Source of the DNA: an uncultured Candidatus Saccharibacteria bacterium
GTDB taxonomy: Bacteria; Patescibacteriota; Minisyncoccia; Phycocordibacterales; UBA9973
Reading direction: 5' to 3'
NCBI GenBank assembly: GCA_964544225.1
Contig: CAZIZK010000004.1
Location: 883-64,882 of the forward strand
Length of the DNA: 64,000 nt
Under the pieces are notes generated by a model, which saw nothing but the letters and a program-made list of their open reading frames with translations, was not told where the DNA came from and searched no databases. Below are positions 1 through 64,000 of the stretch, piece after piece. The position numbers and the translations under genes were made by a program. The number at the start of each line of letters is the position of its first letter. The first letter of the stretch is position 1.

Positions 1-1936
1 CCCTGATCAACGCCTTCTCGTCATTGAACATGAACTGGGCCAATGCCTTTGTCAACTCTGTCTTACCCACACCTGTTGGGCCTAGGAATATGAATGATCC
101 AATAGGCTTGTTTGGGTCTGATATACCTGCGCGACTACGTCGAACAACATCGGCAATTTTCCCTATTGCAATATCTTGGCCCACTACACGCTTGCGAAGT
201 TCGTCTTCCATATTTGCCAATTTCTCCCTCTCCTCCTCGAGCATCTTTACGAGTGGTATACCTGTCCATTGTGATACAACACTTGCTATATCTTCGGCAG
301 TGATCTCCTCCTTCAATATTCGGCGTGACTTTTGAAGCTTTTTTAATTTCAACAATCTTGCATCCAAATCCTTCTTTAGTCTTGGGATTTTATCATAACG
401 TATTTCCGCAGCACGAGTTAGGTCCGCGCGCATTTCAGCATTCTCACCCTCCAGCCTCAAAGCTTCGAGCTCCTTCTTTATACTTCTGATATCACCCACT
501 ACATCCTTCTCGTTCTTCCATTTCAATTCTAATTCACGAGTCTTTTCTTTTAAATTTGCTATTTCTTTTTCTATTTCTTTTATACGAATCTTTGTATGCT
601 GATTCTCCTTACTTGTACGAGAGTCGCTTGCAATCTCTTTTGTGAGAGCTTCCTTCTCTATTTCATAGCGCATGATCTTCCTATGTGCGTCTTCTAGTGG
701 TTGTGGCTTGTTCTCGAGTGCTATGCGTAGTGCAGATGAAGCCTCGTCTACCAAGTCCACAGCTTTGTCTGGCAAGTAACGATTTGTAATATATCGAGTA
801 GACAAATTAACAGCAGAAACTATCGCATCATCGGTGATACGGATACCATGGAACAATTCATACTTCTCCTTTAAACCACGAAGTATTGCAATAGTGTCCT
901 CTGGACTTGGCTCGTCTACGAACACTGGCTGGAAGCGTCGTGCAAGGGCTGGATCCTTCTCGATATGCTTCTGGTACTCCTTCAATGTTGTAGCACCAAT
1001 AGCGCGCAACTCACCACGGGCAAGCGCTGGCTTTAGCATATTGGAAGCGTCCAGGGACCCCTCGGCACTACCTGCACCTACGATTGTATGTATCTCGTCG
1101 ATAAACAATATTATCTTGCCATCGGCCTTCTCTATCTCCTTCATTATTCCACGAAGGCGTTCCTCGAACTCACCACGGTATTTTGTACCAGCAAGTAGTA
1201 ACCCTAGGTCCAGTGACACTACCTCCTTGTCCTTCAATGACTCTGTTACATCACCCTTTGCAATACGCTGGGCCAGGCCTTCTACTACTGCTGTCTTTCC
1301 AGTACCGGCCTCACCTATTAGTATTGGGTTATTCTTTGTACGGCGTGATAGTATCTGCATGATACGCATGATCTCGGTATCACGGCCTATAACTGGGTCG
1401 AGCTTGTCTTCACGAGCAAGCTTTGTCAGGCTACGAGTAAACTTTGTTAGCAAACGAGGTTTTTTATTTGGAGTTGTGTCTGCCATATTTTCATTCTTGA
1501 ACAAATCTAAAACACTTAGGACCCTTTCGCGGTCTATTTTAAATCTTGCTAGTAAGTCATGAGCCTCGCCTGGCACTTCGAGAAGTGATAGGAACAAATG
1601 CTCGGTAGACACGAACTCGTCCTTTAATATTGCAGCTACTTTGCCAGATTGTTCGATAACCTGGGCCAAGTCTGGAGTCAGATATATCTGGTACGATGGT
1701 GATACTGTATTCCTGTTCTCTGGTGACTCAATACCGTCGATAACATTGTCTGAAAGTAGCATTGTATCTATATCCATCTTTTCCAATACAGATATGATCA
1801 TAGAGTCCTCTTGTATTAGGAGTGCTGTGAGCAGGTGCATACAGTTCACATGGTTCTGACCACGTTCTATAGCCAGCTCGTGAGCTTTGCGGATGGCTTC
1901 TTTTGCTTTAGTTGTAAAATTATTGAATGGAGGCAT
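1..1936 (-). CDS. clpB: ATP-dependent chaperone ClpB (partial, C-terminus runs off window start)
   Basis: Minus-strand translation from ATG at 1936 gives [36 protein letters not shown] (Clp N-domain). Near position 1-150 it reads [27 protein letters not shown] (AAA+ D2 Walker A). No stop before window edge, so it is absent from the ORF track. Plus-strand ORFs 24..1562 are low-complexity antisense artefacts. Confidence 0.85.
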
Positions 1937-1981
1937 ATATTTTCAAATTAAATTAACAATTACAACTATCAGTATACAATA

Positions 1982-2518
1982 TTATTGCTTTACGTCAACA
2001 GTTGTGTTAGATGCACCTGAAGTATCTTTTTTTACTTCCGAAGATTTTGGAATGATTTGCAACAATGTAATACCGTTACCGAACTTCTTTAGAATTTTCG
2101 CTTCGAAATATTTGGTGTCGAGCTTTACAGTATATATTTCAAAACCATTTAATAATACAGAATCTATCATGATAAGCCCCATATCCGACACTACTACACC
2201 CTGACCTAGTGGGGTTGGCTCCTTTTGGGTTGTTGCATTTATATCGTATCCATCACTTGTAAAGTCGGAGTAGATATTTACCAGAGCATTGTTATCGGAT
2301 ACAGATACAATATTATCACCAGTACTAGTATTTGTTGTATCAGGGTTAGAAACATTCTGTATTGTACGTTCGATAATCCTATTTATAGTTTGCGGTACTG
2401 TCTGTGGCATCTTCTGCATGAGTGATACAGTCACTATACCGGTTGCAATAGATACAACAAAGCATATTAGCAATGTTAAAAGGACCATTTGTTGTTTATT
2501 TAAATCTTTTATTTCCAT
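1982..2518 (-). CDS. hypothetical membrane-anchored protein (N-terminal TM, Thr/Asn-rich)
   Basis: 178 aa ORF with a single N-terminal hydrophobic helix. No recognisable motif. Confidence 0.4.
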   Translation of the reverse strand: MEIKDLNKQQMVLLTLLICFVVSIATGIVTVSLMQKMPQTVPQTINRIIERTIQNVSNPDTTNTSTGDNIVSVSDNNALVNIYSDFTSDGYDINATTQKEPTPLGQGVVVSDMGLIMIDSVLLNGFEIYTVKLDTKYFEAKILKKFGNGITLLQIIPKSSEVKKDTSGASNTTVDVKQ

Positions 2519-2547
2519 ATATTTTTATTATAGCATAACTTATAAAT

Positions 2548-3753
2548 CTATTTCCAATTCTTGTATTTATTTAAAATATTTTCCAATATTTTAATAGTCT
2601 TCTTTATGTCAGACTTGGCTGTGTATCTACCAAGTGAGAAACGAATTGATTCAGAAGTAAATTTATCACCATTACGTATAGCGTTGATCACGTGCGAGTT
2701 CCCCTCTTCTTCGCTCTTGCACGCACTCTTGTTTGATACTTCGACCCCATGGGCATCGAGCTCGATCACGAGTAATTCGTGCGAGATACCTAATATAGAA
2801 ATATTTATATTATTTGGTAATCTATTTACCTTGTCGCCATTTATTTTTATTTTATAATCAACTCTGTTGCTTAGACTTTCTAATTCAGTAAAGAAATAAT
2901 CACGCAATACAGTTAACCGTGCCACTTCTTTATCTTTCATATCTTCTGTTATTTTCAACGCATGTGCCATACCCACAATACCTGGCACGTTCTCGGTGCC
3001 AGAACGTAGGCCATATTCCTGCCCACCACCTGCATATATTGGTGCAAGTTCCACACCCCTCTTCTTGTACAAGACTCCAACACCTTTTGGGCCGTATATC
3101 TTTGAGCCATTGAACGACATCATATCTACACCTAGCCTTTCAACATTGGAAATGTCTAGATAGTTCACAGCCTGACATGCGTCAGTGTGTAAGTATATTT
3201 GCTGTCCACCCTTCCTAATATTTCTTATTACTTTTGCTATTTCTTGTATTGGCTGAACAGTCCCTATTTCATTGTTGGCATACATTACTGAAACCAATAT
3301 TGTATTTTCTTTTATAGCATCACGAACTTTCTTTGGGTCTACTATGCCATCTGATTCCACTTCTATATAAGTTAATTCTGCCTTACCTTGCTTCTCCAGC
3401 ATTTTACAATTCTCAAGTACGGCTGAATGCTCGATATTAGTGGTAACAATATGAGGGATTTTAGTAGTATGTAAAAAGTAGTAATTAGCAAGCCCTATTA
3501 TAGCCAATGCATCGCTCTCGGTACCGCTTCCGGTAAAGATGATCTCGTCTGAATGGGCAAATATCAACTTTGCTATTTTGTTACGAGCATCACTTATAGC
3601 TTTTGATGCCTGAAGCCCGCTTTTGTGTATGGAACTTGGATTTGAAGACTTTTTGTTGAAGTACGGCAACATCGCTCGCAGGACCCTTGGGTCTTGCATA
3701 GTGGCAGAAGCATTGTCCACATATATTGTTTTATTAAAACCTCGCATATACAA
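2548..3753 (-). CDS. cysteine desulfurase (class V aminotransferase, IscS/NifS-like)
   Basis: IYVDNASAT start, HTDACQAV, FNGSKIYGPKGVG PLP-lysine region, GLRSGTENV; 401 aa. Confidence 0.85.
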   Translation of the reverse strand: MYMRGFNKTIYVDNASATMQDPRVLRAMLPYFNKKSSNPSSIHKSGLQASKAISDARNKIAKLIFAHSDEIIFTGSGTESDALAIIGLANYYFLHTTKIPHIVTTNIEHSAVLENCKMLEKQGKAELTYIEVESDGIVDPKKVRDAIKENTILVSVMYANNEIGTVQPIQEIAKVIRNIRKGGQQIYLHTDACQAVNYLDISNVERLGVDMMSFNGSKIYGPKGVGVLYKKRGVELAPIYAGGGQEYGLRSGTENVPGIVGMAHALKITEDMKDKEVARLTVLRDYFFTELESLSNRVDYKIKINGDKVNRLPNNINISILGISHELLVIELDAHGVEVSNKSACKSEEEGNSHVINAIRNGDKFTSESIRFSLGRYTAKSDIKKTIKILENILNKYKNWK

Positions 3754-3804
3754 AATATACCATATATTGTAAAAAACGCTCTTTTGCTATATACTCTTTA
3801 TCAT

Positions 3805-4251
3805 ATGAGTCTCCAACTAATCATATTCGCTATACTCGGTCTTTTTGTACTATTACTCATAGTACTAGTTATCAGACTCGAGGTACGATTCAAGAGATTG
3901 TTGATGGGTACAGGTGCAAAAGACCTAGAAGGTGTCATGAATACACTAGGCCACCATGTAGACAATTTACAAAAGACTCAAATAGAAATAAATAAACACC
4001 TCGAAGTTGTAGATAAAAGATTGGCAAAGAGCGTTCGCAACATAGAGACGATTCGATTCAACCCATTCCCCGACGCAGGGTCAAACCAGAGCTTTGCTAT
4101 TGCTATGCTTAACGATGAAGGCGACGGAGTTGTTATATCTAGCCTGTATGCTCGTGACCGTATGAGTGTATTTGCAAAAGAGATAAAGAAGGGTGCCTCT
4201 GTACAAGAACTTTCCGAAGAAGAGAGTGACGTATTAAAGAAAGCAAAATAA
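3805..4251 (+). CDS. DUF4446-like small membrane protein
   Basis: In-frame ATG at 3805 (MSLQLIIFAILGLF..., one TM) then RFNPFPDAGSNQSFAIAMLNDEGDGVVISSLYARD, matching my recollection of DUF4446. The track ORF starting at 3694 overlaps the upstream gene and is likely an extension. Confidence 0.45.
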   Translation: MSLQLIIFAILGLFVLLLIVLVIRLEVRFKRLLMGTGAKDLEGVMNTLGHHVDNLQKTQIEINKHLEVVDKRLAKSVRNIETIRFNPFPDAGSNQSFAIAMLNDEGDGVVISSLYARDRMSVFAKEIKKGASVQELSEEESDVLKKAK

Positions 4252-4256
4252 ATTAT

Positions 4257-5792
4257 ATGCAAAAAGAAGACACTACACACAATACATCTGTGCGTTCACC
4301 TGTTGTTGTTATCATGGGGCATGTTGACCATGGCAAAAGTACGCTACTAGACTACATAAGAAAGACAAATATTGTCGCAGGCGAGGCTGGTGGTATCACA
4401 CAGCATATTTCTGCATACGAGGTAAGTCACAAAGACCCCGAAGCAAAGAGTACTTCCAACGGGGCAGGTGAAAATGGTATGAGGAAGATCACATTTCTAG
4501 ACACACCAGGGCACGAAGCATTTTCCAAGATGCGTACTCGTGGTGCAAACACTGCCGATATTGCGATATTGGTTGTGTCTGCCGAAGATTCCGTAAAAGC
4601 TCAGACCATGGAAGCTTGGAATACTATCATTGAAAGTAAGATTCCGTATATAGTAGCTATCAATAAAATAGACAAGCCAAATGCAAACCTAGAAAAGACA
4701 AAGATGGACCTATTGGAAAAAGGTATCTACCTCGAGGGCCTAGGTGGTGATGTGCCATTTGTGCCGATCTCTGCAAAGGTGGGTACAGGGGTAGATGAAT
4801 TGCTAGACATGATCCTGCTTGTAGCAGACTTGTCAGCATTTACTGGTAACAAGAACATACCAGCCGAAGGTGTTATCATCGAGAGTCACCGCGACCCAAA
4901 GCGTGGCATATCTGCAACAGGTATTATAAAGGATGGTACTGTGAAGAACGGTATGTTCGTAGTGTCTGGCACATCGATAGTTGCGACACGCATTATGGAG
5001 AACTTTATGGGTAAGGCGGTGAAAGAACTCTCCTTCTCGTCACCTATTTGCCTAACAGGCTTCGACAGTGTACCTGAAGTGGGTAATGCTTTTAAAACTT
5101 TCGACAATAAAAAAGATGCCGAGAAATATATCGAAGAATATAAAGATGGTCAGGAAAAGAACTCGAACATATCTGAATCGAAAGCAAACAAGACTATCCC
5201 TATCATAATCAAGACCGATGTGTCAGGAACTATCGAAGCATTGGAAAAAGAGATCGAAAAGATGGCGACCGATGATATTGCTTATCGTATTATCAATAAA
5301 GGCGTAGGCAATATTGGTGAGAGCGACTTAAAGAGTGCTGGTATAGACACCGAGTGTGTAATAGTAGGCTTCAATGTAAAGCTTGAACCAAATGCCCGCG
5401 ACCTGAATGAGTCACTTCATATCAATGTGCAGACTTTTGATATTATTTATAAACTTACTGATTACTTGAAAGAATTGATCGAGGAGCGTCGCCCTCGCCA
5501 CGAGACACTAGATATACTAGGCAAGTTAAAGATACTAAAGACATTTAGTACTACAAAGACTATCCACGTAGTGGGTGGCCGTGTTACAGAGGGTCGTGTA
5601 GGTGATGGCAACAATGTGCGTATAATGCGTGCAGATGAAGAAATAGGTCGTGGCAAGATATCGGGCCTACAACAAGGCAAGATCAAAGCAAAGGAGGTTC
5701 TAGATGGCACAGAGTGTGGTGTATCTGTAGATACAAAGATAGACTTGCAAGGCGGTGATGTATTAGAAGCTTTTAATATAGTAATAAAATAA
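4257..5792 (+). CDS. infB: translation initiation factor IF-2 (short form lacking N-terminal domains)
   Basis: [18 protein letters not shown]1, DTPGHEAF G3, NKID G4, C-terminal beta-barrel; 511 aa. Confidence 0.9.
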
Positions 5793-5795
5793 TTT

Positions 5796-6119
5796 ATGTC
5801 AGAATATAGAAATGAAAAAGTAGCCAACCATATCCGTGAACTTGCAGCCACATTTATCGAGCGCGAGGGTGGTAACACGTCCATAATCACAGTGACTCGT
5901 GTCATGCTTGCCCCAGGTGGTAAACATGCAACTATAATGATATCGGTATTACCGAGGGATAAGGAAAAGGCGGCCTTTGGCTTCATAAAGCGCAACCTAG
6001 GTGAGATGAGGAAATATGTTCAGAAGGGGCTAAAGATAAACCCAATTCCCTACTTGGATGTAGAGATAGACGAAGGTGAAAAGAATAGACAGAGGGTAGA
6101 TGAGTTGTTGAGGGAATAG
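5796..6119 (+). CDS. rbfA: ribosome-binding factor A
   Basis: 107 aa directly downstream of infB in the conserved order. KVANHIRELAATFIERE and ITVTRVMLAPGGKHATIMISVLP. Confidence 0.8.
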   Translation: MSEYRNEKVANHIRELAATFIEREGGNTSIITVTRVMLAPGGKHATIMISVLPRDKEKAAFGFIKRNLGEMRKYVQKGLKINPIPYLDVEIDEGEKNRQRVDELLRE

Positions 6120-6168
6120 TTGATAAAGGTTGCAACTTGCGATATAGTTAAAAAACGTGTAATATAAT

Positions 6169-6240
6169 GGCGTGGTGGCGAAGTGGTAACGCTTCGGTCT
6201 GCAAAACCGACATGCGCGGGTTCAATTCCCGCCCACGCCT
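6169..6240 (+). tRNA. tRNA-Cys (GCA)
   Basis: ggcgtggtggcgaagtggtaacgc...ctGCAaa...gggttcaattcccgcccacgcct. 7-bp acceptor GGCGUGG/CCACGCC, anticodon loop cuGCAaa. Confidence 0.85.
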
Positions 6241-6261
6241 CAGGTTTTTGTTTTTATATAT

Positions 6262-6344
6262 GCTGGAGTGGCGGAATTGGTATACGCGCTAGTCTTAGGA
6301 ACTAGTACCGAAAGGTTTAGGAGTTCAAGTCTCCTCTCCAGCAC
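6262..6344 (+). tRNA. tRNA-Leu (TAG), long variable arm
   Basis: gctggagtggcggaattggt...ctTAGga...long variable arm...ggagttcaagtctcctctccagca. Acceptor GCUGGAG/CUCCAGC. Confidence 0.85.
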
Positions 6345-6461
6345 ATTTACAAGAGTAAAATTTTGTAAAAAAGTTTTTAAAAATATTTGCCCTGTTATGC
6401 TGTTTTGGTAGATAACAGAATATGTGGTAAATGGTTTAGATAATGTAGAATAATTAAATAC

Positions 6462-6534
6462 GCCCTGTTAGCTCAGCTGGTAGAGCAGCTCCCTCTTAAG
6501 GAGAAGGTCGTAGGTTCGATCCCTACACGGGGCA
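6462..6534 (+). tRNA. tRNA-Lys (CTT)
   Basis: gccctgttagctcagctggtagagcagctccctCTTaaggag...ggttcgatccctacacggggca. Canonical D and T loops. Confidence 0.85.
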
Positions 6535-6562
6535 CAAAGAAAAAGTGTGCTTTTTCTTCCTT

Positions 6563-6646
6563 GCCCGAGTGGTGTAATTGGTAGCCACGAGAGACTTAAA
6601 ATTTCTTGACCTTACGGTCGTGTGGGTTCAAGTCCCACCTCGGGCA
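6563..6646 (+). tRNA. tRNA-Leu (TAA), long variable arm
   Basis: gcccgagtggtgtaattggtagccacgagagacttaaaatttct...gggttcaagtcccacctcgggca. Anticodon loop cuUAAaa. Confidence 0.85.
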
Positions 6647-6653
6647 CAATACG

Positions 6654-6680
6654 AAACCCTTATCGGGTTTTTTATTTTGT
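6654..6680 (+). terminator. rho-independent terminator after tRNA cluster
   Basis: aaaccc-ttatc-gggtttttt hairpin plus T-run immediately 3' of tRNA-Leu. Confidence 0.6.
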
Positions 6681-6742
6681 CTAATACAATAATTACCTCA
6701 ATATTATCCTTATTATATAAGGTTAATTCCCCTATTTTATAC

Positions 6743-6771
6743 TTGACTTTTCTACCGTTTTGGTGTATAAT
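6743..6771 (+). promoter_or_regulatory. sigma70-type promoter (TTGACT-17-TATAAT) upstream of 6794 gene
   Basis: acTTGACTtttctaccgttttggtgTATAATatg; 17-bp spacer, about 20 nt before ATG 6794. Confidence 0.5.
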
Positions 6772-6793
6772 ATGTAAAAATTGATAAAAGAAT

Positions 6794-8044
6794 ATGACAA
6801 CAGATCATGAACACGATGACCACGGCCACGGAAGTGGGACGACATCAAACAGCTTTAAAAGAGATACTTATGATATCTTTATCATAGTATTAATCTTCGG
6901 TATTTCAATACTTATGGTTTTATTTGGCAACTTTGCCTTACAAATCAGCGGTATTGGATTCTTTATTATCTCGGGCATATGTTATGCACGAGATTTCGTA
7001 CAGGTGCCTAACCACCCACCATACCTATTCCTAATCACACGATTAGGAAAAAAAATGTGGAAGGAAAAAGATGGCAGGTTAGTACCTGCTTATCTAGGTG
7101 AAGGTCTAGGCAAACTTCGACTCAAAGGTATCCTTGAAAGTGGTATTTTAATTAGTACCAAAAAAGAGGATATTGATTTTGACTCTCAAAAGTTAATGAC
7201 ACCAGATGACGGTGAGGTAAATGTTTCCTTCTCTCTTTCTTATAAAGTCGACAAGGATAACTTGGCGAACTTTATCAATATCGGGGAACAGAAAGGTTTC
7301 CGTGATATGATCCAACAAATCAAAGATGAGAAGCTCCGTACTTGGAGTGGAAATGCTCACGAAGGCCCCCAAACATGGGAAGAGTTAAAAGAGTCCGGTG
7401 ACATTGCTATTGCTATTTTAGTAAAAGGTATCTGTGGTGATTCTATGGGTCGTGTACATACAGAAATTCCAACTTCGGAATTAATCATGTATAAGACGGG
7501 TAGGATTCCATCAAACCCAAAAATGCGTGAGAAGTGGGGTGACGGTAGAACTGAAGGCGATTATGAATCTGCTGAAAAATGGCAAGGGCTTTTAACAAAA
7601 GTACATGCCCTTCCTGAAACAGAACAGGACGCTTTATGGAAAGCTGTAGACGAAAGGATTGAACTCATTAAAAAGATCCGCGGTGGAAGTGGTTCATGGC
7701 CTATTCCCCACATGGGAGTATTACTAACCAGAGCAAATCTGGGTGAAATGCTTCCTGTGATGGAAAACAAAGTAGTTCAAGCTTCTCTTAAACTAAAAGA
7801 AGAAGAACGTGAACGTCAAGCCGAGAACTATGAGATTCAAACAGATCTTAATAAAGCAGCAGCTTTGCAAAAGAAAATCAAAGATACATCTGGTGAAGAT
7901 GTGTCCATTGATGCTTGTATGAACCAAATCATGAAATGGAAGATGATCCGCGAGGGCCATGGATACGTTTATGATGGTTCCATGGGTTCTATTGCGGGTT
8001 TTGCTGACATGTTCAGTTCTATTATGAAAGGAGCCAAGTCATGA
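6794..8044 (+). CDS. membrane protein with N-terminal His/Asp-rich tail, 2 TM helices, SPFH/band-7-like domain and C-terminal coiled coil (tentative)
   Basis: MTTDHEHDDHGHGSG... then two hydrophobic helices. ITRLGKKMWKEKDGRLVPAYLGEGL...VNVSFSLSYKVDKDNLANF resembles SPFH beta/alpha core. EEERERQAENYEIQTDLNKAAALQKK coiled coil. The SPFH call is recollection, not a search result. Confidence 0.3.
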   Translation: MTTDHEHDDHGHGSGTTSNSFKRDTYDIFIIVLIFGISILMVLFGNFALQISGIGFFIISGICYARDFVQVPNHPPYLFLITRLGKKMWKEKDGRLVPAYLGEGLGKLRLKGILESGILISTKKEDIDFDSQKLMTPDDGEVNVSFSLSYKVDKDNLANFINIGEQKGFRDMIQQIKDEKLRTWSGNAHEGPQTWEELKESGDIAIAILVKGICGDSMGRVHTEIPTSELIMYKTGRIPSNPKMREKWGDGRTEGDYESAEKWQGLLTKVHALPETEQDALWKAVDERIELIKKIRGGSGSWPIPHMGVLLTRANLGEMLPVMENKVVQASLKLKEEERERQAENYEIQTDLNKAAALQKKIKDTSGEDVSIDACMNQIMKWKMIREGHGYVYDGSMGSIAGFADMFSSIMKGAKS

Positions 8045-8496
8045 GTGGCGGTCACGACGATCATGGGCATGATGATCATGCAGCACCAGCATCTACAGCA
8101 AGTGCTACACCTACTCTTGGTGGAACACCGAAGTGGATTGGTTGGATTATCGCAGTAGCTGTTATACTCCTTTTACTGGTACTTCTTTTTACTTGGAAAC
8201 CTTGGAATAATTCTGAATCCGAGTCAAAAAAAGAAGATTCAAAAAAGGAACAAGTGTTAAAAAGAAAAGTGGAATCTATCAGCATAGATCCTCTTGGAGA
8301 AAGAACATTTGATGTCCCTTTTGGTTGGAATTATCACATAGAAAGTGGTGATTACAATTACGAGGACAACCTCACTGATAGTGGCCTAGACGGAACTTCA
8401 GAAAACAAACGTGGACAATCTGTAAAGTGGTTTAAACTACAGAACAGAACATCTAACGTGTTGGAGGTTACAATCATTTGGAATCAACAATTCTAG
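8041..8496 (+). CDS. small membrane protein with His/Asp-rich N-terminus, translationally coupled (ATGA overlap) to the upstream gene
   Basis: MSGGHDDHGHDDHAAP..., one TM (WIGWIIAVAVILLLLVLLF), Lys/Glu-rich linker, beta-rich C-terminal domain. Start overlaps upstream stop (ATGA at 8041-8044). Confidence 0.5.
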   Translation: MSGGHDDHGHDDHAAPASTASATPTLGGTPKWIGWIIAVAVILLLLVLLFTWKPWNNSESESKKEDSKKEQVLKRKVESISIDPLGERTFDVPFGWNYHIESGDYNYEDNLTDSGLDGTSENKRGQSVKWFKLQNRTSNVLEVTIIWNQQF

Positions 8497-8555
8497 CTCT
8501 TTCGAACCATACCAATTATCAGTTTGGTATAGGTGGTAAACAAATTACTGATAGC

Positions 8556-8588
8556 AAAAAGGCGCCCCGTATGGAGCGCCTTTTTTTA
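8556..8588. terminator. bidirectional rho-independent terminator
   Basis: aaaaaGGCGCcccgtatggaGCGCCttttttt between convergent genes (8496 end, 8599 end). Confidence 0.7.
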
Positions 8589-8598
8589 TACCTGCATA

Positions 8599-8916
8599 TT
8601 ATTTATTGATCTGTATCTGTCCTGTGTCGTTTATGTTTATCCTCTTCTCGCCTACTGTGTTGAGTATTATTCGCATAATACCGAACACTGCAATCATGAT
8701 AAACAATCCGACAACACCCCACATCATATGGCTCTTGCTAGTCTTACGAATTTCTTCACTATCGGGGTTCATAAGGTACTGCACTATACCGTATAGGAAT
8801 ATTACCAGCGCCAATGCAAACAGCAGGAATATAATAGGGTTTATTATTACCCTCTCGATACTGGACATAAGAGTTCCAATACTAGCCTCTGCTTGTGGTA
8901 CAAAACCAATATTCAT
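8599..8916 (-). CDS. TrbC/VirB2-like (T4SS-pilin-like) small membrane protein, paralog 1
   Basis: Two hydrophobic helices flanking a short charged loop: ...LVIFLYGIVQYLMNPDSEEIRKTSKSHMMWGVVGLFIMIAVFGIM. Same module as the five upstream paralogs. Confidence 0.5.
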   Translation of the reverse strand: MNIGFVPQAEASIGTLMSSIERVIINPIIFLLFALALVIFLYGIVQYLMNPDSEEIRKTSKSHMMWGVVGLFIMIAVFGIMRIILNTVGEKRININDTGQIQINK

Positions 8917-8921
8917 TATCT

Positions 8922-9284
8922 TTAGCAGTATATACCTGCAGCTGGGTTAGGGATACAAGGAATCTGTGATGGGTCAAGGCGTGTAGCACCAACACCAAAT
9001 GTGTTAGTTACCAAGTTCACGATACCCCAGAAAGCGATGATAACGAACAAACCGATAAGGCCCTGGATTATCTTGCCACGAGCACCCTTCTTTGCTTCTT
9101 CGTCTGATGATACAGTGTACTGTATAACACCCCAGATAAAGTAAACCACAGCAAGAGTTATAAGAACTGGAATGATGTAGTTTAGTAATGTCTGGATTTG
9201 CAATATAACACTACGTGCGTCTGCAGCAAATGCAAGGAACGGTGTAAATGCCAAAACAGAACCAAATGAAATAACTTTTTTCAT
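8922..9284 (-). CDS. TrbC/VirB2-like pilin paralog 2 (signal peptide + pilin module + Cys-containing tail)
   Basis: MKKVISFGSVLAFTPFLAFAADA signal. ...AVVYFIWGVIQYTVSSDEEAKKGARGKIIQGLIGLFVIIAFWGIV. Confidence 0.55.
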   Translation of the reverse strand: MKKVISFGSVLAFTPFLAFAADARSVILQIQTLLNYIIPVLITLAVVYFIWGVIQYTVSSDEEAKKGARGKIIQGLIGLFVIIAFWGIVNLVTNTFGVGATRLDPSQIPCIPNPAAGIYC

Positions 9285-9371
9285 ATTTATAAATTTAAAA
9301 CTTAATAATAAACGCGACCTAATAATAATATTGATTCTTTCTGCAAATGCAGATAAAATTTTACCCTCTTA

Positions 9372-9695
9372 TTATACCATATAACCTGGTATGAAAGACA
9401 ATATAGAGAGCTGTGGAATAAAGGTATTCAGGCCAAATGTAGCTGCCAGTATCTTCACTATACCCCACACTGCCACCATGAAGAATAGTGATATAAGTCC
9501 CCACATTACAAAGGTTTTACCCTTCTTGCGGGCCTCCTCATTGGTCGGGTTCAGTAGTGTCTGAACTATACCCCATATAAATGCTGCTACCGCAAGGGCA
9601 AACAGCATCGGTACTATATAGCCGACGAGTGAACAGCTAATAAAGTTGATTATTCCATGCAAGGCACTGAAGCTATTTACGGCGCAATTAGGCAT
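9372..9695 (-). CDS. TrbC/VirB2-like pilin paralog 3
   Basis: ...AVAAFIWGIVQTLLNPTNEEARKKGKTFVMWGLISLFFMVAVWGIVKILAATFGL. Shares a 44-bp identical DNA block with paralog 4. Confidence 0.55.
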   Translation of the reverse strand: MPNCAVNSFSALHGIINFISCSLVGYIVPMLFALAVAAFIWGIVQTLLNPTNEEARKKGKTFVMWGLISLFFMVAVWGIVKILAATFGLNTFIPQLSILSFIPGYMV

Positions 9696-9741
9696 TTTAG
9701 AAATTTATTTTAAAATATTAATAATACAATTATATCACAAC

Positions 9742-10299
9742 TTATTGCGACAATGGTGGCAGATATGTGTCCAGGCCAAAAGTGCTAGTAAATATCTTCA
9801 CTATCCCCCATATAGATGTGATCACTACTAGTGCTATAAGGCCCCACATTATAAATTCTTTACCCTTCTTGCGGGCCTCCTCATTGGTCGGGTTCAGTAG
9901 TGTCTGTATTACTCCCCACATAAATGATACTATAGCAAGCGTTACAATAGCTGGTACTATGAATCCTGTGATAGTACATGTCACAAGGCTCACCACCTCG
10001 TTTACATTGCTCGATTTTAGGTTCGAACATAGTGGCATCTTTGCTACACTCAATGACTGCTGGCCTGGTTGCAATGTACCTGTACCATTAGGTGTGCCAT
10101 CCGCATTTAGAAGTGCAGTCCCATTTGCTTGCCCATCGGCATTTATAGTTCCATTCTTTTGAACCTGAGTTGCTGTACCACTGCGTATAGTCGATGGACC
10201 AGGAAGTATCAGGGCCTGTGCATCATACACAGGCAATACACAAGACCCTACAACTAATACGAGGGCAAGTGCTATAGAAAGTTTTTTGAAAGTTTTCAT
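9742..10299 (-). CDS. TrbC/VirB2-like pilin paralog 4 with signal peptide and Gly/Asn/Thr-rich repeat region
   Basis: MKTFKKLSIALALVLVVGSCV signal. NGTINADGQANGTALLNADGTPNGTG repeats. ...FMWGVIQTLLNPTNEEARKKGKEFIMWGLIALVVITSIWGIVKIF. Confidence 0.55.
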   Translation of the reverse strand: MKTFKKLSIALALVLVVGSCVLPVYDAQALILPGPSTIRSGTATQVQKNGTINADGQANGTALLNADGTPNGTGTLQPGQQSLSVAKMPLCSNLKSSNVNEVVSLVTCTITGFIVPAIVTLAIVSFMWGVIQTLLNPTNEEARKKGKEFIMWGLIALVVITSIWGIVKIFTSTFGLDTYLPPLSQ

Positions 10300-10300
10300 A

Positions 10301-10777
10301 TTATGCTGTGCGAGTTATCTCATCGACAGTACCTTTTATAGCATTGGCTATTACGAATGAACCTAGTAATAGTGCAGCCCCGATGAGTGTGTACATGAAC
10401 GCCTTCTTTGCTTTAGATATCGCCTCGGCATTACCCTGAGCCTTCACAAATAGGAATCCAGAGTAGATAATAGCAAGTACCACAATAGGCACACCTACAG
10501 TCAATACAATATTGAGTATAGCTTCAATAAATGCTGGAATGCTGTCGATACCACCTTTTAGAGGATTGTTGATCTTTGCATCAATAGATACACCATTACT
10601 TGTACCTGTTGTATTGCCACCAGAAGTCCCTGTTGTATTGCCACCAGAAGTCCCTGTTGTATGATTATTCCCTAATACAACAAACGGCATAGCTATTGCA
10701 AATACAATAGCAAATACAGATACGCATGAAGCGAGTTTATTTATAATAAAGTATTTCTTACCAGTGTTGATTTTCAT
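10301..10777 (-). CDS. TrbC/VirB2-like pilin paralog 5 with tandem TTGTSGGN repeats
   Basis: N-terminal TM, HTTGTSGGNTTGTSGGNTTGTSNG encoded by a 24-bp tandem DNA repeat. C-terminal two-helix module ...GVPIVVLAIIYSGFLFVKAQGNAEAISKAKKAFMYTLIGAALLLG. Confidence 0.5.
   Translation of the reverse strand: MKINTGKKYFIINKLASCVSVFAIVFAIAMPFVVLGNNHTTGTSGGNTTGTSGGNTTGTSNGVSIDAKINNPLKGGIDSIPAFIEAILNIVLTVGVPIVVLAIIYSGFLFVKAQGNAEAISKAKKAFMYTLIGAALLLGSFVIANAIKGTVDEITRTA
10605..10668. repeat. 24-bp tandem direct repeat (2.5 copies) inside pilin paralog 5
   Basis: cctgttgtattgccaccagaagtc repeated back-to-back, encoding GGNTTGTS units on the minus strand. Confidence 0.8.
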
Positions 10778-10812
10778 ATTATATATTGTACCTTATGCCC
10801 TAATAATTACAA

Positions 10813-12522
10813 CTAACCCAACAGGTCCATACCATTGAAGCCGAGGGTGGTTAGGATGGTCTTTATTATTAGCCATGCTGCTAACGCTATTATATAACCC
10901 ATAATCATGTTGCCTAGCATATGCTTTGCTTTTGAAGTCTTCTCCGAGCTACCACCAGATGTAAGGTACAAGAACCCAGCGTACACAAGCACGATAGCTG
11001 CCAATGGTGTAGCAAAGTATATAAGCATAAAGTCAATAATATTGTTCACCAACTCGATCAATTTATTAAAATCACAAGGGTTTGCAAAGTTGTCACTGAC
11101 AGTCTCTCCTTTGCTATTTACATAACTATTTAATCTACCAGTAACATTACAATCAGGAACAATACCACCCTTTGGTTTTGGTAGCGTTAGGTTCGCCCCA
11201 CTACCAGAACCGGTATTAGGTGCAGGTGTTGGGGTCACAGCACCTGCATCACGGATAGTTATCTTATCATTTGCAAATATTTTAAAATCTTCATTATTTA
11301 ATATATTTATTGTATAAGCACCTGGCGCAAAATCATTTGGTATATATACCTGCAGTTTCGTATCATTTACTATATCCCAATTCACCTCTGCTGGACCAAC
11401 AAAAACTTTCTTTACTGTATCCTTTGTAAACCCTGCTCCGTTAATATAGAAAGACACATCACCTCTTGCGCTCTTTGTAATATCACTCGGGTCAATAGAG
11501 TTAATAGTCATATTAGCTATCGTAATCTTCTTTGGTGATGCATACATTTTTCCATCTATATCTTCGATAGTTACGTCATATTCACCATTCTTGAAGTCTT
11601 TTGGTACTTTTACTGTTATCTCGGTTGGACTAACTAATGTATATGACACTATTATGTCACCGATAAATAAATTTTTTATCTTGCCAACCACAAACCCAAG
11701 ACCCTTTATAGTAATATTTGTATCCTTCAGTGGGTTCAGTGGAGTGACAGATTGTATGATCATATCCACAACACTTATCTCATCTTTCGCATAAATATCA
11801 AACAATCCATCTACCGATGTAATATGCAATGCGTAACTACCAGGCTTGATAACTAGTGGTATTTTGGCCTCTATTTGTTTATCGTTCAGTATGGTAAATG
11901 GTACCCCCACAGTATATAGGTATACATTCTTTACATTGTCTTTGGTAAAGCCAGATCCATTGATAATAAACTTACCACCCAGCTCCACCATGCTCGGAGC
12001 ACTTTCTATAGAAAAAGGTTTGTCATAAGTAAACAACTTAAATTTATCAGATTCAAAATAAAGTTTCTTTGTGACAGAACCCGTAATAAAAACTTTGACC
12101 AAGTTGCCTGATACATCTGGATCCGGAAAAGCTTTATAATAATCCTTCTTGTCTATATAACTTGGCAATTCTAAAACTAGGCTTGTTGCATTTGGAGTGT
12201 TTGTTGTAATACCTACAGAATTCTGCATCCAAACTTTCTTGCCTTCAGAATCATAAACAATAACATCAATACTCGTGTCTGTTGTACCGTTAGGTAATGT
12301 AAACTTACTAGAAGCATTGCTACCAGAAAAAGTAACTTCTACACCTACCGACATTTTATTATCTGTGGTTATTTTTGATTGATTTTTTACAACAACAGTA
12401 CCCGTTGCCCCGCTATACAGTATCCCATCGGCACGAACCATGAACCCGACAACAGAAACTATCGCAAGCGCAGATAGGAAGCTAACTATTCGAATACTGA
12501 AGATTTTCTTTAAAGTTTGCAT
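10813..12522 (-). CDS. large surface protein: signal peptide + repeated Ig-like (IPT/TIG-type) beta domains + Pro/Thr/Gly linker + C-terminal TrbC/VirB2-like pilin module
   Basis: Repeated ...ITIKGLGFVVGKIKN..., INGSGFTKDNVKNV, INGAGFTKDTVKKVFVGP segments. Linker AVTPTPAPNTGSGSGANLTLPKPKGG. C-terminal ...AAIVLVYAGFLYLTSGGSSEKTSKAKHMLGNMIMGYIIALAAWLIIK matches the paralog module. Confidence 0.5.
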   Translation of the reverse strand: MQTLKKIFSIRIVSFLSALAIVSVVGFMVRADGILYSGATGTVVVKNQSKITTDNKMSVGVEVTFSGSNASSKFTLPNGTTDTSIDVIVYDSEGKKVWMQNSVGITTNTPNATSLVLELPSYIDKKDYYKAFPDPDVSGNLVKVFITGSVTKKLYFESDKFKLFTYDKPFSIESAPSMVELGGKFIINGSGFTKDNVKNVYLYTVGVPFTILNDKQIEAKIPLVIKPGSYALHITSVDGLFDIYAKDEISVVDMIIQSVTPLNPLKDTNITIKGLGFVVGKIKNLFIGDIIVSYTLVSPTEITVKVPKDFKNGEYDVTIEDIDGKMYASPKKITIANMTINSIDPSDITKSARGDVSFYINGAGFTKDTVKKVFVGPAEVNWDIVNDTKLQVYIPNDFAPGAYTINILNNEDFKIFANDKITIRDAGAVTPTPAPNTGSGSGANLTLPKPKGGIVPDCNVTGRLNSYVNSKGETVSDNFANPCDFNKLIELVNNIIDFMLIYFATPLAAIVLVYAGFLYLTSGGSSEKTSKAKHMLGNMIMGYIIALAAWLIIKTILTTLGFNGMDLLG

Positions 12523-12523
12523 A

Positions 12524-13825
12524 TTATTTACCTAACAATATTTCTAATTGACCTTGGGCTTTTGATATTGCATCACTCATAGATAACTTGTTCGATAGGA
12601 CATTTTGTATTAACTCACCAAATATAGAGTTAGTAAGTCTTGCGTCTGGATCCAGGAATGATCGGGTAACAATAGCCGAATTATAAAATGTACTTAGGTA
12701 TGGGTCAGCAGGCTTCGCAGACAGTAGTGCACGTGTTGCAGGTGGTAGTGATAGTGCGTTGGCTACAGGCTGTGCATTTATTCCAGATGACATGAGTCCT
12801 GCTACTCCAAATGCAGCTGTTGCATTTGTGGATTTATTGTTTACAGCCAGGGCGTATATATTGCCATAAGTCCTCTTTAGATTAGAGTTCTTTGTTTGGA
12901 ATATGTCGTGCACGTCAAAGCTCAGGTTCGGATTGATAGATTCGATACCGAACAATTCAGATGCAAATCCTAGGTAGAAGGCAGATCCCCCACCAGTAAA
13001 GAAATCTTTGGAATTCAGTAACCCCCTGTTCCATGAATACGATCCCGATGTTGGGTCAGAAAAGTCGGTATAGTATGACAATACTTGCTCAGTCGGGCGC
13101 ACAGGTGAAGTACTGACACTTACCAGAGTCGGAACAACTTTATCACCGGATCGTATGGTGATAGGTGTACCACTTTGCATAAGTAGTGTAGCCAGTATCC
13201 CCTTTGCATTGTTGATATTGTCATATGATCCGAGTGCTATCATGCTCTGACTGAGAGTTCCGTCTACCTTCTTGATAGTTAAAGATTTGTTTAGGTCAGA
13301 CAACTCATCCCAGAATGTTGGGACTTGGGCAATACCGGCATTGGAAAGTAAGTTCTTGTTGTAGTACAGGACCATAGGGTCGATAACGACAGGCATAGCT
13401 ATCACACCCAGATTCCCTAGGTATATATCTGCCCCATCTATAAATGTGTCACGAAATGCCTTCTCTGGGTAACTTGCGTATGGCATTTGATATATAAAGT
13501 TCTTGTTCTTTAGTATCATATCGGGTGTTATAAAGAACAAGTCTGGTCCTGTACCTGAGGCAAATGCTGTTACCAATTCCTCCTGATAATTTTCAGGAGA
13601 CTTCTTCATATAAGTTACTGTCAGGTTCTTGTTGGTAGAGTTCATGTCGTCGAAAACCTTTTGGAACTCAGAACTATTGAAAGTTCCCCAGACTACCACT
13701 TTGCCCTGTGGAGTATTGGCAGTGTTACTGGACTTACCAATAGGTAATATGCCCGAGAATATGAGTACAGCAAAAACAAAGAATGCTAGAAATATAGATA
13801 GAAGAATTGTTTGAAAGTTATTCAT
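12524..13825 (-). CDS. membrane-anchored extracellular solute-binding-protein-like protein (ABC SBP family 1 fold)
   Basis: N-terminal signal anchor, VVVWGTF, QEELVTAFASGTGPDLFFI, VIAMPVVIDPMVLYYNKNLL, VPTFWDEL. Stops 2 bp before the next gene. Confidence 0.5.
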   Translation of the reverse strand: MNNFQTILLSIFLAFFVFAVLIFSGILPIGKSSNTANTPQGKVVVWGTFNSSEFQKVFDDMNSTNKNLTVTYMKKSPENYQEELVTAFASGTGPDLFFITPDMILKNKNFIYQMPYASYPEKAFRDTFIDGADIYLGNLGVIAMPVVIDPMVLYYNKNLLSNAGIAQVPTFWDELSDLNKSLTIKKVDGTLSQSMIALGSYDNINNAKGILATLLMQSGTPITIRSGDKVVPTLVSVSTSPVRPTEQVLSYYTDFSDPTSGSYSWNRGLLNSKDFFTGGGSAFYLGFASELFGIESINPNLSFDVHDIFQTKNSNLKRTYGNIYALAVNNKSTNATAAFGVAGLMSSGINAQPVANALSLPPATRALLSAKPADPYLSTFYNSAIVTRSFLDPDARLTNSIFGELIQNVLSNKLSMSDAISKAQGQLEILLGK

Positions 13826-13828
13826 AAA

Positions 13829-14353
13829 TTATTTGTATAACAATATTATACCATAATGATGCGCGCCTGCATCCACATCGTTCACATATTCATAGCCTTT
13901 TGACTTGAATAGGTCTGATACATAGTCCTTTGTAACGATAGACTTCTTCGCAGGACCCATATTGTTGTACGATTCGGACCAGTCCACTACACATACCTTG
14001 CCACCCTTCTTCAATATTCTTGTAATTTCTTTTATAAAAATATCTTTGTGTTCCACTTGGAAAAGTATATTACAAGCAAGGACCATATCGATACTATGGT
14101 CAGCGAGTTTGGTTCCACCATATACCTCTACATCACCTCGGATGTATTCAATATTTGTAAGTTTCCTTTTGTGAGCTTCGTCTTTGATACGGCCTAGCAT
14201 GCCGTCTTGAACCTCGACAGCATATACATGGCCACTGTGTACACGCGGTGCGATAGCTGTCGTATACAGGCCTATACCTGCGCCCAAATCTGCTACCTTC
14301 ATATGAGGTTCGAGCGGTAACTGCGCAACGATACGTTGTGGGTCAATAAACAT
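13829..14353 (-). CDS. class I SAM-dependent methyltransferase
   Basis: VADLGAGIGLYT motif I, 174 aa; 4-bp gap to the SBP-like gene. Confidence 0.7.
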   Translation of the reverse strand: MFIDPQRIVAQLPLEPHMKVADLGAGIGLYTTAIAPRVHSGHVYAVEVQDGMLGRIKDEAHKRKLTNIEYIRGDVEVYGGTKLADHSIDMVLACNILFQVEHKDIFIKEITRILKKGGKVCVVDWSESYNNMGPAKKSIVTKDYVSDLFKSKGYEYVNDVDAGAHHYGIILLYK

Positions 14354-14375
14354 ATTTTAATTATAACATTTAAAA

Positions 14376-14412
14376 ATAAAAAATGTAGTATCGAGTACTA
14401 CATTTTTTATTT
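14376..14412. terminator. bidirectional terminator between gyrA and methyltransferase
   Basis: aaaaATGTAGTAtcgagTACTACATtttttatttt perfect 12-bp stem. Confidence 0.65.
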
Positions 14413-14419
14413 TATTTTT

Positions 14420-16885
14420 TTATAAACAAGTAATTGATGCGATAGAGTCACCAGGGCGCAACTTCATGATAGTTACACCTTGAGTCTGGCGACCAGATGT
14501 AGGGATAGATTTCAGATCAACACGAATGACCTGACCCTTTTGTGATACGGCAATGATCTCGTTCTCGTCACCTACTATCTTTGCCACGATCAATTTACCA
14601 GTCTTTGGTGTTACCTTTGCAGTCTTGATACCTGAGCCTCCACGCTTCTGGACTTTGTATTCCTTTATACCAGTCTTCTTACCGAGGCCTTGTGATCCGA
14701 GTATTAGGAATGCCTTTTCATTGTCGCCTTTTGCTATCCTGTCTACACCTATAACTGTATCAGCTTTTGACAATTTGATAGCGCGTACTCCACCTGCAGA
14801 GCGACCCATCTCGCGAACGTCGTTCTCCTTGAAGCGGATAGATTGTCCAGACGCTGTTGCAAGCATTACATCGTCACCCTTTGTTATTGGTAGTACTGCT
14901 TGGAGTTCGTCACCTTTGTCGAGCTTGATAGCTATCAATCCACTTCGGCGTACGTCCTTGAATGATTCGGCGGCCACCTTCTTTGCTACACCTTGGGCTG
15001 TTACAAGCATTAGGCTCTCTACACTCTTCTTTGTCTCTTTATCTATTGGCAATATTGAAGTCACCTTTTCATCACCTTCCAGCGATATAAAGTTCATGAT
15101 AGATTTACCTTTTGTAGCACGCTTGCCTTCGGGGATCTCATACATCTTGATCTGGTACGCCTTGCCACGGTTTGTAAAGAATAGTAGGTCACTATGAGTA
15201 TTGGCATTTAGAAGCATTGTTACAAAGTCCTCTTCTTTTGGTTCGATATCTATCACACCTACACCACCACGCTTCTGAGTGCGGTATTCACTTGGGTCTG
15301 TACGCTTTACGTATCCACCGGCTGTGTATACAAGTACTGATTCCTTCTCGGGTATTAGGTCCTCTTCATTGATAGCTTTTACACCACCCTTTACCACACG
15401 AGTACGACGATCGTCACCATACTTCTCTTTTATTTCGCCCAATTCTTTTGAGATAACTTTCATCATTAATTTTGCACTTGCAAGCAATGCTTCGAGTTCC
15501 TTTATCAATTCTTGCTTCTCCTTTAGTTCAAGCTCTACGTTCTTACGTTCCAAACCTGCCAACTTTTGCAAACGCATTTCCAATATTGCAGTTGCTTGCA
15601 AGTCAGAGAACTTGAACTCTTTCATCAAGTTGAGTTTTGCACCAGCTGTGTCCTTTGAAGCACGAATAACCGAGATAACTTTATCAATATGGTCCAGTGC
15701 CTTCTTCAAACCTAGCAATATATGTTCACGGTCCTTCGCCTTCTGCAAGTCGAACTGTGTTCGGCGCTTTACCACCTCTTGCCTGTGGCCGATGAATTCG
15801 GAAAGCATGCTCTTTAGTGAAAGTGTCTGTGGTACTCCCTCTACAAGTGCCACTATGTTGAAGTGGAATGTAGATTCAAGCTGTGTATGTTTGTATATAT
15901 AGTTCAGTACCTTTTGTGGGTGAACACCACTCTTCAGATCAATAGCGATGCGAATATCCTTTGCAGATTCATCACGCAAGCCTTTTACACCTTCGAGCTT
16001 CTTCTCTTGCACAAGTGCTGCAATAGATTCGATAAGAGTAGATTTATTTACACGGTATGGGATAGATGTGATTATGATCTGGAACAATCCGGACTTTAGC
16101 TCGACTATCTCGGCCTCACCACGTGTTACCACACCTCCACGGCCTGTAGAGTATGCATGCACTAGATCTGCCTGACCATATAATACTCCACCCATTGGGA
16201 AGTCTGGGCCCTTTATGTATTGCATTAGGTCCTCGGTAGTTGCGTCTTTGTTGTCTATTAGGTGGATGGTAGCGTCTATAACTTCAGTCAGGTTGTGTGG
16301 CGGAATATTGGTTGCCATACCTACGGCAATACCAAGAGTTCCATTGAGTAATAGACTTGGAACAGCTGTTGGTAATACCGCTGGTTCTTTGCGAGTTTGG
16401 TCATAGTTGGCACGGAAGTCTACTGTCTCCTTTTCCAAATCACGCAATATCTCGGCTGATATACGAGCCATCTTTGCCTCGGTATAACGCATAGCCGCTG
16501 CACCATCACCGTCGATAGATCCAAAGTTACCTTGGCCAAATATTAGTGGGTAACGATAAGAAAAGTCTTGGGCCATACCTACCATAGCATCGTACACAGA
16601 AGCGTCACCGTGCGGGTGGTATTTACCGAGCACGTCTCCAACTACTGCCGCACTCTTACGGAAACGGCCACCATGTGTCAGACCCATCTCGTGCATGGCG
16701 TACAATATACGTCGGTGCACAGGCTTCAAACCATCGCGTACATCTGGCAATGCACGTGAAGTGATCACACTCATCGCATAGTCTAGATACGCCTCTTTCA
16801 TTTCTGTCGAGATATTTACTGATATTACATCTTGCCTTGGGATATTTTCCTCTGGTTCTTGAATAACTTGTTTTGTTTTTGCCAT
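14420..16885 (-). CDS. gyrA: DNA gyrase subunit A
   Basis: [58 protein letters not shown]-terminal beta-pinwheel repeats; 821 aa. Confidence 0.95.
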
Positions 16886-16886
16886 A

Positions 16887-17216
16887 TTATTGTGTCTTTT
16901 CTACTGGTATAAGATCGATAACTTTGTCTGGTGTTGGTGTTACTATATTTGATTCATCTGTCGTGGTCTTACCTAAAGATGCATTACCGATACTTGCAGA
17001 AATATTGGAATACGTATTAGATAAACTCTTACCTAGAAGTGAAAAAGGTTTAATGTCTTCTTTTGCTTGTACAGATACTTTTGAATCGAATCTTTCTGAC
17101 ATTGAATATATCCAGATACTACCTACTACTGCCATCGATACTATAGTCCACAGCATTGCGTATTGTTTACGCTCCTGCTCTGGCTTTGATCTGATTTTTT
17201 GAATATATTGCTTCAT
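16887..17216 (-). CDS. hypothetical small membrane protein (coupled to gyrA start)
   Basis: [37 protein letters not shown]... one TM. Stop abuts gyrA ATG. Confidence 0.4.
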
Positions 17217-17223
17217 ATTTGTA

Positions 17224-17841
17224 TTATGATTGTAGCACAACTATCTCACCTTCACGACCTACTAATTCTTTTGCTTTTATTGTTAGCTTCTCGATTGCCT
17301 TTACATCCTGGCCTCCTTCCTTTAGGAAAGCTTTCAATAATTTATCGTCGTAGTCCATAGGGATGATCAATTTAGCATCAAGTGTCACTGCCAATTTATA
17401 TGCCTCAGCAGGACCGATAGTACCTGCCTCACCGATCGGTACGAATACGATATCGGGTGTTTCGATCTTCTCGATTGTCTCGGCTGTTAATTTTGGGTTC
17501 GTGATAGGGCCCAGGAAGCAGATAGATATACCTTCGATAGCAAGTGAATAAACGGTATTGATATATTTCTTGCCACCGAGTTCAGCCTCGGTCATAACAC
17601 CTTTTATAAATATGTCTTGGACTTCATAATCCCCTGGGCCTGATATCTCAAGTGGCACAGTGTCACCATGTGACACATTTTCAAAGCCATTATAATCTGG
17701 GTGGTTTGTTGTCGATAGTGCAATGCGTGCGCCAAAGCGTGATTGCTTCTCTTTTGAGTCTTTACTAATAGGGTTGCAGGCTACAACCAGTTCGCCTTGT
17801 TGGATCTTGAAAAATTCTTTTCCGAGGTATGTGATAATCAT
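17224..17841 (-). CDS. metal-dependent hydrolase, MBL fold (UPF0173-like)
   Basis: MIITYLGKEFFKIQ... HGD, ...IPMDYDD. The longer track ORF (to 17919) reads through a hairpin/terminator and is probably an extension. Confidence 0.55.
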   Translation of the reverse strand: MIITYLGKEFFKIQQGELVVACNPISKDSKEKQSRFGARIALSTTNHPDYNGFENVSHGDTVPLEISGPGDYEVQDIFIKGVMTEAELGGKKYINTVYSLAIEGISICFLGPITNPKLTAETIEKIETPDIVFVPIGEAGTIGPAEAYKLAVTLDAKLIIPMDYDDKLLKAFLKEGGQDVKAIEKLTIKAKELVGREGEIVVLQS

Positions 17842-17868
17842 GGGGGTATTATACCAAATATCGTATAA

Positions 17869-17916
17869 ATAAAAAAGCACCCTTACTACGACCTGGCAGG
17901 AAGTAGGGGGTGCTTT
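17869..17916 (-). terminator. rho-independent terminator (minus strand) after the 17975..18286 gene
   Basis: On minus strand: gaaAGCACCCcc...(24-nt loop)...GGGTGCTttttt. Confidence 0.5.
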
Positions 17917-17974
17917 CAAAAATTACGCTCCACTTGCAGGCAAATGCAAACCGGAGGGTGTGGAACGTAAGGTC

Positions 17975-18286
17975 TTAGGCGTGGGCCGAATTTTTTTCAA
18001 AAAATTGCTTTACAGTAATTTCTTCCGAGGTGATCTCTTCTGAAATTTGTTGTGGTTTTTCTATACCATACTTTATCCTTAGTCCATATACTAAAGATTG
18101 GTATTTTAAAACCTCATTTGTAACTTCAGAAAGTTCGTCTTCTTCCGAGATTTCTCTCTTCATTAGTCTTTCTTCCGCCAACTCAGTAGCAATTCTGATT
18201 TTTTTAATTGCTTTTTCTTGCAATTCACGAAATTCAATTTCGTAAGTAAGTTCTGGTGCTGATGCACTAATTCCATTTTGTGTCAT
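17975..18286 (-). CDS. hypothetical coiled-coil protein
   Basis: 103 aa, Glu/Lys-rich, heptad-like. No known motif. Confidence 0.35.
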   Translation of the reverse strand: MTQNGISASAPELTYEIEFRELQEKAIKKIRIATELAEERLMKREISEEDELSEVTNEVLKYQSLVYGLRIKYGIEKPQQISEEITSEEITVKQFFEKNSAHA

Positions 18287-18374
18287 ACTTCAATGTATTT
18301 AATTTTGCCAAATTATACTCCCGTACATATCAAAAGTCAATACTGGGCCATATATATGTGGATAAGTCAAAATA

Positions 18375-18403
18375 TTGCAAAATATACATATATATAGTAT
18401 AGT
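18375..18403 (+). promoter_or_regulatory. candidate promoter TTGCAA-17-TATAGT for rpsA
   Basis: attTTGCAAaatatacatatatatagTATAGTaacg, about 125 nt upstream of the rpsA ATG. Confidence 0.35.
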
Positions 18404-18472
18404 AACGACATTATTAGCAGATCGGCGTGAGGATAGCCCTGTAAAAGAAATCCATTTTATAGAACCCACCCC

Positions 18473-18520
18473 GTACCGCTTCCCTTTCCATTTGGATAGG
18501 TTAATAAGCGGTTTTTTTAT
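18473..18520 (+). promoter_or_regulatory. leader hairpin + U-run (terminator-like) 10 nt upstream of rpsA start; possible attenuator
   Basis: tACCGCTTccctttccatttggataggttaatAAGCGGTttttttat. Confidence 0.35.
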
Positions 18521-18529
18521 TGCAAAATT

Positions 18530-19657
18530 ATGACAACAAAAGAAGAGACAAATACAATAATCGACTCTATAGCATCTGGCGCAAAGGCCGAGCTTTCAAG
18601 CGTTGGTAAAATGTTAGAAAAGACAGACATGCCAAAGGATGTCGAGGCATTAGTAGAAGGTAAAGTTCTTGCTATCGAGAAGTCAGCAGTGTATATCGAC
18701 CTTGCTCCATTTGGAACAGGTATTATATTCGGCCGTGAATTCATCAATGCAAAAGACATTATCCGCAAAGTTGCTGTAGGCGACGTAGTAAAGGCAAAGA
18801 TCGTTAGTAAGGAGAACGAAGACGGTTATGTAGAACTTTCACTAAAGGAGGCAAAGCAAGCACTAATATGGAGTGAAGCTGAAAAGGTTATCAAGAGCAA
18901 GCAGATCCTTGAAATAATGGTAAAGGAGGCTAACAAAGGTGGTCTTATCCTAGAGTGGCAAGGTATCTCTGGTTTCCTACCAGCAAGTCAGCTTGCGAGC
19001 GAGCACTACCCACGTGTAGAAGACAGTGACAAGGACAAGATACTCAAAGAGTTGAAGAAGCTAGTTGGTCAACGTATCAATGTAGTTATGATCTCTGCAC
19101 TTCCAAAGGAAGGCAAGCTTATCTTCTCTGAAAAGGACAATAACCCAGAAGAACGCCAAGAAATAATCGGAAAGTATCATGTTGGTGATGAAGTATCTAC
19201 AACTGTTGCTGGAATTGTTGACTTCGGAGTATTCCTAAAGGTAGAAGAGGGGCTCGAAGGTCTTGTACACATATCTGAGATCGACTGGGGTCTAGTAGAG
19301 GACCCTCGCTCAATGTTCAAAGTTGGCGATGCTATAAAGGCAAAGGTTATTGAAGTAAAGGATGGCAAGATATCACTATCTATCAAAGCATTGAAGGAGA
19401 ACCCTTGGAAAGAGTTCGAAGACAAGCTAAAGAAGGGTGACATCATATCTGGTGTTGTGATCAAGTTCAACAAGCACGGCGCCTTGGTGTCTATCAAGCA
19501 GGGTGTTGCAGGTCTAGTACACAACTCAAGCTTTGGATCTGAGGAGAAGTTGAAGCAAGCATTGGAATTAGGTAAAACATATGACTTCCAAGTTACATTG
19601 TTCGAGCCAAAGGACCAGCGCATGACTCTAGTACACCTAGACAAAGAAGCAAAATAA
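18530..19657 (+). CDS. rpsA: 30S ribosomal protein S1 (short, 4 S1 domains)
   Basis: Repeated S1 OB-fold signatures (GKVLAIEKSAVYIDLAPFGTGIIF, GDVVKAKIVSKENEDGYVELSLKEA, GDEVSTTVAGIVDFGVFLKV, GDIISGVVIKFNKHGALVSI). Confidence 0.85.
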   Translation: MTTKEETNTIIDSIASGAKAELSSVGKMLEKTDMPKDVEALVEGKVLAIEKSAVYIDLAPFGTGIIFGREFINAKDIIRKVAVGDVVKAKIVSKENEDGYVELSLKEAKQALIWSEAEKVIKSKQILEIMVKEANKGGLILEWQGISGFLPASQLASEHYPRVEDSDKDKILKELKKLVGQRINVVMISALPKEGKLIFSEKDNNPEERQEIIGKYHVGDEVSTTVAGIVDFGVFLKVEEGLEGLVHISEIDWGLVEDPRSMFKVGDAIKAKVIEVKDGKISLSIKALKENPWKEFEDKLKKGDIISGVVIKFNKHGALVSIKQGVAGLVHNSSFGSEEKLKQALELGKTYDFQVTLFEPKDQRMTLVHLDKEAK

Positions 19658-19676
19658 TACAAAATTATTTTAAACT

Positions 19677-19705
19677 AAAAATCCCCCATCTCTGGGGGAT
19701 TTTTA
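19677..19705. terminator. bidirectional terminator rpsA/pth
   Basis: aaaaTCCCCCatctctGGGGGAtttttag. Confidence 0.7.
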
Positions 19706-20260
19706 GTTATACATAGTCATAGCTTTTTGGTGGCCGGATAAAGTGATGGTTTCTATTATCTTCCCTACTTTTTGTGAGACAGTATCTATCTGTGTCATTT
19801 CGTCTTGTGAGAAGTTGCCCAGCACATCTGGCTTGCGCAATACACCTTCGGTATCTAGTATCGATACTCCCACACGAATACGAACAAATTCTTTTGAATC
19901 GAGTTGGTGCATGATGCTCTTTATACCATTGTGCCCACCGTCACCCCTGTCATGCGATATTTTAATAATCCCAAGTGGCAAGTCGATATCGTCTTGCAAT
20001 ACAATCAAGTTATCGACAGTAGTTCCATATGTCTTCATCAAGTACGGCAGTACTCTACCACTTTCATTCATAAAAGTTAATGGCTTTACCATCAATATAT
20101 CTGTGTCAGCAATACGAGTTGAGGCCAAGTCGCTCTCGGCATATTTGTTCTTCTGCCATCGATCTTCTGAAATAAGAGTGTTGAAAATAATCCAAGCAAC
20201 ATTGTGCCTAGTATTTTTATATTCTTCACCTACATTACCGAGCCCTATAATAGTTATCAT
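19703..20260 (-). CDS. pth: peptidyl-tRNA hydrolase
   Basis: MITIIGLGNVGEEYKNTRHNVAW, MNESGRV, HDRGDGGHNGIKS. Confidence 0.9.
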   Translation of the reverse strand: MITIIGLGNVGEEYKNTRHNVAWIIFNTLISEDRWQKNKYAESDLASTRIADTDILMVKPLTFMNESGRVLPYLMKTYGTTVDNLIVLQDDIDLPLGIIKISHDRGDGGHNGIKSIMHQLDSKEFVRIRVGVSILDTEGVLRKPDVLGNFSQDEMTQIDTVSQKVGKIIETITLSGHQKAMTMYN

Positions 20261-20360
20261 GGAAATATTTTAACACAAAACATGACATCACCCCTAATAA
20301 TACCACAACACAACAAATCCTATTCCGTCAATGGTATTTTTATGGTAAAATAGCGCCTAT

Positions 20361-20969
20361 ATGGAACAAAATAATCAAACACCAGAAAGTGTATTGGAAT
20401 CAAAGCCTCAAAATAAGATAAAGAAATACAAGAAAGATATCATTGATATCTTGAAATTCGCTTTTATTGCCCTATTGATAGTACTACCTATACGGATGTT
20501 TATCGCTCAGCCATTTATCGTTAGTGGTTCATCTATGGTTCCCAACTTCCAAGACAAAGAATATTTGATTATCGATGAACTTTCTTACTACCTACATTCA
20601 CCACGTCGTGATGATGTTGTTGTGTTCCACTACCCTTACAATACATCAAAGAAGCCTTTGTACTTTATAAAACGTATTATCGGACTACCAGGCGAAACAG
20701 TTATTCTAAATGAAGGTAGGGTAACAATAAAAAATGCTGACAACCCAGAAGGCTTCAAAAAAGATGAGTTCTACATAAACGAACCCTTCACCACTAGTGG
20801 TACTTATACACTAGGTACCGACGAATACTTTGTTATGGGAGACAACCGCAATGCAAGCTCTGACTCACGAGTATGGGGAGTGTTGGAAAAGAAACACATA
20901 GTAGGCCGTGCTTATGTGCGACTATTTCCATTATCAAAAATGTCTTATTTACCAGGGGCTATTAAATAA
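20361..20969 (+). CDS. lepB: signal peptidase I
   Basis: VSGSSMVPNF (Ser box), KRIIGLPGETV (Lys box), YFVMGDNRNASSDSRVWG. Confidence 0.85.
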   Translation: MEQNNQTPESVLESKPQNKIKKYKKDIIDILKFAFIALLIVLPIRMFIAQPFIVSGSSMVPNFQDKEYLIIDELSYYLHSPRRDDVVVFHYPYNTSKKPLYFIKRIIGLPGETVILNEGRVTIKNADNPEGFKKDEFYINEPFTTSGTYTLGTDEYFVMGDNRNASSDSRVWGVLEKKHIVGRAYVRLFPLSKMSYLPGAIK

Positions 20970-20980
20970 ATTTTAAATAT

Positions 20981-22279
20981 ATGAATACAAAAATAAAAAA
21001 AGTAAATAAAGAACCTCTTACATCTGTAAAGGGCATGCGTGATATTATCGGCGACCGATATTACAACTTCCAAGGCTTCTTTGAAAAGGCTCAGGAGATA
21101 TCGGTATACTACGGCTTCAAGCCGATCGACACTCCAATAGTCGAGAATGAAGAAGTATTTACATCATCTATCGGTATCGGTACCGATATAGTGGACAAGG
21201 AGATGTATACACTGAAAACCAAAGGTGGCGACCACCTAGCTATGCGCCCAGAGCACACAGCCGGCACAATGCGTAGCTATATAGAGAACGGCATGCAGTC
21301 ACAGCCACAGCCAGTATTGTTCTACAATTATGGACCAATATTCCGCCACGACAAACCTCAGAAGGGTCGCTATCGTCAGTTCTGGCAGTTCGACATGGAT
21401 GCTCTAGGTAGTGAAAAGAGTATCCTCGATGCACTTGTTATAAAGACTGCTTGGACCATACTCGAGGAAGCAGGTGCTACGAACTTGTCTGTAGATATCA
21501 ACTCTATTGGTGACAAAGATTGTCGCAATGGGTACCTAAAAGAACTTGTAAATTATTACAAGAAGCATATCAATGTACTACCAGCAGTAGATCGCGAGAG
21601 GCTAAAGGTCAATCCCCTACGCATACTCGACTCAAAAGAGGAAAAGACTATCGAGCTGAACCAAGGTGCCCCAGACACACTGTCACACCTATGCCCGGCT
21701 TGTAAGAAGCACTTCAAAGAAGTTCTAGAATACCTAGAACAGATGGAGATACCATACACACTGAACAAATGTCTAGTACGCGGTTTGTCATACTACACAC
21801 GCACTGTGTTTGAGATAATGATCCCAAATGAAGAGGATGGCAAGATGATCACTATCGCCTCAGGTGGACGATACGACTACCTAGGCCGACAGCTTGGTAG
21901 CAAGAAGGATATCCCAGCAGTAGGTTCCAGTATCGGAGTTGACCGTGTAGTTGAAGCCCCATGGTTTGCTAACTTGGCACCTCGCATATCAAAGAAGCCA
22001 AAGATGTATTTCATCCAGCTAGGCTTCGATGCAAAGTTAAAGTCACTCAATGTTATTGAGATCCTTCGCAAAGCAAAAGTTCCAATAGCACAATCAATAT
22101 CCAAAGATAGTCTTGGTGCACAGCTAGCAATAGCTGAGAAAATGGGTGTAAAATATACAATCATATTCGGCCAGAAGGAAGCTCTGGAGAACTCGGTAAT
22201 AGTCCGCGACATGAGCACCCGATCCCAAGAAACAGTTCAGATAAAGAAATTGTTAGATTATATAAAAGAATTGAAATAA
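20981..22279 (+). CDS. hisS: histidine--tRNA ligase
   Basis: MRDIIGDRYY, LAMRPEHTAGTMRSY, FYNYGPIFRHDKPQKGRYRQFWQFDMDALG class II motifs. Confidence 0.9.
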   Translation: MNTKIKKVNKEPLTSVKGMRDIIGDRYYNFQGFFEKAQEISVYYGFKPIDTPIVENEEVFTSSIGIGTDIVDKEMYTLKTKGGDHLAMRPEHTAGTMRSYIENGMQSQPQPVLFYNYGPIFRHDKPQKGRYRQFWQFDMDALGSEKSILDALVIKTAWTILEEAGATNLSVDINSIGDKDCRNGYLKELVNYYKKHINVLPAVDRERLKVNPLRILDSKEEKTIELNQGAPDTLSHLCPACKKHFKEVLEYLEQMEIPYTLNKCLVRGLSYYTRTVFEIMIPNEEDGKMITIASGGRYDYLGRQLGSKKDIPAVGSSIGVDRVVEAPWFANLAPRISKKPKMYFIQLGFDAKLKSLNVIEILRKAKVPIAQSISKDSLGAQLAIAEKMGVKYTIIFGQKEALENSVIVRDMSTRSQETVQIKKLLDYIKELK

Positions 22280-22281
22280 AA

Positions 22282-22821
22282 ATGGTAAAGATAGTACAAG
22301 ATGGCCACAAAGTACTAAGGCAGATAGCCATGGAGGTCCCAATAGCTGATATAAAAACTCCAAAGATTCAAAAAGTACTAAAGGATATGTCCAAAGCTCT
22401 GTCATCGCAAGACGATGGTGTAGCTATCGCTGCGCCTCAGATAGCCGTACCTTTGCGTATATTCGTGATTGCCGGCAAAGTATTCGACGACGACTTTATA
22501 CGTGGTGCACAAATAGATAAAGACAAGCCAACTTCACACAAGGATATGGTGTGTATCAACCCAACATTCAAGAAGGTGTCTAGCGATAAGAAATTAATGC
22601 AAGAAGGTTGCCTATCAGTGCGCCCACTGTATGGAAAGGTCCGCCGTGCTACACGCGCAACTATCGAGGCCTACAATGAAGAAGGGGTACAGTTTACTCT
22701 ATCTGGTAGTGGACTACTTGCCCACATATTCCAACACGAGATAGACCACCTCGAAGGTATCTTATTCATAGATAAAGCCCAAAACATACATGAATCAACA
22801 AGTGAAGAAGAATATAAATAA
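22282..22821 (+). CDS. def: peptide deformylase
   Basis: GVAIAAPQI, EGCLSV, HEIDHLEG metal-binding motifs. Confidence 0.9.
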   Translation: MVKIVQDGHKVLRQIAMEVPIADIKTPKIQKVLKDMSKALSSQDDGVAIAAPQIAVPLRIFVIAGKVFDDDFIRGAQIDKDKPTSHKDMVCINPTFKKVSSDKKLMQEGCLSVRPLYGKVRRATRATIEAYNEEGVQFTLSGSGLLAHIFQHEIDHLEGILFIDKAQNIHESTSEEEYK

Positions 22822-23638
22822 TATAAATTTTGCATTCTGGGGTACACCCGAAGTAGCAAGCACCACCCTGCAATTGTTAATCGATGCGGGTTATATGCCA
22901 TGCGTAGTTATAACGAACCCAGACAGGCCTGCAGGCCGTGGCCTTGCCCTGACCCCAAGTCATGTAAAAATACTCGCTGAAAAATACAATATAAAAGTAC
23001 TCCAACCAGAAAAGATTACAGAGGAATTCGTAAATGAATTTTCAAACTATTCTATAGATCTAAATATTGTTGTGGCTTATGGCAACATATTACCAAAAAG
23101 TATTATCGATATGCCTGTATATAGCACGCTCAATATCCACTATTCCCTACTTCCTAAATACCGCGGTGCAGCACCCCTGGAAGGCGCATTACTCTCTGGT
23201 GACAAAGTCACAGGCGTAACTATTCAAAAGATGGTCTACAAGCTCGACGCGGGTGACATAGTAGCCAGTAAAGAAGTAGCTATCGATGACAGTATCGACA
23301 AAGAATCCTTACGTACAATATTGATCGACACAGGGGCACAACTCCTCATAGATACATTACCAGACTATACAATAGGCAATATAACACCAACCCCCCAGGA
23401 CGAAAGTATGGCTTCGCATATCGGCAAGATAAAAAAGGAAGACGGCAAGATAGATATCGGTGATGATGCAATTGTAAATTACAATAAATATCGTGCATAT
23501 AGTGGCTGGCCTGGAATATACTATTTCGATGAAAGTGGCAAAAGGGTCAAGATAACAAAAGCCCGCCTTGAAGGTGGCAGGTTTGTTATCGAACGTATCA
23601 TACCCGAAGGTAAAAGTGAGAGGGATTATCTATTGTAA
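22790..23638 (+). CDS. fmt: methionyl-tRNA formyltransferase
   Basis: NIHYSLLPKYRGAAPLEGALL, VTGVTIQKM; overlaps def end, the conserved def-fmt pair. Confidence 0.9.
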   Translation: MNQQVKKNINNINFAFWGTPEVASTTLQLLIDAGYMPCVVITNPDRPAGRGLALTPSHVKILAEKYNIKVLQPEKITEEFVNEFSNYSIDLNIVVAYGNILPKSIIDMPVYSTLNIHYSLLPKYRGAAPLEGALLSGDKVTGVTIQKMVYKLDAGDIVASKEVAIDDSIDKESLRTILIDTGAQLLIDTLPDYTIGNITPTPQDESMASHIGKIKKEDGKIDIGDDAIVNYNKYRAYSGWPGIYYFDESGKRVKITKARLEGGRFVIERIIPEGKSERDYLL

Positions 23639-23994
23639 CTCTTTATACCTTTTAGCAATTTCTTTACGCTAGAGGCTCCGCGCTTGAACAGTGTCTGCCC
23701 GCGGTCTTTTGAGTGTGTAAGCTTGCGGACCACTTCATCACGAACTTCATCGATAGTTGCATACAGATCCTCGCCTGTTGCGTCGGCGAAGAACTTCTTG
23801 CCAGCTGATAATACATTAAACTCGGCTTTGTATACATCACCATTCTTGTGGTGATTAGTTGTCTTGCCGACTTCTACGTGGATAGTATAGTCGCCTTCCT
23901 TTAGGAATTTAGTAACATTGTCCATCCTTTTGTTTACATAATCCTCTATTGCACTTGTAAGTTCTATGTTTGTTGCTTTTATATTTATACTCAT
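23626..23994 (-). CDS. hpf: ribosome hibernation promoting factor / RaiA family
   Basis: MSINIKATNIELTSAIEDYVNKRM...VEVGKTTNHHKNGDVYKAEFNVLSAGKKFFADA. Confidence 0.8.
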   Translation of the reverse strand: MSINIKATNIELTSAIEDYVNKRMDNVTKFLKEGDYTIHVEVGKTTNHHKNGDVYKAEFNVLSAGKKFFADATGEDLYATIDEVRDEVVRKLTHSKDRGQTLFKRGASSVKKLLKGIKSYNR

Positions 23995-24015
23995 AAATAT
24001 ATTATAACAAAATTA

Positions 24016-24918
24016 TTGGAGATAAGAAAAGGAATACGGTATAATGAATGTATGAATAAAATGTGGCACATAATGAAAGGTATGTTAGTGATGCTGTACT
24101 TGGCATTACTTTTAAATATAATGCTCAATAATACAAGCATAGCTATGCTATACGACTTCCCTATATGGTTCCTACCCGTTATTGCCTTTGCTAGTGTATT
24201 TATTATCAGTATTCGGTACATCCAAGCTAGTCTCGCAAGTGACGAGATCGAGCATGAGTTCGTATCGATAGTAAATCATACATTCCGTACCCCACTGACC
24301 AGCATGTCATGGTTCGCCAAGGAGCTGGAAAAGGAACTGCCTCGCGAAGAACGTATCAACTACCTTCAAGGCATGATCAACTCTACCGATAGGATACTGG
24401 GTATTGTCGACTTACTAGCAGGTATAAAGAATGTAAACGATATTTCCAGTTATGCATTCGAAGCCGTGTCACTTCGTGAAATGGTGGAAAAGTCGCTAAT
24501 GAAGCATCGCGACCAGATTAGTAAAAAAGGTATCAATCTGCAAGTCGCCGTATTCAATGATATACCATTCCTTACTGCTGACCTGAAGAAGATATCACTC
24601 GTTATTGATGTCTTGGTAGAGAATGCCATATTCTATACACCAGAAAAAGGCAATATCACAATAGGCTGTGAAAAGAAGAGGCGCAAGATAGTATTCTTTG
24701 TAAAAGACACTGGCCTAGGGCTCACTTGGACTGACAAGTTTAAACTATTCTCCAAGTTCTATCGCTCAAGTTCCGCAAAGAAGATGAATACCGACGGTAT
24801 GGGCCTGGGCCTCTACCTTGCTCGGATTATCGTTGAACGTCACCATGGGCGTATATATGCACGCTCCAGTGGCCGCAACACTGGGTCAACATTCTACGTA
24901 GAATTACCATTACACTAA
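24016..24918 (+). CDS. sensor histidine kinase (membrane, orphan; no response regulator adjacent)
   Basis: H-box HEFVSIVNHTFRTPLTSMSW, N/G boxes VLVENAIFYTPEKG...KDTGLGL...GMGLGLYLARIIVERHHGRIY. A likely alternative start is 24052. Confidence 0.8.
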   Translation: MEIRKGIRYNECMNKMWHIMKGMLVMLYLALLLNIMLNNTSIAMLYDFPIWFLPVIAFASVFIISIRYIQASLASDEIEHEFVSIVNHTFRTPLTSMSWFAKELEKELPREERINYLQGMINSTDRILGIVDLLAGIKNVNDISSYAFEAVSLREMVEKSLMKHRDQISKKGINLQVAVFNDIPFLTADLKKISLVIDVLVENAIFYTPEKGNITIGCEKKRRKIVFFVKDTGLGLTWTDKFKLFSKFYRSSSAKKMNTDGMGLGLYLARIIVERHHGRIYARSSGRNTGSTFYVELPLH

Positions 24919-24926
24919 TACAAAAT

Positions 24927-24950
24927 TAAAACACCCCATTGGGGTGTTTT
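24927..24950. terminator. bidirectional terminator
   Basis: aaaACACCCCattgGGGGTGTttt. Confidence 0.7.
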
Positions 24951-24970
24951 AATTTTGTTAATCTTTCAGA

Positions 24971-25516
24971 TTATATACTTACCTTGTCAGATTCTGCTTT
25001 TGGTTCTGAATCTGTAGATGTTGTACCACAAGCTTTTGCATCTGTCTTAAATGTAGCATATGCAGCTTTGCGAGCAGTCTTCATTGTACTGTGTGCAGAC
25101 TTTGAAGCAGTGTTAAAAGCTTTCCATGCATCGTTGCGAGCTTTTACGCGAGTTGATTTGTCTGTCTGGTCATATGCAGCCTCAAGAGCAGCCTTGCGAG
25201 TTGTAAGTGCTTGCTTCATTGAAGCTGTAAGTGTATCAAATGCAGTTCCAAGAGCTTCTTCGCGCTTTGATACAGCAGTCTTTGTACAAGCGATATCTTC
25301 AGTTTTTGATACCTTTACCTTGTTCTGACGTTCCTTCATATCCTTTAACTTGTCCTCCATGTACTTTACGCGATCCTCAACTTTTTTACCATTATTTGCT
25401 GTATTAGCACTTGTTGTTGTAGGTGTTGCTGTTGTAGTTGTTGTAGAAGTCTCTGCCATTGCAAGAGGTGCTACGATAAACATAAATGCTGCTAAGATAA
25501 ATGCGAATTTTTTCAT
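24971..25516 (-). CDS. secreted Thr-rich / Ala-Lys-rich helical protein (hypothetical)
   Basis: Signal peptide MKKFAFILAAFMFIVAPLAMA, TTTTTATPTTTS stretch, AKxA helical repeats. Confidence 0.45.
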   Translation of the reverse strand: MKKFAFILAAFMFIVAPLAMAETSTTTTTATPTTTSANTANNGKKVEDRVKYMEDKLKDMKERQNKVKVSKTEDIACTKTAVSKREEALGTAFDTLTASMKQALTTRKAALEAAYDQTDKSTRVKARNDAWKAFNTASKSAHSTMKTARKAAYATFKTDAKACGTTSTDSEPKAESDKVSI

Positions 25517-25631
25517 ATTTTTTAAATAATTAAACTTTTAATAGACCTAATTATAGCACATTTCAATAAACCTCTATGCTATACATATTATGACGTACAG
25601 ATACCTCACTTGTTACAAAGAAATGTATTGA

Positions 25632-26198
25632 CTACTTTGTCTTTCGTGGTCTCAATATTAGCCCTGTCATTATAGAGTTCATGATTATCATAACTATCGA
25701 GTGCAACATCGTGGCTATATTATAAGCTTGGATCGAGAACAGTATCATAATATGTCGAACCACGTTCATACTATAAAGTATGGGTGTTTCTGTCTCTGGA
25801 TGATAGGCTGTTTTGCGAAGTGTAGGGATAAATGCAACCAGATCAATACACACAACAATTATCACTGATATTGTTGGGTCTTTTGTCAGGGCCCAAGGTA
25901 TCAGGCCAAGTAATGCTATCACCAGGAAGTATGTATCCTTGCGGACTATATCCTTGAAGCCGTATTGGAGCGAGAAGAAGAATATAACAATAGTAAATAT
26001 CTCAGACATAGCGATAGGCAGTGCCCCGATCCCTGCACCTTTTGCTAAAGCTCCAAAGAATGTTACCGCCGACACGATACTCCACACGAGCCATGTATAT
26101 GGGTGTGGTTGTATACGCCTTTTTATTACGTCACGCAAGTATGGTACATTACCGATGATAGCTATGACTCCGGCTATGATTGCAATAGTTTCTTTCAT
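25632..26198 (-). CDS. integral membrane protein (5-6 TM), hypothetical
   Basis: 188 aa, hydrophobic throughout. No recognised motif. Confidence 0.4.
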   Translation of the reverse strand: MKETIAIIAGVIAIIGNVPYLRDVIKRRIQPHPYTWLVWSIVSAVTFFGALAKGAGIGALPIAMSEIFTIVIFFFSLQYGFKDIVRKDTYFLVIALLGLIPWALTKDPTISVIIVVCIDLVAFIPTLRKTAYHPETETPILYSMNVVRHIMILFSIQAYNIATMLHSIVMIIMNSIMTGLILRPRKTK

Positions 26199-26220
26199 TA
26201 TTATTTAATTATAACATATA

Positions 26221-26249
26221 AAAATACCCCGCCGTAGGCGGGGTATTTT
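26221..26249. terminator. terminator after csp
   Basis: aaaaTACCCCGCCgtagGCGGGGTAtttt. Confidence 0.7.
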
Positions 26250-26267
26250 TATTAATCTTTTTATAGA

Positions 26268-26465
26268 TTATGCACGTTCAACGTTTACAGCACTTGGACC
26301 CTTTGGAGACTCTTCAGTCTGAAAAGATACAGTGTCGCCTTCGCGAAGTTCATCGAATGCTACTCCAACTAGAGAGTTGCTATGGAAGAAAAGATCCTTT
26401 GCCATACCATCAGCAGTGATGAAACCGAAACCTTTGTCAGTAAGCTTTTTTATAGTACCTGTCAT
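26268..26465 (-). CDS. cold-shock protein (CspA family)
   Basis: GTIKKLTDKGFGFITADGMAKDLFFHSNSL RNP1/RNP2 motifs; 65 aa. Confidence 0.9.
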   Translation of the reverse strand: MTGTIKKLTDKGFGFITADGMAKDLFFHSNSLVGVAFDELREGDTVSFQTEESPKGPSAVNVERA

Positions 26466-26583
26466 AAAGTTTTTTTTACTTATTTAATAATACAAAATAA
26501 AGATATAAAAAACCGACTCGTTCTATAATAGCTCTTTTGTCTATGTACTATAATAGTACATTTGAGATATTAAGTCAATAACC

Positions 26584-26730
26584 CTATTTTACAAGGCGTG
26601 ATATGCCCTTTCTCTTCTTGCCTTTTGACTTACTTGCCAACATTACCTTCTTAGCTGCTAGGCGCTTCTTTGTCTTTGGAGAACGCTTTGATTTTGGGTT
26701 TGGGCCCAATGTGTTACCTCTTTTTGCCAT
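26584..26730 (-). CDS. small highly basic protein (48 aa), absent from the ORF track; possible ribosomal-protein-like or nucleic-acid-binding
   Basis: Minus-strand ATG at 26730 gives MAKRGNTLGPNPKSKRSPKTKKRLAAKKVMLASKSKGKKRKGISRLVK, stop TAG at 26584. Confidence 0.35.
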   Translation of the reverse strand: MAKRGNTLGPNPKSKRSPKTKKRLAAKKVMLASKSKGKKRKGISRLVK

Positions 26731-26797
26731 ATAATTTAAAAAATTTATTAATTAATACTTGTATTTTACCCTAAAAGTGTCAAAAGTCCTAAGATAT

Positions 26798-27202
26798 TTA
26801 CTTGAACCAAGCCTTTTGCCAGCCTTTCATCATGTCTATCTCTTTTGTTTGAGCTGTGATTATTTCATTGGCCAATTTAATCAATTCTGGCTTTTTGGAA
26901 GTTTTTAATACAGCTTGTGCCATAACTACGGCACCTTCATGGTGCATAATCATTTCAGAAAGGAAAGCTTTGTCGAATTCATCGCCAACTTTTCCATCTA
27001 GACTTGCCATCATGCCCTTCATCATGTCGTCCATATTCATACCCACATTATGCATCATTTCACCATTTGGCATTTGGTGCATGCTACCCTCGGATGAATA
27101 CTTTCCATAACCTTTCATACCGCAATTACCCCAGATTAAAAATCCAACAACCAATCCAATAATAACCAACCCAAGAGAGTAAAAAACTTTTTTATTTTCC
27201 AT
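26798..27202 (-). CDS. DUF305 family protein (membrane-anchored)
   Basis: FDKAFLSEMIMHHEGAVVMAQAVL DUF305 signature with N-terminal TM. Confidence 0.65.
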   Translation of the reverse strand: MENKKVFYSLGLVIIGLVVGFLIWGNCGMKGYGKYSSEGSMHQMPNGEMMHNVGMNMDDMMKGMMASLDGKVGDEFDKAFLSEMIMHHEGAVVMAQAVLKTSKKPELIKLANEIITAQTKEIDMMKGWQKAWFK

Positions 27203-27259
27203 AAATTTTATAAATTAAATTAATAATTGTATATTTATACTATCATAAACCCTATCCTA

Positions 27260-29875
27260 TTACCTATATTTCATCTGTAATCTAAACACCCACTTTGCAA
27301 ACTCGACCAACAGTAGGTTAAAGATGCTCCACCCTACCACTAACCATAGCCATGATTTTGGCATTGGTGCTATGTCTAGAATATTCCTCATAAATGGTAC
27401 AGACATTGTAACAATGAGCAATACAATACCTGTAAAGATAGCTATATTTAATTTTCGATTTGCAAATGGATTATATGCAAATATTGGCTTGTGTAAACTT
27501 CTAAATGAAAAAGCGACAACCAATATATATACAGAGAAACATACAAAGAACACCGACCGTGCCACTTCCACCTGTACATTTAAACGTAATAGAAAGTAGT
27601 ATAGTAAAAATACCAGCAATGAACTAATAGTACCTATACCAAATGACAACGCCTTTACTTCTTTTGTTAGTAACTCTTTCTTTGAAGAACTCTTGCCTAG
27701 ACCTTTGTCTAGGTTTTCATCATATGCAAAGGCAAGTGCTGGCAAGCTACCAGTAAATAGATTTACCCATATTATTTGTAGGGCTGTAAGTGGTAGTGTT
27801 ATATTCATAATAAGGCTACCTCCTATTACAAATACTTCATCTAGTGAGTTGGACATCAGATATGTAAATGTCTTTCTGATATTTACCAATATACGCCTAC
27901 CTTCATCAATAGCCATACTTATAGTCTGGAAATTGTCATCCAACAATACAAGATCTGCGGCACTTTGTGCAACATCACTTCCAGAACCAAGTGATATGCC
28001 TATATCCATAGCTTTTAGTGCTGGAGCGTCATTGACACCGTCCCCTGTCATTCCTACGACTTCACCCAATTTGCGATACAACATTCCAATACGCAACTTG
28101 TCCTCGGGTGTAACACGAGCAAATATTTTTATCCTATTTATAACTTCCAAAAGTTGTATATCGGACATTGTGTGGATATCCTCACCAGTTAGCACCTCGT
28201 CATCGGCAATACTCCACCCGATACTACGTGCTACCGATATAGCAGTTCCCTTCAGATCACCTGTTATGATAACTACACGCACTCCATGTGACTCTATATT
28301 GGCAACAGCTTCCGGCACCTCCTCGCGTATAGGGTCAAAGAAAGATAGTATACCTTGGAATTTTATTTTCTCTATTGCATCTACTTTTATATCTGCAACA
28401 CTATTTTTGGGTAGAGTAGCTATAGCCACCAGTCTTTTACCATCATTACTTGCATTTTGAATCCAAGACATTATTTGGATATAAGTGTCCTTGTTCACAT
28501 CGGATCGTGCCAAGAGTATATCTGGAGCCCCCATAATTATTAGGCTATCTCCAGATACAGCTACTGAAAATTTATTAGTAGAGTTAAATGGTAAATTCAA
28601 AGAATTTTCTCTCAACACAATCTCTTGCAAGTTTATGCCATGCAAGACAGACGCTTTTGCAATATTAACTTCAAAGGGTCGCCCTGTAAATTTCCAATCT
28701 TTTTGATCATCATCTGGATTTTGTACTATTACATCAATATTCTTGAGTGACAACTTTAATATTTCTTTTTGTTCATCTGACAAGAAATTTATATTTTCTT
28801 CTGTATAATCTTGTTTTGCTAACGATTCAAATGAGTGCACCCCTGTTAATTGCATATCTGCCTTTGTCAGAGTTCCTGTTTTGTCGGTCATTATAAGTGT
28901 GGCCGAACCCAATGTTTCTGCTGCAGATAACTTACGAACGATACCCTTTTTCATTGCTATGCGCTCAGCACCTACGGACAATATAATAGTTAGTGCTATA
29001 GGCAACGATTCAGGCACTGCCCCTACTGCAACTGCTGCTGAAAGTATTAGCATTTCAAATATTGGTTCACCACGATATATACCGAGTGCAAATATACATA
29101 CTACAATAAGCATAACAATAAAGAATATGTACCAAGCCAGTCTGTTTACGCCCTTTTGTATTGGAGTGATCGCACGCTCTGTACTAGATACCAAGTCTGC
29201 TATCTTACCTATTTCGGTATTTATACCAGTAGCTACAACGACTGCAGTAGCAAACCCTTCAACAACAAGAGTTCCTGCATACACCATATTTATATGATCG
29301 GCTGTTATAGTATGCTCGGCAACTGTTTCAATTATCTTTGTTTCTGGAACCGACTCACCAGTCAGTATCGCCTCATCAACTTTAAAATTATTGACCGATA
29401 TAATACGTGCATCAGCTGGTACACGTGAGCCATATGAGAGCTTTATAATATCACCTGGTACAAGATATGAAGCATCTATCTCCTGTTCATTACCATTACG
29501 CAACACACGTGAGCGGTCCTTTATATATGTTGTCAATTTCTCTAAAGTATTTTCGGCTTGGTATTCACGGTAAAGCCCGAGGCCTACATTGATCAGTATT
29601 GCACCGATAATAACCGACATATTGACCCATTCATTCAGTATTCCAGTCAGGACTGATGCCGCCATCAATATAAATATAAGAGGACTTGCAAACTGTTTGA
29701 GAGCTAGCTTTGGTAAGCTTATACTGCCCTTACTTCTTAGGTTATTTGTTCCAAATAATTTTAATCGAGTTTGTACCTCTTTGTCTGACAATCCTTGTTC
29801 CGATGCTTGGAGCTCCTTCATAACATCATCAACAGTCAAGAACCAAGGGTTTTGTATCTTTATTTTTTCGTCCAT
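27260..29875 (-). CDS. cation-transporting P-type ATPase (P2-type, Ca2+/Mg2+-like)
   Basis: LIMTDKTGTLT phosphorylation motif, TGES, MTGDGVNDAPALKAMDIGISLG, 10 TM; 871 aa. Confidence 0.9.
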   Translation of the reverse strand: MDEKIKIQNPWFLTVDDVMKELQASEQGLSDKEVQTRLKLFGTNNLRSKGSISLPKLALKQFASPLIFILMAASVLTGILNEWVNMSVIIGAILINVGLGLYREYQAENTLEKLTTYIKDRSRVLRNGNEQEIDASYLVPGDIIKLSYGSRVPADARIISVNNFKVDEAILTGESVPETKIIETVAEHTITADHINMVYAGTLVVEGFATAVVVATGINTEIGKIADLVSSTERAITPIQKGVNRLAWYIFFIVMLIVVCIFALGIYRGEPIFEMLILSAAVAVGAVPESLPIALTIILSVGAERIAMKKGIVRKLSAAETLGSATLIMTDKTGTLTKADMQLTGVHSFESLAKQDYTEENINFLSDEQKEILKLSLKNIDVIVQNPDDDQKDWKFTGRPFEVNIAKASVLHGINLQEIVLRENSLNLPFNSTNKFSVAVSGDSLIIMGAPDILLARSDVNKDTYIQIMSWIQNASNDGKRLVAIATLPKNSVADIKVDAIEKIKFQGILSFFDPIREEVPEAVANIESHGVRVVIITGDLKGTAISVARSIGWSIADDEVLTGEDIHTMSDIQLLEVINRIKIFARVTPEDKLRIGMLYRKLGEVVGMTGDGVNDAPALKAMDIGISLGSGSDVAQSAADLVLLDDNFQTISMAIDEGRRILVNIRKTFTYLMSNSLDEVFVIGGSLIMNITLPLTALQIIWVNLFTGSLPALAFAYDENLDKGLGKSSSKKELLTKEVKALSFGIGTISSLLVFLLYYFLLRLNVQVEVARSVFFVCFSVYILVVAFSFRSLHKPIFAYNPFANRKLNIAIFTGIVLLIVTMSVPFMRNILDIAPMPKSWLWLVVGWSIFNLLLVEFAKWVFRLQMKYR

Positions 29876-30004
29876 ATTTTAATATTATACACTATAGTTA
29901 GTAATTTACTCGGGGCTATTGTGGACTGAGTTTGCATAGATAGGTGGGTTTTAAAATAAAAAAGCCGTACCAAAGTACGACTTTTTGTAAATATAAAGTT
30001 AATT

Positions 30005-30925
30005 TTATATCTTCTTTGGAAACAGGATAGATAAGACAATAGACGAAACAAGAGCAAACATTATAATACCCAGAGATAGTACAGAAGATAGGTGTATACC
30101 AAATATTCCAGCTACCATCTTGAGCCCTATAAATATCAGTATAAAAGCAAGGCCTTTCTGTAAATGATGGAACTTGTGCAAGACATTTTCAATCAGGAAG
30201 AACAATGCTCGCAAGCCCATAATAGCAAATATGTTGGATGTAAATACTACGAACATATTCTGAGAGATACTGAATACGGCTGGGATAGAGTCCACTGCAA
30301 AGATAATATCGGTAGCCTCTACCAGAAGAACGATCATAAATAGTGATGTAAAGTAAAATTTACCATTTTGCCTTACAAAGAACTTGCCACCATGATGAGA
30401 GTCGGTAAATGGCAGTATCTTGTGTGCAAATTTTACAACCTTGTTTTTCTTGAAGTCGATATGTTCCTCTTTCTTATTACTTAGCAATTTGATACCAGTA
30501 TATAGCAACAATGCGCCGAATACGTACAATATCCAGTGGAACTGGCTGATCACATACGCCCCTACTCCTATGAACAATGCGCGGAATATTATCGCCCCGA
30601 TAATACCCCAAAACAGGGCTTTGTGATGATACTTCTCCTCCAAGTTAAAGTAGCTAAATATCAGCAATATAACGAACAAGTTGTCTACTGACAACATCTT
30701 TTCAGTTATATATGCACTGAAGAATTCAACACCAGTATTCTTGTCTATAAAGAAGAATATGAGTGCCCCAAAAACCAAGGATATCCCTATCCAAAATAGT
30801 GACTGGTAAAGTGCAGGCTTGAACGCTATCTTGTGGCTCTTTTTATTAAAGAATCCGAGGTCAGCAACCAGGAACCCTACAACAATAACGCCAAATAATA
30901 CCCAGAGACTCGTTTGTGCTTCCAT
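30005..30925 (-). CDS. TerC family integral membrane protein
   Basis: MLSVDNLFVILLIF and downstream hydrophobic repeats. Confidence 0.7.
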   Translation of the reverse strand: MEAQTSLWVLFGVIVVGFLVADLGFFNKKSHKIAFKPALYQSLFWIGISLVFGALIFFFIDKNTGVEFFSAYITEKMLSVDNLFVILLIFSYFNLEEKYHHKALFWGIIGAIIFRALFIGVGAYVISQFHWILYVFGALLLYTGIKLLSNKKEEHIDFKKNKVVKFAHKILPFTDSHHGGKFFVRQNGKFYFTSLFMIVLLVEATDIIFAVDSIPAVFSISQNMFVVFTSNIFAIMGLRALFFLIENVLHKFHHLQKGLAFILIFIGLKMVAGIFGIHLSSVLSLGIIMFALVSSIVLSILFPKKI

Positions 30926-31028
30926 ATAATGTTTATAATATATTATTTAATATAGATTATATACTAACAGATAATTAAAATAAACCAAAACTCATTCTAA
31001 TATGGTTTGTTGTCTCGACAATAATATA

Positions 31029-31826
31029 TTAAATCTTTAATGTTGCTATAAATCCTTTATGATCACTCACCCCTTCGAGGACCTCAAAACTTTCTACCAC
31101 CACATCAGAGCTGGTCATTATAGTATCTACCATTAGTTGCAAGTTTGGATTTCTGTGTAATTTTGGATCAATACTAGAAATTAAATCTTTCGGAACAATA
31201 TCTATCAATTCTTCGGCCAAAGCATCATATATTTGTTCCCCGCGTGGATTATTTAAATCTGAAGTGAAAATAATAGGATTATTTATCCCCTTAATTAAAG
31301 CAAGCATTCTGTCAAAATACCCAGATAATATTAGAAATTCTTTTACATATTCAGGATCTTTTTGAAAATGATTCTCCTCCCCTGGTAAATTATGATCGAT
31401 GACAGGAAAATGTGCAGTACAGATATTTACATTTTTAGTACCAACTTGAACATTTATTACAACAAGTGGTGCAAAAAAGCTGAATCTTTCTTTTAATCTT
31501 TTACCGTATGTTGAATCTAAATATTCTTTATTAAAAATGGGTAGTTCTTCTAATCCATTACCATCATAACGCAATATATCTTTTGAATTAATTTTTAGCC
31601 TTGAAAGGATCGCTGGACCCTCTTTGTCGATCAAATCACCATCTTTTATACCCAGCATTGGCGCAAAAATTAATTCATACCCTGCATCTTTTGCCAACTT
31701 TTCTATCTCATTTTGCATAGCTTCCTCGAAGCATGCGATGTCTGGCTGAATTTCTTGTAGCAACTTTCGGACTGCGTCGAGATGTTTATTACCTTCTATA
31801 TTTAAATGTAGAATTTTTAAACTCAT
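31029..31826 (-). CDS. endonuclease/exonuclease/phosphatase (EEP) family protein
   Basis: MSLKILHLNIEG, CFEEA, TAHF, SDHKG catalytic motifs. Confidence 0.65.
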   Translation of the reverse strand: MSLKILHLNIEGNKHLDAVRKLLQEIQPDIACFEEAMQNEIEKLAKDAGYELIFAPMLGIKDGDLIDKEGPAILSRLKINSKDILRYDGNGLEELPIFNKEYLDSTYGKRLKERFSFFAPLVVINVQVGTKNVNICTAHFPVIDHNLPGEENHFQKDPEYVKEFLILSGYFDRMLALIKGINNPIIFTSDLNNPRGEQIYDALAEELIDIVPKDLISSIDPKLHRNPNLQLMVDTIMTSSDVVVESFEVLEGVSDHKGFIATLKI

Positions 31827-31855
31827 TAATATTGATATTCTATCATATTCTTTAG

Positions 31856-32077
31856 TTAAGTATGTATAGTCAGTAACTTACTCGGGCTATGGTGGCCATT
31901 GAATATCTTTACCTTGTTTATAGGTACTTTGTACAGTTCAGCTACTATCTCAATTACTTTCTTATTGGCCATGTTCCTTTCCGCCTTCTCCTTTATCTTT
32001 ATTTCATACCTATTGTCCCCTACTTCTTTTACAGATTCGGTTCTGGCCCCTGCTGTTACTTTTACCTTTACATACAT
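31856..32077 (-). CDS. DUF167 (YggU/UPF0235) family protein
   Basis: MYVKVKVTAGARTESV...ANKKVIEIVAELYKVPINKVKIFNGHHSPSKLLTI. Confidence 0.55.
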   Translation of the reverse strand: MYVKVKVTAGARTESVKEVGDNRYEIKIKEKAERNMANKKVIEIVAELYKVPINKVKIFNGHHSPSKLLTIHT

Positions 32078-32079
32078 AA

Positions 32080-32628
32080 TTATTTAAAGATTACTGAGCC
32101 ACTGTCATACTTCAACAGCAATACCATCTCGCCTTTTGATGTGAACATGAATCCGTCTGTCTGATCCAACATTTTACTAAACTCCTGTTCTTGGGAACCT
32201 TCGCAATACATCAGTGTTGACATCATCTTCGTAAGAGTTATTTTATTATCCACCACCTTATACTCGCCACCCACACCATTACAGTCAGTAGTAGCCGAGA
32301 AGGTCTTGTCCTTCTTGAAAGTTATAGTAAACTTCTTTGCTACCTTTGGTGTTACCACCTTGCCATCACTATATATTGTATTGATCCATGTCCAGGTCTG
32401 CATAGATAACGTCATACGTGCAGGGTCGGCCTCGCCTTCGAAGTCTTTTACTATTATAGGCTCGGGTTCTTTTGTTACATTTTTAATACCAACATTTTCT
32501 TCTACCTCTCCAACCTGAATATTTTGATTCTCTGACAGAGTATCGGTTTGATTAAAGTTCGTCTTATAAATACCAAAGCCAATAATTATCAGAGCCACAA
32601 TTCCTAAAGATATGTATGTTTTTTTCAT
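32080..32628 (-). CDS. META/HslJ-like domain protein (membrane-anchored)
   Basis: N-terminal TM. ...KKFTITFKKDKTFSATTDCNGVGGEYKVVDNKITLTKMMSTLMYCEG META-domain pattern. Confidence 0.6.
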   Translation of the reverse strand: MKKTYISLGIVALIIIGFGIYKTNFNQTDTLSENQNIQVGEVEENVGIKNVTKEPEPIIVKDFEGEADPARMTLSMQTWTWINTIYSDGKVVTPKVAKKFTITFKKDKTFSATTDCNGVGGEYKVVDNKITLTKMMSTLMYCEGSQEQEFSKMLDQTDGFMFTSKGEMVLLLKYDSGSVIFK

Positions 32629-32708
32629 ATACTAAGTATACACTATGTAAAATAAAAAAATAACTACACTTGTGGTGTAGCTATTTATCAAAATTTATTT
32701 GTTTTATC

Positions 32709-33086
32709 CTATTCCAAATAAGACTTGAGCAGATCAATCTCTGCTTGTGGTAATTTGTGGATAGGTCCATCGCCGAAAATGAAGTGGTCTTTATTGTAAA
32801 AGAAATCTACCGGATAACCTAGGGATTTTATATCTTTTAAAAATCCAGGAGATACCGACATTGCCACAATTTTTGCATTAGGATTTGTTCTCTTTACCCA
32901 GCTTAGATCCATATCTCCGTCCAATATTACTTGTCCAGAAATAAAATAGAGGTCAAAGTAAGATAGTGGTAAGATTTCTGTATTTTCACCACTGAACACT
33001 TTGACTTCGTCACCATAGACCCCCTTTAAGATATCTACAATTTGCTCTGTGTAGAAGCTATCTTTTACGAAAACTCTTTTTGTCAT
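32709..33086 (-). CDS. hypothetical protein
   Basis: 125 aa ORF, no motif. Confidence 0.35.
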   Translation of the reverse strand: MTKRVFVKDSFYTEQIVDILKGVYGDEVKVFSGENTEILPLSYFDLYFISGQVILDGDMDLSWVKRTNPNAKIVAMSVSPGFLKDIKSLGYPVDFFYNKDHFIFGDGPIHKLPQAEIDLLKSYLE

Positions 33087-33206
33087 AATAATAGGTTTTA
33101 TTTGTTTCTTTCACATTACCTTATTTGAAGAATAAGTCAAATTGAACATATACGAACCTATTTACAAATAGGTATAAATGTATTATAATAAAAGAAAAAA
33201 ATAATA

Positions 33207-33611
33207 ATGACACGTAATTTTATACCTAAAAACCGTGGGATCGTTGTTTTAAAACGACACCTACCAATGATAACAATACCTGCTATGATAGGAATTGTTA
33301 TTGTATTATTGTGGAGATTTATAATATTTCCTTTGGATTGGAATTTTACAAATCTTTCTGACCCAGTGCTATTTATTGCCCTACCTCTTGCTTGCTTAAT
33401 ATATGTGCTTTTTGCAACTATCGCAATTAGTTCTGTATTTCAGCAATACAAAGAGGTTTCAAAAAGTGTTATATTGTTGTTGGAATTGTCAACCGGGTCT
33501 TTTGTGCAAGATGCAAGAAACGAAATAAACGCTGCACATGAGAACAGCATGATGGTGAGGGTGATTTTTTTGTTCATTTTTATTTTTGTTAGTGTTAATT
33601 TTATCTTTTAG
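33207..33611 (+). CDS. hypothetical small membrane protein (uncertain)
   Basis: 134 aa, 3 hydrophobic segments, AT-rich codon usage; overlaps the next minus-strand gene. Confidence 0.25.
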   Translation: MTRNFIPKNRGIVVLKRHLPMITIPAMIGIVIVLLWRFIIFPLDWNFTNLSDPVLFIALPLACLIYVLFATIAISSVFQQYKEVSKSVILLLELSTGSFVQDARNEINAAHENSMMVRVIFLFIFIFVSVNFIF

Positions 33612-34542
33612 GGTTGCTTTGTCTGTTTTCGCTGATGGTAACAACCCCCCGATCGGTTTCTTTTTTGGTTCGTACCAAAGAACCTTCTTGATCATATTCA
33701 TACAAGGTTGCGTAATTGTTTTCATCAAGAACAGCAGTCAGTTTAAGGCTCACAGGATCATATATATAGCTTTTCATACTCCCGTTTACTGGGTATATGC
33801 GAATGTCATCAAAATAAGCTGTTCCACTTCCACTAAGCAATTCCACAGTAATATCGGTGGCACCAGAAGGAATTGTAAATTCTTCGTATATGCGCTGCCA
33901 GCCTTCAATAATCTTACCTTTACCATAGTAGGGCGCAGGGTCGGTAACTGGGCCAGTGTAATCTATTTGTATTGTTGCATTATAATACCCCGTCGCTGTA
34001 TCAGGTGCACTTGCCTCTTTTATCCATGCACTGATGGCATAGGTAGCACCAATATCAGGGACAAACCCACCTATACAATTTTCGCAATCAAATGTAGGCA
34101 TAAAACACGGGGCAGGTGCTTCAATTTCCTCGGTTTGGATGCATAGGGCTCTTGCCGTACTTATATAATCATCTGCATACAAACTTATTGTTATAGTGTG
34201 CATAAGCCCGTCAGCAGGTAAATTATTTAAACGGAATGTAAACGTAGCAATAATGGTGTGACCTATATATTCACTTAAGTCCACAGGCATGGTATCCCAG
34301 TCCATGAATTTAATGCCACTTTCAGGTTCTACATATTGGAATTTAGAACTTCCATAAATTGGATCTTTATTGTCTGCATATACACGGTACCGGTGTGTGA
34401 GGTACTTCCTGTTACTGACGTTCCATGTGGTCTGTAAGCGCAGAGCATCAGAAATAATTAGATTTACTCGACCTAACGAGACACAAAGACATACGGCTAT
34501 AAAAGAACCTTTAGGTGGAATTATTAAAGCTGCAATTAACAC
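33601..34542 (-). CDS. beta-sandwich (carbohydrate-binding-like) domain protein ending in a YD (RHS-type) repeat; possibly a truncated remnant
   Basis: GKGKIIEGWQRIYEEFTIPSGATDITVELLSGSGTAYFDDIRIYP then SYIYDPVSLKLTAVLDENNYATLYEYDQEGSLVRTKKETDRG (Y-x-YD-x-x-G-x-L). No signal peptide. The N-terminal 60 codons overlap a plus-strand ORF, so the true start is probably internal (MDWDTMP...). Confidence 0.35.
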   Translation of the reverse strand: MLIAALIIPPKGSFIAVCLCVSLGRVNLIISDALRLQTTWNVSNRKYLTHRYRVYADNKDPIYGSSKFQYVEPESGIKFMDWDTMPVDLSEYIGHTIIATFTFRLNNLPADGLMHTITISLYADDYISTARALCIQTEEIEAPAPCFMPTFDCENCIGGFVPDIGATYAISAWIKEASAPDTATGYYNATIQIDYTGPVTDPAPYYGKGKIIEGWQRIYEEFTIPSGATDITVELLSGSGTAYFDDIRIYPVNGSMKSYIYDPVSLKLTAVLDENNYATLYEYDQEGSLVRTKKETDRGVVTISENRQSNPKR

Positions 34543-34671
34543 ATTTAAACAGCTGAATGAAAATAATATAACACCTGGGAAATCTTTTGATTGGTGGGAG
34601 TTACTTGGAGAAACAGCAAAAGGGGCTGCGATAGGAGGAGGTGCAGGACTTGTGTTGGGTGCAGTTGAGGA

Positions 34672-35988
34672 TTATGAAAATTCACAGCAAAATCCTATAA
34701 ATACTGATGCTTTTTTATTTGCAGTAATAAATGATATAAGGTTAGATAAAAATGACCCTGAATTTAAATGGTTGGATAATAAAGCACACCGATTACCCTT
34801 ACTTCGTAAAGAATAAATTGAATAATCTCCTTTATAAAACTGTAGGTCTTGACTGCTCCTCTTATATTTTTCAATTAAGTTAGAATCTTCAATGTATCTT
34901 TGTTCTTGGGTAAAAAATTCATAAAAATGTGTCCTACTACTGTTTATATCTTTTCTTTTAAAAAGATTATTTACGACGTATTCATCTTTTAAATCAGATG
35001 GCTTATATTTTTTATTTGTAAGAAATTTATCCTTAATGTTACTTACTAAATTAGGATCTTGAATTGTTTCAATTTGGTAAAGGATCATTCGGCCAGCTAC
35101 AGGCATGTGGTTAAATGCTGGATTTGTTCCAGCATAAATTCCTTTTAAATATTTATCTGTTTGAACTTTTCTTTTACTTATGTCAAATACAAATAAAAAC
35201 TCATCTTTCTTATTTTGTGGTGGATTAAAGTATAGTGAAATAGAGTCTTGATTATTTCTTTTAATTTTACCATCATAATAATTATTTTCAGATTTATTGG
35301 AATTTTCAATTCCCGTTGTGCGCATGAATACATGTTTGTCGGTATTAATTAATAGGTAAAGCCGAGAAATGCTACCACTTTTAGCTTCTTCTTTTGGTCT
35401 AATAAAATACCCTTCATATATGCCATAAAAATGTGGTGGTATTTCGAGATTATTGATAGGCTGATTATCGGTGTTATTTTCTTGATTATTTGGACTCTTC
35501 TGAGCACTAGTTTCCTTTTGATTATTTAGTTCTAATTGTGCACTTTTTAGAGGATCTTCTAGAGAATTTATAAAATCTCTAAAAGCCTTCATAATATCTT
35601 TAACTTGGCAAATTTCACTAAAAATAATATATGCATTGACATAATGTTCTGGTATTGTATGATTGTTTCTGTTATTATATGGATTGCCTTTTTTGGAACG
35701 AATTGGTTTGATATTGTCGGAATATTGTTTGTGGTTGAAGACTATTTTGTCAGTTTGCTTGTCAAATCTTAAGTCCTGATCTAAATAGGCTTTTACATTT
35801 GTATCTTCTTGCATTTTTTTACTAAGAGAATTTGAGCCATAATTTCCGTAAATGTCTGTATCCTTATAATCTGTTGCTAAAAGTCCAGTTATTTTTTCCC
35901 ATTTTTTAATTACGGCAATATGTATAAATTCAGCAACTTTGGGATGAAGTTTTATCTGTAAACTTTTTAACTTTTTACTTGCACTCAT
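34672..35988 (-). CDS. hypothetical Asn/Lys-rich protein (orphan, AT-rich)
   Basis: 438 aa intact ORF, strongly AT-skewed codons, no recognisable motif. Confidence 0.4.
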   Translation of the reverse strand: MSASKKLKSLQIKLHPKVAEFIHIAVIKKWEKITGLLATDYKDTDIYGNYGSNSLSKKMQEDTNVKAYLDQDLRFDKQTDKIVFNHKQYSDNIKPIRSKKGNPYNNRNNHTIPEHYVNAYIIFSEICQVKDIMKAFRDFINSLEDPLKSAQLELNNQKETSAQKSPNNQENNTDNQPINNLEIPPHFYGIYEGYFIRPKEEAKSGSISRLYLLINTDKHVFMRTTGIENSNKSENNYYDGKIKRNNQDSISLYFNPPQNKKDEFLFVFDISKRKVQTDKYLKGIYAGTNPAFNHMPVAGRMILYQIETIQDPNLVSNIKDKFLTNKKYKPSDLKDEYVVNNLFKRKDINSSRTHFYEFFTQEQRYIEDSNLIEKYKRSSQDLQFYKGDYSIYSLRSKGNRCALLSNHLNSGSFLSNLISFITANKKASVFIGFCCEFS

Positions 35989-37363
35989 ATTGTACTAAAT
36001 AAATCTTTAAAATATCCTCAATATTTTTTAAAGATATTTTGAGGATTAATACTGCGAGATTAAGTAATCTTTAAGAAATAAAATAAGGAGAAGAACTTTT
36101 GTGAATAAGTTGTATATAATTGTTATTTGAGGTAAATCTTCTATAGCTTTGTATCATGCGCAATAACATTCATATATTAAGAGTTTTGCAAATCTTCAAA
36201 ATTGGATGTGATCAAATAATATTTTCAAAGTTATCCGTGAGTTTTTTTATTCATGCTACTGGCTTTCAAAGGTACACAGATTATGTATCGTTCATTAATT
36301 TCGATTTTGCCTTAACATTAGGCAGATTTACAAATAATTCTGGCAGATCTCCACCATAAAAAATGGGCATAGACTTGGTTAAAAGGCTACACCCACTTAA
36401 AATTTTTAATTATCCCAGTAAGGATTATTGATTTTAAGAACAAATGTTATAAATGTTCATCTAATATCATAGCATTTTTGGATTTATTTTTACAAGTTTT
36501 TTGCCCAAAAGTCGCGTATTGTTAGCTATAATGCAACAGTGTGGCGGGTTTGTCAATTTTATTTCCCAGAAAAATTGATGTGATTCTGTACTACTTATTA
36601 ACAAGTTAATAGATACGACATGACAAACATTTACATCAAATTCTTGTTCGCTTTTGTAGCTATCTTTCCCACGGCAAGTCACCTGGAGGTAATTTGCAAG
36701 AGTTTCTCGGAAAACATTATTGAACTATGTGCTCTTTCATTACTTTTTATTGTAATTCTAATATTTATAATATTCTATCAAGTTGGATATTATAAATGTG
36801 GTAAGGACTTAAAAATGAGATATCATATAATTCACTGGTTTATTTTCCTTTTATCAATATTTTCTTTAAAGTATATTTGTAAAAACCAATAATGAAGATA
36901 AATAAGATTTATTACTTTCAGGAATGTCTTAACATAATTAATAGAATTTCTCACACAATAGCGGCGGTTTGAAAGATATAGCATCTGTTTTACCGAGGGT
37001 TTGTGCTTCTGATTTTCCTTGCAAATGGTTAGATGCAATGTGCCCATCCAACTCTGGGATGGAGAAGGATGGGATTTGATATTCTTTAAGTTGGTTTTTC
37101 ATGTTATTTTCTGGTTTTAAGTTTGTTTAAATAGTTACGGCAGCCTTCCATTTGTAAATCGTCCATATTGGGGTGAATCCAAGATAATTCATCAATAATC
37201 ACTGAAATTATTAACGGATTACGGAGTGATTTTCGACCACCAAAGGCCGAAATCAGGCGTTTTAAATTTGAAATAAACGGGGTAATCTTTTTGTTTTTCA
37301 TGGCATTTGTTTTAGGTTAACAAATGCCCCAAACGAGTCTAGATAGCCTAGTAACTCAGGGTA

Positions 37364-37391
37364 TTGACATTATATCCCTTTTGTGTATAAT
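37364..37391 (+). promoter_or_regulatory. near-consensus sigma70 promoter TTGACA-16-TATAAT with no ORF downstream
   Basis: gtaTTGACAttatatcccttttgtgTATAATgta. Confidence 0.55.
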
Positions 37392-37397
37392 GTATCT

Positions 37398-37509
37398 GAG
37401 TTTGAGTTCTTTACAAGCAATTTGGGTTGTTTTCCGACGTAGCCAGATTGCATTGTTTTTCAATCTCTTTTAAGGCTCCCATGACTTCTGTCATGGGGCT
37501 TTTATTTTG
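37398..37509 (+). ncRNA. candidate small RNA (about 110 nt) from promoter 37364 to intrinsic terminator 37474-37509
   Basis: No ORF >25 codons. Terminator aaGGCTCCCATGACttctgTCATGGGGCttttatttt (11-bp stem with one G-U). Confidence 0.4.
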
Positions 37510-37791
37510 GCTTTTGTGCCTCATTTAAAGGTTGAAAATTTGGCTTTCCTTGGGCCGTTACTTTAGACACTTTTCTGCATTCCGCAGAAAGGTCAAGGGG
37601 CTGTTTTGAGTTAATTTTTCTGTAATTCATACAGACAAATCTCCATCATGACTTCTAATAACATCCACCAGTAGAATGACCATTTCCTCCAACAATTCCT
37701 CCATTATTTGAATTAATTAGTAATTTTATTGCTAAAACTTGGACTGAAAAGTATTTTTATCCTACTTTGCAAGAAAAATAAATCTAAAGCC

Positions 37792-38367
37792 ATGAATCGT
37801 ATTGATAAAATTTCATATGATGAATTATCAGCAATTAGGGCAGGGATAATTGAAGCATATTCATTAATCTCTAAAATGGAATTTAAGCCACCAGGCAGCA
37901 AGGATAACTTGGCTTATAAAAAACTAAAAGATGCAATTGAAGAAATAACAACTCATGAAATTTCTGAATCTAGTTTATTTGAATTGTTTTATGATGACAC
38001 AAAATCAGCTTTTCGGAGAATTAGATTAGATGCTTTTTATAAATTTATTTCAAGTCAGGTAAAACCTAGAAAAAGAGAAATAAATCAAGATGAAATAATT
38101 GCAATTGAAAAGTATTTCAATGAAAGATACAAACTGCTTATCAAATTGCCAGAAAGTGAATTAAATAGGGTATATCTAACACTTTTAGATATAGAGAAAC
38201 TTCAAAATTTTAAATTATTGTCTTATAAATTAGGAGACATAAAATGGGACAGAATTCTAGAAAGATTTAAAGCAAACAGTAAAATTATTTCAGGAATTCG
38301 CCTTACTGCAGATGCAATATACTTCCTGCCCTACCCCAACTGCGAGCAGAAGTCTTTTTTATTGTAA
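37792..38367 (+). CDS. hypothetical protein (orphan, AT-rich region)
   Basis: MNRIDKISYDELSAIRAG... 191 aa from the internal ATG; track ORF starts at 37729. Confidence 0.35.
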   Translation: MNRIDKISYDELSAIRAGIIEAYSLISKMEFKPPGSKDNLAYKKLKDAIEEITTHEISESSLFELFYDDTKSAFRRIRLDAFYKFISSQVKPRKREINQDEIIAIEKYFNERYKLLIKLPESELNRVYLTLLDIEKLQNFKLLSYKLGDIKWDRILERFKANSKIISGIRLTADAIYFLPYPNCEQKSFLL

Positions 38368-38549
38368 TGTTTACTGTTTCCCCAGCCTTAATCACAATTC
38401 TACCTGAATCTCCATGTATGTCTTTGCCGACATATGCTCTTATCTGATCGTTCCAGTCACTACAGATTGTATGAGTAAAAATAATTGGAACTAATGTTCC
38501 TCCTGAAAGAATGTCGGTTTTCTGAGCAAAAAGTTGAGTTGCACAGGTA
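38314..38549 (-). pseudogene. start-less ORF fragment adjacent to tRNA-Asn (possible gene remnant)
   Basis: Minus-strand frame SNTCATQLFAQKTDILSGGTLVPIIFTHTICSDWNDQIRAYVGKDIHGDSGRIVIKAGETVNITIKK... has no ATG/GTG/TTG start after the upstream stop. Confidence 0.2.
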
Positions 38550-38746
38550 TTGGATTACGTTATTTCTTTCTCAGCTTTGGTTAAAAGAATATCCGACTAT
38601 TTTAAAAATGCCTTAGATTCTGAAAAAAATCTAATTGTAATAAATGTGTTTTCCGAACTTTATTTAAAAGATGGAGAATTGGAATATGTAGCAAAAGATG
38701 GGATTGAAGCACTTTTAAAGCGATTTGACACTCAATATTCGCAATC

Positions 38747-38821
38747 TGGCTCCCCGGGTAGGGATCGAACCTACGACCTTAGAATTAACAGTTCTCTGCT
38801 CTGCCGCTGAGCTACCGGGGA
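38747..38821 (-). tRNA. tRNA-Asn (GTT)
   Basis: Minus strand: tccccggtagctcagcggcagagcagagaactGTTaattctaaggtcgtaggttcgatccctacccggggagcca. Acceptor UCCCCGG/CCGGGGA, anticodon loop cuGUUaa, encoded CCA. Track ORF 38550..38810 runs through it and is not credible at its 3' end. Confidence 0.85.
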
Positions 38822-38968
38822 ATATTTACCTACAAAACATGCTCTAAAAGAGCTTCTGTCATACTACCAAAAATGAGCCAAAAATGCAAAATGTCTGTTT
38901 ATATAACAAGGTAATAAAAAACTGTTCCAAGCATAGCCTGAAACAGTTCTCAAATCAAATTCTAAAAA

Positions 38969-40282
38969 TTACTTCCACATGATTACTTCATCCTTTCCCG
39001 GACCAACAGATATCATGTACAGCATGACACCCAATTCTTTGTAAATGTATTCGAAATACATAAACGCATTATGAGGTAAATCTTCATGACATGTACAGCC
39101 TTTTGTAGGGCCTTCATTACACCAACCATCGAAAGTCTTATATATTGGTTTAATATTGTCCGTTTCGCGAACCATATCAAAATCCAAAATATATTTCTCT
39201 TCATCGTTTAACTCATAATGAGTACATACTTTTATGTTTTCAAATGTTGGTATGTCTAAAATATCAGCTTTAACAATCACAAGGTCGGTAACACCATTTA
39301 TCATGCAGGCATAACGTAGTGCAGGTAGATCCAGCCATCCAGTAGAACGTGCGCGCCCTGTACGGGCACCAAATTCGTGTCCAGCTTGGCGGAGCTTTTC
39401 GTCCAACTCTTTATCAAGTTTTGTTGGAAAAGGTCCATTACCCACACGCGTAGTATAAGCCTTGGTCACACCGAACACTTTGCGTACACTTTGTGCAGGT
39501 ATTCCTAACTCGCCTGGTACAGCAGATGCTAAACATCGTGAAGATGTAGCAAATGGATATGTACCAAATTGGATATCAAGCATTGTAGCCTGAGCCCCTT
39601 CGGACAAAACATCTTTACCTTCGCCTAAAACTTCATTTACAAAGGCTGGTGTGTTTACACAATTGTCTTTGTAATTCTCTAGGATAAAATCTACGGCTTC
39701 AAAGAATTTATGAAGTGGATTATTGATTTCCTCTTCATAATTTATTTTATAACCAAACAACATTTCAGCATGCTTGATATGCTTTTCTACCAGAGCATGA
39801 ACTTTGTCAGAAAAATCTGGATAAAACATATCACCAACTCTTATACCAACGCGACCAGCTTTGTCACGATAAACAGGTCCTATACCTTGGCAGGTTGATC
39901 CGATAGCGTCTTTGCCTTTACTTGCTTCTTCGGCTTTGTCGAGCATGATATGTGAAGGTAGTATAAGGTGTGCACCTTTACCTAAAAAGAAATTCTTTTT
40001 AGTATTGGCGCCATATTTTTCTACCTTTGCAATTTCATCCACAAGTAAACTCGGGTTAACAACCATACCACAAGCTGAAAGCGACGGTATAGAAAAGATA
40101 GTACAAGGAATAGTGTTCAATACCACCTCATCACCACCTATATAAAGTGAGTGTCCAGCATTCGGTCCACCATGTGGCCGAACACCAAGTGCATAATTAG
40201 GGGCCAGACCGTGAACGATCTTTCCCTTTCCTTCGTCACCCCATTGTAGGCCAACGACAATATCTACGTGTCCTTTTTTCAT
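38969..40282 (-). CDS. purA: adenylosuccinate synthetase
   Basis: VVGLQWGDEGKGKIV, GHSL, GIGPVYRDK, TTRVGNGPFPTKL. Confidence 0.95.
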   Translation of the reverse strand: MKKGHVDIVVGLQWGDEGKGKIVHGLAPNYALGVRPHGGPNAGHSLYIGGDEVVLNTIPCTIFSIPSLSACGMVVNPSLLVDEIAKVEKYGANTKKNFFLGKGAHLILPSHIMLDKAEEASKGKDAIGSTCQGIGPVYRDKAGRVGIRVGDMFYPDFSDKVHALVEKHIKHAEMLFGYKINYEEEINNPLHKFFEAVDFILENYKDNCVNTPAFVNEVLGEGKDVLSEGAQATMLDIQFGTYPFATSSRCLASAVPGELGIPAQSVRKVFGVTKAYTTRVGNGPFPTKLDKELDEKLRQAGHEFGARTGRARSTGWLDLPALRYACMINGVTDLVIVKADILDIPTFENIKVCTHYELNDEEKYILDFDMVRETDNIKPIYKTFDGWCNEGPTKGCTCHEDLPHNAFMYFEYIYKELGVMLYMISVGPGKDEVIMWK

Positions 40283-40340
40283 ATTTTTTCAATTAAAGTT
40301 TTCTTCACTTTATGCTCATGCGCAAGTAAAGTCAATAGAG

Positions 40341-41828
40341 TTATTTTGTATAATTTGGAGCTTCTTTGGTAATAGTAATATTGTGTGGGTGACTTTCCTT
40401 CATACCTGAAGCAGTTATCTTGTTGAATTGGGCATTCCAAAGTGTCTTTATATCTTTCGCGCCAGCATAGCCCATACCTGATCGTAGTCCCCCAACATAC
40501 TGATAAATTATCTCAGACACTGTCCCCTTGTAAGGCACAATACCTACGATACCTTCGGGCACCAACTTGCTTGCCTCCTTCTCTTTGTCTTGGAAATATC
40601 TATCCTTTGAACCTTCTTGCATAGCCTCTACTGAGCCCATGCCTCGATAGCTCTTGAACTTGCGTCCATCAAGTAGTGTTACTTCACCCGGAGCCTCTTC
40701 AGTACCGGCAAATAGTGAACCTGCCATGATAAGTGATGCACCGGCTACGAGTGCCTTTACCATGTCGCCACTGTATCTGATACCACCGTCGGCGATCACT
40801 GGTGTGTCTAGTCGTGCTTTGCGAAGTGCGTCTACTGCATTCATCACAGCAGATAGTTGTGGCACACCAATACCCGATATAATACGTGTTGTACATATGG
40901 ACCCTGGGCCCACGCCCACCTTTACCGCGTCGGCACCGGCACGAGCAAGTGCTACTGCACCCTCGCCTATGGCAACATTACCTACTATTAGTTGTGCGTT
41001 CTTGAACTTCTTCTTTATAGTCTTTACTGCATCGATAATACCCTTTGAGTGGCCATGTGCACTGTCTAGCACCATGACATCTACACCTGCATCTATAAGG
41101 GCACTTACACGTTCCATCATGTCAGGGCTCACCCCTATAGCTGCACCTACGCGTAGTCGGCCACGAGTATCCTTGCAAGCGTTTGGATATATTTCTTTAT
41201 TCAATACGTCTTTGTATGTAATGAGTCCAACTAGTTTGCCAGCCTTGTCTACTATTGGCAATTTCTTTATACGGTTTGACTCCAAGATCTTCTTTGCTTC
41301 ATTCATTGAGCAACTCTGACCTGCTGTGATAAGGTCGCGAGTCATAACTGAAGAAACAGATTTTGATAAGTCAGATGTAGCGCGCATATCACGGCCTGTG
41401 ATAATACCTACGAGCTTGCCATCATTGTCTAGTATTGGCACTCCACCAATATTCTTGTTCTTCATTAATTTATTTGCGTCGGCTAAAGTTGCATTTGTGT
41501 TCAGAGTAAATGGGTCTTCGATAATTGCATTCTCGAACCTCTTTACTGTACGCACTTCGCTAGCTTGTTGGTCGATAGACATGTTCTTGTGGATAATACC
41601 CAGGCCCCCGTTCTGAGCTACAGCTATAGCAAGCCTGCTCTCGGTTACAGTATCCATAGCCGCAGATATAATAGGAATATTGAGTTCAATAGTCTTTGTT
41701 AATTTTGTCTTTATAGACACATCACGAGGCAGTACCTCGGAGTATGCAGGCACAACCAGCACGTCATCGAAAGTCAATGACTCTGCTATTGGAGTCCTCT
41801 TTGGGGCTCTTGGTGCTACCTTTTTCAT
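40341..41828 (-). CDS. guaB: IMP dehydrogenase (with CBS pair)
   Basis: Start at MKKVAPRAPKRTPIAESLTFDDVLVVPAYSEV (ATG 41828). CBS domains. GIGPGSICTTR catalytic Cys loop. GGIRYSGDMVKAL. The track extension to 42017 overlaps the next gene. Confidence 0.9.
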   Translation of the reverse strand: MKKVAPRAPKRTPIAESLTFDDVLVVPAYSEVLPRDVSIKTKLTKTIELNIPIISAAMDTVTESRLAIAVAQNGGLGIIHKNMSIDQQASEVRTVKRFENAIIEDPFTLNTNATLADANKLMKNKNIGGVPILDNDGKLVGIITGRDMRATSDLSKSVSSVMTRDLITAGQSCSMNEAKKILESNRIKKLPIVDKAGKLVGLITYKDVLNKEIYPNACKDTRGRLRVGAAIGVSPDMMERVSALIDAGVDVMVLDSAHGHSKGIIDAVKTIKKKFKNAQLIVGNVAIGEGAVALARAGADAVKVGVGPGSICTTRIISGIGVPQLSAVMNAVDALRKARLDTPVIADGGIRYSGDMVKALVAGASLIMAGSLFAGTEEAPGEVTLLDGRKFKSYRGMGSVEAMQEGSKDRYFQDKEKEASKLVPEGIVGIVPYKGTVSEIIYQYVGGLRSGMGYAGAKDIKTLWNAQFNKITASGMKESHPHNITITKEAPNYTK

Positions 41829-41856
41829 AACACGATTATAGACTTTTTCCGAGGAT

Positions 41857-41893
41857 ACGTCAAAGAAAACCCGGCCCGTGCTTAAGGCACGGG
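41857..41893. terminator. strong bidirectional terminator
   Basis: aaaACCCGGCCCGTGCttaaGGCACGGGCCGGGTttt (15-bp stem). Confidence 0.75.
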
Positions 41894-41923
41894 CCGGGTT
41901 TTCTGTTTTATATTTCAATATTA

Positions 41924-42847
41924 TTAGTGAGCTACTGCATGACCATGGTCTGCCTTTGGGCGGAGCTGGCGTATCAATAGTATGATCACAAGTATCAGGA
42001 AGAACACACATATCCACTCGAACACTGTGTCTGGTAGAAATGAATCTGTTCCAGATACTGACAATGCACTTAGACTGTTCGCTGATAGGCTTGTACCCTG
42101 TACAGAGTTAGAAGCTACATCGTTTGAAGTTGTGTTTGTATTGTTCGAAGTTGTTGTAGTATTACTTACAGTCGAGTTCTTTGTTGTAGAACTTACATTA
42201 CTATTTGTGTTACTTGTGTCCTTTGTAGAACCTGACACTGTACCACCTGTATTACCCCCAGTACTGCCACCTGTATATATAACCGGTGATGTAGTGATAG
42301 ACATAGTGTTACCTGTAGCACGGCCAGCCTGGTTGTCAGCCACAAGACGGAAGTAGTATGTAGTGTTTGGTAGCAAACCACTAATATTGTTCGTTACAGT
42401 ACCGTTACTTATTGACTGTGTTGTTGTCTGACGATTCATGTTCTGATCAGTACCGTATTGGAAGAATGCTGTTGTCGGAGTTGTACTTTGTACATAACCT
42501 GACAATTTCATAGAGTATGATGCCACCTGTTCTGGGTTGTTTGTTGTTACAGATGCAATAGTCGGATTGTTGTATCCGTTATTACCGTTGTTGTTACCAT
42601 TATTATAATTGTTGTTACCATTGTAGTAGCCATTGCCATTTGTATTCGAGTTGCCACCATTCCATGTTGTCCATGAACCACCTGTATTGTAGAAGTTTAC
42701 AGAACTACCAGGTCCAGAGCCAGTACATGTAGGTACTACTTCGTATTGGTCACAAATACCTGCATTTGCAGATGAGGCAAATCCAAATACTAGGGCCAAT
42801 GTTGCCACTGCCAAAAGTATTGAGTTTTTGTTTGATTTATTTTCCAT
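41924..42847 (-). CDS. secreted Fn3-like domain surface protein with Ser/Thr/Asn-rich stalk and C-terminal LPDTV-TM-basic tail (paralog A)
   Basis: Signal peptide MENKSNKNSILLAVATLALVFGFASSANA. Asn/Gly-rich region. Fn3-like YSMKLSGYVQSTTPTTAFFQYGTDQNMNRQ...ISGLLPNTTYYFRLVADNQAG. S/T/N-rich stalk. ...LPDTVFEWICVFFLILVIILLIRQLRPKADHGHAVAH. Confidence 0.6.
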   Translation of the reverse strand: MENKSNKNSILLAVATLALVFGFASSANAGICDQYEVVPTCTGSGPGSSVNFYNTGGSWTTWNGGNSNTNGNGYYNGNNNYNNGNNNGNNGYNNPTIASVTTNNPEQVASYSMKLSGYVQSTTPTTAFFQYGTDQNMNRQTTTQSISNGTVTNNISGLLPNTTYYFRLVADNQAGRATGNTMSITTSPVIYTGGSTGGNTGGTVSGSTKDTSNTNSNVSSTTKNSTVSNTTTTSNNTNTTSNDVASNSVQGTSLSANSLSALSVSGTDSFLPDTVFEWICVFFLILVIILLIRQLRPKADHGHAVAH

Positions 42848-42853
42848 GGGGGT

Positions 42854-42883
42854 ATTATAGCATACTTAATACCCTTTTGTCAA
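42854..42883 (-). promoter_or_regulatory. consensus promoter TTGACA-18-TATAAT, 6 nt upstream of ATG (leaderless-type) for 41924..42847
   Basis: Minus strand: cTTGACAaaagggtattaagtatgcTATAATacccccATG. Confidence 0.6.
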
Positions 42884-42912
42884 GCCCTGTCGCCTATAGG
42901 CGACAGGGCTTG
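42881..42912. promoter_or_regulatory. perfect 14-4-14 palindrome overlapping the -35 box in a divergent promoter region (candidate operator)
   Basis: CAAGCCCTGTCGCCtataGGCGACAGGGCTTG; left arm overlaps the minus-strand -35, right arm ends in TTGACC facing the plus-strand gene. Confidence 0.5.
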
Positions 42913-42953
42913 ACCACCCTTATTTTATAGGCTTTTTATGCTATACTACCCCT

Positions 42954-43385
42954 ATGGAAGAAATAGATAGATACGATAAAAAAGACAAGAAAGTACTAGT
43001 ATTTGGTGTATTCGACACCCTACATGCAGGGCACACATTCTTCATAGATGAGGCTTCAAAGTATGGAACCAGCCTTGTAATAGTCGTTACCGAGGATGAA
43101 GTAGTGAACAAGATGAAGGACCACTTCCCTAGGAACAACTTGTTCGAAAGAATGCAAACTCTAAAGAAAGCTTACCCAAAGGCCAAAGTCCGCGTGGGTG
43201 ATATGCGCATGGGTGCCTGGACTCCAATATACGAGGAGAAGCCCGATATAGTGGTATGTGGCTATGACCAGGACAAACTATTCCGATCACTTCGTGACCC
43301 CTCAAAGAAATACATATTTAAACGTGTTCAACTAGATAAAAGTCTGAAGAAGACAAAGCTCCATTCGAGTATCATAAACAAGTAG
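42954..43385 (+). CDS. cytidylyltransferase-like nucleotidyltransferase (HIGH-motif family)
   Basis: KVLVFGVFDTLHAGHTFFIDEA (HxGH), 143 aa. Confidence 0.6.
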   Translation: MEEIDRYDKKDKKVLVFGVFDTLHAGHTFFIDEASKYGTSLVIVVTEDEVVNKMKDHFPRNNLFERMQTLKKAYPKAKVRVGDMRMGAWTPIYEEKPDIVVCGYDQDKLFRSLRDPSKKYIFKRVQLDKSLKKTKLHSSIINK

Positions 43386-43455
43386 CCTCCCCTACTTCAT
43401 AACTTTATAAATAAGGTGTACAATAGTACCTGTACTAATTAATTTTTAATATTTT

Positions 43456-44679
43456 ATGCAAAAAAATCCTTTTGAGAATGCAATGATGCAGTTAGCACGT
43501 GCGCAAGCTGTGCAGAGTTTTAATCCAGAGTTCATGTCACGCCTTGCCCAACCTGAACGCGAGATCCGTATTTCTATCCCAGTAACAATGGATGATGGTA
43601 GTCTGAAGATGTACGAAGGTTACCGGGTAGAATACAACTCGGCTCGTGGCCCATACAAAGGCGGTATCCGATTCCACCAAGACACTGACATACATGAAGT
43701 GAAGGCCCTCGCCTTCTGGATGGCACTAAAGTGTGCTGTGGCCAATATCCCTATGGGTGGTGGTAAAGGTGGTATCACAGTGGACCCGAAAGTTCTTTCA
43801 AAGACAGAATTGGAAAAATTGTCTCGTGGTTGGGCCCGCATGATGGCTCCGAACATTGGCCCAGATAAAGATGTGCCTGCTCCAGATGTAAACACTACTC
43901 CAGAGATAATGACTTGGATGAATGACGAGTACATGAGTATCACAGGCGAGAAGACTGGCGCAACATTTACCGGCAAGCCATTGGACAAGGGTGGCTCTGA
44001 AGGCCGTGGCCCTGCTACAGGACTAGGAGGCTTCTACGTATTCGACGCTATCCGTGGCAAATACGGTGTACCTGACAATTCAAAGATAGTGATCCAAGGC
44101 TTCGGCAACGTAGGTGGTAACGCATTTGAAATATTTGAAAATGCTGGCCACACTATAGTCGGTATATCCGACTCAAAGAGTGCAATATACAAGGCCGACG
44201 GTATCACCTATGCCGAGGCAACATCTTGGAAGAAGGAACATGGCAGCTTCATAGGGTTTCCAGGGGCTGTGGAATTATCCAACATGGAACTACTCGAACA
44301 AGAGTGTGATGTATTGATCCCCGCAGCGTTGGAAAACCAGATCACTGAAAATAATGCTAACAATGTAAAAGCAAAGTTCATACTCGAACTTGCAAACGGC
44401 CCTATCACTCCAGAAGCCGACGATATACTACTATCACGTGGTATCCCAGTTGTGCCAGACATATTGGCCAACTCTGGTGGTGTAACAGTGTCTACATATG
44501 AATGGGAACAGAATCTAAAGGGTGAGCACTGGACTGAAGCTGAAGTCTTTGCAAAGTTGAAGGAGAAGTTGGATACCGAATCTAAACTCATCGATGACAA
44601 ATCCCGCACCCTATCTACCGACTTGCGCCGTTCTGCATTCATCGTAGCACTCGAGCGTATTGAGAAAGCTACAAAATAA
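43456..44679 (+). CDS. Glu/Leu/Phe/Val dehydrogenase family (glutamate dehydrogenase)
   Basis: KGGIRFHQD, NIPMGGGKGGITVDP, GFGNVGG NAD-binding loop. Confidence 0.9.
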   Translation: MQKNPFENAMMQLARAQAVQSFNPEFMSRLAQPEREIRISIPVTMDDGSLKMYEGYRVEYNSARGPYKGGIRFHQDTDIHEVKALAFWMALKCAVANIPMGGGKGGITVDPKVLSKTELEKLSRGWARMMAPNIGPDKDVPAPDVNTTPEIMTWMNDEYMSITGEKTGATFTGKPLDKGGSEGRGPATGLGGFYVFDAIRGKYGVPDNSKIVIQGFGNVGGNAFEIFENAGHTIVGISDSKSAIYKADGITYAEATSWKKEHGSFIGFPGAVELSNMELLEQECDVLIPAALENQITENNANNVKAKFILELANGPITPEADDILLSRGIPVVPDILANSGGVTVSTYEWEQNLKGEHWTEAEVFAKLKEKLDTESKLIDDKSRTLSTDLRRSAFIVALERIEKATK

Positions 44680-44706
44680 TTATTAATATAAAAAATAAAA
44701 ATCCCG

Positions 44707-44742
44707 AAGCGAAAGCTTGCGGGATTTTTTTAATTTGTGTTA
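44707..44742. terminator. bidirectional terminator
   Basis: aaaATCCCGaagcgaaagcttgCGGGATttttttaat. Confidence 0.65.
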
Positions 44743-44750
44743 GGTGTGGC

Positions 44751-45428
44751 CTAACTTTGTTTCAAAAGGAAATAGTGGTTTGCTTTGTATGTGCATGGAA
44801 TTTTGGTATGACGCAGATTATAATGCATCTTTCCATCAGATTTTTTACCCATACTTTCCAGGTATATCACATAAATGTGCGGACCTGTTTCGTCGGTCAA
44901 TTCGCAGTAACCGATGTTCAGGTTCTCCTGACCATCTTTTTCTACCTCATTAATCAATACACCCTCACCATAAGTATGATCCAAGATTACATCGTGTGCA
45001 GTCACCAATATTTCATCTAATGATGATAGGCTGCATACATCGAATTTATTGATTATATCAATATCCGACAAACCAGGGTTAATTATTTTATAATGCTCGT
45101 AGGATTGTGGTGCATCTGAAATATTAAAATCTTTTGTGCCGATTTGCATAGCAACAAGACGCTTTGCAATAATAGGATCAATGGAATCAATAACGTGAAA
45201 TTCGTTTGTTATTGTCTGAAAAAAGAAAGGTTCTACTATTGCGGCATCACGGATATATTCACCTATTTTTTTAAACTGAACTTTTTTGTTTTCGGTCAGT
45301 CCAATGTGGATTTGGGAGATTGCTTCCCTGTTTTCAGTAATTCTTTTTTCAAGCATCGCTATCTCGTTCAAGCGATTTCCAACCACTCTATCAAGGATAA
45401 GTGGTTTTACATTTTCTTGTGTGCTCAT
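44751..45428 (-). CDS. hypothetical protein
   Basis: Start taken at ATG 45428 (MSTQENVKPL...). The track ORF begins 16 codons upstream at a TTG. No motif recognised. Confidence 0.35.
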   Translation of the reverse strand: MSTQENVKPLILDRVVGNRLNEIAMLEKRITENREAISQIHIGLTENKKVQFKKIGEYIRDAAIVEPFFFQTITNEFHVIDSIDPIIAKRLVAMQIGTKDFNISDAPQSYEHYKIINPGLSDIDIINKFDVCSLSSLDEILVTAHDVILDHTYGEGVLINEVEKDGQENLNIGYCELTDETGPHIYVIYLESMGKKSDGKMHYNLRHTKIPCTYKANHYFLLKQS

Positions 45429-45533
45429 ACGTATTTTATTTTTTGTTTTGCTACACATTAACACATATTTATACAAAAGTAAATGGGTAAATTTTTAGTA
45501 AATACACACGGTCTGGTATAATACCCGGATGGA

Positions 45534-45653
45534 TCCCGTTAGAAGTCATGTATGTTATTCAGGCTACGGGAAGAATTTTACAGAAATAGTTATTTTATAT
45601 TTTATTATTTAATTTATGTACGATAATCTAAAGATTATCTACTTCTAACGGGA
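45534..45653. mobile_element. MITE-like element copy 1 (120 bp; 12-bp TIR TCCCGTTAGAAG/CTTCTAACGGGA; TSD TGGA), abutting the purH start codon
   Basis: ggaTGGA|TCCCGTTAGAAGtcatg...ctaaagattatctaCTTCTAACGGGA|TGGAaaaac. The purH ATG is formed by the terminal A of the element plus TG of the duplicated TGGA. Confidence 0.65.
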
Positions 45654-47140
45654 TGGAAAAACAAATCAAAACAGCATTAATATCAGTATTTAATAAAGAT
45701 GGCCTCGATGATATTATCCGACTCTTGGACAAAAGTGGGGTCAAAATTATCTCTACAGGTGGCACAGCCGATTTTATCAAAGGCCTAGGTGTAAGTGTGA
45801 CAACAGTAGAAAGTGTCACTGGCTTCCCTTCAGTTTTCGGTGGGCGTGTTAAAACTTTGCAACCACAAATATTTGGCGGAATTCTAAATCGTCGCGACAA
45901 TGCCGATGATATGAAGGAAAAGGCTGAACACAAGATAGAAGATATTGATCTGGTAATAGTGGACCTGTACCCATTCTTTGAAACATTAAAGGCTGGCGGA
46001 ACAGAAGAAGAGATAATTGAAAAGATCGATATAGGTGGAGTGTCGCTGATACGTGCAGCTGCAAAGAATTTTAATGACGTAGTGGTAGTCCCTTCAAAGA
46101 ACCAATACAGCTATCTGAAAAATATTCTAGATGGTGGCACAGTTACAACACTTGAACAACGTAAACACCTAGCTTCAACTGCATTCGAGGTAACAGGTGG
46201 GTACGATATGACTATCTGGTCATATTTTAGTGGAAGTGCGCTTCGCTATGGTGAGAACCCGCATCAAAGTGGCCAGTTCATGGGTGATATGAATAAAGTA
46301 TTCAACATACTGCAAGGTAAAGAACTTTCATACAACAACCTGCTGGACGCAGATGCTGCAATACGCTTAATAAAGGATTTCAATATGCCTGCATTCGCAA
46401 TATTGAAGCATACCAATGCCTGCGGTTGCGCAACTGGTAATATGAGTACATTGGAGCTTTTGAAGAAGGCATATACTACTGACCCAGTGTCTGCATTTGG
46501 TGGCATACTAGTAACCAATCAAAAGGTAGATGCCGACACGGCAAAATATTTGGTAGAAGAAGTTAAATTATTCTTCGAATTACTTATCGCCCCCGAGTTT
46601 ACACCTGAGGCTTTGGAAATATTGAGCAAGAAGACCGATGTCCGCGTATTGAAACTCAACGATTTCGAACTCCCTATGGGTGAGATACGCACATGTCTCA
46701 ATGGCTATCTTGCACAAGACCGTGATGCACAAACCGAAACTGCGGAGAACTTCACCACAGTTACAAAGCGTGCACCAACTGAACAGGAAGTAAGTGATAT
46801 GGTAATAGGTGCAACTATAGCAAAACACTTGAAGTCTAACTGTGTAGTAATAGTAAAAGACGGCAATATGGTAACTATGGGTGCAGGACAAGTGTCACGC
46901 GTAGATGCATTGAAGAATGCATTGGAAAAGGCAAAAGGCTTCGGCCTCGAAGTTGCCGGTGGCATACTTGCTTCGGAAGCATTCCTTCCTTTCCCTGACT
47001 GTGTAGAAATAAGTGGCTCCGCTGGCGTCACCGCTGTGGTACAACCAGGTGGTAGCAAGAAGGACCAGCTATCTATCGACAAATGTGATGAAATGAATAT
47101 GGCTATGGTAACAACCGGCTTCCGACATTTTAAACATTAG
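45653..47140 (+). CDS. purH: bifunctional AICAR transformylase / IMP cyclohydrolase
   Basis: MGS-like N-domain (ALISVFNKDGL...GGTADFI), AICARFT domain; 495 aa. Confidence 0.95.
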   Translation: MEKQIKTALISVFNKDGLDDIIRLLDKSGVKIISTGGTADFIKGLGVSVTTVESVTGFPSVFGGRVKTLQPQIFGGILNRRDNADDMKEKAEHKIEDIDLVIVDLYPFFETLKAGGTEEEIIEKIDIGGVSLIRAAAKNFNDVVVVPSKNQYSYLKNILDGGTVTTLEQRKHLASTAFEVTGGYDMTIWSYFSGSALRYGENPHQSGQFMGDMNKVFNILQGKELSYNNLLDADAAIRLIKDFNMPAFAILKHTNACGCATGNMSTLELLKKAYTTDPVSAFGGILVTNQKVDADTAKYLVEEVKLFFELLIAPEFTPEALEILSKKTDVRVLKLNDFELPMGEIRTCLNGYLAQDRDAQTETAENFTTVTKRAPTEQEVSDMVIGATIAKHLKSNCVVIVKDGNMVTMGAGQVSRVDALKNALEKAKGFGLEVAGGILASEAFLPFPDCVEISGSAGVTAVVQPGGSKKDQLSIDKCDEMNMAMVTTGFRHFKH

Positions 47141-47198
47141 ACCTCTCCTTATTTAAAAACTTTACCCAAAATGAACGATCGTCGATATCAGGTAAAAT

Positions 47199-47231
47199 AA
47201 AAAAAATCCCGAACATCAGTCCGGGATTTTC
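47199..47231. terminator. bidirectional terminator
   Basis: aaaaaaaTCCCGaacatcagtCCGGGAttttc. Confidence 0.6.
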
Positions 47232-47245
47232 AATTTGTTTTTTGT

Positions 47246-47533
47246 TTACATGTTTATGGCACGCATGAATTCCTCCTTCGAAGAAAACAATGTGCCGAAA
47301 AATACAAACATTCCTACAACCAAACTTATAATTGAACCGCCAACAAGAGCAACTTGGTCTTGTGTGGAAGCACGATTAAAATCGGCTGCAAAACTTGGAA
47401 AGTATGTGCTTGCACACATGTAAATTAGGAATGCGCCCAATGCCAGAGCAAAAGCTCTGAATAAGAAAGGTGCAACATGGTCAACGATAGTTTCGATGAC
47501 ACTGAAAACGATTTTTTTAAATTGAATGTTCAT
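47246..47533 (-). CDS. small membrane protein, hypothetical
   Basis: 95 aa, two TM helices. Confidence 0.35.
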   Translation of the reverse strand: MNIQFKKIVFSVIETIVDHVAPFLFRAFALALGAFLIYMCASTYFPSFAADFNRASTQDQVALVGGSIISLVVGMFVFFGTLFSSKEEFMRAINM

Positions 47534-47720
47534 GATGTTTTTTTGTTAGTTGGTTTAGCAGAAAGGATATAAATCCCCTCAACTAAACCAACTAAAAACA
47601 TCATCTTTCAAACAACTTAACTTTAGTATATTATAGCACAATATATGCCTATTTGTCAAGTAAAAATACGTTGATAAATAAGGGTTTAATTGGCTTTTAT
47701 AGGTATGATATAATGAACCA

Positions 47721-50396
47721 ATGCAAAAGAAAAATAATACAAAAACTAGTAAAAAACCAAAGAAAGAATCTGTTCGCCTAGTGCCACATATCAAGCCTGT
47801 TAAATACACACTAAAATTGAAGCCGGACTTAGAATCTTTTACCTTCGAAGGTAATGAGGTGATAGATATTGTGATAGACAAGGCTGTGAGTGAGGTAACT
47901 CTGCACTCAAAAGATTTAGATATCACAACTGTAGAAGTAACAAGTGGCAAGGCTTCACAATTTGCAAATAAAATTAAATACAATGAAAAGGCTGAGACAG
48001 CCACATTTACTTTCAAGAACAACATTCCGAAGGGAAAGTTAAAATTAAAAATTATTTTCTCAGGAATTATTAGCGAAGGATTGCGAGGATTCTATCGCAG
48101 TCGCTACACCCTCGATGGAAAGGTAAAGCATATTGCAACAACTCAGTTCGAAGCTACCGATGCACGTAGGGCCTTCCCCTCTTTCGACGAGCCGGCTCAC
48201 AAAGCAATTTTCGACCTATCGCTCATTATCCCTGGTACTCATACAGCAATATCAAACACTTTGCCAACAAAGATAAGTGAACACGAAGGTGGATACAAAG
48301 TAATCGAATTCGCATCTACTCCAAAAATGTCTACATACCTACTGGCATTTATAATCGGCGAATTTGAATTTGTGGAAGGGTACGCTTCTTCGGGGAAACA
48401 TTCTTCTAAAAATCGTTTATCCCTACCTCGTCCCGAGGGCGAGGCGCGCGCCCACACCTACGATTTTGATAAGAACATTTCCCCTACAAAAACACTCGTT
48501 AGAGTCTACACAACCGCTGGTAAAAAGCACCAGGCAAAGTTTGCCCTCGATGTAGCTATCAAGTCGTTGGAATTCTACAATGATTATTTCGGTATTCCCT
48601 ACCCACTTCCGACACTGGACCTCATTGCCCTACCGGACTTTGAGTCCGCTGCCATGGAAAACTGGGGCGCAGTTACATTCCGCGAGACAGCATTGCTCGT
48701 AGACGATGAACACACTTCATTTGCCAACAAGCAATGGGTAGCGATAGTTATCGCACACGAATTGGCACACCAATGGTTCGGCAACTTGGTTACTATGCAC
48801 TGGTGGACAGACTTGTGGCTCAACGAAGGCTTTGCCTCATACATGGAATACCTATGTACTGACCACATGTTCCCTGAATGGAAAGTCTGGGATCTATACC
48901 TTGCCGAGCGTTACTCACTAGCACTACGCCTGGACGCACTTGCTAACTCGCACCCTATCGAAGTCGAAGTTCACCACCCAAACGAGATCAATGAAATATT
49001 CGACATGGTGTCATATGCAAAAGGCTCGGCGGTGATACGTATGCTTGCGGAATACCTGGGCGCAGACACTTTCAAGAAAGGCTTGCAACACTACATGAAG
49101 AAGCACAGCTATGGCAACACTGTTACCATGGACCTATGGGATGCATTTGAAAAGGCAAGTAAAAAGCCAGTAAAGAAAATGATGCGCGAGTGGACAGGCC
49201 GTACAGGTTACCCACTGCTTAGTTTAGATAAAAATAAAGTAACTCAAGAAAGGTTCTTCTCGAGTCGTGTGTCTAAAGAGAATAATAAGGAGAAGACTAC
49301 TTGGCAGATACCTCTTTCATACAAAGATGGTGACAATACAAAGAAAGTTCTAATAGATAAAAAGTCTACAAATATTGTAGGTAAAAATATTGGCAAGTTA
49401 AATACTGGCGAAGTGTCTATGCTACGCGTAAAGTATGACGAAGCTACAATAGCCCGCCTAAAGTCTGAGATATCTTCTGGCACAATGAGTGTACATGACA
49501 GGCTAGGTATTGCCCGTGATATCTTTGCACTAGCTGAGGCAGGCTATACTAGTGCCACAGTCGCTATGGACTTTGCCCAATCATTCAAGAACGAGACCGA
49601 GTATATAGTCTGGGCAGAACTTGCCAGTGGTATCGACAAAGTATACAGCCTGATAGCCGAAGAAAGTTGGGCAGATAATTACAAGAAATATGCTTTGCAA
49701 CTATTCTCGCCTCTTGCACACCGTATGGGCTGGCACGCAAAAAGTGCAAGTAATACCGACACATTCCTACGCAACCTGGCCCTATCACATGCGGCACTTT
49801 ATGGCGATGACTTGATAATTAAATATGGCAAGAAATTATTTAAGGAATCTGGAAAGACAAAGATCCCTGCCGACATCCGAAGTGTTGTATATGGAATTGT
49901 AGCCCGCGATGGTAAAGAGACTGATTGGAATAAATTCAAAACTATGTACAAGTCTGCCACTCTAGATGAAGAGCGCGACAGATGTGGCCGAGCACTTGCA
50001 CAGTTCCGCGACAAGACACTGTTAGCAAAGACACTTACATTTGCAATCTCAAAAGAAGTTCGCATGCAAGATACGCCATTTATGATAGGCTCTGTATGGG
50101 GTAATAGTAAAGGTCGCGACTTGGCATGGCAATTTGTCCAACATAATTGGCCGACACTGCTGAAGAAATATGGCGAGGGTGGACACTTCCTAGGGCGATT
50201 ACTATCACCACTAGGTACACACACCAAAGTATCTGATGCAAAAGCTATCAAAATATTCTTCAAGAAGAATGAGGCCCCAGGGGCACAAAGAACTATCGAA
50301 CAGTCACTGGAACGTATATATTCCAATGCTTCATGGATTGCCTCGGACAAGAACAACATAAAAAAGTGGCTAGAGAAGTGGAATGAATCCCGTTAG
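47721..50396 (+). CDS. pepN: aminopeptidase N (M1 metallopeptidase)
   Basis: GAMENWG, HELAHQWFGNLVTMHWWTDLWLNEGFASYME (HEXXH-18-E), ERAP C-terminal helical domain; 891 aa. Its last three codons and stop (E-S-R-*) lie inside the left TIR of MITE copy 2. Confidence 0.9.
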   Translation: MQKKNNTKTSKKPKKESVRLVPHIKPVKYTLKLKPDLESFTFEGNEVIDIVIDKAVSEVTLHSKDLDITTVEVTSGKASQFANKIKYNEKAETATFTFKNNIPKGKLKLKIIFSGIISEGLRGFYRSRYTLDGKVKHIATTQFEATDARRAFPSFDEPAHKAIFDLSLIIPGTHTAISNTLPTKISEHEGGYKVIEFASTPKMSTYLLAFIIGEFEFVEGYASSGKHSSKNRLSLPRPEGEARAHTYDFDKNISPTKTLVRVYTTAGKKHQAKFALDVAIKSLEFYNDYFGIPYPLPTLDLIALPDFESAAMENWGAVTFRETALLVDDEHTSFANKQWVAIVIAHELAHQWFGNLVTMHWWTDLWLNEGFASYMEYLCTDHMFPEWKVWDLYLAERYSLALRLDALANSHPIEVEVHHPNEINEIFDMVSYAKGSAVIRMLAEYLGADTFKKGLQHYMKKHSYGNTVTMDLWDAFEKASKKPVKKMMREWTGRTGYPLLSLDKNKVTQERFFSSRVSKENNKEKTTWQIPLSYKDGDNTKKVLIDKKSTNIVGKNIGKLNTGEVSMLRVKYDEATIARLKSEISSGTMSVHDRLGIARDIFALAEAGYTSATVAMDFAQSFKNETEYIVWAELASGIDKVYSLIAEESWADNYKKYALQLFSPLAHRMGWHAKSASNTDTFLRNLALSHAALYGDDLIIKYGKKLFKESGKTKIPADIRSVVYGIVARDGKETDWNKFKTMYKSATLDEERDRCGRALAQFRDKTLLAKTLTFAISKEVRMQDTPFMIGSVWGNSKGRDLAWQFVQHNWPTLLKKYGEGGHFLGRLLSPLGTHTKVSDAKAIKIFFKKNEAPGAQRTIEQSLERIYSNASWIASDKNNIKKWLEKWNESR

Positions 50397-50505
50397 AAGC
50401 CACGATCACGATATTATGGTAATATCTATATATGAAAGAACATTTTAAAATTATTAATTTAACAAGTAAGGCACGTATATTGATCGTGACCTGCTTCTAA
50501 CGGGA
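50388..50505. mobile_element. MITE-like element copy 2 (118 bp; same 12-bp TIRs; TSD TGAA), between pepN and the next gene
   Basis: gaaTGAA|TCCCGTTAGAAGccacg...cgtgacctgCTTCTAACGGGA|TGAAcatac. The internal part has its own inverted repeat (cacgatcacgatat...atattgatcgtg). Confidence 0.65.
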
Positions 50506-51041
50506 TGAACATACACCCAATATTTGTGCACTTCCCTATAGCGTTACTAACCATATACGCTATGATGGAATTATTAAAATTCAAAAAAGTAAAAGAACTT
50601 CCATACTTCTTTTACACTAAGGCTATCATCCTTATCATCGGTGCACTTAGTTCATCTGTAGCATTGCAAACTGGTGAGATGGCTGAAGACGCTCTAAACA
50701 GCCCCGAATTACATAACCTTGTAGAAAAGCACGCTTGGTTTGCAGGATTTGCATCATACATATTTGCCGTACTTGCTATTGTGTATGCCGTATCATGGGT
50801 AAATAAATCAGATTTTGCAAAGAATATATTATCAAAAGTTACAAATATTGGCATAATCAACAAGCTTTGGATATTTGTATCGAGCATAGCAGAAAAGATA
50901 CTAGCAAGTGACTTATTAATGATAACCCTTGCCATAGTAGGCCTCGCAACTATCACTATTACAGGTGCACTCGGTGGCGCTATTGTATACGGCCCAAATA
51001 TAGACCCAATAGTACAGATCATATACAACTTGGTAATGTAA
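50505..51041 (+). CDS. DUF2231-like membrane protein
   Basis: MNIHPIFVHFPIALL N-terminal motif plus 4 TM; 178 aa. Confidence 0.45.
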   Translation: MNIHPIFVHFPIALLTIYAMMELLKFKKVKELPYFFYTKAIILIIGALSSSVALQTGEMAEDALNSPELHNLVEKHAWFAGFASYIFAVLAIVYAVSWVNKSDFAKNILSKVTNIGIINKLWIFVSSIAEKILASDLLMITLAIVGLATITITGALGGAIVYGPNIDPIVQIIYNLVM

Positions 51042-51047
51042 TATGAA

Positions 51048-51130
51048 TCCCGTTAGAAATTATTTATGTTATATTACTACTATTATCAAATTAATTACGA
51101 AAGTCTAAAGACTTTCTATTTCTAACGGGA
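51048..51130. mobile_element. MITE-like element copy 3 (83 bp; TIRs TCCCGTTAGAAA/TTTCTAACGGGA; TSD TGAA), abutting the rsmE start codon
   Basis: ataTGAA|TCCCGTTAGAAAttatt...cgaaagtctaaagactttctaTTTCTAACGGGA|TGAAgatac. The sub-terminal hairpin gaaagtCTAAAGacttt mirrors copy 1's gataatCTAAAGattat with compensatory changes. Confidence 0.65.
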
Positions 51131-51822
51131 TGAAGATACATCGATTCATAACTGCATATGAAATACGTGACGGTTCTGTAACCATACAAGACCCAGAACT
51201 AGTACACCAATTCCGCAATGTTTTAAAGTTCAAGACTGGCGAAGTCGTCATGCTTACAAATGATTCAATGCTCGAGGCCACTGTACGTATATCACATATG
51301 TCAAAAGACACTATCGACTTTGAAGTAATCGATGAAGGTGTAAACAACAACGAGCCAAAGAATAAAGTAACACTTTATCTAGCCATATTAAAGCGCGAGA
51401 ACTTCGAGCTAGTTGTCCAAAAAGCTACCGAGATAGGTATCGATAAAATAGTGCCGATCATTACAAAGAACACTGTAAAAACAGGCTTACGTTATGACCG
51501 CTTGGAAAAAATTGCAAAAGAAGCTTCCGAACTATCTGGCCGTAGTACAGTGCCTACTATTACCGAAGCCATCGAATACACAGAGGCAATTGAGCAAGTA
51601 AAAGATATTAAAGACAATATAATATTTGATATTTCAGGCAAAAAACTATCAGAAGTAAATATCAAACCAGCCAATGTATTTGTGGGGCCTGAAGGTGGCT
51701 TTACCCAAGACGAAATAAATCAAGCAAAAGATGCCAGTTTTACCGTCGCCTCCCTAGGCACCCTCACCCTCCGAGGCGAAACCGCCGCAATAGTGGCAAG
51801 TTACATATCTATAAGTAGTTAA
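51130..51822 (+). CDS. rsmE: 16S rRNA (uracil1498-N3)-methyltransferase
   Basis: MKIHRFI..., PUA-like N-terminus, SPOUT core ...GPEGGFTQDEI.... Confidence 0.8.
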   Translation: MKIHRFITAYEIRDGSVTIQDPELVHQFRNVLKFKTGEVVMLTNDSMLEATVRISHMSKDTIDFEVIDEGVNNNEPKNKVTLYLAILKRENFELVVQKATEIGIDKIVPIITKNTVKTGLRYDRLEKIAKEASELSGRSTVPTITEAIEYTEAIEQVKDIKDNIIFDISGKKLSEVNIKPANVFVGPEGGFTQDEINQAKDASFTVASLGTLTLRGETAAIVASYISISS

Positions 51823-51865
51823 TTTTAACAGTAAGGTTATAATTTGTGTTACAATTTATCTAATT

Positions 51866-52747
51866 ATGAAAGAGAATAATATAGAAAACTTCAAACAAAA
51901 CTCAAAATTTGAAGATTTGGAGACCAAAAAATCTAATGCAAAAATTAGTAATTTTTTAGGCAATTCTCTTGATAAACTTGATAAAATAGAGAAAAATATA
52001 GAAGATGGGCCATTAAAAAATAGACAAAAAATGGATATAAAGAAGCAGACAGGTAGAAATTTTATTGGGGTGGGGTCTAAATCAATAATTTTATCTGATT
52101 CCAAAGACAAAGTTATAGGATTAAATTATTATAATAAAGAATATAATGATAGACATTCTTATCAAAAACCTGAAAAAAATTACAAAGAATTAACAGAAGG
52201 AACATTTTTTCAAAAAAATAGATACTACTCAAACAAAATTCTTACAACTCTGTTCCCAAATAATTTTGCTAAACTTCACGCGACAACCGCAGGCATGAAC
52301 TTGTCAGAAAATGCTATACAAAGCGTAGAGCAGTCTCTTGGAGTTAAAATACCCAAAAATCTTTCTCCTTATAGTTTAGACAAACGTCAATTTATTCAAG
52401 AGCCAAAACTGTACGATAAAGCAAAATATTTAAAACCCAAAAGTAGGTTTATGGATATTGTAGACTTGCTAGGTAAAAAAATAGAATTTCAATATGATAG
52501 TACTCCAAGTAATGTAATAAAAAATCGTCAAGGTCACGAAGTCTACATAGACGATGCCCTTTTGGTAATAAAAAATCATGAAGACATTAACGAAATAGTA
52601 AATTTTATGAATTCTCAAAACGAAAAAACTCCTAGTATTTATTCAGACAAAGATATTGATATCGTTAAAAATTACGCAAATAGGATGAAGGAATTAAGTG
52701 AAGAATATAGCTCGATTATTGTAAACCAACTACCACCAAACAACTAA
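51866..52747 (+). CDS. hypothetical Lys/Asn-rich protein (orphan)
   Basis: 293 aa, AT-skewed, no motif. Confidence 0.35.
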   Translation: MKENNIENFKQNSKFEDLETKKSNAKISNFLGNSLDKLDKIEKNIEDGPLKNRQKMDIKKQTGRNFIGVGSKSIILSDSKDKVIGLNYYNKEYNDRHSYQKPEKNYKELTEGTFFQKNRYYSNKILTTLFPNNFAKLHATTAGMNLSENAIQSVEQSLGVKIPKNLSPYSLDKRQFIQEPKLYDKAKYLKPKSRFMDIVDLLGKKIEFQYDSTPSNVIKNRQGHEVYIDDALLVIKNHEDINEIVNFMNSQNEKTPSIYSDKDIDIVKNYANRMKELSEEYSSIIVNQLPPNN

Positions 52748-52779
52748 AAGTTAGTAAAAGTTTTTAAAAAAAATGCATT

Positions 52780-53454
52780 TTACTGAACCTTTTTTAAGAA
52801 ACTTTTACGGTGTAGTGGTGTGAGGCCGTGTTTTTTGATTGCTTCGTAGTGTGCACGGGTGCCGTAGCCAGAGTGGTTTTCAAAGCCATAATCTGGAAAT
52901 TCTTTCGAGTATTTTGTCATGATCTTGTCGCGGGAAACTTTCGCGACTATAGAAGCAAATGATATTACTGGGTGCAGTTCATCCCCTTTTATAACTGTCT
53001 CTTGGTTTATGTATTCCTTTGGTGCTTTTAGTCCACCGTCAAGAAAAATTTGCAACGAAGCAAAATGTTCAAAATCTGAGTCGTGTCGGAGCCCCCGTAG
53101 AGAGGGTAAAGCGCGAAGATTTTGAATATTTTGCGAAGTAATTTTTCCAAGAGAAGAGTCTAGTGCCTTTTGTATACATTTATTTATTCCAAATTTATCA
53201 ATATTCTCGGGTGAGACATAAGACACGTGGAAGTTGCATTTCCCCTCTTTCTTTAATTCATTTAAATACTTGTACCATTTCTCACGCTGGATCTTGGTCA
53301 ATTTCTTAGAATCCCTTACCGATAGGCCCAATTTATCCTGAGCATTTGATACTATTTCCTCTTGATCTTTGGGGTCTATACCAAAAGCACATACAGCCAC
53401 AGGCCCAGCTATCGGCCCCCTCCCCACCTCATCTATACCGACAATGTATTTCAT
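52780..53454 (-). CDS. rnhB: ribonuclease HII
   Basis: MKYIVGIDEVGRGPIAGPVAVCAF (DEVGRG), 224 aa. Confidence 0.9.
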   Translation of the reverse strand: MKYIVGIDEVGRGPIAGPVAVCAFGIDPKDQEEIVSNAQDKLGLSVRDSKKLTKIQREKWYKYLNELKKEGKCNFHVSYVSPENIDKFGINKCIQKALDSSLGKITSQNIQNLRALPSLRGLRHDSDFEHFASLQIFLDGGLKAPKEYINQETVIKGDELHPVISFASIVAKVSRDKIMTKYSKEFPDYGFENHSGYGTRAHYEAIKKHGLTPLHRKSFLKKVQ

Positions 53455-53532
53455 ACAAAGATTGTAACACAATACATGACACAAAAAGAAAAGGCCTCTT
53501 TATGAAGCCTTTTTTACTAAAAATATAACGTC

Positions 53533-54534
53533 TTATTTTGGTTTAAGGATTATATAATTCAATTTTCTCTGAATTAAAATATCCTCTATAAAACTTCCTT
53601 GAATAGTGGAGTTACCTGATTTAAAATGATTAATACCTAAAATCAGAACCGAACTAATAGTATCTGGAAGAACTTTAACAATCGGAATGTTCCGATCAAA
53701 CCGTGTTACCTTTAAAAACCGTTCATCAATATACTTACCTGTTTTCAAAAACATTGCAAACCAACCATCTGGATTATCTGGATAAGTTTTTTTAATAGCA
53801 TTAAGTTCGGTTTTCATTGCATTCATCTCATCATCGTATGCATTATAGATTAACCGATCTTTAAACAATGGATTATTTGTTCGATTATCAATTTGAAAAA
53901 AATTATCAAATTTATCTCTGAATATCCTAAGTGCTGCTATTTGTTGGTTTCTATCTGTAATTTGAACATACTGATCCCTTGTAAGACGATAAGTGTACCG
54001 TAAACTAAAGATTGCATTTGTTTGCGCAACCTTTTTAAAATCTTCTACTCCGTAAATATTTATTGTTTTTAAATTTTCCAATAAATAGTATGTGAGTGAT
54101 GAGTACATGCTTTCATCAATCAGCCGACTAAACTTTTCTTTTGAATCGATACGGCCATCTTTAATAAGAAAACCTTCTGAATAGATAGGTAGTTTAATAA
54201 AGTGTTTTAAGGAATTCAGGATTTCTATTTGAATTTCTTTAACAATTGTCTTTTCAGACTCATTTAAAGCCTCAATGTTATCATCCATCAAATGGCGCTG
54301 CATGTAACAAATAACAAAAGGTCGGCCTGGAAAACTATTACAAGTATCCGCAATAATTACATCAGGGTCATTCTGGAGGTTTTTTATAACCTTACCAAAA
54401 GATGACATTTGTGATTTGGTGTACGGGGTATCAACAGAATTAGATTTAATACTAGTTTCTGTGATTTCTTCTTTTGTTCTGCTATTACAAGCAATAACAA
54501 TAAGGATTGTCGTGATCAGTAGGTGGTATTTCAT
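53533..54534 (-). CDS. putative lipoprotein, hypothetical
   Basis: MKYHLLITTILIVIAC lipobox-like signal, 333 aa, no motif. Confidence 0.35.
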   Translation of the reverse strand: MKYHLLITTILIVIACNSRTKEEITETSIKSNSVDTPYTKSQMSSFGKVIKNLQNDPDVIIADTCNSFPGRPFVICYMQRHLMDDNIEALNESEKTIVKEIQIEILNSLKHFIKLPIYSEGFLIKDGRIDSKEKFSRLIDESMYSSLTYYLLENLKTINIYGVEDFKKVAQTNAIFSLRYTYRLTRDQYVQITDRNQQIAALRIFRDKFDNFFQIDNRTNNPLFKDRLIYNAYDDEMNAMKTELNAIKKTYPDNPDGWFAMFLKTGKYIDERFLKVTRFDRNIPIVKVLPDTISSVLILGINHFKSGNSTIQGSFIEDILIQRKLNYIILKPK

Positions 54535-54605
54535 TTTTTTTGTTTTTTCATACATTACTACTAATTTTAACTTTTGTCAAATAGAACTCATTACTGATAT
54601 ACTAT

Positions 54606-57600
54606 GTGCACATGAGCTCCAAGTTCACACATTTGCATACCCATAGTCACTATTCGCTACTAGACGGATTGTCGAAGATCGACGATATTGTTCGTATTGC
54701 AAAGGAGGCCGACATGACATCGATAGCCCTGACAGACCACGGCAATATGTACGGAGCGCTCGAGTTCTACAAGAAGTGCAAGAAGGCAGGTATCAAGCCT
54801 ATCATAGGGTGCGAAGTATACGTAGCCGAGAGGAAGATGACCGACAAAGAAGCCGGTATCGATAACAAACGTTACCACCTGATACTTCTTGCAAAGAACA
54901 AGGCAGGTTACAAAAATCTGATGAAGATAGTTAGTCGTGCAGCGACAGAGGGGTATTATTACAAGCCTCGTGTAGATATGGACCTGTTGCGTGAGTATAG
55001 TGAAGGTATCATAGCACTATCTGGCTGTATGGGTGGCAAGCTGTCACGTGCAGTATTGACAAAGAATAATGAAAAGGCCGAGGAATTGATAAAGGAACAC
55101 CAAGACGTATTCAGCAAAGACAATTATTTTATCGAGATCCAGTCACACCCGCATATCGAACATGACCGCGAACTTCGCGACGACTTAGTAAAACTGGCAA
55201 AGAAGTTCAACATACCTATCATAGCTACCCAAGACTCACATTACCCGTGTAAAGATGACCACAAGGCCCACCACACACTACTACAGGTGAACACTGGTGC
55301 CGATGGTCAGACAGGTAAATTCGAGTTCTCAGACGACGACTTCTCACTAATAGATGAAAAGACTGCATTGGAATATTTCAAAGATTATCCAGAATCTGTA
55401 GCAAACACACAGATCGTAGCCGACATGTGTGAGGACTACGATCTAGAGCTTGGGCGTGCATTCTTCCCTAACTATGTTATCGAAAACGGCAACTCGCCTG
55501 AAGACGAATTACGAGCTTTCATAAAGAAAGGTATCGAGAAACGTGGGTTAGAAGAAACAGAAGAATTGAAGACTCGCGTAGAATACGAACTAGATATTAT
55601 TATCAAAAAGGGTTACCCTTCATACTTCCTAGTAGTGTCAGACCTCCTAAAATACGCAAAGGAAAATGGCATCCTAACAAATACTCGAGGATCCGCGGCA
55701 GGGTCACTAGTGTCATATATTATAGGGATTACCAATATCAACCCGCTCGAGTTCAAGCTCCCCTTCGAAAGATTCCTAAACCCAGAGCGTCCATCATTAC
55801 CTGATATCGATATGGACTTTGCCGACAATAGGCGTGACGAAGTTATTGAATATGCAAAAAGGAAATATGGCGAGGATAAAGTCGCGCAGATCGGTACATT
55901 TGGAACTATGATGGCCAAAGGGTCTGTCCGTGATGTAGCACGCGCCCTAGGCTTTCCATATGTTGTAGGTGACCGTATATCCGGCATGATCCCTATGGGC
56001 TCACAAGGTTTCCCTATGACTATCGACCATGCGATGGAGATAGTGCCCGAGCTTGCAGAAGCGTATAAAAAAGAAAATGATACAAAAGAAATAATCGACC
56101 TAGCAAAGAAGATGGAAGGCTGTGTCCGCCATGTGTCGGTGCACGCTGCGGGTATTGTTATATCACCTACACCACTTTACGACTTTACACCTATACAATA
56201 CGACCCGCGTGGTGGAGGTATCATCACCCAATACGACATGTACAATATCGAAGAAGCCGGCTTGCCAAAGTTCGACTTCCTGGGTATCCGCAACTTGTCT
56301 ATATTGGCCGAGGCTATGAGGCTAGTGAAGCTACTTCACAATATTGAAATAGATATCGAGAAGATCCCAATAGATGACAAAAAGACTTATGCCATGCTTG
56401 CCCGTGGTGAGACTATTGGACTCTTCCAGCTCAATGGTTCTGGTATGACCAAATACCTAAAGGACCTGCGCCCTACCGATATCAACGATATCAATGCGAT
56501 GGTGGCACTGTACCGCCCGGGTCCTATGGCATTTATCCCCGACTATATCAAACGCAAATACAACAATAGGCTAGTTACATATCTGGACCCTAGGATGGAG
56601 CAATTCCTGAAGACTACCTATGGAATCCTAATCTACCAAGACGACATCTTGCTCATGGCTGTGCATATGGCTGGATACACCTGGGGTGAAGCCGACAAGT
56701 TCCGCAAAGCTGTGGGTAAGAAGATCCCCGAAGAAATGGAGGCCCAAAGAGAAAAGTTTATAAAAGGTCTGATAAAGAATGGCATGATAGAAAAGAAGGC
56801 AAAGGAACTATGGGCCATGATCGAAACATTCGCGGCCTACGGGTTCAACAAAGCTCATGCGGCAAGTTACGGTATGGTCGCGTACCAGACGAGTTATATG
56901 AAAGCCAACTTCCCTGTCGAGTATATGTGTGCCATACTCACTGCCGAGTCCGGTGATGTAGACAAGATATCTGAGATAGTCGACGAGTGTAAGAAGATGA
57001 AGATCGATATATTACCACCGTCTATAAATGAAAGCTTTGGTGGGTTTACTGTTATCCGAGGTACGAACCATACCGAGGGTCGGGCTATACGCTTCGGCTT
57101 GTATACTATCAAGAACTTGGGTACTGATATATCTGATTCGATAATAGAAGAGAGGGGTCGTGGTGGCAATTTTACTTCACTAGCCGACTTCTTTGAGCGT
57201 ATCAATCACAAGAATTTAAATAAAAAGTCAGTAGAAGCCTTGGCCAAGTCTGGGGCTATGGATGAATTGGGCGAGCGTAACAGTATCATCAACAACCTCG
57301 AGAAGTTGATAGAGTTCAACAAAGAGTCTCGTGGTACTAATACCCAAGACTCACTCTTTGGCAGTATTGGTGGGATACAAGCAACCCTAACACTCGAGCC
57401 AACCCCCGAAGCAACCATGAAGGAAAAACTGTCTTGGGAAAAGGAATTGTTGGGTCTATATATCTCGGGTCATCCACTGGGTGAATACAAAGACAAAATA
57501 AATAAAATAGGTAACTCCATAAAGAAGATCCGAATCGAAATAAGGAACAATATGCCTATAACCACAGCCGTAATCATCGACAATGTAAAGATAGTAATGA

Positions 57601-57794
57601 CAAAGAAGAACGATCGTATGGCATTCGTAAAGATATCTGACTTCACTGGGTCTATTGAGGCTGTCGTATTTTCTAAAACATTCGAGGCGAATAAGGACAT
57701 AATAGTTGAAGGTAATATCATAGCCCTCCAGGGTAAAGTCACCGAGCGTAATGGCGAGAAGAGTATCCAGATAGACAAGTTAAAGAAATTATAA
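54606..57794 (+). CDS. dnaE: DNA polymerase III alpha subunit
   Basis: PHP domain FTHLHTHSHYSLLDG, palm/fingers, C-terminal OB fold; 1062 aa. Confidence 0.95.
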   Translation: MHMSSKFTHLHTHSHYSLLDGLSKIDDIVRIAKEADMTSIALTDHGNMYGALEFYKKCKKAGIKPIIGCEVYVAERKMTDKEAGIDNKRYHLILLAKNKAGYKNLMKIVSRAATEGYYYKPRVDMDLLREYSEGIIALSGCMGGKLSRAVLTKNNEKAEELIKEHQDVFSKDNYFIEIQSHPHIEHDRELRDDLVKLAKKFNIPIIATQDSHYPCKDDHKAHHTLLQVNTGADGQTGKFEFSDDDFSLIDEKTALEYFKDYPESVANTQIVADMCEDYDLELGRAFFPNYVIENGNSPEDELRAFIKKGIEKRGLEETEELKTRVEYELDIIIKKGYPSYFLVVSDLLKYAKENGILTNTRGSAAGSLVSYIIGITNINPLEFKLPFERFLNPERPSLPDIDMDFADNRRDEVIEYAKRKYGEDKVAQIGTFGTMMAKGSVRDVARALGFPYVVGDRISGMIPMGSQGFPMTIDHAMEIVPELAEAYKKENDTKEIIDLAKKMEGCVRHVSVHAAGIVISPTPLYDFTPIQYDPRGGGIITQYDMYNIEEAGLPKFDFLGIRNLSILAEAMRLVKLLHNIEIDIEKIPIDDKKTYAMLARGETIGLFQLNGSGMTKYLKDLRPTDINDINAMVALYRPGPMAFIPDYIKRKYNNRLVTYLDPRMEQFLKTTYGILIYQDDILLMAVHMAGYTWGEADKFRKAVGKKIPEEMEAQREKFIKGLIKNGMIEKKAKELWAMIETFAAYGFNKAHAASYGMVAYQTSYMKANFPVEYMCAILTAESGDVDKISEIVDECKKMKIDILPPSINESFGGFTVIRGTNHTEGRAIRFGLYTIKNLGTDISDSIIEERGRGGNFTSLADFFERINHKNLNKKSVEALAKSGAMDELGERNSIINNLEKLIEFNKESRGTNTQDSLFGSIGGIQATLTLEPTPEATMKEKLSWEKELLGLYISGHPLGEYKDKINKIGNSIKKIRIEIRNNMPITTAVIIDNVKIVMTKKNDRMAFVKISDFTGSIEAVVFSKTFEANKDIIVEGNIIALQGKVTERNGEKSIQIDKLKKL

Positions 57795-57796
57795 TA

Positions 57797-57831
57797 ATAA
57801 AACAGCCCCGACATAGTCGGGGCTGTTTTAT
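57797..57831. terminator. bidirectional terminator dnaE / 57831 gene
   Basis: aaaACAGCCCCGACatagTCGGGGCTGTttt. Confidence 0.7.
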
Positions 57832-58403
57832 TATGCTATATCCTCTGAGTCATCGATCATCTTCATGATCTTCACAACTTCATTTGGATAGTTTTTAATA
57901 ACAGTGTTATATTTACGCAATATTTGAAGAGTATTCTTACCATCATAGTGATGGGCGGCACCTCCGCCATTACCACCAAGATTCATCGATACTACTTCAA
58001 TAGCTTGATCAACAGATTTGAAAGCTATCTTACAGCCTCCCCATCCGAATCCATTGTTCTTACCCTTTTCACTTTTACATGCATGACGGTAAGCAGTAGA
58101 TTCACGAGCAACGATAGCTGCAGTTAGACGCCAATCGAGGTCATTCTTCTCCGCTTCCTCTACGAACTTCTCACCGTATCCTACAAGTGGTGAGTTAAGC
58201 TTTGCAAAGAACGCATCGACTGCTTCGGCCTTCTCCTTACGTACTTCGGCTTCTTGTAGGGTTATTACAATAGCTTCCGGCACGTTGTTATTAAGACTTG
58301 GTTGAACAGTGTTTGCAACTACTCCTGTCATTGGCAAACTTGCCGCAAACAATGGTATAGCCACAAAAGACTGTAGGAACCTTGTAATTGTTTTTTTATT
58401 CAT
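57831..58403 (-). CDS. secreted lysozyme-like / glucosaminidase-like protein (tentative cell-wall hydrolase)
   Basis: Signal peptide. DWRLTAAIVARESTAYRHA...NNGFGWGG resembles the FlgJ/mannosyl-glycoprotein glucosaminidase core. Weak. Confidence 0.3.
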   Translation of the reverse strand: MNKKTITRFLQSFVAIPLFAASLPMTGVVANTVQPSLNNNVPEAIVITLQEAEVRKEKAEAVDAFFAKLNSPLVGYGEKFVEEAEKNDLDWRLTAAIVARESTAYRHACKSEKGKNNGFGWGGCKIAFKSVDQAIEVVSMNLGGNGGGAAHHYDGKNTLQILRKYNTVIKNYPNEVVKIMKMIDDSEDIA

Positions 58404-58589
58404 AGTGTTGCGGTTGTGCTCCGCAGAACTCATGTCTGGATTGGTATTACCTTACCTTTCGAGGGGTAAAATAAAAAGCCCTTATATATAATCAATGTGA
58501 TTGATAACATATCAGGGACTCCTATATAGTATCACAAACCAACATAAAAGTCAATAGTTATACTACATATTTTAGGTGTGTCAAATATA

Positions 58590-58740
58590 AAAAACCCTTA
58601 TTTTATAAGGGTTTTTTATCTATTATGGTTTGACAAAATATCTTAAAAATTGTCTAATCAGCCTATTTTATAAGGGTTTTACAGGTTTTTGACAAAAAGT
58701 ACCTATTGTCCTATAAAAACCCTTATTTTATAACGAAATT
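58590..58740. repeat. cluster of three CCCTTATTTTATAAGGG-type palindrome / half-palindrome repeats (first copy is a terminator-like hairpin) downstream of secA
   Basis: aaaaACCCTTATtttATAAGGGTttttt (58590-58617), ctattttataagggtttt (58664-58681), aaaaacccttattttataacg (58717-58737). Two TTGACAAAA motifs sit in between. Confidence 0.55.
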
Positions 58741-58743
58741 AGC

Positions 58744-61218
58744 CTATTCATTGATTCCGTGGCACTTCTTGTACTTCTTGCCGGATCCACAAGGACACGG
58801 GTCATTGCGCCCCACTTTTGGTCCTTCATTACGCTTTGTTTTTGCATCTGGCTCCTCCTTTCCACTGGTACTTAGGATCAATTTTGGTGTTTCCTCTACC
58901 ACTTCAGCTACAGGATCTGGGCCAACATTCATTGTTTTTACCAGGGACACCACCTGTTCACGGAACATAGCCTCCATTTCCTTGAATAAATGCAAGCCCT
59001 CCTTCTTGTACTCGATCAATGGTTCCCTTTGGCCATAGGCACGCAAGTTTACCGAGCTACGAGTATAATCCATGGTCTCTAGGTGTTCTACCCATAGGTT
59101 ATCAGTAACATGTAGTGCTATACGGCGAAGTGTCTCTAGGAACACCCCTTCTCCGAATGCTTTCTTCTTTTCTTCTGCTATACCAACTATCTCTGGGTAA
59201 TCAGTGGCTAGGTCTTGAATAAAGGCTTCCAATTCAGGTGCTTCACCTAAAAGCATTATCTTACGTCGTGCATATATAGTATTGCGCTGTTGGTTCATGA
59301 CATTGTCGTATTCCAGTGTATGCTTACGAGCGTCAAAGTTAAAGCCTTCGATCTTCGCCTGAGCATTCTCGAGTGACTTGTTGATCATGCCGTTCTGGAT
59401 AGGCTGGTCTTCGGGTATGCCGAACTTGCCCATCATAGTCTTTATACGATCACTACCGAATACTCGCATTAGATCATCTTCGAGTGACACATAGAACTGT
59501 GTCTCACCTGGGTCACCCTGACGGCCGGCACGTCCACGAAGCTGGTTGTCGATACGGCGAGCTTCATGGCGCTCGGTACCTAGGACGAACAATCCACCAA
59601 GATTCTTGATCTCTTCATATGCTTCTTCATTGTATGGCACACCGCCGAGTTTTATATCCACTCCGCGCCCAGCCATGTTGGTGGCAATAGTTACAGCACC
59701 ACGCTTGCCGGCATTGGCAGTGATGGCACCTTCGCTCTCGTGATTCTTTGCATTTAGTACTATATGTGGAACGCCCGCTTCTGTTAGATATGCAGATAGT
59801 AGTTCGTTGCGCTCTATAGACACTGTACCTATCAATACAGGCTGACCCTTTTCGTTCAGTTCTTTTACCTTTTGGGCGATAGCCTTGAACTTACCCTTCT
59901 CGGTTTGGTATATAAAGTCATTTCTATCGATACGAGCGATGGGTCTGTGTGTAGGTACTACTGCTACGTCGAGGCCGTACACCTTGGCAAACTCTTCTTT
60001 TGAAGTTTCGGCTGTACCTGTCATACCAGAAAGCTTTGTATAGAATCGGAAATAGTTCTGGAAAGTAATAGATGCTACAGAGCGTGTCTCCTTTTGGATC
60101 TTTGCACCTTCCTTCGCCTCGATAGCTTGGTGAAGGCCCTCGCTCCATCGGCGGCCTGGTTGCATACGGCCAGTAAATGGGTCCACTATCATTACCTCGC
60201 CATCCTTTACAACATAGTCCTTGTCCTTCTCGAAAAGTGCGCGGGCACGGACAGCAGTCTCTAAGTGGTGAACATATTTAATACCCTTCTCGGTATAAAT
60301 GTTGGAAATTCCAAGTAGAGTCTCGGCTTTTGTGATGCCAGAGTCGGTCAGTGATATAGCCTTTAGCTTCTCATCAACTGTATAGTCTGTGTCACGAGAT
60401 AGCTCTTTGGAAATATTGGCGAACTTGTAGTACAAATCCTCAGACTCTTCCGCCTCAGAAGATATGATAAGTGGTGTACGAGATTCGTCTATCAATATAG
60501 AGTCGACCTCGTCGACTATCGCATAGTGGTGACCACGCTGAGATATGTCATTTACACTACGAGCTAGATTATCCTTTAGATAGTCAAAGCCAAATTCGTT
60601 ATTAGTACCATATGTAATATCCGCGGCATATGCTTCACGGCGAGTACATGGGCGCAAACATTCGTAGCGAACTTTAAAAGCTCCCTCCTCGCTACCATCA
60701 TCATCGCGCGATACATGTGTATCATCATATAGGAAAGATGCTCCAACAGAGTTCACCACACCTACACTCATGCCGAGCATGGAGAACACTGGGCCCATCC
60801 ACACAGCATCACGACGTGAAAGATAGTCGTTCACTGTTACCACATGCACACCTTTATTTGTCAGTGCATTTAAATACGCTGGCAGTGTTGCCATCAATGT
60901 CTTACCTTCACCTGTACGCATCTCGGCGATCATGCCACGGTGCAATACGATACCTCCAATAAGCTGAACATCATAGTGCCTAGTACCAAGAAAACGCAGT
61001 GAAGCCTCACGCACCAATGCATAAGCTTCCGGCAACAGACTATCTAGGCTCTCCCCCTCACCTAATCTTGCTTTTAATTTATTTGTATAATCCTTGAAAT
61101 CTGAATCTGCCAATGATTTCATATCAGACTCGAGCGTATTTATACGCTCTATTATAGGCTTTGTTTCCTTTAATATTTTTGTTGTTTCGTCTCCGAAAAT
61201 TGATTTAAATAATGCCAT
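58744..61218 (-). CDS. secA: preprotein translocase subunit SecA
   Basis: DEAD-like motor domains. C-terminal Zn finger [14 protein letters not shown]. 824 aa. Confidence 0.95.
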
Positions 61219-61243
61219 AGTTGTTGTATTCTACCATAAAAAC

Positions 61244-61269
61244 AAAATCCCCGATAGAGAGGGGATTTT
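61244..61269 (-). terminator. terminator after small Lys-rich gene
   Basis: aaaaTCCCCgatagagaGGGGAtttt. Confidence 0.6.
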
Positions 61270-61298
61270 GTTAAAAAACTAGAACTCGAAGGGTGCTA

Positions 61299-61409
61299 TT
61301 ATGCGCGCTTCTTTGTTGTCTTCTTTGCTGCTTTCTTAACAGTCTTCTTTACAGTTTTCTTAACTGCCTTTTTTACTGTCTTCTTAGCTGCTTTCTTTTT
61401 TGCTGCCAT
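61299..61409 (-). CDS. 36-aa lysine/alanine-rich basic protein (histone-H1-tail-like repeats), absent from the ORF track
   Basis: MAAKKKAAKKTVKKAVKKTVKKTVKKAAKKTTKKRA. Own terminator downstream. Confidence 0.4.
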   Translation of the reverse strand: MAAKKKAAKKTVKKAVKKTVKKTVKKAAKKTTKKRA

Positions 61410-61724
61410 ATATTTTTTAAAAATTATTTTTTAAAGACGTGTGATACTACGACCTTACAAAAAGATTAAAAATATTTTTGTAAAATTTTTTTAATCACAC
61501 TTACATATATATTATCTTACATATTGAATACAACTGCAATATTTTTTTCAATAAAAGTGTGGATAACTTTCCAATTTTATTTTTTTGTAAAAAATTATAA
61601 AATTGAGAATCCCGTACTAAAATTTTACAAACTGAAATTTTACTTTAAAAAAAAATTTATAAAATAAAAAAATAATGTAATAAGAAAAGTTTTATTAAAT
61701 TTTTAGTATGGGATATAAATAGTA

Positions 61725-61762
61725 TTAATAAAAAAGAAAAACTCCAGCTTGCGCCGGAGTTC
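61725..61762 (-). terminator. terminator of RNase P RNA
   Basis: Minus strand: aACTCCggcgcaagctGGAGTttttctttttt. Confidence 0.55.
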
Positions 61763-61764
61763 TT

Positions 61765-62092
61765 CATATAATGACAGAGAATAATAAGCCGAATTCTGTA
61801 CCTCAGTAGATATTTATCTGGGCCTACAATTACTTGCAAGCTCTAGCGATTCTTCCCTCGATTACTCTTAGGACACGATCTTGCACACATGTAAGGATTT
61901 AGCCGTTTCACTTTTGTATTTCTACAAACTTCTCCCTAACGGGAGTCTAGCCTTTCGGCATTGACGTCACTGCTCGCACCTCTACCCTCACGGGCGATGG
62001 GTATTACCCACTACAATCCTCCTCTTACGAGGGTGTGTTCGGACTTTCCTCACCAAGTTTCCTTGGCGCATCTACTTCTTTTCTGTCACAAA
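61765..62092 (-). ncRNA. rnpB: RNase P RNA (bacterial type, divergent P4)
   Basis: Minus strand contains GAGGAAAGUCCGAAC (P4 5' strand) and, about 265 nt downstream, ACAGAAUUCGGCUUAU (P4 3' strand). GAA/UUC replaces the usual GGG/CCC, a compensatory pair. AGGGUAGAGG resembles CR-II AGGGCAGG. P1 is gacaga/tctgtc. A TATAAT -10 sits at + 62094-62099. Confidence 0.75.
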
Positions 62093-62093
62093 C

Positions 62094-62122
62094 ATTATAC
62101 CAGAAGAAAAGGTGCTTGACAA
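62094..62122 (-). promoter_or_regulatory. rnpB promoter (TTGTCA-17-TATAAT, minus strand); the same TTGACAA palindrome is also a plus-strand -35 (TTGACA-17-TATACT)
   Basis: + strand ggtgcTTGACAAccaccatactatttgaTATACTc. Minus strand TTGTCAagcaccttttcttctggTATAATg. Confidence 0.45.
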
Positions 62123-62346
62123 CCACCATACTATTTGATATACTCTTTGTGTGAGTTAATGATTCCAATAATTATTAAAAACAAATGCCTCACAAAACCC
62201 CCGCAAGGGGGTTTTGTGTTGGGTGGCGTTTTATCTATAGATAATATATAATATTTAGGCAGTCGCTTTTGTGTTTTCAGTCAGCGGCTGCGCTCACATA
62301 GGCATTTGTGTTGGGGTTAGCACCCGCTGACTAAAGGCACAAAAAC

Positions 62347-62377
62347 AAAAAGACCTCCGATTCCTCGGAGGTCTTTT
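62347..62377. terminator. bidirectional terminator after the 62388..63764 gene
   Basis: aaaAGACCTCCGAttccTCGGAGGTCTtttt. Confidence 0.7.
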
Positions 62378-62387
62378 TGTTTTTGTA

Positions 62388-63764
62388 TTAGTGATGCGCT
62401 ACGTGTGCAGACTTCTTCTTTGTTACTGTACGAACTATCATAGCTATAACAAGAATGATCAGTATCAGTATCAGCCAACCAAAGAATGTGTTCGGGAAGA
62501 AACTTCCACCTGATAGACCTACCGCTGCTGATAATGATGAAGAATCTGAATTCGAATTTGTTGTATTACTTGTTACAGTATTTGAAGATGAACTTGCATC
62601 CGCATTGTTAGTACCAGAGAAAGCACTTTTCACTTTATTGTAGATACGGTTAGTTGTACCTGTACTTGTATTACTACCACCGTTTGTACCATACATATAA
62701 TCATAAGTACGATATGTTGTACCACCACCTGTCGGATAGTATGGAGGGTTTGGTGGGTAATAAGGTGGGTTCGGTGGGTAGTAAGGATTTGGGTTTGGAT
62801 TGTATCCCCCATTGTTTGTAGTAATAGTTATATAACTTGTATCACTACTTGTACTGTTCGAAGCATACAATGTGTAAGTGTTTGTATTGGCTGATGGGTA
62901 CACAGCATAACTGGATGCTGATAGTGCATTGTAACCAGATGGTGACAGTGTCACATTTGTACAGTTGGTTGTATTCCATGACAAGTAAACAGTGTTACCA
63001 CGTGTTATGTAGTATGAATTTGCATTGAATGAACTAATGTAACACTTGTTACCTGTTGGTGTTGGTGGTGTGTAAGTACCAGCAAGTGTAGTAAATGACA
63101 GGACTGTAGTTGCACGTGTTGTGCCGTTGGCATTGACCCCTACTGCACGATAGTAATACGTAGTCAGAGGTGACAAGCCAGACAAGTTCGCTGAATAGTT
63201 ACCCGAGTTTGAACTTACAGAAATATTTGATGTAGTACTAGACAATGAGACACTGCTTGTGCCGTATTCGAAATACACAGAACCAAGATTATTGTTCATG
63301 TTGTAGAAGCCATTGAGTGTTGCAGAATATGAAGCAATATTTATAGCTGATGCTGTGCTCATAACAGGCATAACACTACTTGTAGTCTTTGTAGTAAAAG
63401 TAATTGTTGGATTACCCCATGTAGAACCGATACCGTTTGTACCTACAGCCTGTACATAATATGTTGTACCAGGTGTAAGGCCCGAGATTGTTACGCTATA
63501 GTTACCTGCTGTAAGTGCTGGCACTGTTGCAAGTGGTGACAAAGTACCCAAGATTGGAGATGTACCGTAGTCAAAGAATATCTGGGTCATACCTGATCCC
63601 CCATCGTTGTAGAAACCATTGAGTGTTGCTGATGTGGTAGTAACAGCTGTAGCAGAAGAAGTGCTCATAATAGGTGCAGTTGCAGCAAAAGTTGTGCCTG
63701 CAAAGCCAAATACGGCCACCAATGTAGCGATTCCAAGTATTAGTTTGTTTTGTATGTTTTTCAT
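62388..63764 (-). CDS. secreted two-Fn3-domain surface protein with Ser/Thr-rich stalk, PNPPYY proline repeats and C-terminal FPNTF-TM-basic tail (paralog B)
   Basis: Signal peptide MKNIQNKLILGIATLVAVFGFAGTTFA. Two Fn3-like repeats (...ATLNGFYN...FDYGTS...GLTPGTTYYVQAVGTNG... and ...ATLNGFYN...FEYGTS...GLSPLTTYYYRAVGVNANG). NPNPNPYYPPNPPYYPPNPPYYP. ...FFPNTFFGWLILILIILVIAMIVRTVTKKKSAHVAHH. Confidence 0.6.
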   Translation of the reverse strand: MKNIQNKLILGIATLVAVFGFAGTTFAATAPIMSTSSATAVTTTSATLNGFYNDGGSGMTQIFFDYGTSPILGTLSPLATVPALTAGNYSVTISGLTPGTTYYVQAVGTNGIGSTWGNPTITFTTKTTSSVMPVMSTASAINIASYSATLNGFYNMNNNLGSVYFEYGTSSVSLSSTTSNISVSSNSGNYSANLSGLSPLTTYYYRAVGVNANGTTRATTVLSFTTLAGTYTPPTPTGNKCYISSFNANSYYITRGNTVYLSWNTTNCTNVTLSPSGYNALSASSYAVYPSANTNTYTLYASNSTSSDTSYITITTNNGGYNPNPNPYYPPNPPYYPPNPPYYPTGGGTTYRTYDYMYGTNGGSNTSTGTTNRIYNKVKSAFSGTNNADASSSSNTVTSNTTNSNSDSSSLSAAVGLSGGSFFPNTFFGWLILILIILVIAMIVRTVTKKKSAHVAHH

Positions 63765-63816
63765 ATGTATTTATATGCCTATCTATACAGACGGGCCCTA
63801 TTAAATTAACTTACAG

Positions 63817-63846
63817 ATTATAGCATACTAGACCCCATTTTGTCAA
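63817..63846 (-). promoter_or_regulatory. consensus promoter TTGACA-18-TATAAT for 62388..63764, near-identical to the one at 42854..42883
   Basis: Minus strand: cTTGACAaaatggggtctagtatgcTATAATctg, then a 50-nt leader. Confidence 0.55.
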
Positions 63847-63910
63847 GTACTATCATTGACAAATGCCCTAAAATATGCTAATATACAGGCAAACAATAAT
63901 ACATCGAAAA

Positions 63911-64000
63911 ATGAAGAAAATCAGCTTGATTGCCCTTCTGGCGATCACAATCGGATCCTTGCACGCACAAGTAAAAAGCGTAACCTTAGATTCAACCAAA
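63911..64000 (+). CDS. secreted protein, 5' fragment (runs off window end)
   Basis: MKKISLIALLAITIGSLHAQVKSVTLDSTK, a signal-peptide-like start. Confidence 0.4.
   Translation, partial: MKKISLIALLAITIGSLHAQVKSVTLDSTK

What the first reader, a model, noticed from the sequence alone, without database searches (positions are those of the whole stretch)
8599..14353. Minus-strand run of six paralogous TrbC/VirB2-like (T4SS-pilin-like) genes, one fused to a 500-aa Ig-like adhesin, led by a solute-binding-protein-like gene and a methyltransferase, with no other type IV secretion components nearby
Six consecutive minus-strand genes sit at 8599-8916, 8922-9284, 9372-9695, 9742-10299, 10301-10777 and 10813-12522. 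All end in the same 55-60 aa module: hydrophobic helix, then a charged loop (NPTNEEARKKGK or a variant), then a second hydrophobic helix ending WGIVKI..TFGL. This is the two-helix hairpin typical of VirB2/TrbC conjugative pilins. The assignment is from memory of that family, not from a search.
N-terminal parts vary:
- bare module (paralogs 1 and 3);
- signal peptide plus module (paralog 2);
- Gly/Asn/Thr repeat stalks (paralogs 4 and 5);
- in the largest protein, repeated IPT/TIG-like beta domains plus a Pro/Thr linker.
Gene spacing is 2-6 bp from the methyltransferase (14353) through the SBP-like gene to the adhesin-pilin. The paralogs are co-oriented and bracketed by strong terminators at 14376-14412 and 8556-8588. 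No VirB4/VirD4 ATPase, VirB6/8/9/10 or relaxase is present in 64 kb.
Two hypotheses follow: a lineage-specific surface filament or adhesion organelle, possibly assembled by a non-T4SS route, or phase- or antigen-variable surface proteins.
Basis: partly seen in the sequence, partly recalled or inferred. Interest (0 to 1): 0.7.

Follow-up and report, generated by a model that had tools for sequence, protein, structure and literature searches.

The report
SBP-led VirB2-like pilin gene array
An ultra-small "CPR" bacterium carries a widely conserved gene set for one membrane-anchored sugar-binding-type protein and five kinds of conjugative-pilin-like proteins, one fused to a long adhesin-like stalk; it is a new, differently wired version of a pilin array already shown to be essential in related bacteria.

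Summary
Six minus-strand ORFs (8599-12522) all pass Pfam's threshold for PF18895 T4SS_pilin. They follow an MBP-fold solute-binding-like protein and a small SAM methyltransferase, directly downstream of gyrA. No T4SS gene lies in the 64 kb.

The array is not lineage-specific and shows no sign of antigenic variation. The order gyrA-MTase-SBP-five pilins recurs in about 45 Paceibacteria/Nomurabacteria species genomes, with strict positional orthology (five classes, P1-P5). The window has a sixth gene because P3 is duplicated. Distant SBP homologues in other CPR lineages (7 of 7 examined) are also followed by 4-10 pilin genes, so SBP plus array is a conserved module.

Large variable ectodomains sit on the N-terminus of P1 (TIG here) or the C-terminus of P5. 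Conserved extended -10 boxes suggest three units: MTase; SBP-P1-P2-P3; and P4-P5 with a structured leader.

Three relatives with this operon have VirB4 elsewhere in the genome. VirB2-like arrays in Patescibacteria are published (2023, 2025). I did not find the SBP coupling, the five classes or the ectodomain fusions in the papers I could search.

Verdict: new variant of a known kind, of moderate interest.

The parts
14376..14412 (-). gyrA terminator hairpin; marks the upstream boundary of the cluster
   Evidence: Folds at -16.3 kcal/mol, z -7.9, followed by a U run.
14360..14368 (-). Extended -10 box TGTTATAAT, 7 nt before the methyltransferase ATG (probably a leaderless transcript)
   Evidence: The same box lies 6-8 nt before the start codon in 33 of 38 related loci.
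13829..14353 (-). Cytoplasmic class I SAM methyltransferase (174 aa)
   Evidence: Methyltransf_11 at E 1.5e-16. Best solved relatives are 3dh0 and plant phosphoethanolamine N-methyltransferases, a generic match. It sits next to the SBP in about 50 loci but is absent from the distant SBP-array loci.
13845..13853 (-). Extended -10 box TGGTATAAT inside the methyltransferase 3' end, 20 nt before the SBP start
   Evidence: An equivalent box is present in 34 of 39 loci, mostly 8 nt before the SBP start codon.
12524..13825 (-). Membrane-anchored MBP-fold solute-binding-like protein: N-terminal TM helix 2-23, flexible linker 25-37, two-lobe SBP domain
   Evidence: SBP_bac_1 at 5e-14 and SBP_bac_8 at 1.5e-13. 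AF2 model pLDDT 87, pTM 0.84. Foldseek matches MalE at TM 0.7-0.78 with 17% identity. The TM helix is nearly invariant among homologues of 55-85% identity. No ABC permease or ATPase is nearby.
10813..12522 (-). P1: signal/anchor, beta-rich N-domain, three TIG/Ig-like domains, Pro/Thr linker, Cys loop, C-terminal pilin hairpin (569 aa)
   Evidence: PF18895 at 28.0 bits and TrbC at E 1e-3. Structure model. Fold matches to tandem IPT/Ig surface proteins. Class P1 by position and HMM.
10301..10777 (-). P2: N-terminal anchor, GNTTGTS repeat spacer, pilin module (158 aa)
   Evidence: PF18895 at 27.3 bits. Class P2.
9742..10299 (-). P3a: signal peptide, Asn/Gly/Thr-rich spacer, pilin module (185 aa)
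   Evidence: PF18895 at 33.2 bits. Class P3.
9729..9737 (-). Extended -10 box TGATATAAT upstream of P3b
   Evidence: Specific to the duplicated copy; not assessed in other loci.
9372..9695 (-). P3b: bare pilin module, a duplicate of P3 (107 aa)
   Evidence: PF18895 at 33.5 bits. 53% aa identity to P3a, and 77% nt identity over 184 nt. The duplication is shared with the closest relative L003.
9371..9379 (-). Extended -10 box TGGTATAAT for P4-P5
   Evidence: Present upstream of P4 in 33 of 39 loci, typically about 90 nt before the start codon.
9285..9370 (-). P4 5' leader: hairpin UCUGCAUUUGCAGA, then AUUAUUAUUAGGUCG (a variant of a leader motif conserved in relatives)
   Evidence: Covariation in relatives is modest. 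The covariance model hits only this position in 27 loci across 1 Mb, and not the window's variant. No Rfam match.
8922..9284 (-). P4: signal peptide (AFA/AD), pilin module, C-terminal tail with a Cys pair (120 aa); candidate major subunit
   Evidence: PF18895 at 40.8 bits, the best of the six. Near-constant length of 114-147 aa; signal segment in 36 of 39 orthologues; C-terminal Cys pair in 28 of 39. Has its own conserved promoter.
8599..8916 (-). P5: bare module without a signal peptide (105 aa). In other genomes this class carries a C-terminal extension of up to about 570 aa
   Evidence: PF18895 at 27.5 bits. Class P5. C-terminal extensions in orthologues.
8556..8588 (-). Bidirectional intrinsic terminator closing the array
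   Evidence: Folds at -23.8 kcal/mol, z -5.6, flanked by A and U runs.

Best explanation
The locus is the Paceibacteria (Nomurabacteria-like) version of the Patescibacteria VirB2-like pilin array. It is reorganised as a stand-alone chromosomal module headed by a membrane-anchored MBP-fold protein.

Shown:
- It encodes five ancient, positionally orthologous classes of PF18895 two-helix proteins (P1-P5; P3 is duplicated here).
- Each has a conserved hairpin and a basic inter-helix loop.
- Large, fast-changing extra domains occur only at the N-terminus of P1 or the C-terminus of P5.
- The SBP gene is linked to such arrays across CPR classes.
- Conserved promoter-like boxes precede the MTase, the SBP and P4.

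Inferred from the known topology and biogenesis of VirB2/TraA pilins:
- The proteins insert into the cytoplasmic membrane with both termini outside and the loop inside.
- The chromosomal MPF-FATA-like T4SS encoded elsewhere (VirB4/VirB3/VirB6/TrsD) draws on them to build a surface filament or short stalk.
- P4, which has its own promoter, a structured leader, a signal peptide and constant size, is the abundant structural subunit.
- SBP-P1-P2-P3, co-transcribed, form a low-abundance priming or tip set.
- The P1 TIG stalk (or, in other genomes, the P5 C-terminal domain) contacts the host cell.
- The SBP-like protein, held in the membrane by an almost invariant helix, works with the pilins. It may act as a ligand sensor/receptor or as an assembly factor handling a sugar- or glycerophospho-type ligand.
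- The methyltransferase is probably a neighbour specific to this clade rather than a core part.
For: Family: all six pass the PF18895 threshold. Orthologues in RAAC4_OD1_1 and GW2011_GWD2_36_14 score E 1e-5 to 1e-11, with weak TrbC hits.

Conservation:
- 54 loci were found with the SBP. About 45 keep the order gyrA-MTase-SBP-5 pilins.
- In about 95% of cases the best cross-genome hit of a pilin module lies at the same ordinal position.

Class-specific features:
- Signal/anchor segment in P1, P2 and P4 (36 of 39 each); rare in P3 and P5.
- Cys pair on the N-side of P1 (38 of 39) and the C-side of P4 (28 of 39).

Ectodomains:
- TIG, fn3 or unknown domains N-terminal in P1; unknown domains C-terminal in P5.
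- Between 50%-identical orthologues, the P1 module is 75% identical while the ectodomains are 44-54%.
- In the exhaustive search, proteins carrying P1-type modules range from 85 to 700 aa.

SBP linkage independent of context: the Berkelbacteria locus L054 and six further homologues, at 27-46% identity to the L054 SBP, are all directly followed by 4-10 PF18895 genes, with different flanking genes.

Transcription signals.

T4SS elsewhere in relatives: PMC12102498 Tables S1/S3.

Precedent:
- Six PF18895 pilins inside the essential T4SS cluster of Southlakia epibionticum (PMC10633639).
- PF18895 pilins among the most highly expressed unknown genes of cultured Paceibacteria-type cells (PMC10936435).
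Against: - No T4SS gene lies within 64 kb, and in relatives the virB4 cluster has its own adjacent PF18895 gene. The gyrA-linked set is therefore not obviously needed as the pilin supply.
- No filament has been demonstrated for any PF18895 protein.
- A profile of the modules finds no solved VirB2/TraA chain, and the AF2 hairpin has low confidence (pLDDT ~50).
- Single polypeptides containing six tandem pilin modules exist (P0322, P0378, P0379). This is hard to reconcile with extraction of monomers into a helical pilus.
- The roles assigned to P4, P1-P3 and the SBP are inference only.
- The genome that contains this window was not available, so the presence of VirB4 in this organism is not shown.
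Confidence: 0.55

Rival explanations
1. T4SS-independent membrane machine. The five hairpin classes assemble side by side into a fixed hetero-oligomeric ring or bundle in the cytoplasmic membrane. This complex receives a ligand from the orphan SBP, or signals with it. It would be a CPR-specific uptake or sensing device, with P1/P5 ectodomains as host-binding arms.
For: - The SBP is an orphan. No MalF/G-type permease or ABC ATPase lies beside it in the window or in six distant loci, yet it is always glued to the array.
- Its TM helix is nearly invariant.
- The array is unlinked from virB4, which has its own pilin gene.
- The fixed number and order of classes suggest defined stoichiometry.
- Six modules fused in one 12-TM polypeptide exist.
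- In other CPR clades UDP-glucose pyrophosphorylases of two unrelated families (NTP_transferase, UDPGP) sit at the same position upstream of the SBP.
Against: - The family is homologous to T4SS pilins, and in Saccharibacteria it sits inside the T4SS cluster.
- No known transporter is built from such hairpins.
- No energising component is linked.
- The separate strong promoter for P4 fits a polymerising major subunit better than a 1:1 complex.
Confidence: 0.25
2. Antigenic or phase variation: a tandem family of interchangeable surface proteins that diversify by duplication and recombination to evade or adapt to hosts.
For: - Multiple paralogues with low mutual identity, as proposed for other Patescibacteria arrays by analogy with Bartonella and Anaplasma (PMC12102498).
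- One recent-looking duplication of P3.
- Ectodomains differ between species.
Against: - Strict positional orthology across 39 genomes.
- No inverted repeats, cassettes or homopolymer tracts of the expected kind.
- The P3 duplicates are only 77% identical at the DNA level.
- A strain at 97% nt identity shows the same divergence in P1 as in housekeeping genes, and nearly all changes are synonymous.
Confidence: 0.03
3. Coincidental synteny: the SBP and the methyltransferase are ordinary metabolic genes that merely happen to lie next to a pilin array.
For: - The MTase is absent from the distant SBP-array loci and has its own promoter box.
- Gene order is generally well conserved within this clade (gyrA is 87% identical on average).
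Against: For the SBP:
- Adjacency survives complete change of the flanking genes, across SBP identities down to about 26%.
- The SBP promoter heads the P1-P3 genes, with gaps of 1-35 nt and no promoter box in between.
Confidence: 0.1

Closest known systems
Essential VirB2-like pilin array of the Southlakia epibionticum ML1 T4SS (SEML1_0014-0019; Wang et al. 2023, PMC10633639) and the 441 'VirB2 arrays' catalogued in Patescibacteria (Quinonero-Coronel et al. 2025, PMC12102498)
   Same: - Tandem sets of 2-11 PF18895 genes with low mutual identity, on the chromosome of a monoderm CPR bacterium without a relaxase context.
- Six genes in both Se and this window.
   Different: - Here the array is not in the T4SS cluster. 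It sits downstream of gyrA, is headed by an MBP-fold membrane protein and has three promoter-like units.
- It consists of five positionally orthologous classes.
- P1 or P5 carry large ectodomains.
- In two relatives these arrays are absent from the paper's Table S3, although their proteins hit PF18895.
- 'Solute-binding' does not occur in that paper's main text.
VirB2/TrbC/TraA conjugative pilins of Gram-negative T4SS (Pfam PF04956)
   Same: - Small proteins with a two-helix hairpin and a basic loop.
- Signal-peptide-dependent membrane insertion in some members.
- Weak profile similarity (E 7e-5 to 1e-3).
   Different: - Below the TrbC gathering score, and no sequence match to solved pilins.
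- Monoderm host.
- Five classes rather than one pilin plus VirB5.
- Fusions to domains of 200-600 aa.
- No evidence of cyclisation or of a pilus.
Minor-pilin/pseudopilin sets of type IV pili, T2SS and Com pili (one major subunit plus four minor ones, with a tip adhesin such as PilY1)
   Same: - Works-like analogy only: one separately and strongly expressed subunit, plus a co-transcribed set of low-abundance paralogues, one carrying an adhesin.
- A fixed number of classes.
   Different: - Unrelated fold and signal: no class III prepilin leader and no PilD site.
- A different assembly ATPase family is expected.
Cluster-B (MalE/UgpB-like) substrate-binding proteins of ABC importers
   Same: - Pfam SBP_bac_1/8 above threshold.
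- Complete two-lobe MBP fold.
- Membrane-tethered, as in monoderms.
   Different: - No cognate permease or ATPase genes.
- Invariant TM helix.
- Always followed by PF18895 genes.
- The ligand is unknown.
Mycoplasma ICE Mbov_0395 pilin-like conjugal transfer protein (NCBIfam NF045849)
   Same: Best NCBIfam match for all six (E 9e-10 to 8e-3). It is a pilin-like protein of a monoderm MPF-FATA system.
   Different: All scores (15.9-38.1 bits) are below the family cut-off of 40, and there is no ICE context.

Membership tests
Pfam PF18895 T4SS_pilin (VirB2/TrbC-like superfamily) | Profile score at or above the curated gathering cut-off (26.6 bits) | tested here: met
   27.5, 40.8, 33.5, 33.2, 27.3 and 28.0 bits for the six ORFs.
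Pfam PF18895 T4SS_pilin (VirB2/TrbC-like superfamily) | Two hydrophobic helices joined by a short charged loop | tested here: met
   Hydropathy segments in all six. AF2 helices 485-521 and 526-559 in P1, at low pLDDT.
Pfam PF18895 T4SS_pilin (VirB2/TrbC-like superfamily) | Recognisable similarity to experimentally characterised VirB2/TrbC/TraA pilins | tested here: inconclusive
   PF04956 TrbC gives E 1e-3 in P1 and 7e-5 to 7e-4 in orthologues, all below its cut-off of 27.9 bits. The profile search against PDB chains finds only spurious TM matches.
Functional T4SS pilin | Encoded with, or dependent on, VirB4 and the other mating-pair-formation genes | tested here: not met
   None in the 64-kb window. 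Three relatives have VirB4, and for two of them the cluster lies hundreds of genes away. Dependence itself cannot be tested here.
Functional T4SS pilin | Polymerises into an extracellular pilus (pilin-phospholipid helical assembly) | not testable with these tools
   Needs microscopy or biochemistry. The existence of six-module fusion proteins argues for caution.
Patescibacteria VirB2 array (as defined in PMC12102498) | Two to eleven PF18895/VirB2-like genes in tandem or separated by one gene, with low pairwise identity (mean 25%, maximum 54%) | tested here: met
   Six tandem genes with 19-53% pairwise identity.
Patescibacteria VirB2 array (as defined in PMC12102498) | Essential for epibiotic growth (shown for the Se ML1 array) | not testable with these tools
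   Requires genetics in a cultivated relative.
ABC-importer substrate-binding protein (SBP_bac_1, MalE/UgpB-like) | SBP profile above threshold and a two-lobe periplasmic-binding-protein fold | tested here: met
   53.4 and 51.6 bits. AF2 pLDDT 87. MalE TM-score 0.7-0.78.
ABC-importer substrate-binding protein (SBP_bac_1, MalE/UgpB-like) | Cognate permease and ATPase genes in the same locus | tested here: not met
   None in the window cluster. None within +/-8 kb in six distant loci; the only ABC genes seen are an ABC-2 exporter pair in L057.
Phase/antigenic-variation locus | Switching elements (invertible repeats, silent cassettes, slippery tracts) or hypervariability between close strains | tested here: not met

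The most novel reading that the evidence does not exclude
SBP plus five VirB2-like classes is a self-contained, CPR-wide envelope machine rather than a spare pilin depot for the T4SS.

The five paralogues would occupy fixed positions in a heteromeric layer. One speculative form is the five strands of a five-start conjugative-pilus-like helix. Another is a closed membrane ring, as the natural six-module fusion proteins suggest.

The invariant-helix SBP would dock onto this assembly to hand over or sense a host-derived sugar, glycolipid or glycerophospho ligand. That would make it a conduit by which lipid- and nucleotide-auxotrophic ultra-small bacteria take material from their hosts.
Probability: 0.2. 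Interest if true: 0.85.

Novelty: new variant of a known kind. Interest (0 to 1): 0.5.

Why it matters
Patescibacteria make up a large share of bacterial diversity and live attached to other cells. The only genetic study so far found the T4SS and its pilin array essential, but with unknown function.

This locus shows four things about a major class, Paceibacteria:
- The array is an autonomous, deeply conserved module.
- It has a fixed five-member composition.
- It has an obligatory MBP-fold partner.
- It has swappable host-facing domains.

These give concrete handles for experiments:
- a soluble SBP domain to screen for ligands;
- a candidate major subunit (P4) for antibodies or cryo-ET;
- candidate adhesins (P1/P5) that may determine host range. 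The 2025 survey reported finding no adhesins such as the MPF-FATA PrgB in its Patescibacteria dataset.

The locus also bears on whether PF18895 proteins form pili at all.

Tried and rejected
- Word-indexed homologue search with P1 found only two relatives. The exhaustive search was needed to see the family.
- The consensus terminator scan missed both flanking terminators. Folding confirmed them.
- A profile of the six modules against PDB sequences gave only GPCR and designed-helix noise, with no VirB2/TraA match.
- An Rfam scan at E<=1 over 8500-14500 gave nothing.
- The covariance model of the P4 leader does not hit the window's own variant.
- N-glycosylation idea: N-x-S/T sequons are about 4 times denser in the ectodomains than in cytoplasmic proteins, but exactly as expected from their composition (obs/exp 0.55-1.15). 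There is therefore no specific signal.
- P1-P5 class HMMs do not resolve the classes in distant CPR arrays, except partly in Berkelbacteria L054. The five-class scheme is established only for the Nomurabacteria-like clade.
- The methyltransferase's similarity to phosphoethanolamine and phospholipid N-methyltransferases is generic class I fold similarity, far below family cut-offs. I do not build on it.
- The near-invariance of the SBP N-terminus among the fetched loci is partly an artefact, because the genome scan used N-terminal peptide patterns. It is nevertheless also seen in the independently retrieved set.

Full report
OBSERVATION

The ORF list reproduces the eight minus-strand genes exactly. 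All six small-to-large ORFs between 8599 and 12522 score above the Pfam gathering threshold for PF18895 T4SS_pilin (27.3-40.8 bits against 26.6). The match covers the C-terminal 60-70 residues. The largest ORF also gives a sub-threshold TrbC/VirB2 hit (E 1e-3). NCBIfam's closest model is the Mycoplasma-ICE pilin-like protein NF045849, below its cut-off. Each protein has the two hydrophobic helices.

The 433-aa gene is SBP_bac_1/SBP_bac_8 and the 174-aa gene is a Methyltransf_11 enzyme. The flanking hairpins at 8556-8588 and 14376-14412 are strong terminators when folded. The window is ordinary chromosome: gyrA, infB, secA, dnaE, hisS, guaB, purA, purH, five tRNAs and RNase P RNA. No VirB4, VirD4 or VirB6-like gene was found among the 38 ORFs scanned.

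WHERE THE WINDOW COMES FROM, AND HOW CONSERVED THE LOCUS IS

A 99%-identical and a 50%-identical copy of the 569-aa protein exist in public assemblies. Both keep the order MTase-SBP-TIG-pilin. Scanning one genome per species with the SBP found 54 loci, almost all labelled Paceibacteria, Nomurabacteria or Parcubacteria.

I built an HMM from the six modules and searched these loci with it. About 45 loci show the same order: gyrA, ~175-aa MTase, ~435-aa SBP, then five pilin-module genes. Three sequences have six: the window, its closest relative L003, and L053.

In 39 genomes with exactly five, the best hit of a module in another genome lies at the same ordinal position in about 95% of comparisons. 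There are therefore five ancient classes, P1 to P5. The window has P1 (10813-12522), P2 (10301-10777), P3a and P3b (9742-10299 and 9372-9695, a duplication at 53% aa and 77% nt identity), P4 (8922-9284) and P5 (8599-8916).

Class features are stable:
- P1, P2 and P4 have an N-terminal signal or anchor segment. P3 and P5 usually do not.
- P1 has a Cys pair before the hairpin.
- P4 is nearly constant in length (~120 aa) and has a C-terminal Cys pair.

VARIABLE ECTODOMAINS

Long extensions occur only N-terminal to the P1 module or C-terminal to the P5 module. Among 39 genomes, 15 have a long P1 only, 11 a long P5 only, 2 have both and 11 have neither. In the VirB2 topology both ends are extracytoplasmic; this rests on established knowledge of VirB2/TraA, not on a test here.

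Domain content differs. TIG occurs here and in L037, fn3 in L019, and nothing recognisable elsewhere.

The AF2 model of the window's P1 has these parts:
- three confident Ig/TIG-like sandwiches (residues 170-425);
- a poorly defined beta-rich N-domain;
- a disordered Pro/Thr linker;
- a Cys-bounded loop;
- the helical hairpin.

Its solved-structure neighbours are beads-on-a-string surface proteins: Bacteroides SGBP-B, plexin IPT domains and the SbsB S-layer protein.

Between 50%-identical orthologues the module is 75% identical while the ectodomains are 44-54%. Against a strain at 97% nt identity, P1 diverges no faster than housekeeping genes, and almost all of its changes are synonymous. Together with the absence of switching repeats, this rules out phase or antigenic variation as the organising principle.

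The exhaustive library search shows that P1-type modules anchor very diverse proteins of 85-700 aa:
- some carry the module at the N-terminus followed by a long tail, one of which has an HExxH motif;
- three proteins consist of six tandem modules in one chain.

THE SBP IS PART OF THE MODULE

The SBP model is confident (pLDDT 87). It shows a TM helix, a flexible tether and a complete MBP-like two-lobe fold. It has only about 17% identity to MalE. The TM helix is the most conserved segment. The caveat is that the locus scan used N-terminal peptide patterns.

The decisive test used the Berkelbacteria locus L054, whose SBP is 26% identical to the window's. There the SBP is followed by five pilin genes in a different neighbourhood. 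Six further homologues, at 27-46% identity to that SBP and taken from long contigs, are every one directly followed by 4-10 PF18895 genes. None of these loci has an ABC importer permease or ATPase.

In those clades the gene upstream of the SBP is a UDP-glucose pyrophosphorylase. It is GalU-type in six loci and the unrelated UDPGP type in one. Glycosyltransferases also occur in or beside some arrays. The methyltransferase is confined to the Nomurabacteria-like clade.

TRANSCRIPTION SIGNALS

Four of the 16 TGnTATAAT boxes in the window lie on the coding strand of this 5.8-kb cluster. Each sits just upstream of a gene start: the MTase, the SBP, P3b and P4.

Across related loci the boxes are conserved at three places:
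- 6-8 nt before the MTase start codon (33 of 38 loci);
- mostly 8 nt before the SBP start codon (34 of 39 loci);
- about 90 nt before P4 (33 of 39 loci).

They are essentially absent before P1, P2, P3 and P5. The likely units are therefore MTase; SBP-P1-P2-P3; and P4-P5. This is inferred from sequence only.

The P3-P4 spacer is long (median 128 nt, against 7-25 nt for the other pilin-pilin gaps). In most relatives it holds a hairpin with a GUCG loop followed by AUUAUUAUAAG. Covariation is modest: 75% of cells are paired, against 67% in shuffles and at most 53% when the partners are slid. A covariance model hits only this position in 27 loci over 1 Mb. There is no Rfam match. The window has a variant form (hairpin, then AUUAUUAUUAGGUCG), which is unique in the 64 kb.

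RELATION TO KNOWN SYSTEMS

PF18895 arrays are known. Six such genes sit inside the essential T4SS cluster of Southlakia epibionticum (PMC10633639). A 2025 survey reports 441 VirB2 arrays of 2-11 genes in 383 Patescibacteria assemblies, with virB4 often near dnaA in Paceibacteria (PMC12102498).

That paper's tables list RAAC4_OD1_1, GW2011_GWD2_36_14 and GW2011_GWE2_34_25 as VirB4-positive, and all three carry the operon studied here. For the first two, a compact VirB3/VirB4/VirB2 (+VirB6) cluster lies far from the gyrA-linked array. The gyrA-linked arrays of those two genomes are not in Table S3, although their proteins hit PF18895 at E 1e-5 to 1e-11. [quoted passage not shown] PF18895 pilins are among the most highly expressed unknown genes in Paceibacteria-type enrichment cultures (PMC10936435). 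Literature searches combining VirB2 or pilin with solute- or substrate-binding proteins in CPR found nothing relevant.

INTERPRETATION

The best-supported reading (confidence about 0.55) has these elements:
- This is the Paceibacteria form of the Patescibacteria VirB2-like array.
- Its subunits are membrane-inserted hairpins that a distally encoded MPF-FATA-like T4SS uses to build a surface structure.
- P4 is the major subunit.
- SBP-P1-P2-P3 form a priming or tip set.
- P1 or P5 act as host-binding arms.

The main rival (about 0.25) is a T4SS-independent hetero-oligomeric membrane complex that works with the orphan SBP. Four findings favour it: the separate virB4-linked pilin, the universal SBP coupling, the invariant SBP helix and the six-module fusions.

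Antigenic variation is essentially excluded. Mere synteny is unlikely for the SBP and quite possible for the methyltransferase.

Membership in PF18895 is established. Membership in 'functional T4SS pilins' is not: genomic linkage was tested and not met, and polymerisation could not be tested.

VERDICT

Both 'no T4SS' and 'lineage-specific or antigen-variable' need revision. The feature is a new variant of a recently described kind. It has several features that I did not find in the papers I could search:
- the SBP coupling across CPR;
- the five positional classes;
- terminal ectodomain swapping;
- the three-promoter layout with a P4 leader motif.

Noticed in passing
window 9285-9379 (minus strand); equivalent P3-P4 spacers in L004-L051: There is a conserved extended -10 box and a ~90-nt leader upstream of P4. 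In relatives the leader holds a hairpin with a GUCG loop followed by AUUAUUAUAAG. The window has a diverged version. A covariance model hits only this position in 27 loci, and there is no Rfam family. It may be a cis-regulatory or stabilising RNA for the candidate major subunit.
   Followed up: partly
window 14360-14368 and 13845-13853; the same positions in ~34 related loci: TGnTATAAT boxes end only 6-8 nt before the start codons of the methyltransferase and, in most relatives, the SBP. This implies leaderless mRNAs. The SBP box lies inside the methyltransferase coding sequence.
   Followed up: partly
P0322, P0378, P0379 (library proteins): These are single polypeptides of 500-555 aa made of six tandem PF18895-like hairpin modules (12 predicted TM helices). 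They resemble a whole pilin array fused into one chain. Their genomic context could not be fetched.
   Followed up: no
P0269: This protein has a P1-type module, with its Cys loop, at the N-terminus, followed by a ~430-aa tail containing an HELEH (HExxH) motif. It may be a metallopeptidase displayed on a pilin anchor.
   Followed up: no
L054, L057-L062 (genes just upstream of the SBP at ~7000-8000): In other CPR clades the SBP-array module is preceded by a UDP-glucose pyrophosphorylase. It is GalU/NTP_transferase type in six loci and the unrelated UDPGP type in L061. The neighbourhood is often ComF-Hsp20, which also flanks the Se ML1 pilin array. GT-C or GT-2 glycosyltransferases and a convergent PilB-like T2SSE ATPase recur nearby.
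   Followed up: partly
window 6794-8044 (+) and 8041-8496 (+): An SPFH/Band-7-like 416-aa protein and an overlapping 151-aa membrane protein both begin with His/Asp-rich tracts (DHEHDDHGHG and GGHDDHGHDDH). The pair is convergent with the pilin array. The SPFH-like gene recurs downstream of the array in L003, L016, L042 and L047, together with the 151-aa gene in L003.
   Followed up: no
window ~33200-38700, next to tRNA-Asn at 38747-38821: This is a low-GC stretch (31-35%) of ORFs without Pfam matches. One 313-aa ORF (33601-34542) ends in a YD/Rhs-like motif, and a 438-aa ORF is Asn/Lys-rich. It may be an island inserted at the tRNA gene.
   Followed up: no
window 62388-63764 (-) and 41924-42847 (-): Two further predicted proteins contain fn3/purple-acid-phosphatase-N-like beta-sandwich domains, and nothing else is recognisable in them.
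   Followed up: no
window 10590-10650 (P2) and 10080-10160 (P3a): The Gly/Asn/Thr spacers contain three N-x-T sequons each. P2 has a 24-nt tandem repeat in its DNA. Sequon density in ectodomains is high but is explained by composition.
   Followed up: yes

What the first reader, a model, noticed from the sequence alone, without database searches (positions are those of the whole stretch)
33100..38821. AT-rich, gene-poor segment abutting the 3' end of tRNA-Asn: candidate degraded genomic island
From about 33.1 kb to the tRNA-Asn 3' end (38747), coding density and composition change. The segment contains:
- a small uncertain membrane ORF;
- a YD-repeat/beta-sandwich protein that looks C-terminally truncated;
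- a 438-aa Asn/Lys-rich orphan;
- 1.7 kb (35989-37728) with no credible ORF, although the rest of the window is tightly packed;
- a 191-aa orphan;
- a start-less ORF fragment (38314-38549);
- a spurious ORF that reads through the tRNA.
tRNA 3' ends are classic integration sites, and the segment lies on the 3' side of the tRNA. No integrase and no clear direct repeat of the tRNA 3' end were found, so if it is an island it is old and decayed. Housekeeping genes (purA, guaB) resume immediately past the tRNA.
Basis: partly seen in the sequence, partly recalled or inferred. Interest (0 to 1): 0.55.

Follow-up and report, generated by a model that had tools for sequence, protein, structure and literature searches.

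The report
Decayed foreign-DNA patch beside tRNA-Asn
The 5.6 kb next to the 3' end of tRNA-Asn in this small (Patescibacteria-type) genome is a graveyard of broken, horizontally acquired genes, an ordinary decayed genomic islet whose one unusual piece is a gene fragment from an unrelated bacterial phylum.

Summary
Window 34.2-38.8 kb has the lowest GC of the 64 kb (0.307 against 0.391). It holds the longest ORF-free gap with no RNA gene to explain it (35989-37728), and it abuts the 3' end of tRNA-Asn (38747-38821, minus strand).

The content is a mosaic of relics:
- A Bacteroidota-type "YD-capped" beta-sandwich gene that keeps 263 of 706 residues. The first 38 codons of its downstream lipoprotein gene follow it.
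- The 438-aa "orphan", which is the N-terminal ~60% of a rare ~650-aa family.
- A 65-aa ORF inside the "empty" 1.7 kb.

The only homologue whose genomic context I could read carries copies of both the 438-aa and the 65-aa gene next to a relaxase and coupling protein, on a mobilisable element.

No integrase and no att repeat survive, and no empty site could be examined: relatives' contigs end at the island's edges. One relative carries an intact serine-recombinase element at the same side of its tRNA-Asn.

Verdict: a decayed, probably composite, tRNA-linked islet. It is a new member of a known kind and of modest interest.

The parts
38747..38821 (-). tRNA-Asn (GTT). Its 3' end at 38747 is the right-hand border of the segment.
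   Evidence: ARAGORN. Rfam tRNA, 64.5 bits. The gene is conserved in relative L001, whose contig ends inside it.
38550..38746 (+). Gene fragment, GC 0.29. Its frame runs on into the tRNA; the listed ORF is 38550-38810. No family could be assigned.
   Evidence: ORF list. Codon score 0.106, GC 0.293. The only hit is a sub-threshold Imm3 match, E 0.04.
38314..38549 (-). Start-less open frame, GC 0.39, overlapping the 3' end of the 191-aa ORF. An unidentified gene fragment.
   Evidence: Six-frame translation. No Pfam hit. It is not a relic of the ~1900-aa operon protein (profile search).
37792..38367 (+). 191-aa ORF, GC 0.288, predicted all-helical. No homologue was found in any library I could still search. 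Its last ~20 codons run into the antisense of the neighbouring fragment, so it may be 3'-truncated.
   Evidence: No hit in Pfam, NCBIfam, PHROGs or PADLOC, in phages or plasmids or in IMG/VR. The AF2 single-sequence model is unusable, pLDDT 39.
37364..37512 (+). sRNA-like unit. It has a perfect TTGACA-16-TATAAT promoter (37364-37391), a ~110-nt strongly folding segment, and a hairpin plus U-run (37477-37508). It is divergent from the 65-aa ORF.
   Evidence: Promoter and terminator scan. Fold -42.1 kcal/mol, z -6.8, with 0 of 200 shuffles as stable. No Rfam match. No homologue found. Expression is not shown.
37302..37328 (.). Perfect 10-bp palindrome (GGCATTTGTT/AACAAATGCC, 7-nt spacer) immediately upstream of the 65-aa ORF's start. 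A possible operator.
   Evidence: the repeat finder I10.
37104..37301 (-). 65-aa ORF with a homologue (70 aa) in the mobilisable element L082. The 54-aa ORF follows it 1 nt downstream.
   Evidence: tblastn E 7e-9. blastp 39% identity over 44 aa, E 2e-12. No Pfam or PDB match.
36938..37102 (-). 54-aa ORF tightly coupled to the 65-aa ORF. No homologue found.
   Evidence: Codon score 0.135, GC 0.388.
35989..36937 (.). About 0.95 kb of AT-rich sequence (GC about 0.28-0.30) with only short, non-coding-like ORFs. An imperfect palindrome (35995-36043) lies just upstream of the 438-aa ORF.
   Evidence: No Rfam hit. No DNA similarity to phages or plasmids.
34672..35988 (-). 438-aa ORF, a C-terminally truncated member of the P0043 family. 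Homology ends at residue 398 (about 34795). The last 40 codons read antisense through another fragment.
   Evidence: blastp against P0043: 31% identity, residues 11-398 against 3-382 of 648. The family has 22 representatives, 570-690 aa when complete. The model shows that only the N-helical domain and the first of two beta-barrels are retained. GC 0.284.
34370..34816 (+). Glycine-zipper ORF fragment. Its only possible start is a TTG inside the antisense of the YD relic. Its 3' end abuts the truncation point of the 438-aa ORF.
   Evidence: Sub-threshold Gly-zipper_YMGG match, E 6e-5, 23 bits against a cut-off of 28.9. Reading of the sequence.
33604..34389 (-). Relic of a Bacteroidota-type "YD-capped" beta-sandwich gene; the listed ORF is 33601-34542. 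It retains residues 288-337 and 494-706 of the 706-aa homologue P0167.
   Evidence: tblastn 64-68% identity. Family alignment. Homologues sit in the operon ~1900 aa / this gene / ~240 aa / giant DUF6443 protein. GC 0.40.
33440..33577 (-). 45-codon relic of the lipoprotein gene that follows the YD gene in the donor-type operon. Only the signal peptide, the lipobox Cys and a few further residues remain.
   Evidence: It matches residues 1-38 of the L176 169-aa gene in the collinear position. E 0.22 against the whole window, 2e-4 against the 700-bp interval.
33207..33611 (+). 134-aa hydrophobic ORF of doubtful reality. Its 3' third is antisense to the lipoprotein relic.
   Evidence: Codon score 0.048, z -2.2. 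A gene caller called it on the independent contig L081.

Best explanation
The interval from about 33.2 kb to 38.75 kb is a decayed, composite patch of horizontally acquired DNA. It is lodged between a native gene (the 125-aa ORF next to META) and the 3' end of tRNA-Asn, in a Patescibacteria (Paceibacteria-like) chromosome.

At least two sources are visible:
- **A GC-0.40 piece cut out of a diderm, Bacteroidota-type DUF6443/Rhs-like operon.** It now consists of an N-terminally truncated, internally deleted accessory gene plus the first 38 codons of the next gene.
- **A GC-0.28-0.30 piece related to the cargo or regulatory end of a mobilisable element.** It holds a truncated P0043-family gene and the 65-aa ORF with its partner, perhaps with an antisense-type small RNA.

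The most likely history is arrival by site-specific integration next to the tRNA, perhaps through a serine recombinase, which leaves no long att repeat. Deletions and further insertions then removed the recombinase and the mobility genes and truncated the cargo.

**Shown:** atypical composition and codon usage; the truncations; the foreign affinities of three pieces; the position at the tRNA 3' end.

**Inferred:** integration at the tRNA; the order of events; and that nothing here still provides a function, apart possibly from the small 65-aa/54-aa/sRNA block.
For: **Composition and coding.** The lowest-GC 4-kb windows and the largest unexplained ORF-free gap of the window are both here. All ORFs have atypical codon usage.

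**Host identity.** TerC at 30005-30925 is 80-94% identical to proteins named Paceibacterota, Nomurabacteria or Minisyncoccia. The window carries gyrA, dnaE and secA.

**YD relic.** It keeps P0167 residues 288-337 and 494-706. Named family members are all Bacteroidota. The operon context includes OmpH and a giant DUF6443 protein. The collinear lipoprotein signal-peptide relic follows it.

**Truncated 438-aa ORF.** It aligns to P0043 residues 3-382 of 648. All complete family members are 570-690 aa. The model shows the second barrel and the C-terminal helical domain are missing.

**Link to a mobilisable element.** P0043 and the 65-aa homologue lie about 0.6 kb apart in L082, beside a MOBP-type relaxase, a VirD4-like coupling protein and DUF2958.

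**Precedent in a relative.** L166 has a 6.4-kb element (large serine recombinase, restriction-modification genes, HTH_17) abutting the 3' end of its tRNA-Asn.

**Not a chimera on the left.** The left junction (125-aa gene / membrane ORF / YD 3' end) is reproduced at 100% identity in the separate Logan contig L081.

**Absent from relatives examined.** None of the island ORFs occurs in the relatives' loci fetched around TerC or purA.
Against: - No recombinase gene or remnant was found, and no att-like repeat.
- No empty site could be examined. The nearest relatives' contigs stop inside the tRNA (L001) or 30 bp upstream of META (L169). More distant relatives have shuffled gene order.
- The mobile-element link rests on a single context, L082, of unknown taxon.
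- The 191-aa ORF and the two fragments next to the tRNA, where an integrase would be expected, remain unidentified.
- Another low-GC patch at 51.5-54.6 kb shows that low GC alone is not diagnostic in this genome.
- The right-hand junction (fragment/tRNA) is not independently confirmed by a second assembly.
Confidence: 0.68

Rival explanations
1. There was never a tRNA-targeted island. The interval is a recombination or deletion "junkyard" that collected unrelated scraps of environmental or host DNA by illegitimate recombination, for example after natural-competence uptake. Its position next to the tRNA is a coincidence.
For: GC is heterogeneous (0.40 against 0.28-0.29), and the fragments are unrelated and lie on both strands. 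There is no recombinase and no att repeat. Gene order in this clade is highly fluid. The Bacteroidota-type piece is cut at both ends and carries no mobility function.
Against: Two linked genes share homologues with a mobilisable element. A relative has a bona fide recombinase element at the same side of tRNA-Asn. The largest non-coding, low-GC tract of a 64-kb window lying exactly at a tRNA 3' end is what integration predicts.
Confidence: 0.2
2. The segment is native, fast-evolving, lineage-specific DNA (surface or accessory genes plus a long regulatory region). It looks foreign only because its relatives are poorly sampled.
For: The 191-aa ORF, the 134-aa ORF and the fragments have no detectable homologues. 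Patescibacteria genomes are rich in orphans. Two other low-GC Pfam-less genes sit among core genes at 51.9-54.6 kb.
Against: The YD piece is 64-68% identical to a gene in a diderm operon and is demonstrably a deletion derivative. The 438-aa ORF is truncated relative to every complete member of its family. The frames are start-less and overlapping.
Confidence: 0.07
3. Part of the segment (about 36.9-37.65 kb) is still functional. It would be a small selfish or regulatory cassette in which an antisense-type small RNA with a consensus promoter controls the adjacent 65-aa/54-aa operon, in the manner of a toxin-antitoxin or copy-control module. That would explain why it survived while the rest decayed.
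For: A perfect sigma-70 consensus promoter and an intrinsic terminator bracket a segment folding at z -6.8. A 10-bp palindrome sits at the 65-aa ORF's start. The two ORFs are 1 nt apart. The 65-aa ORF is conserved in L082. The RNA contains UUGUUUUUCA, complementary to the start-codon region of the 65-aa mRNA (direct repeat D5).
Against: No homologue of the RNA was found anywhere I could search, and L082 shows no obviously equivalent RNA. The codon scores of both small ORFs are poor. There is no family match and no expression data. This explanation is compatible with the best explanation rather than exclusive of it.
Confidence: 0.15
4. The segment is an assembly chimera that joins Patescibacteria and Bacteroidota reads.
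For: The YD piece is Bacteroidota-like. Three related contigs break near the borders of the segment.
Against: The contig L081 reproduces 30266-33765, including the junction into the YD relic, at 100% identity. The foreign piece is only about 0.95 kb, is internally deleted, and is flanked on both sides by Patescibacteria-type genes. L001 is collinear up to the tRNA.
Confidence: 0.03

Closest known systems
tRNA-linked genomic islands and integrative mobilisable elements, including their decayed "islet" remnants
   Same: Position at the 3' side of a tRNA gene. Lower GC and atypical codon usage. Truncated cargo genes. Homologues of two genes next to a relaxase and coupling protein in another locus. 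A relative with an intact recombinase element at tRNA-Asn.
   Different: No integrase or recombinase, no att direct repeat, no mobility gene in the window itself, and no demonstrated empty site. The content looks composite, from at least two sources.
Bacteroidota DUF6443/Rhs-like giant-protein operons (~1900-aa protein, YD-capped beta-sandwich protein, ~240-aa protein, giant DUF6443 protein)
   Same: The 33604-34389 relic is 64-68% identical to the accessory YD-capped protein of such an operon. It is followed, as there, by a lipoprotein gene start.
   Different: Only 37% of one accessory gene and 38 codons of the next survive. The ~1900-aa gene, the ~240-aa gene and the giant DUF6443 gene are absent. 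The host is a Patescibacteria-type genome, not a diderm.
Large-serine-recombinase integrative element at tRNA-Asn in relative L166
   Same: Same clade (TerC 91% identical), same side of the same tRNA species, similar size (about 6.4 kb against 5.6 kb). A serine recombinase would also explain the lack of long att repeats.
   Different: No shared genes (tblastn). The genomic neighbourhood of the tRNA differs. The window has no recombinase, restriction-modification or HTH_17 genes.
Antisense-RNA controlled cassettes of mobile elements (type I toxin-antitoxin, copy-number control RNAs)
   Same: A consensus promoter, a short highly structured RNA ending in an intrinsic terminator, and adjacent tiny ORFs.
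   Different: No sequence or Rfam similarity to any known family. No hydrophobic toxin ORF inside or opposite the transcript. Function and expression are untested.

Membership tests
tRNA-linked genomic island / integrative element | Lies directly at the 3' end of a tRNA gene | tested here: met
   The tRNA-Asn 3' end is at 38747 and the foreign-looking sequence starts at 38746.
tRNA-linked genomic island / integrative element | Encodes an integrase or recombinase (tyrosine or serine), or a recognisable remnant of one | tested here: not met
   No hit in Pfam, NCBIfam, PHROGs or PADLOC on any ORF or fragment. tblastn with the L166 serine recombinase found nothing in the segment.
tRNA-linked genomic island / integrative element | Bounded by a direct repeat of the tRNA 3' end (attL/attR) | tested here: not met
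   No second copy of the 3' 15 or 25 nt within 3 mismatches anywhere in the window. No suitable repeat in 31-40 kb. Serine recombinases would not leave such a repeat.
tRNA-linked genomic island / integrative element | Composition and codon usage differ from the host chromosome | tested here: met
   GC 0.307 against 0.391, z about -2.8, for 4-kb windows. Codon-score z -1.5 to -4.2 for all ORFs. The YD relic and the 38.3-38.5 kb fragment have host-like GC.
tRNA-linked genomic island / integrative element | Absent from the same site in close relatives (empty site) | tested here: inconclusive
   The L001 contig ends inside the tRNA and the L169 contig ends 30 bp upstream of META. More distant relatives have different gene order. 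None carries the island's ORFs.
tRNA-linked genomic island / integrative element | Carries mobility or mobile-element-associated genes | tested here: inconclusive
   The window has no relaxase, coupling-protein or transposase gene. Two of its ORFs have homologues beside a relaxase and a VirD4-like gene in the single locus L082.
Bacteroidota DUF6443/Rhs-like operon | Giant DUF6443-containing protein downstream of the YD-capped gene | tested here: not met
   No ORF over 438 aa in the segment. tblastn with the giant proteins of L176, L083 and L084 found nothing.
Bacteroidota DUF6443/Rhs-like operon | Complete YD-capped beta-sandwich accessory protein with an N-terminal signal region | tested here: not met
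   Only residues 288-337 and 494-706 of 706 are retained. The C-terminal YD cap is intact.
P0043 family (N-helical domain, two calycin-like barrels, C-helical domain) | Full architecture of about 570-690 aa | tested here: not met
   The window copy aligns to residues 3-382 only. The model places the second barrel at 371-500 and the C-terminal helical domain at 506-647.
Known small-RNA families (Rfam) | Covariance-model match to the 37396-37512 element | tested here: not met
   The Rfam E-value scan of 33000-39000 returned only the tRNA.

The most novel reading that the evidence does not exclude
The GC-0.40 relic would be DNA that a Paceibacteria-like ultra-small bacterium captured from a Bacteroidota cell it lives on or beside. 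That would make the tRNA-Asn flank a physical record of the otherwise unknown host or partner association of this lineage. The neighbouring 65-aa/54-aa/sRNA block would be a still-active, undescribed antisense-RNA cassette left behind by a mobilisable element.
Probability: 0.15. Interest if true: 0.6.

Novelty: new member of a known kind. Interest (0 to 1): 0.3.

Why it matters
The finding mainly has annotation value:
- Several gene calls here (the 234/313-aa "YD" protein, the 438-aa protein, the ORF through the tRNA, and probably the 134-aa membrane ORF) are pseudogenes or artefacts. They should not be counted as Patescibacteria proteins or orphan families.
- It documents that tRNA-Asn flanks are insertion-prone in this clade.
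- It gives one concrete case of cross-phylum DNA (a Bacteroidota-type operon fragment) fixed in a reduced Patescibacteria genome. If such relics prove recurrent, they could be mined as clues to the partners of uncultured ultra-small bacteria.

Tried and rejected
- **Empty-site comparison.** purA-based scans of GTDB genomes and JGI metagenomes gave only one close relative, L001 at 80%, cut inside the tRNA. Everything else was at most 49% identical. TerC-based retrieval gave many relatives, but with shuffled synteny or contig ends at the border.
- **att search.** No repeat of the tRNA 3' end. The same holds for the L166 element.
- **Integrase remnant.** None by any HMM library, nor by tblastn with the L166 recombinase.
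- **Prophage or plasmid origin.** No DNA or protein similarity of the segment, the 438-aa, the 65-aa or the 191-aa ORFs to INPHARED phages, PLSDB plasmids or IMG/VR.
- **The 38314-38549 fragment as a relic of the ~1900-aa operon protein.** A profile of three homologues found nothing.
- **The 191-aa ORF as a relative of the gene downstream of P0043 or of the P0043 N-domain.** No similarity. Its single-sequence AF2 model was unusable, pLDDT 39.
- **Function of the P0043 family.** No Pfam hit and no significant PDB sequence match. Foldseek shows only generic lipocalin/avidin-like barrels.
- **Homologues of the sRNA-like unit.** None in Rfam, in the 175 loci fetched by then, or in IMG/VR.
- **Taxon of L082.** Its relaxase and coupling protein are under 30% identical to any PLSDB entry.

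Full report
**What the window is**

The 64-kb window is core chromosome. It carries gyrA, dnaE, secA, RNase HII, purA, guaB, RNase P RNA and tRNAs. Mean GC is about 0.39-0.40.

The TerC gene at 30005-30925 has dozens of homologues at 80-94% identity. Where named, their sources call them Candidatus Paceibacterota, Nomurabacteria, Minisyncoccia or Patescibacteria. I therefore treat the host as a Paceibacteria-like member of the Patescibacteria. This identification rests on names given by the sources, not on a phylogeny of my own.

**Checking the observation**

- tRNA-Asn(GTT) lies at 38747-38821 on the minus strand, so the segment 33.1-38.75 kb is on its 3' side.
- The five lowest-GC 4-kb windows of the whole sequence all start between 34.2 and 35.0 kb: 0.307-0.312 against a mean of 0.391, sd 0.030.
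- 35989-37728 is the longest stretch without an ORF of at least 100 aa. The next two such gaps are explained by RNase P RNA and a four-tRNA cluster.
- I built a codon log-likelihood score from 47 long ORFs of the window. It puts every ORF of the segment 1.5 to 4.2 sd below the host mean.
GC is host-like (0.40) across the YD gene at 33.5-34.5 kb. A second low-GC pair of genes exists at 51.9-54.6 kb.

**The YD-repeat gene (33601-34542, minus strand)**

- The database search found 41 relatives. All named ones come from Bacteroidota: Hyunsoonleella, Fluviicola, Aquimarina, Aequorivita and Niastella.
- The alignment shows that the YEYDxEGxLxRxKKET motif is the normal C-terminal end of the family.
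- The closest complete homologue is P0167, 706 aa. The window retains only residues 288-337 (34389-34240) and 494-706 (34239-33604), joined in frame. The N-terminal 287 residues and an internal 156 residues are gone.
- In four loci from three sources the family occupies the same operon position: a ~1900-aa protein, this gene, a ~240-aa protein (preceded by a small lipoprotein gene in L176), then a giant DUF6443-containing protein. L176 also has an OmpH gene upstream, which marks a diderm cell envelope. None of those partner genes is in the window.
- Immediately downstream of the relic, a 45-codon ORF (33440-33577, minus strand) encodes a lipoprotein signal peptide. It aligns with the first 38 residues of the lipoprotein gene that follows the YD gene in L176. 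The match is weak alone (E 0.22 window-wide). It becomes credible because it is in the collinear position and starts at the homologue's start.
- The 134-aa "membrane ORF" on the opposite strand overlaps this relic and has a poor codon score. I regard it as doubtful.
- This piece is not an assembly chimera. A separate Logan contig, L081, reproduces 30266-33765 at 100% identity, including the junction into the YD relic.

**The 438-aa "orphan" (34672-35988, minus strand)**

- The word-indexed search found one homologue, P0043, 648 aa.
- An exhaustive profile search of 1.84 billion representatives found 22 family members. The complete ones are 570-690 aa.
- The window protein aligns to P0043 residues 3-382 and then diverges. 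Its last 40 codons read antisense through the 3' end of a glycine-zipper ORF fragment on the plus strand.
- An AlphaFold model of P0043 (pLDDT 78) shows four parts: an N-terminal helical domain, two lipocalin/avidin-like beta-barrels, and a C-terminal helical domain. The window copy keeps only the first two parts.
- No function could be assigned. There was no Pfam hit and no significant PDB sequence match.

**The link to a mobilisable element**

- P0043's only retrievable context is L082. There it lies 0.6 kb from a 70-aa gene and next to a VirD4-like coupling protein, a MOBP-type relaxase and a DUF2958 gene.
- The 70-aa gene is homologous to the 65-aa ORF at 37104-37301, inside the supposedly empty 1.7 kb (tblastn E 7e-9; blastp E 2e-12).
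- Two unrelated gene families are thus linked in two loci, one of which is a mobilisable element. This is the best evidence that the low-GC part of the segment derives from such an element.
- It remains a single context, of unknown taxon.

**The rest of the 1.7 kb**

- The 65-aa ORF is followed 1 nt later by a 54-aa ORF. It is preceded by a perfect 10-bp palindrome.
- Divergent from it is a perfect TTGACA-16-TATAAT promoter at 37364-37391, then a segment that folds at -42.1 kcal/mol (z -6.8), ending in a hairpin and U-run.
- This looks like a small-RNA gene. However, it has no Rfam match and no homologue in anything I could search. It remains a candidate.
- 35989-36937 shows nothing but AT-rich sequence and an imperfect palindrome upstream of the 438-aa ORF.

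**Between 37.8 kb and the tRNA**

- The 191-aa ORF (GC 0.288) has no detectable relative in the libraries still open to me.
- Its 3' end overlaps a start-less minus-strand frame (38314-38549, GC 0.39). A plus-strand fragment (38550-38746, GC 0.29) follows and runs into the tRNA.
- None of these resembles an integrase.

**Comparative evidence**

- L001 has purA 80% identical and is collinear with 38.8-51 kb at about 80% nucleotide identity. Its contig ends in the middle of tRNA-Asn.
- L169 has TerC 94% and META 89% identical. Its contig ends 30 bp upstream of META.
- Both flanks are therefore conserved in relatives, but the interval itself is never assembled. This is suggestive of variability, not proof.
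- More distant relatives have rearranged neighbourhoods and none of the island's ORFs.
- In L166 (TerC 91%), a 6.4-kb element abuts the 3' end of tRNA-Asn. It carries a large serine recombinase, a SacI-like endonuclease, a DNA methylase and an HTH_17 protein, and has no att-like repeat.
- In L168 the 3' side of tRNA-Asn is followed within 65 bp by an ordinary gene.
- tRNA-Asn flanks are thus variably occupied in this clade. A serine recombinase would explain why no direct repeat is found.

**Interpretation**

- The segment is best read as a decayed, composite islet of foreign DNA at the tRNA-Asn 3' flank. I give 0.68 to the decayed-foreign-DNA reading as a whole.
- My own estimate for the narrower claim, that it entered by site-specific integration at the tRNA, is about 0.4.
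- The main rival is piecemeal accumulation of scraps without any integrase. It is favoured by the GC heterogeneity and by the both-ends-cut Bacteroidota-type fragment.
- A native origin and an assembly chimera are both unlikely.
- The only part that might still work is the small 65-aa/54-aa/sRNA block.

**Novelty and interest**

- Decayed tRNA-linked islets are commonplace, so this is a new member of a known kind and scores low to moderate.
- The less ordinary aspect is a fragment of a Bacteroidota-type DUF6443/Rhs-like operon fixed in a Patescibacteria-type genome.
- If that reflects DNA taken from a physical partner, it would be a useful clue to the lineage's unknown host. The present data show only the cross-phylum affinity, not the ecological link.

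Noticed in passing
window 37364-37512 (+): A perfect sigma-70 consensus promoter (TTGACA-16-TATAAT) is followed by a ~110-nt segment that folds at z -6.8 and ends in an intrinsic-terminator hairpin. It is an unannotated sRNA candidate with no Rfam match.
   Followed up: partly
window 51866-52747 (+) and 53533-54555 (-): Two Pfam-less genes with GC 0.283 and 0.305 and low codon scores flank RNase HII. They form a second compositionally atypical patch in an otherwise core region.
   Followed up: no
L166 639-7150: In a relative (365-kb JGI contig), a ~6.4-kb element abuts the 3' end of tRNA-Asn. It carries a large serine recombinase, a SacI-like restriction enzyme, a C5 DNA methylase and an HTH_17 protein. 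The recombinase ORF call overlaps the tRNA by 42 nt.
   Followed up: partly
L166 14896-16220: purA in this relative is called as two ORFs (209 and 225 aa), each matching one half of the window's purA at 53-57% identity. This could be a pseudogene or a frameshift.
   Followed up: no
window 38969-40282 (-): Apart from one relative (L001, 80%), the nearest purA sequences found by the pattern-based scans of genomes and metagenomes are Chitinophagaceae and other Bacteroidota at 44-49% identity. This may indicate an old cross-phylum origin of purA, or it may be a search bias.
   Followed up: no
L083, L084/L085, L176/L177: A conserved, apparently undescribed Bacteroidota-type operon: a ~1900-aa protein, a YD-capped beta-sandwich protein, a ~240-aa protein and a giant DUF6443 protein. 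No paper in the searchable library mentions DUF6443.
   Followed up: partly
L082 9958-12547: P0043 and the 202-aa gene after it form a low-GC patch (0.33 against about 0.42) inside the mobilisable element, as cargo or defence genes often do. The family has only 22 representatives among 1.84 billion proteins and a double calycin-barrel fold.
   Followed up: partly
window 38860-38969 (-): The spacer between the purA stop and tRNA-Asn folds strongly on the minus strand (z about -5). This is probably the purA terminator or a tRNA leader.
   Followed up: no

Follow-up and report, generated by a model that had tools for sequence, protein, structure and literature searches.

Two predicted surface proteins with Fn3-type domains share a conserved C-terminal module that may act as a retained membrane anchor in CPR bacteria

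The window analysed here is a 64-kb stretch of DNA carrying two genes, A and B, whose products share a common layout. Each protein has an N-terminal signal-peptide-like segment, Fn3-like beta-sandwich structure, a long stalk and a C-terminal tail module:

41924..42847, (-): gene A, 307 aa (ORF call; syntenic ortholog P0206 in L048)
42761-42847, (-): predicted signal peptide of A, residues 1-29 (sequence reading and AF2 N-terminal helix)
residues 30-94 of A, (-): N/G/Y-rich disordered region (AF2)
42293-42559, (-): single Fn3-like domain of A, residues 97-185 (AF2, Pfam)
42083-42280, (-): S/T/N stalk of A, residues 190-255 (AF2 disorder, composition)
41927..42082, (-): tail module of A, residues 256-307 (tail profile/HMM)
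62388..63764, (-): gene B, 458 aa (ORF call, Pfam, AF2, Foldseek)
63684-63764, (-): predicted signal peptide of B, residues 1-27 (sequence reading and AF2 N-terminal helix)
63390-63674, (-): beta-sandwich domain 1 of B, residues 31-125 (AF2)
63087-63368, (-): beta-sandwich domain 2 of B, residues 133-226 (AF2)
62811-63044, (-): beta-sandwich domain 3 of B, residues 241-318 (AF2)
62544-62807, (-): stalk of B, Pro/Tyr-rich and then S/T/N-rich, residues 320-407 (AF2 disorder, composition)
62391..62543, (-): tail module of B, residues 408-458 (tail profile/HMM)

The N-termini are MENKSNKNSILLAVATLALVFGFASSANA in A and MKNIQNKLILGIATLVAVFGFAGTTFA in B. For B, Pfam gives 32.9 bits with Pur_ac_phosph_N (cutoff 30) and 24.8 bits with fn3 (cutoff 25), while the Fn3-type matches of A are weaker and below threshold. 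The Fn3-like domains of both proteins are modelled by AF2 with pLDDT values of 80-95, and Foldseek places the B model close to tandem FnIII structures (E about 1e-10). Both proteins are thus predicted to carry Fn3-type beta-sandwich domains. The original prediction of two "Fn3-repeat" paralogs fits B but not A, because AF2 finds three such domains in the former and one in the latter. The stalks are disordered in the models, with a combined Ser, Thr, Asn and Gly fraction of 0.78 in A and 0.56 in B. The predicted combination of signal peptide, Fn3-like domains and S/T/N-rich stalk is therefore borne out by ORFs, Pfam, AF2 and composition. Beyond the signal peptide, one Fn3 domain and the tail, A and B are barely related (28% identity), as had been claimed. 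Altogether these features support A and B being secreted surface proteins anchored at their C-termini.

The tripartite tails originally described, LPDTV or FPNTF followed by a hydrophobic helix and a basic residue, can be located in both proteins. The tail of A reads ANSLSALSVSGTDSFL-PDT-VFEW-ICVFFLILVIILLI-R-QLRPKADHGHAVAH, with its P..W core at nt 42014-42034 (-), P272 starting the motif, a helix at 275-295 and R293. The tail of B reads SSSLSAAVGLSGGSFF-PNT-FFGW-LILILIILVIAMIV-R-TVTKKKSAHVAHH, with its core at nt 62475-62495 (-), P424, a helix at 427-451 and R445. The spacing from P to R is 21 in both, and the two tails match each other with E = 4e-5. A tail HMM picks out exactly two of the window ORFs (E = 2.5e-24 and 5.9e-19). 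The whole module has about 50 residues and follows the consensus N-L-x-A-x-S-x-F-G-x-G-x-F-[LFM]-P-x-[TS]-h-h-[GEQ]-W, an 18-residue helix, Arg and a short cytoplasmic end; its upstream part, N-L-x-A-x-S-x-F-G-x-G-x-F-[LFM], is a juxtamembrane segment of small and aromatic residues. In a set of 172 tails, with P as position 0, F is found at -2 in 90%, T or S at +2 in 96% and R at +21 in 91%. P(0) and W(+6) were demanded by the regular expression that picked this set, and both are invariant in alignment A3 as well. The helix is fixed at 18 residues with Trp at its fourth position, and A and B match this geometry exactly. In the AF2 models the helix begins directly after P-x-T, with low confidence in the juxtamembrane part, and we read P-x-[TS] as a probable helix N-cap.

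A profile built from 24 tails was searched against 1.84 billion cluster representatives. With a limit of E <= 1e-3 it matched 1,541 of them, of which 252 reach E <= 1e-10, and gene A itself was recovered as P0170 (E = 4.8e-13). Among the 150 best profile matches the tail lies at or near the C-terminus of carriers ranging from 61 to 1160 aa. A degenerate DNA pattern for F-G-x-G-x-F-h-P-x-T-h-x-G-W was found in 42 of 185,579 species genomes, all of them CPR; every match is in frame at the C-terminal end of an ORF, and all of these ORFs that are complete in their locus start with a signal-peptide-like N-terminus. Because of the 1,541 profile matches and the CPR-only occurrence, the tail is supported as a specific conserved element and would not be a random hydrophobic end. 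Pfam and NCBIfam hold no model that matches it. Some of the MAGs concerned are labelled 'Saccharibacteria'; their PolA is 62-76% identical to Paceibacteria PolA, so this label is probably generic. Passenger domains among 108 tail proteins are beta-sandwich modules and not enzymes (41 Fn3-like, 40 DUF11 and five TIG). One locus or genome can hold several tail proteins, and many of the tail proteins known are very small, at 100-200 aa, with hardly any ordered part.

The part of these proteins expected in the cytoplasm is their best conserved part. In the ortholog group P0004-P0011 the cytoplasmic end has a mean pairwise identity of 0.91, ahead of the juxtamembrane segment (0.81), the ectodomain (0.59), the helix (0.52) and the stalk (0.29). 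In the A subfamily the ectodomains are unalignable, yet the tail is kept, including ...EHHEVHTVxxH. The cytoplasmic part has a median of 17 residues and is 35-70 residues long in some proteins, with 69 as the longest measured. Its conserved terminal peptides are His-rich, YHDRGI, PLKHA or NLPx, with the last residues kept within each subfamily. The HAVAH/HVAHH termini of A and B had been called unusual; they belong to a His-rich class that makes up 38% of the 172 tails. A-type loci are syntenic across genomes next to CTP_transf/IMPDH, B-type loci next to secA/dnaE and DUF11-type loci next to tsaE/polA. This synteny is evidence that all three would be core genes.

The upstream regions of A and B contain consensus-like promoters, and several further elements lie nearby:

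42854..42883, (-): predicted promoter of A, TTGACA, 18-nt spacer, TGc, TATAAT (layout kept in the ortholog, L048)
63817..63846, (-): predicted promoter of B, TTGACA, 18-nt spacer, TGc, TATAAT (almost invariant in L046)
47630..47659, (-): third perfect promoter, cTTGACAAA...TGCTATAAT, 18-nt spacer, upstream of a membrane-protein gene, 47246-47533 (-), 95 aa
63856..63884, (+): divergent promoter, TTGACA, 17-nt spacer, TGc, TAATAT, back to back with the promoter of B
63765..63816, (-): 52-nt stretch from the -10 box of B to its ATG, conserved in the ortholog
42879..42914, unstranded: perfect 36-nt palindrome (18 + 18, gapless) overlapping the -35 box of A (repeat I2)
41864..41904, unstranded: GC-rich 18-bp hairpin flanked by A-runs and T-runs, 20 nt past the stop of A (repeat I1)

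Only four sites in the 64 kb match the hexamers at 12/12 positions, and the sites of A, B and 47659 combine this with TGn and an 18-nt spacer. These three are predicted sigma-70 extended -10 promoters. The promoters of A and B are 26/31 identical, and not 27/31 as first counted; their near-identity as consensus promoters otherwise stands. Coordinated expression does not follow from it, since the common part is the genome consensus (-35, extended -10 and -10) and the A ortholog has the same layout with a different spacer sequence. High expression of both genes is plausible, because their promoters come close to a perfect consensus and that of B is better conserved than its coding sequence (84% versus 73% nucleotide identity to the ortholog). 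The ATG of A lies 6 nt after the -10 box, as had been noted, and likewise in the ortholog; from this spacing its mRNA is predicted to be leaderless. At least a dozen further genes of the window have the arrangement TGnTAnAAT + 6-10 nt + ATG, so it would be a habit of the genome and not special to A. No obvious Shine-Dalgarno sequence is seen in the 52-nt stretch ahead of B. The -35 boxes of the B promoter and the divergent promoter form an inverted repeat, TTTGTCAA-N9-TTGACAAA. The 36-nt palindrome at the promoter of A may act as an operator or form a cruciform; it is missing from the promoter of B and from the A ortholog, and two Logan contigs, L001 and L002, have breaks within it. The hairpin beyond A looks like a bidirectional intrinsic terminator, with which A would be monocistronic.

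We consider A and B to be core, probably abundant surface proteins of an ultra-small Paceibacteria (Nomurabacteria-like) CPR bacterium, with a retained type I anchor module, and give this reading, which is drawn from sequence, a probability of roughly 0.5. Both proteins would be exported through a Sec signal peptide. The disordered S/T/N-rich stalk would keep the Fn3-type domains clear of the membrane, and the lineage-specific C-terminal module would anchor each of them as a type I protein of the cytoplasmic membrane, with the Arg after the helix as stop-transfer signal. The module would stay on the mature protein as a standard plug by which a wide variety of ectodomains is set into the membrane, and its short cytoplasmic peptide might be offered to a ligand or partner such as a metal ion or a protein of the cytoplasm or membrane. 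Expression would probably be strong and constitutive, because the promoters are perfect extended -10 consensus. Two points run counter to retention. A signal could be read via the conserved cytoplasmic end and then cut, and true sorting signals are typified by just this tripartite layout, low-complexity linker and variety of passengers.

A true C-terminal sorting signal, as originally suggested, would be cut at or near P-x-T by a membrane enzyme that links the protein to peptidoglycan or lipid and discards the helix and the end. Such an enzyme could be a CPR sortase of unusual specificity, or an unrecognised exosortase-, rhombosortase- or CPBP-type intramembrane or interface protease. The tripartite layout at the extreme C-terminus, after a low-complexity linker and alongside a signal-peptide-like N-terminus, is what such a signal would look like, and so are the many non-homologous ectodomains, the possible occurrence of several tail proteins per locus or genome and the likeness of the [LFM]-P-x-T core to LPXT. 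The motif directly abuts the helix, as it does in PEP-CTERM, PGF-CTERM and GlyGly-CTERM signals. However, the residue after Thr is hydrophobic in 94% of the 172 tails (L 50%, F 23%, I 16%, V 5%), with PDTV in A and PNTF in B, and the Gly, Ala or Asn of sortase type is never found at P1' among them. TIGR01167/LPXTG_anchor matches two of 24 tails with a best E of 0.11, and full-length A and B give no match with it. The MYXO-CTERM model hits one of the 24 (E = 1.6), while PEP-CTERM, PGF-CTERM, IPTL-CTERM and other exosortase/archaeosortase-type NCBIfam models match none of them at E <= 10. No sortase or exosortase was found in the 64-kb window by regex and Pfam, in agreement with the original observation, nor in about 470 kb around at least 45 related tail genes by phmmer with SrtA, regex and Pfam. 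The sole XrtF-like lead, ORF 25632-26198, was rejected as an exosortase: it scores 17 bits (cutoff 90), has no Pfam match at E <= 10, and its Cys117 is unconserved in 120 homologs. A sortase family has been reported from more than half of CPR genomes, which speaks for a sorting signal and counter to retention, but it is patchy outside Microgenomates according to the same paper (PMC6744442). Furthermore, the cytoplasmic end is the best conserved part and sometimes has 35-70 residues, just the contrary of a sorting peptide that is thrown away. The sortase/exosortase reading is thus not supported, owing to the hydrophobic P1', the unmatched models, the lack of a nearby enzyme and the conserved or long cytoplasmic ends, and a true sorting signal of any kind appears rather unlikely. 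We regard it as unlikely that the module serves for recognition by an undescribed, Paceibacteria-specific system that sorts or anchors the major envelope proteins of these ultra-small cells, in which a dedicated enzyme or docking complex would read F-G-x-G-x-F-L-P-x-T...G-W outside and the terminal peptide inside, and would either cleave and attach the protein or organise it.

A and B with their syntenic relatives could also be S-layer subunits or stalks of Paceibacteria, the tail being a membrane pedestal that is processed or not. Their consensus-perfect promoters, better conserved than the coding sequence, their core syntenic position and their fast-evolving ectodomains would suit this role, and the architecture parallels that of the haloarchaeal S-layer glycoprotein, with its tandem Ig/Fn3-like domains, Thr/Ser-rich stalk and C-terminal helix. 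But the many small and almost wholly disordered tail proteins are ill-suited as lattice subunits, and there are several paralogous families instead of one dominant protein, which leaves an S-layer role improbable. An ordinary stop-transfer anchor, alike among these proteins through common descent and domain shuffling in one gene family and free of sequence-specific function, would agree with most carriers being Fn3-like or DUF11 proteins, maybe of shared ancestry. A P-x-T N-cap, an interfacial Trp and a stop-transfer Arg are also general features of transmembrane helices. This explanation seems very improbable, as the ectodomains have diverged beyond alignment with P, W and the distance from T to R all unchanged, and the juxtamembrane segment and cytoplasmic end are better conserved than the folded domains (0.81 and 0.91 versus 0.59).

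CPR surface proteins are mostly annotated as hypothetical. The retained anchor module favoured here bears on envelope construction and host-cell attachment in CPR bacteria, and as a lineage-restricted, portable anchor unmatched by Pfam-A and NCBIfam it provides an HMM handle to list the Paceibacteria surface proteome. If the tail were a sorting signal after all, it would define a new sorting system in a lineage that is both uncultivated and very large. The findings on promoters and leaderless starts aid the calling of gene starts and the prediction of expression in these genomes.

Compared with known systems, the module resembles LPXTG/sortase substrates (TIGR01167, PF04203) in its C-terminal position, its [L/F/M]-P-x-T core and its hydrophobic helix followed by a basic residue, as well as in the N-terminal Sec signal, the preceding low-complexity linker and the adhesin-like beta-sandwich carriers. 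It differs in the hydrophobic residue in place of Gly/Ala/Asn after Thr, the absence of a spacer ahead of the helix, the conserved upstream segment of 14 residues, the invariant Trp and the fixed helix length, in addition to the conserved and at times long cytoplasmic ends, the unmatched HMM and the lack of a sortase nearby. The S-layer glycoprotein of Haloferax volcanii is a highly expressed protein with tandem Ig-like domains, an O-glycosylated Thr/Ser-rich stalk and a PGF-CTERM tail handled by archaeosortase A. The signal peptide, Ig-like/Fn3 domains, Thr/Ser-rich stalk and helix-abutting motif are similar, but the module has no P-G-F, and an archaeosortase/exosortase homolog was not detected in the window or the ~470 kb of related loci. 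PGF-CTERM tails finish with just a few basic residues and have no conserved terminal peptides. IPTL-CTERM and PEP-CTERM signals (TIGR04174, TIGR02595) occur in Proteobacteria together with exosortases and likewise fuse a Pro/Thr motif to the helix; IPTLxxWG has its Trp-Gly just within the helix. The register is different, P-T-L-x-x-W as against P-x-T-h-h-G-W in the module, and with a limit as loose as E <= 10 their models still match no tail among the 24. The signal peptide, ectodomain, single C-terminal helix and short, functional cytoplasmic tail retained on the protein are also found in Listeria ActA and in eukaryotic type I Fn3 receptors, whose anchors, unlike the module described here, are not a conserved portable unit common to hundreds of families.

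Translation of the DNA confirmed both predicted surface-protein genes, here called A and B, and AlphaFold2 models built with family alignments gave the following features.

41924-42847, minus strand: protein A, 307 aa; N-terminal helix, disordered 26-90, beta-sandwich 97-185, disordered 190-265, helix 275-295.
62388-63764, minus strand: protein B, 458 aa; N-terminal helix, confidently predicted beta-sandwich domains 31-125, 133-226 and 241-318, disordered 320-425, helix 427-451.
Cytoplasmic ends of the two C-terminal tails: ...QLRPKADHGHAVAH and ...KSAHVAHH.

B matches Fn3-family Pfam models at or above the cutoffs, A more weakly, and tandem FnIII structures match B at an E-value of about 1e-10 in Foldseek. 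Fn3 repeats had been predicted for both proteins; the models place three beta-sandwich domains in B but a single Fn3 domain in A. Relatedness between A and B is limited to the signal peptide, one Fn3 domain and the tail (28% and 39% identity). The geometry of the tail is the same in both proteins: P-x-T is followed by an 18-residue hydrophobic helix, and an Arg lies exactly 21 residues past the Pro.

The same C-terminal pattern is found in 31 of the 120 best homologs of B, as well as in A itself. A tail profile of 53 positions, made from 24 tails (alignment A1), was searched against 1.84 billion representative proteins and matched 1,541 of them at E <= 1e-3 and 252 at E <= 1e-10; A was recovered among them as P0170. 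In the best 150 of the 1,541 the matched segment is C-terminal or nearly so, and the carrier proteins are 61-1160 aa long. A degenerate DNA pattern for the core F-G-x-G-x-F-h-P-x-T-h-x-G-W (20 fixed bases, an estimated ~0.3 chance matches) was scanned over 185,579 species, one genome each. All 42 matches fall in CPR MAGs and lie in frame at the end of an ORF, and every pattern-matched ORF that is complete in its locus has a signal-peptide-like N-terminus. Position statistics over 172 tails give F(-2) in 90%, [LFM](-1), T/S(+2) in 96%, h(+3), h(+4), G/E/Q(+5), then 14 hydrophobic residues and R(+21) in 91%, with N-L-x-A-x-S-x-F-G-x-G upstream of the Pro; P(0) and W(+6) were demanded by the regular expression that selected the 172 tails, and both are invariant in alignment A3. 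No model in Pfam-A or NCBIfam covers the tail module, no known C-terminal sorting domain was matched, and full-text literature searches found no paper describing the tail motif or a CPR sorting signal. The tail is an unannotated, lineage-specific C-terminal anchor or sorting-like domain and, judged from sequence, a widespread, CPR-specific module.

Among 108 carriers, Pfam found Fn3-like domains in 41, DUF11 in 40, TIG in 5 and also Ig domains, and no enzyme domains. Members of the A subfamily are small (100-330 aa), and their low-complexity, N/T/S/Y-rich ectodomains are unalignable with one another; the sole conserved part is the tail (LTALSLxGSGSFMPSSxWQWL...ARM..RKxEHHEVHTVxxH). The tail genes sit at syntenic positions: the A type between a cytidylyltransferase gene and IMPDH across genomes, the B type beside RNase P RNA, secA and dnaE, and the DUF11 type beside tsaE and polA. 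These three conserved positions indicate core genes.

The same genome has a further class of surface-protein anchor, the T4SS_pilin domain (PF18895). Five consecutive paralogs lie at 8922-12522 on the minus strand, and one of them, with 569 aa, has a large ectodomain, so that the pilin domain serves as its C-terminal anchor. The tail was also considered as half of a T4SS_pilin domain, which was rejected (hhalign probability 2.5%). Two adjoining membrane proteins at 6794-8496 (plus strand) have His/Asp-rich cytoplasmic N-termini, MTTDHEHDDHGHGSG (with a Band_7/SPFH match) and MSGGHDDHGHDDH, which are reminiscent of the His-rich cytoplasmic ends of the tail proteins.

The most likely reading, to which we give a probability of about 0.5, is that the tail stays on the protein as a type I anchor module whose cytoplasmic tip is functional. 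A sorting signal that is processed ranks next and is rather unlikely. It would suit the tripartite layout, the low-complexity linker ahead of the tail, the LPxT-like core, the use on many different passenger proteins, and the reported presence of a sortase in more than half of CPR genomes (PMC6744442). The motif itself argues against processing. Curated sorting-domain models do not match the 24 tails (LPXTG_anchor: 2/24, E at least 0.11; PEP-CTERM, PGF-CTERM and IPTL-CTERM: nothing at E <= 10), and neither the defining motif nor the model of LPXTG, PEP-CTERM, PGF-CTERM or IPTL-CTERM signals fits the tail. The residue after the Thr is hydrophobic in 94% of tails, while all sortase classes known to us cleave before Gly, Ala, Asn or Ser. 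Neither a sortase nor an exosortase was found in the window or in ~470 kb of related loci. With these tests failed and no enzyme in the regions searched, the sortase/exosortase-type signal of the original prediction is not upheld. The sortase search covered all ORFs of the window and of 45 loci with a TLxTC-type regular expression and with phmmer using S. aureus SrtA; SrtA is a distant probe, so this negative is weak.

The cytoplasmic end carries the strongest constraint of the whole protein, which also argues against a processed signal. In the ortholog group P0004-P0011, pairwise identity is 0.59 in the ectodomain, 0.29 in the stalk, 0.81 in the juxtamembrane motif, 0.52 in the helix and 0.91 in the terminal ...EYHDRGI. 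The ends kept in other subfamilies are ...PLKHA, ...(N/D)LPx or His-rich, and some members have cytoplasmic extensions of 35-70 residues. The terminal HAVAH/HVAHH, previously regarded as unusual, belongs to a common type, as 38% of the 172 tails, A and B included, have a His-rich end. For a peptide that is cut off and degraded, positive charge suffices and a conserved terminal sequence is unneeded; thus the conserved ends count against a discarded peptide. As for the retained anchor, the helix begins directly after P-x-T in the AlphaFold2 models of A and B, so that P-x-[TS] may be read as a helix N-cap. The Trp would be an interfacial residue and the Arg a stop-transfer residue.

The neighbours of the 42 tail genes (PolA, TsaE, PEMT/ICMT-like, PilB, DsbB-like, RuvB) were rejected as processing enzymes; their recurrence reflects the synteny of one ortholog group. 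ORF 25632-26198 (minus strand) was rejected as a mini-exosortase: its weak XrtF match is spurious, its only Cys is unconserved, and Pfam gives nothing at E <= 10. Its product, a polytopic membrane protein of 188 aa, has an internal repeat (GNxPYLRD and IPTLRK) and 1,939 homologs, the best 120 of which are 69-98% identical. This looks like a highly conserved membrane protein of CPR bacteria without an assigned family.

The promoters of A and B had been described as near-identical, at about 27/31 positions. Both have a perfect TTGACA, an 18-nt spacer, TGc and TATAAT, but the identity is 26/31; the ATG of A lies 6 nt downstream of the -10 box, as predicted. Only four perfect 12/12 sites exist in the 64 kb; besides those of A and B, the site at 47659-47630 also has this extended pattern. 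The elements common to both promoters are the genome consensus (cTTGACAAA, 18-nt spacer, TGC, TATAAT). Related TATGnTATAAT boxes precede many genes in the window, and the divergent promoter beside B is similar in kind (TTGACAAAT...ATATGCTAATAT). In one relative the B protein has 72% amino-acid identity, while identity is 84% for the intergenic region, 73% for the CDS and 77.5% for secA; hardly anything changes between the divergent -35 box and a point shortly beyond the -10 box of B. In the A ortholog the arrangement TTGACA, 18-nt spacer, TGcTATAAT, 6 nt, ATG is preserved, but the spacer sequence differs. These consensus promoters and their conservation make strong constitutive expression of A and B plausible. 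The coordinated expression proposed earlier finds no support, since the common elements are the genome consensus and the likeness of the spacers is lost in the A ortholog. A common regulator site was rejected for the same loss and because B lacks the palindrome seen at A; the inverted repeat beside B amounts to no more than a pair of back-to-back -35 boxes and was likewise rejected.

That palindrome, a perfect 36-nt one (42879-42914), overlaps the A -35 box between A and the divergent gene 42954-43385. It is absent from the related genome with the A ortholog (L048), and two Logan contigs stop inside it; it could be an operator, a cruciform or an assembly hazard. A strong hairpin terminator lies 3' of A, which would make A monocistronic. 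Between B and secA lies the RNase P RNA (RF00010, 110.8 bits; 61769-62087, minus strand). Its promoter (62122-62094, minus strand) is back to back with a strong plus-strand promoter (62116-62144) that points into the B 3' end with no obvious ORF and could yield an antisense or small RNA.

The short leader of A is shared by other genes. At a dozen or more window genes the -10 box lies 6-10 nt ahead of the start codon, with TGnTAnAAT examples at 2527-2537, 26208-26218 and 41835-41863 (minus strand) and at 42937-42947 and 47704-47714 (plus strand). Shine-Dalgarno-like sequences are nearly absent in the window. Together these two features mark leaderless starts as a genome habit and suggest that leaderless translation is widespread in this CPR genome; no paper on leaderless genes in CPR/Patescibacteria came up in full-text searches.

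A 75-115 nt element precedes three plus-strand genes, at 45532-45655, 50386-50507 and 51046-51132 (starts 45653, 50505 and 51130), and occurs also in two related loci (L046:13058-13142 and L016:891-1008). It is bounded by the inverted repeat ATCCCGTTAGAAG...CTTCTAACGGGAT, with 4 nt (ATGR) duplicated at both ends. Its upstream ATG, just past a -10 box, opens a leaderless short uORF starting M[ND]PVR, and its downstream arm terminates at the main ATG. A stem of 13-14 bp closes the RNA fold (z = -3.4 to -6.2), and no Rfam family matches at gathering threshold. Because the PurH ortholog in L048 is without the element and plainly leaderless, it looks like a MITE-like insertion exactly at the start codons of leaderless genes, or a translational switch.

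For A, B and the genes around them, the best named homologs belong to Candidatus Nomurabacteria, Paceibacterota or the Patescibacteria group, and the window has a GC content of about 40%. These homologs and the five CPR-typical T4SS_pilin paralogs identify the window as a CPR (Paceibacteria-class) genome fragment. The label 'uncultured Saccharibacteria' is probably generic, as PolA of MAGs so labelled is 62-76% identical to Paceibacteria PolA. A stretch at ~33200-38800, bounded by tRNA-Asn (38747-38821), has low GC (0.31-0.36) and ORFs without a Pfam match, and is possibly an island or integrated element. The gene divergent from B (63911-64000, plus strand) runs off the window end; full copies lie at L046:393-1889 and L003:340-1824. 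Its product (494-498 aa) starts with a signal peptide of the Bacteroidota style and carries a genuine type A sorting domain of the T9SS (TIGR04183, 33 bits, cutoff 23), which is unexpected in a CPR genome. The gene is present in three independent assemblies, its promoter back to back with that of B, and may be a horizontal acquisition or host-related.

The tail module can serve in the annotation of CPR surface proteomes and raises the question of processing and of the role of the conserved cytoplasmic tips. In function, A and B can be likened to type I anchored adhesins or S-layer-type glycoproteins. Their nearest architectural analogue is the haloarchaeal S-layer glycoprotein with its PGF-CTERM.
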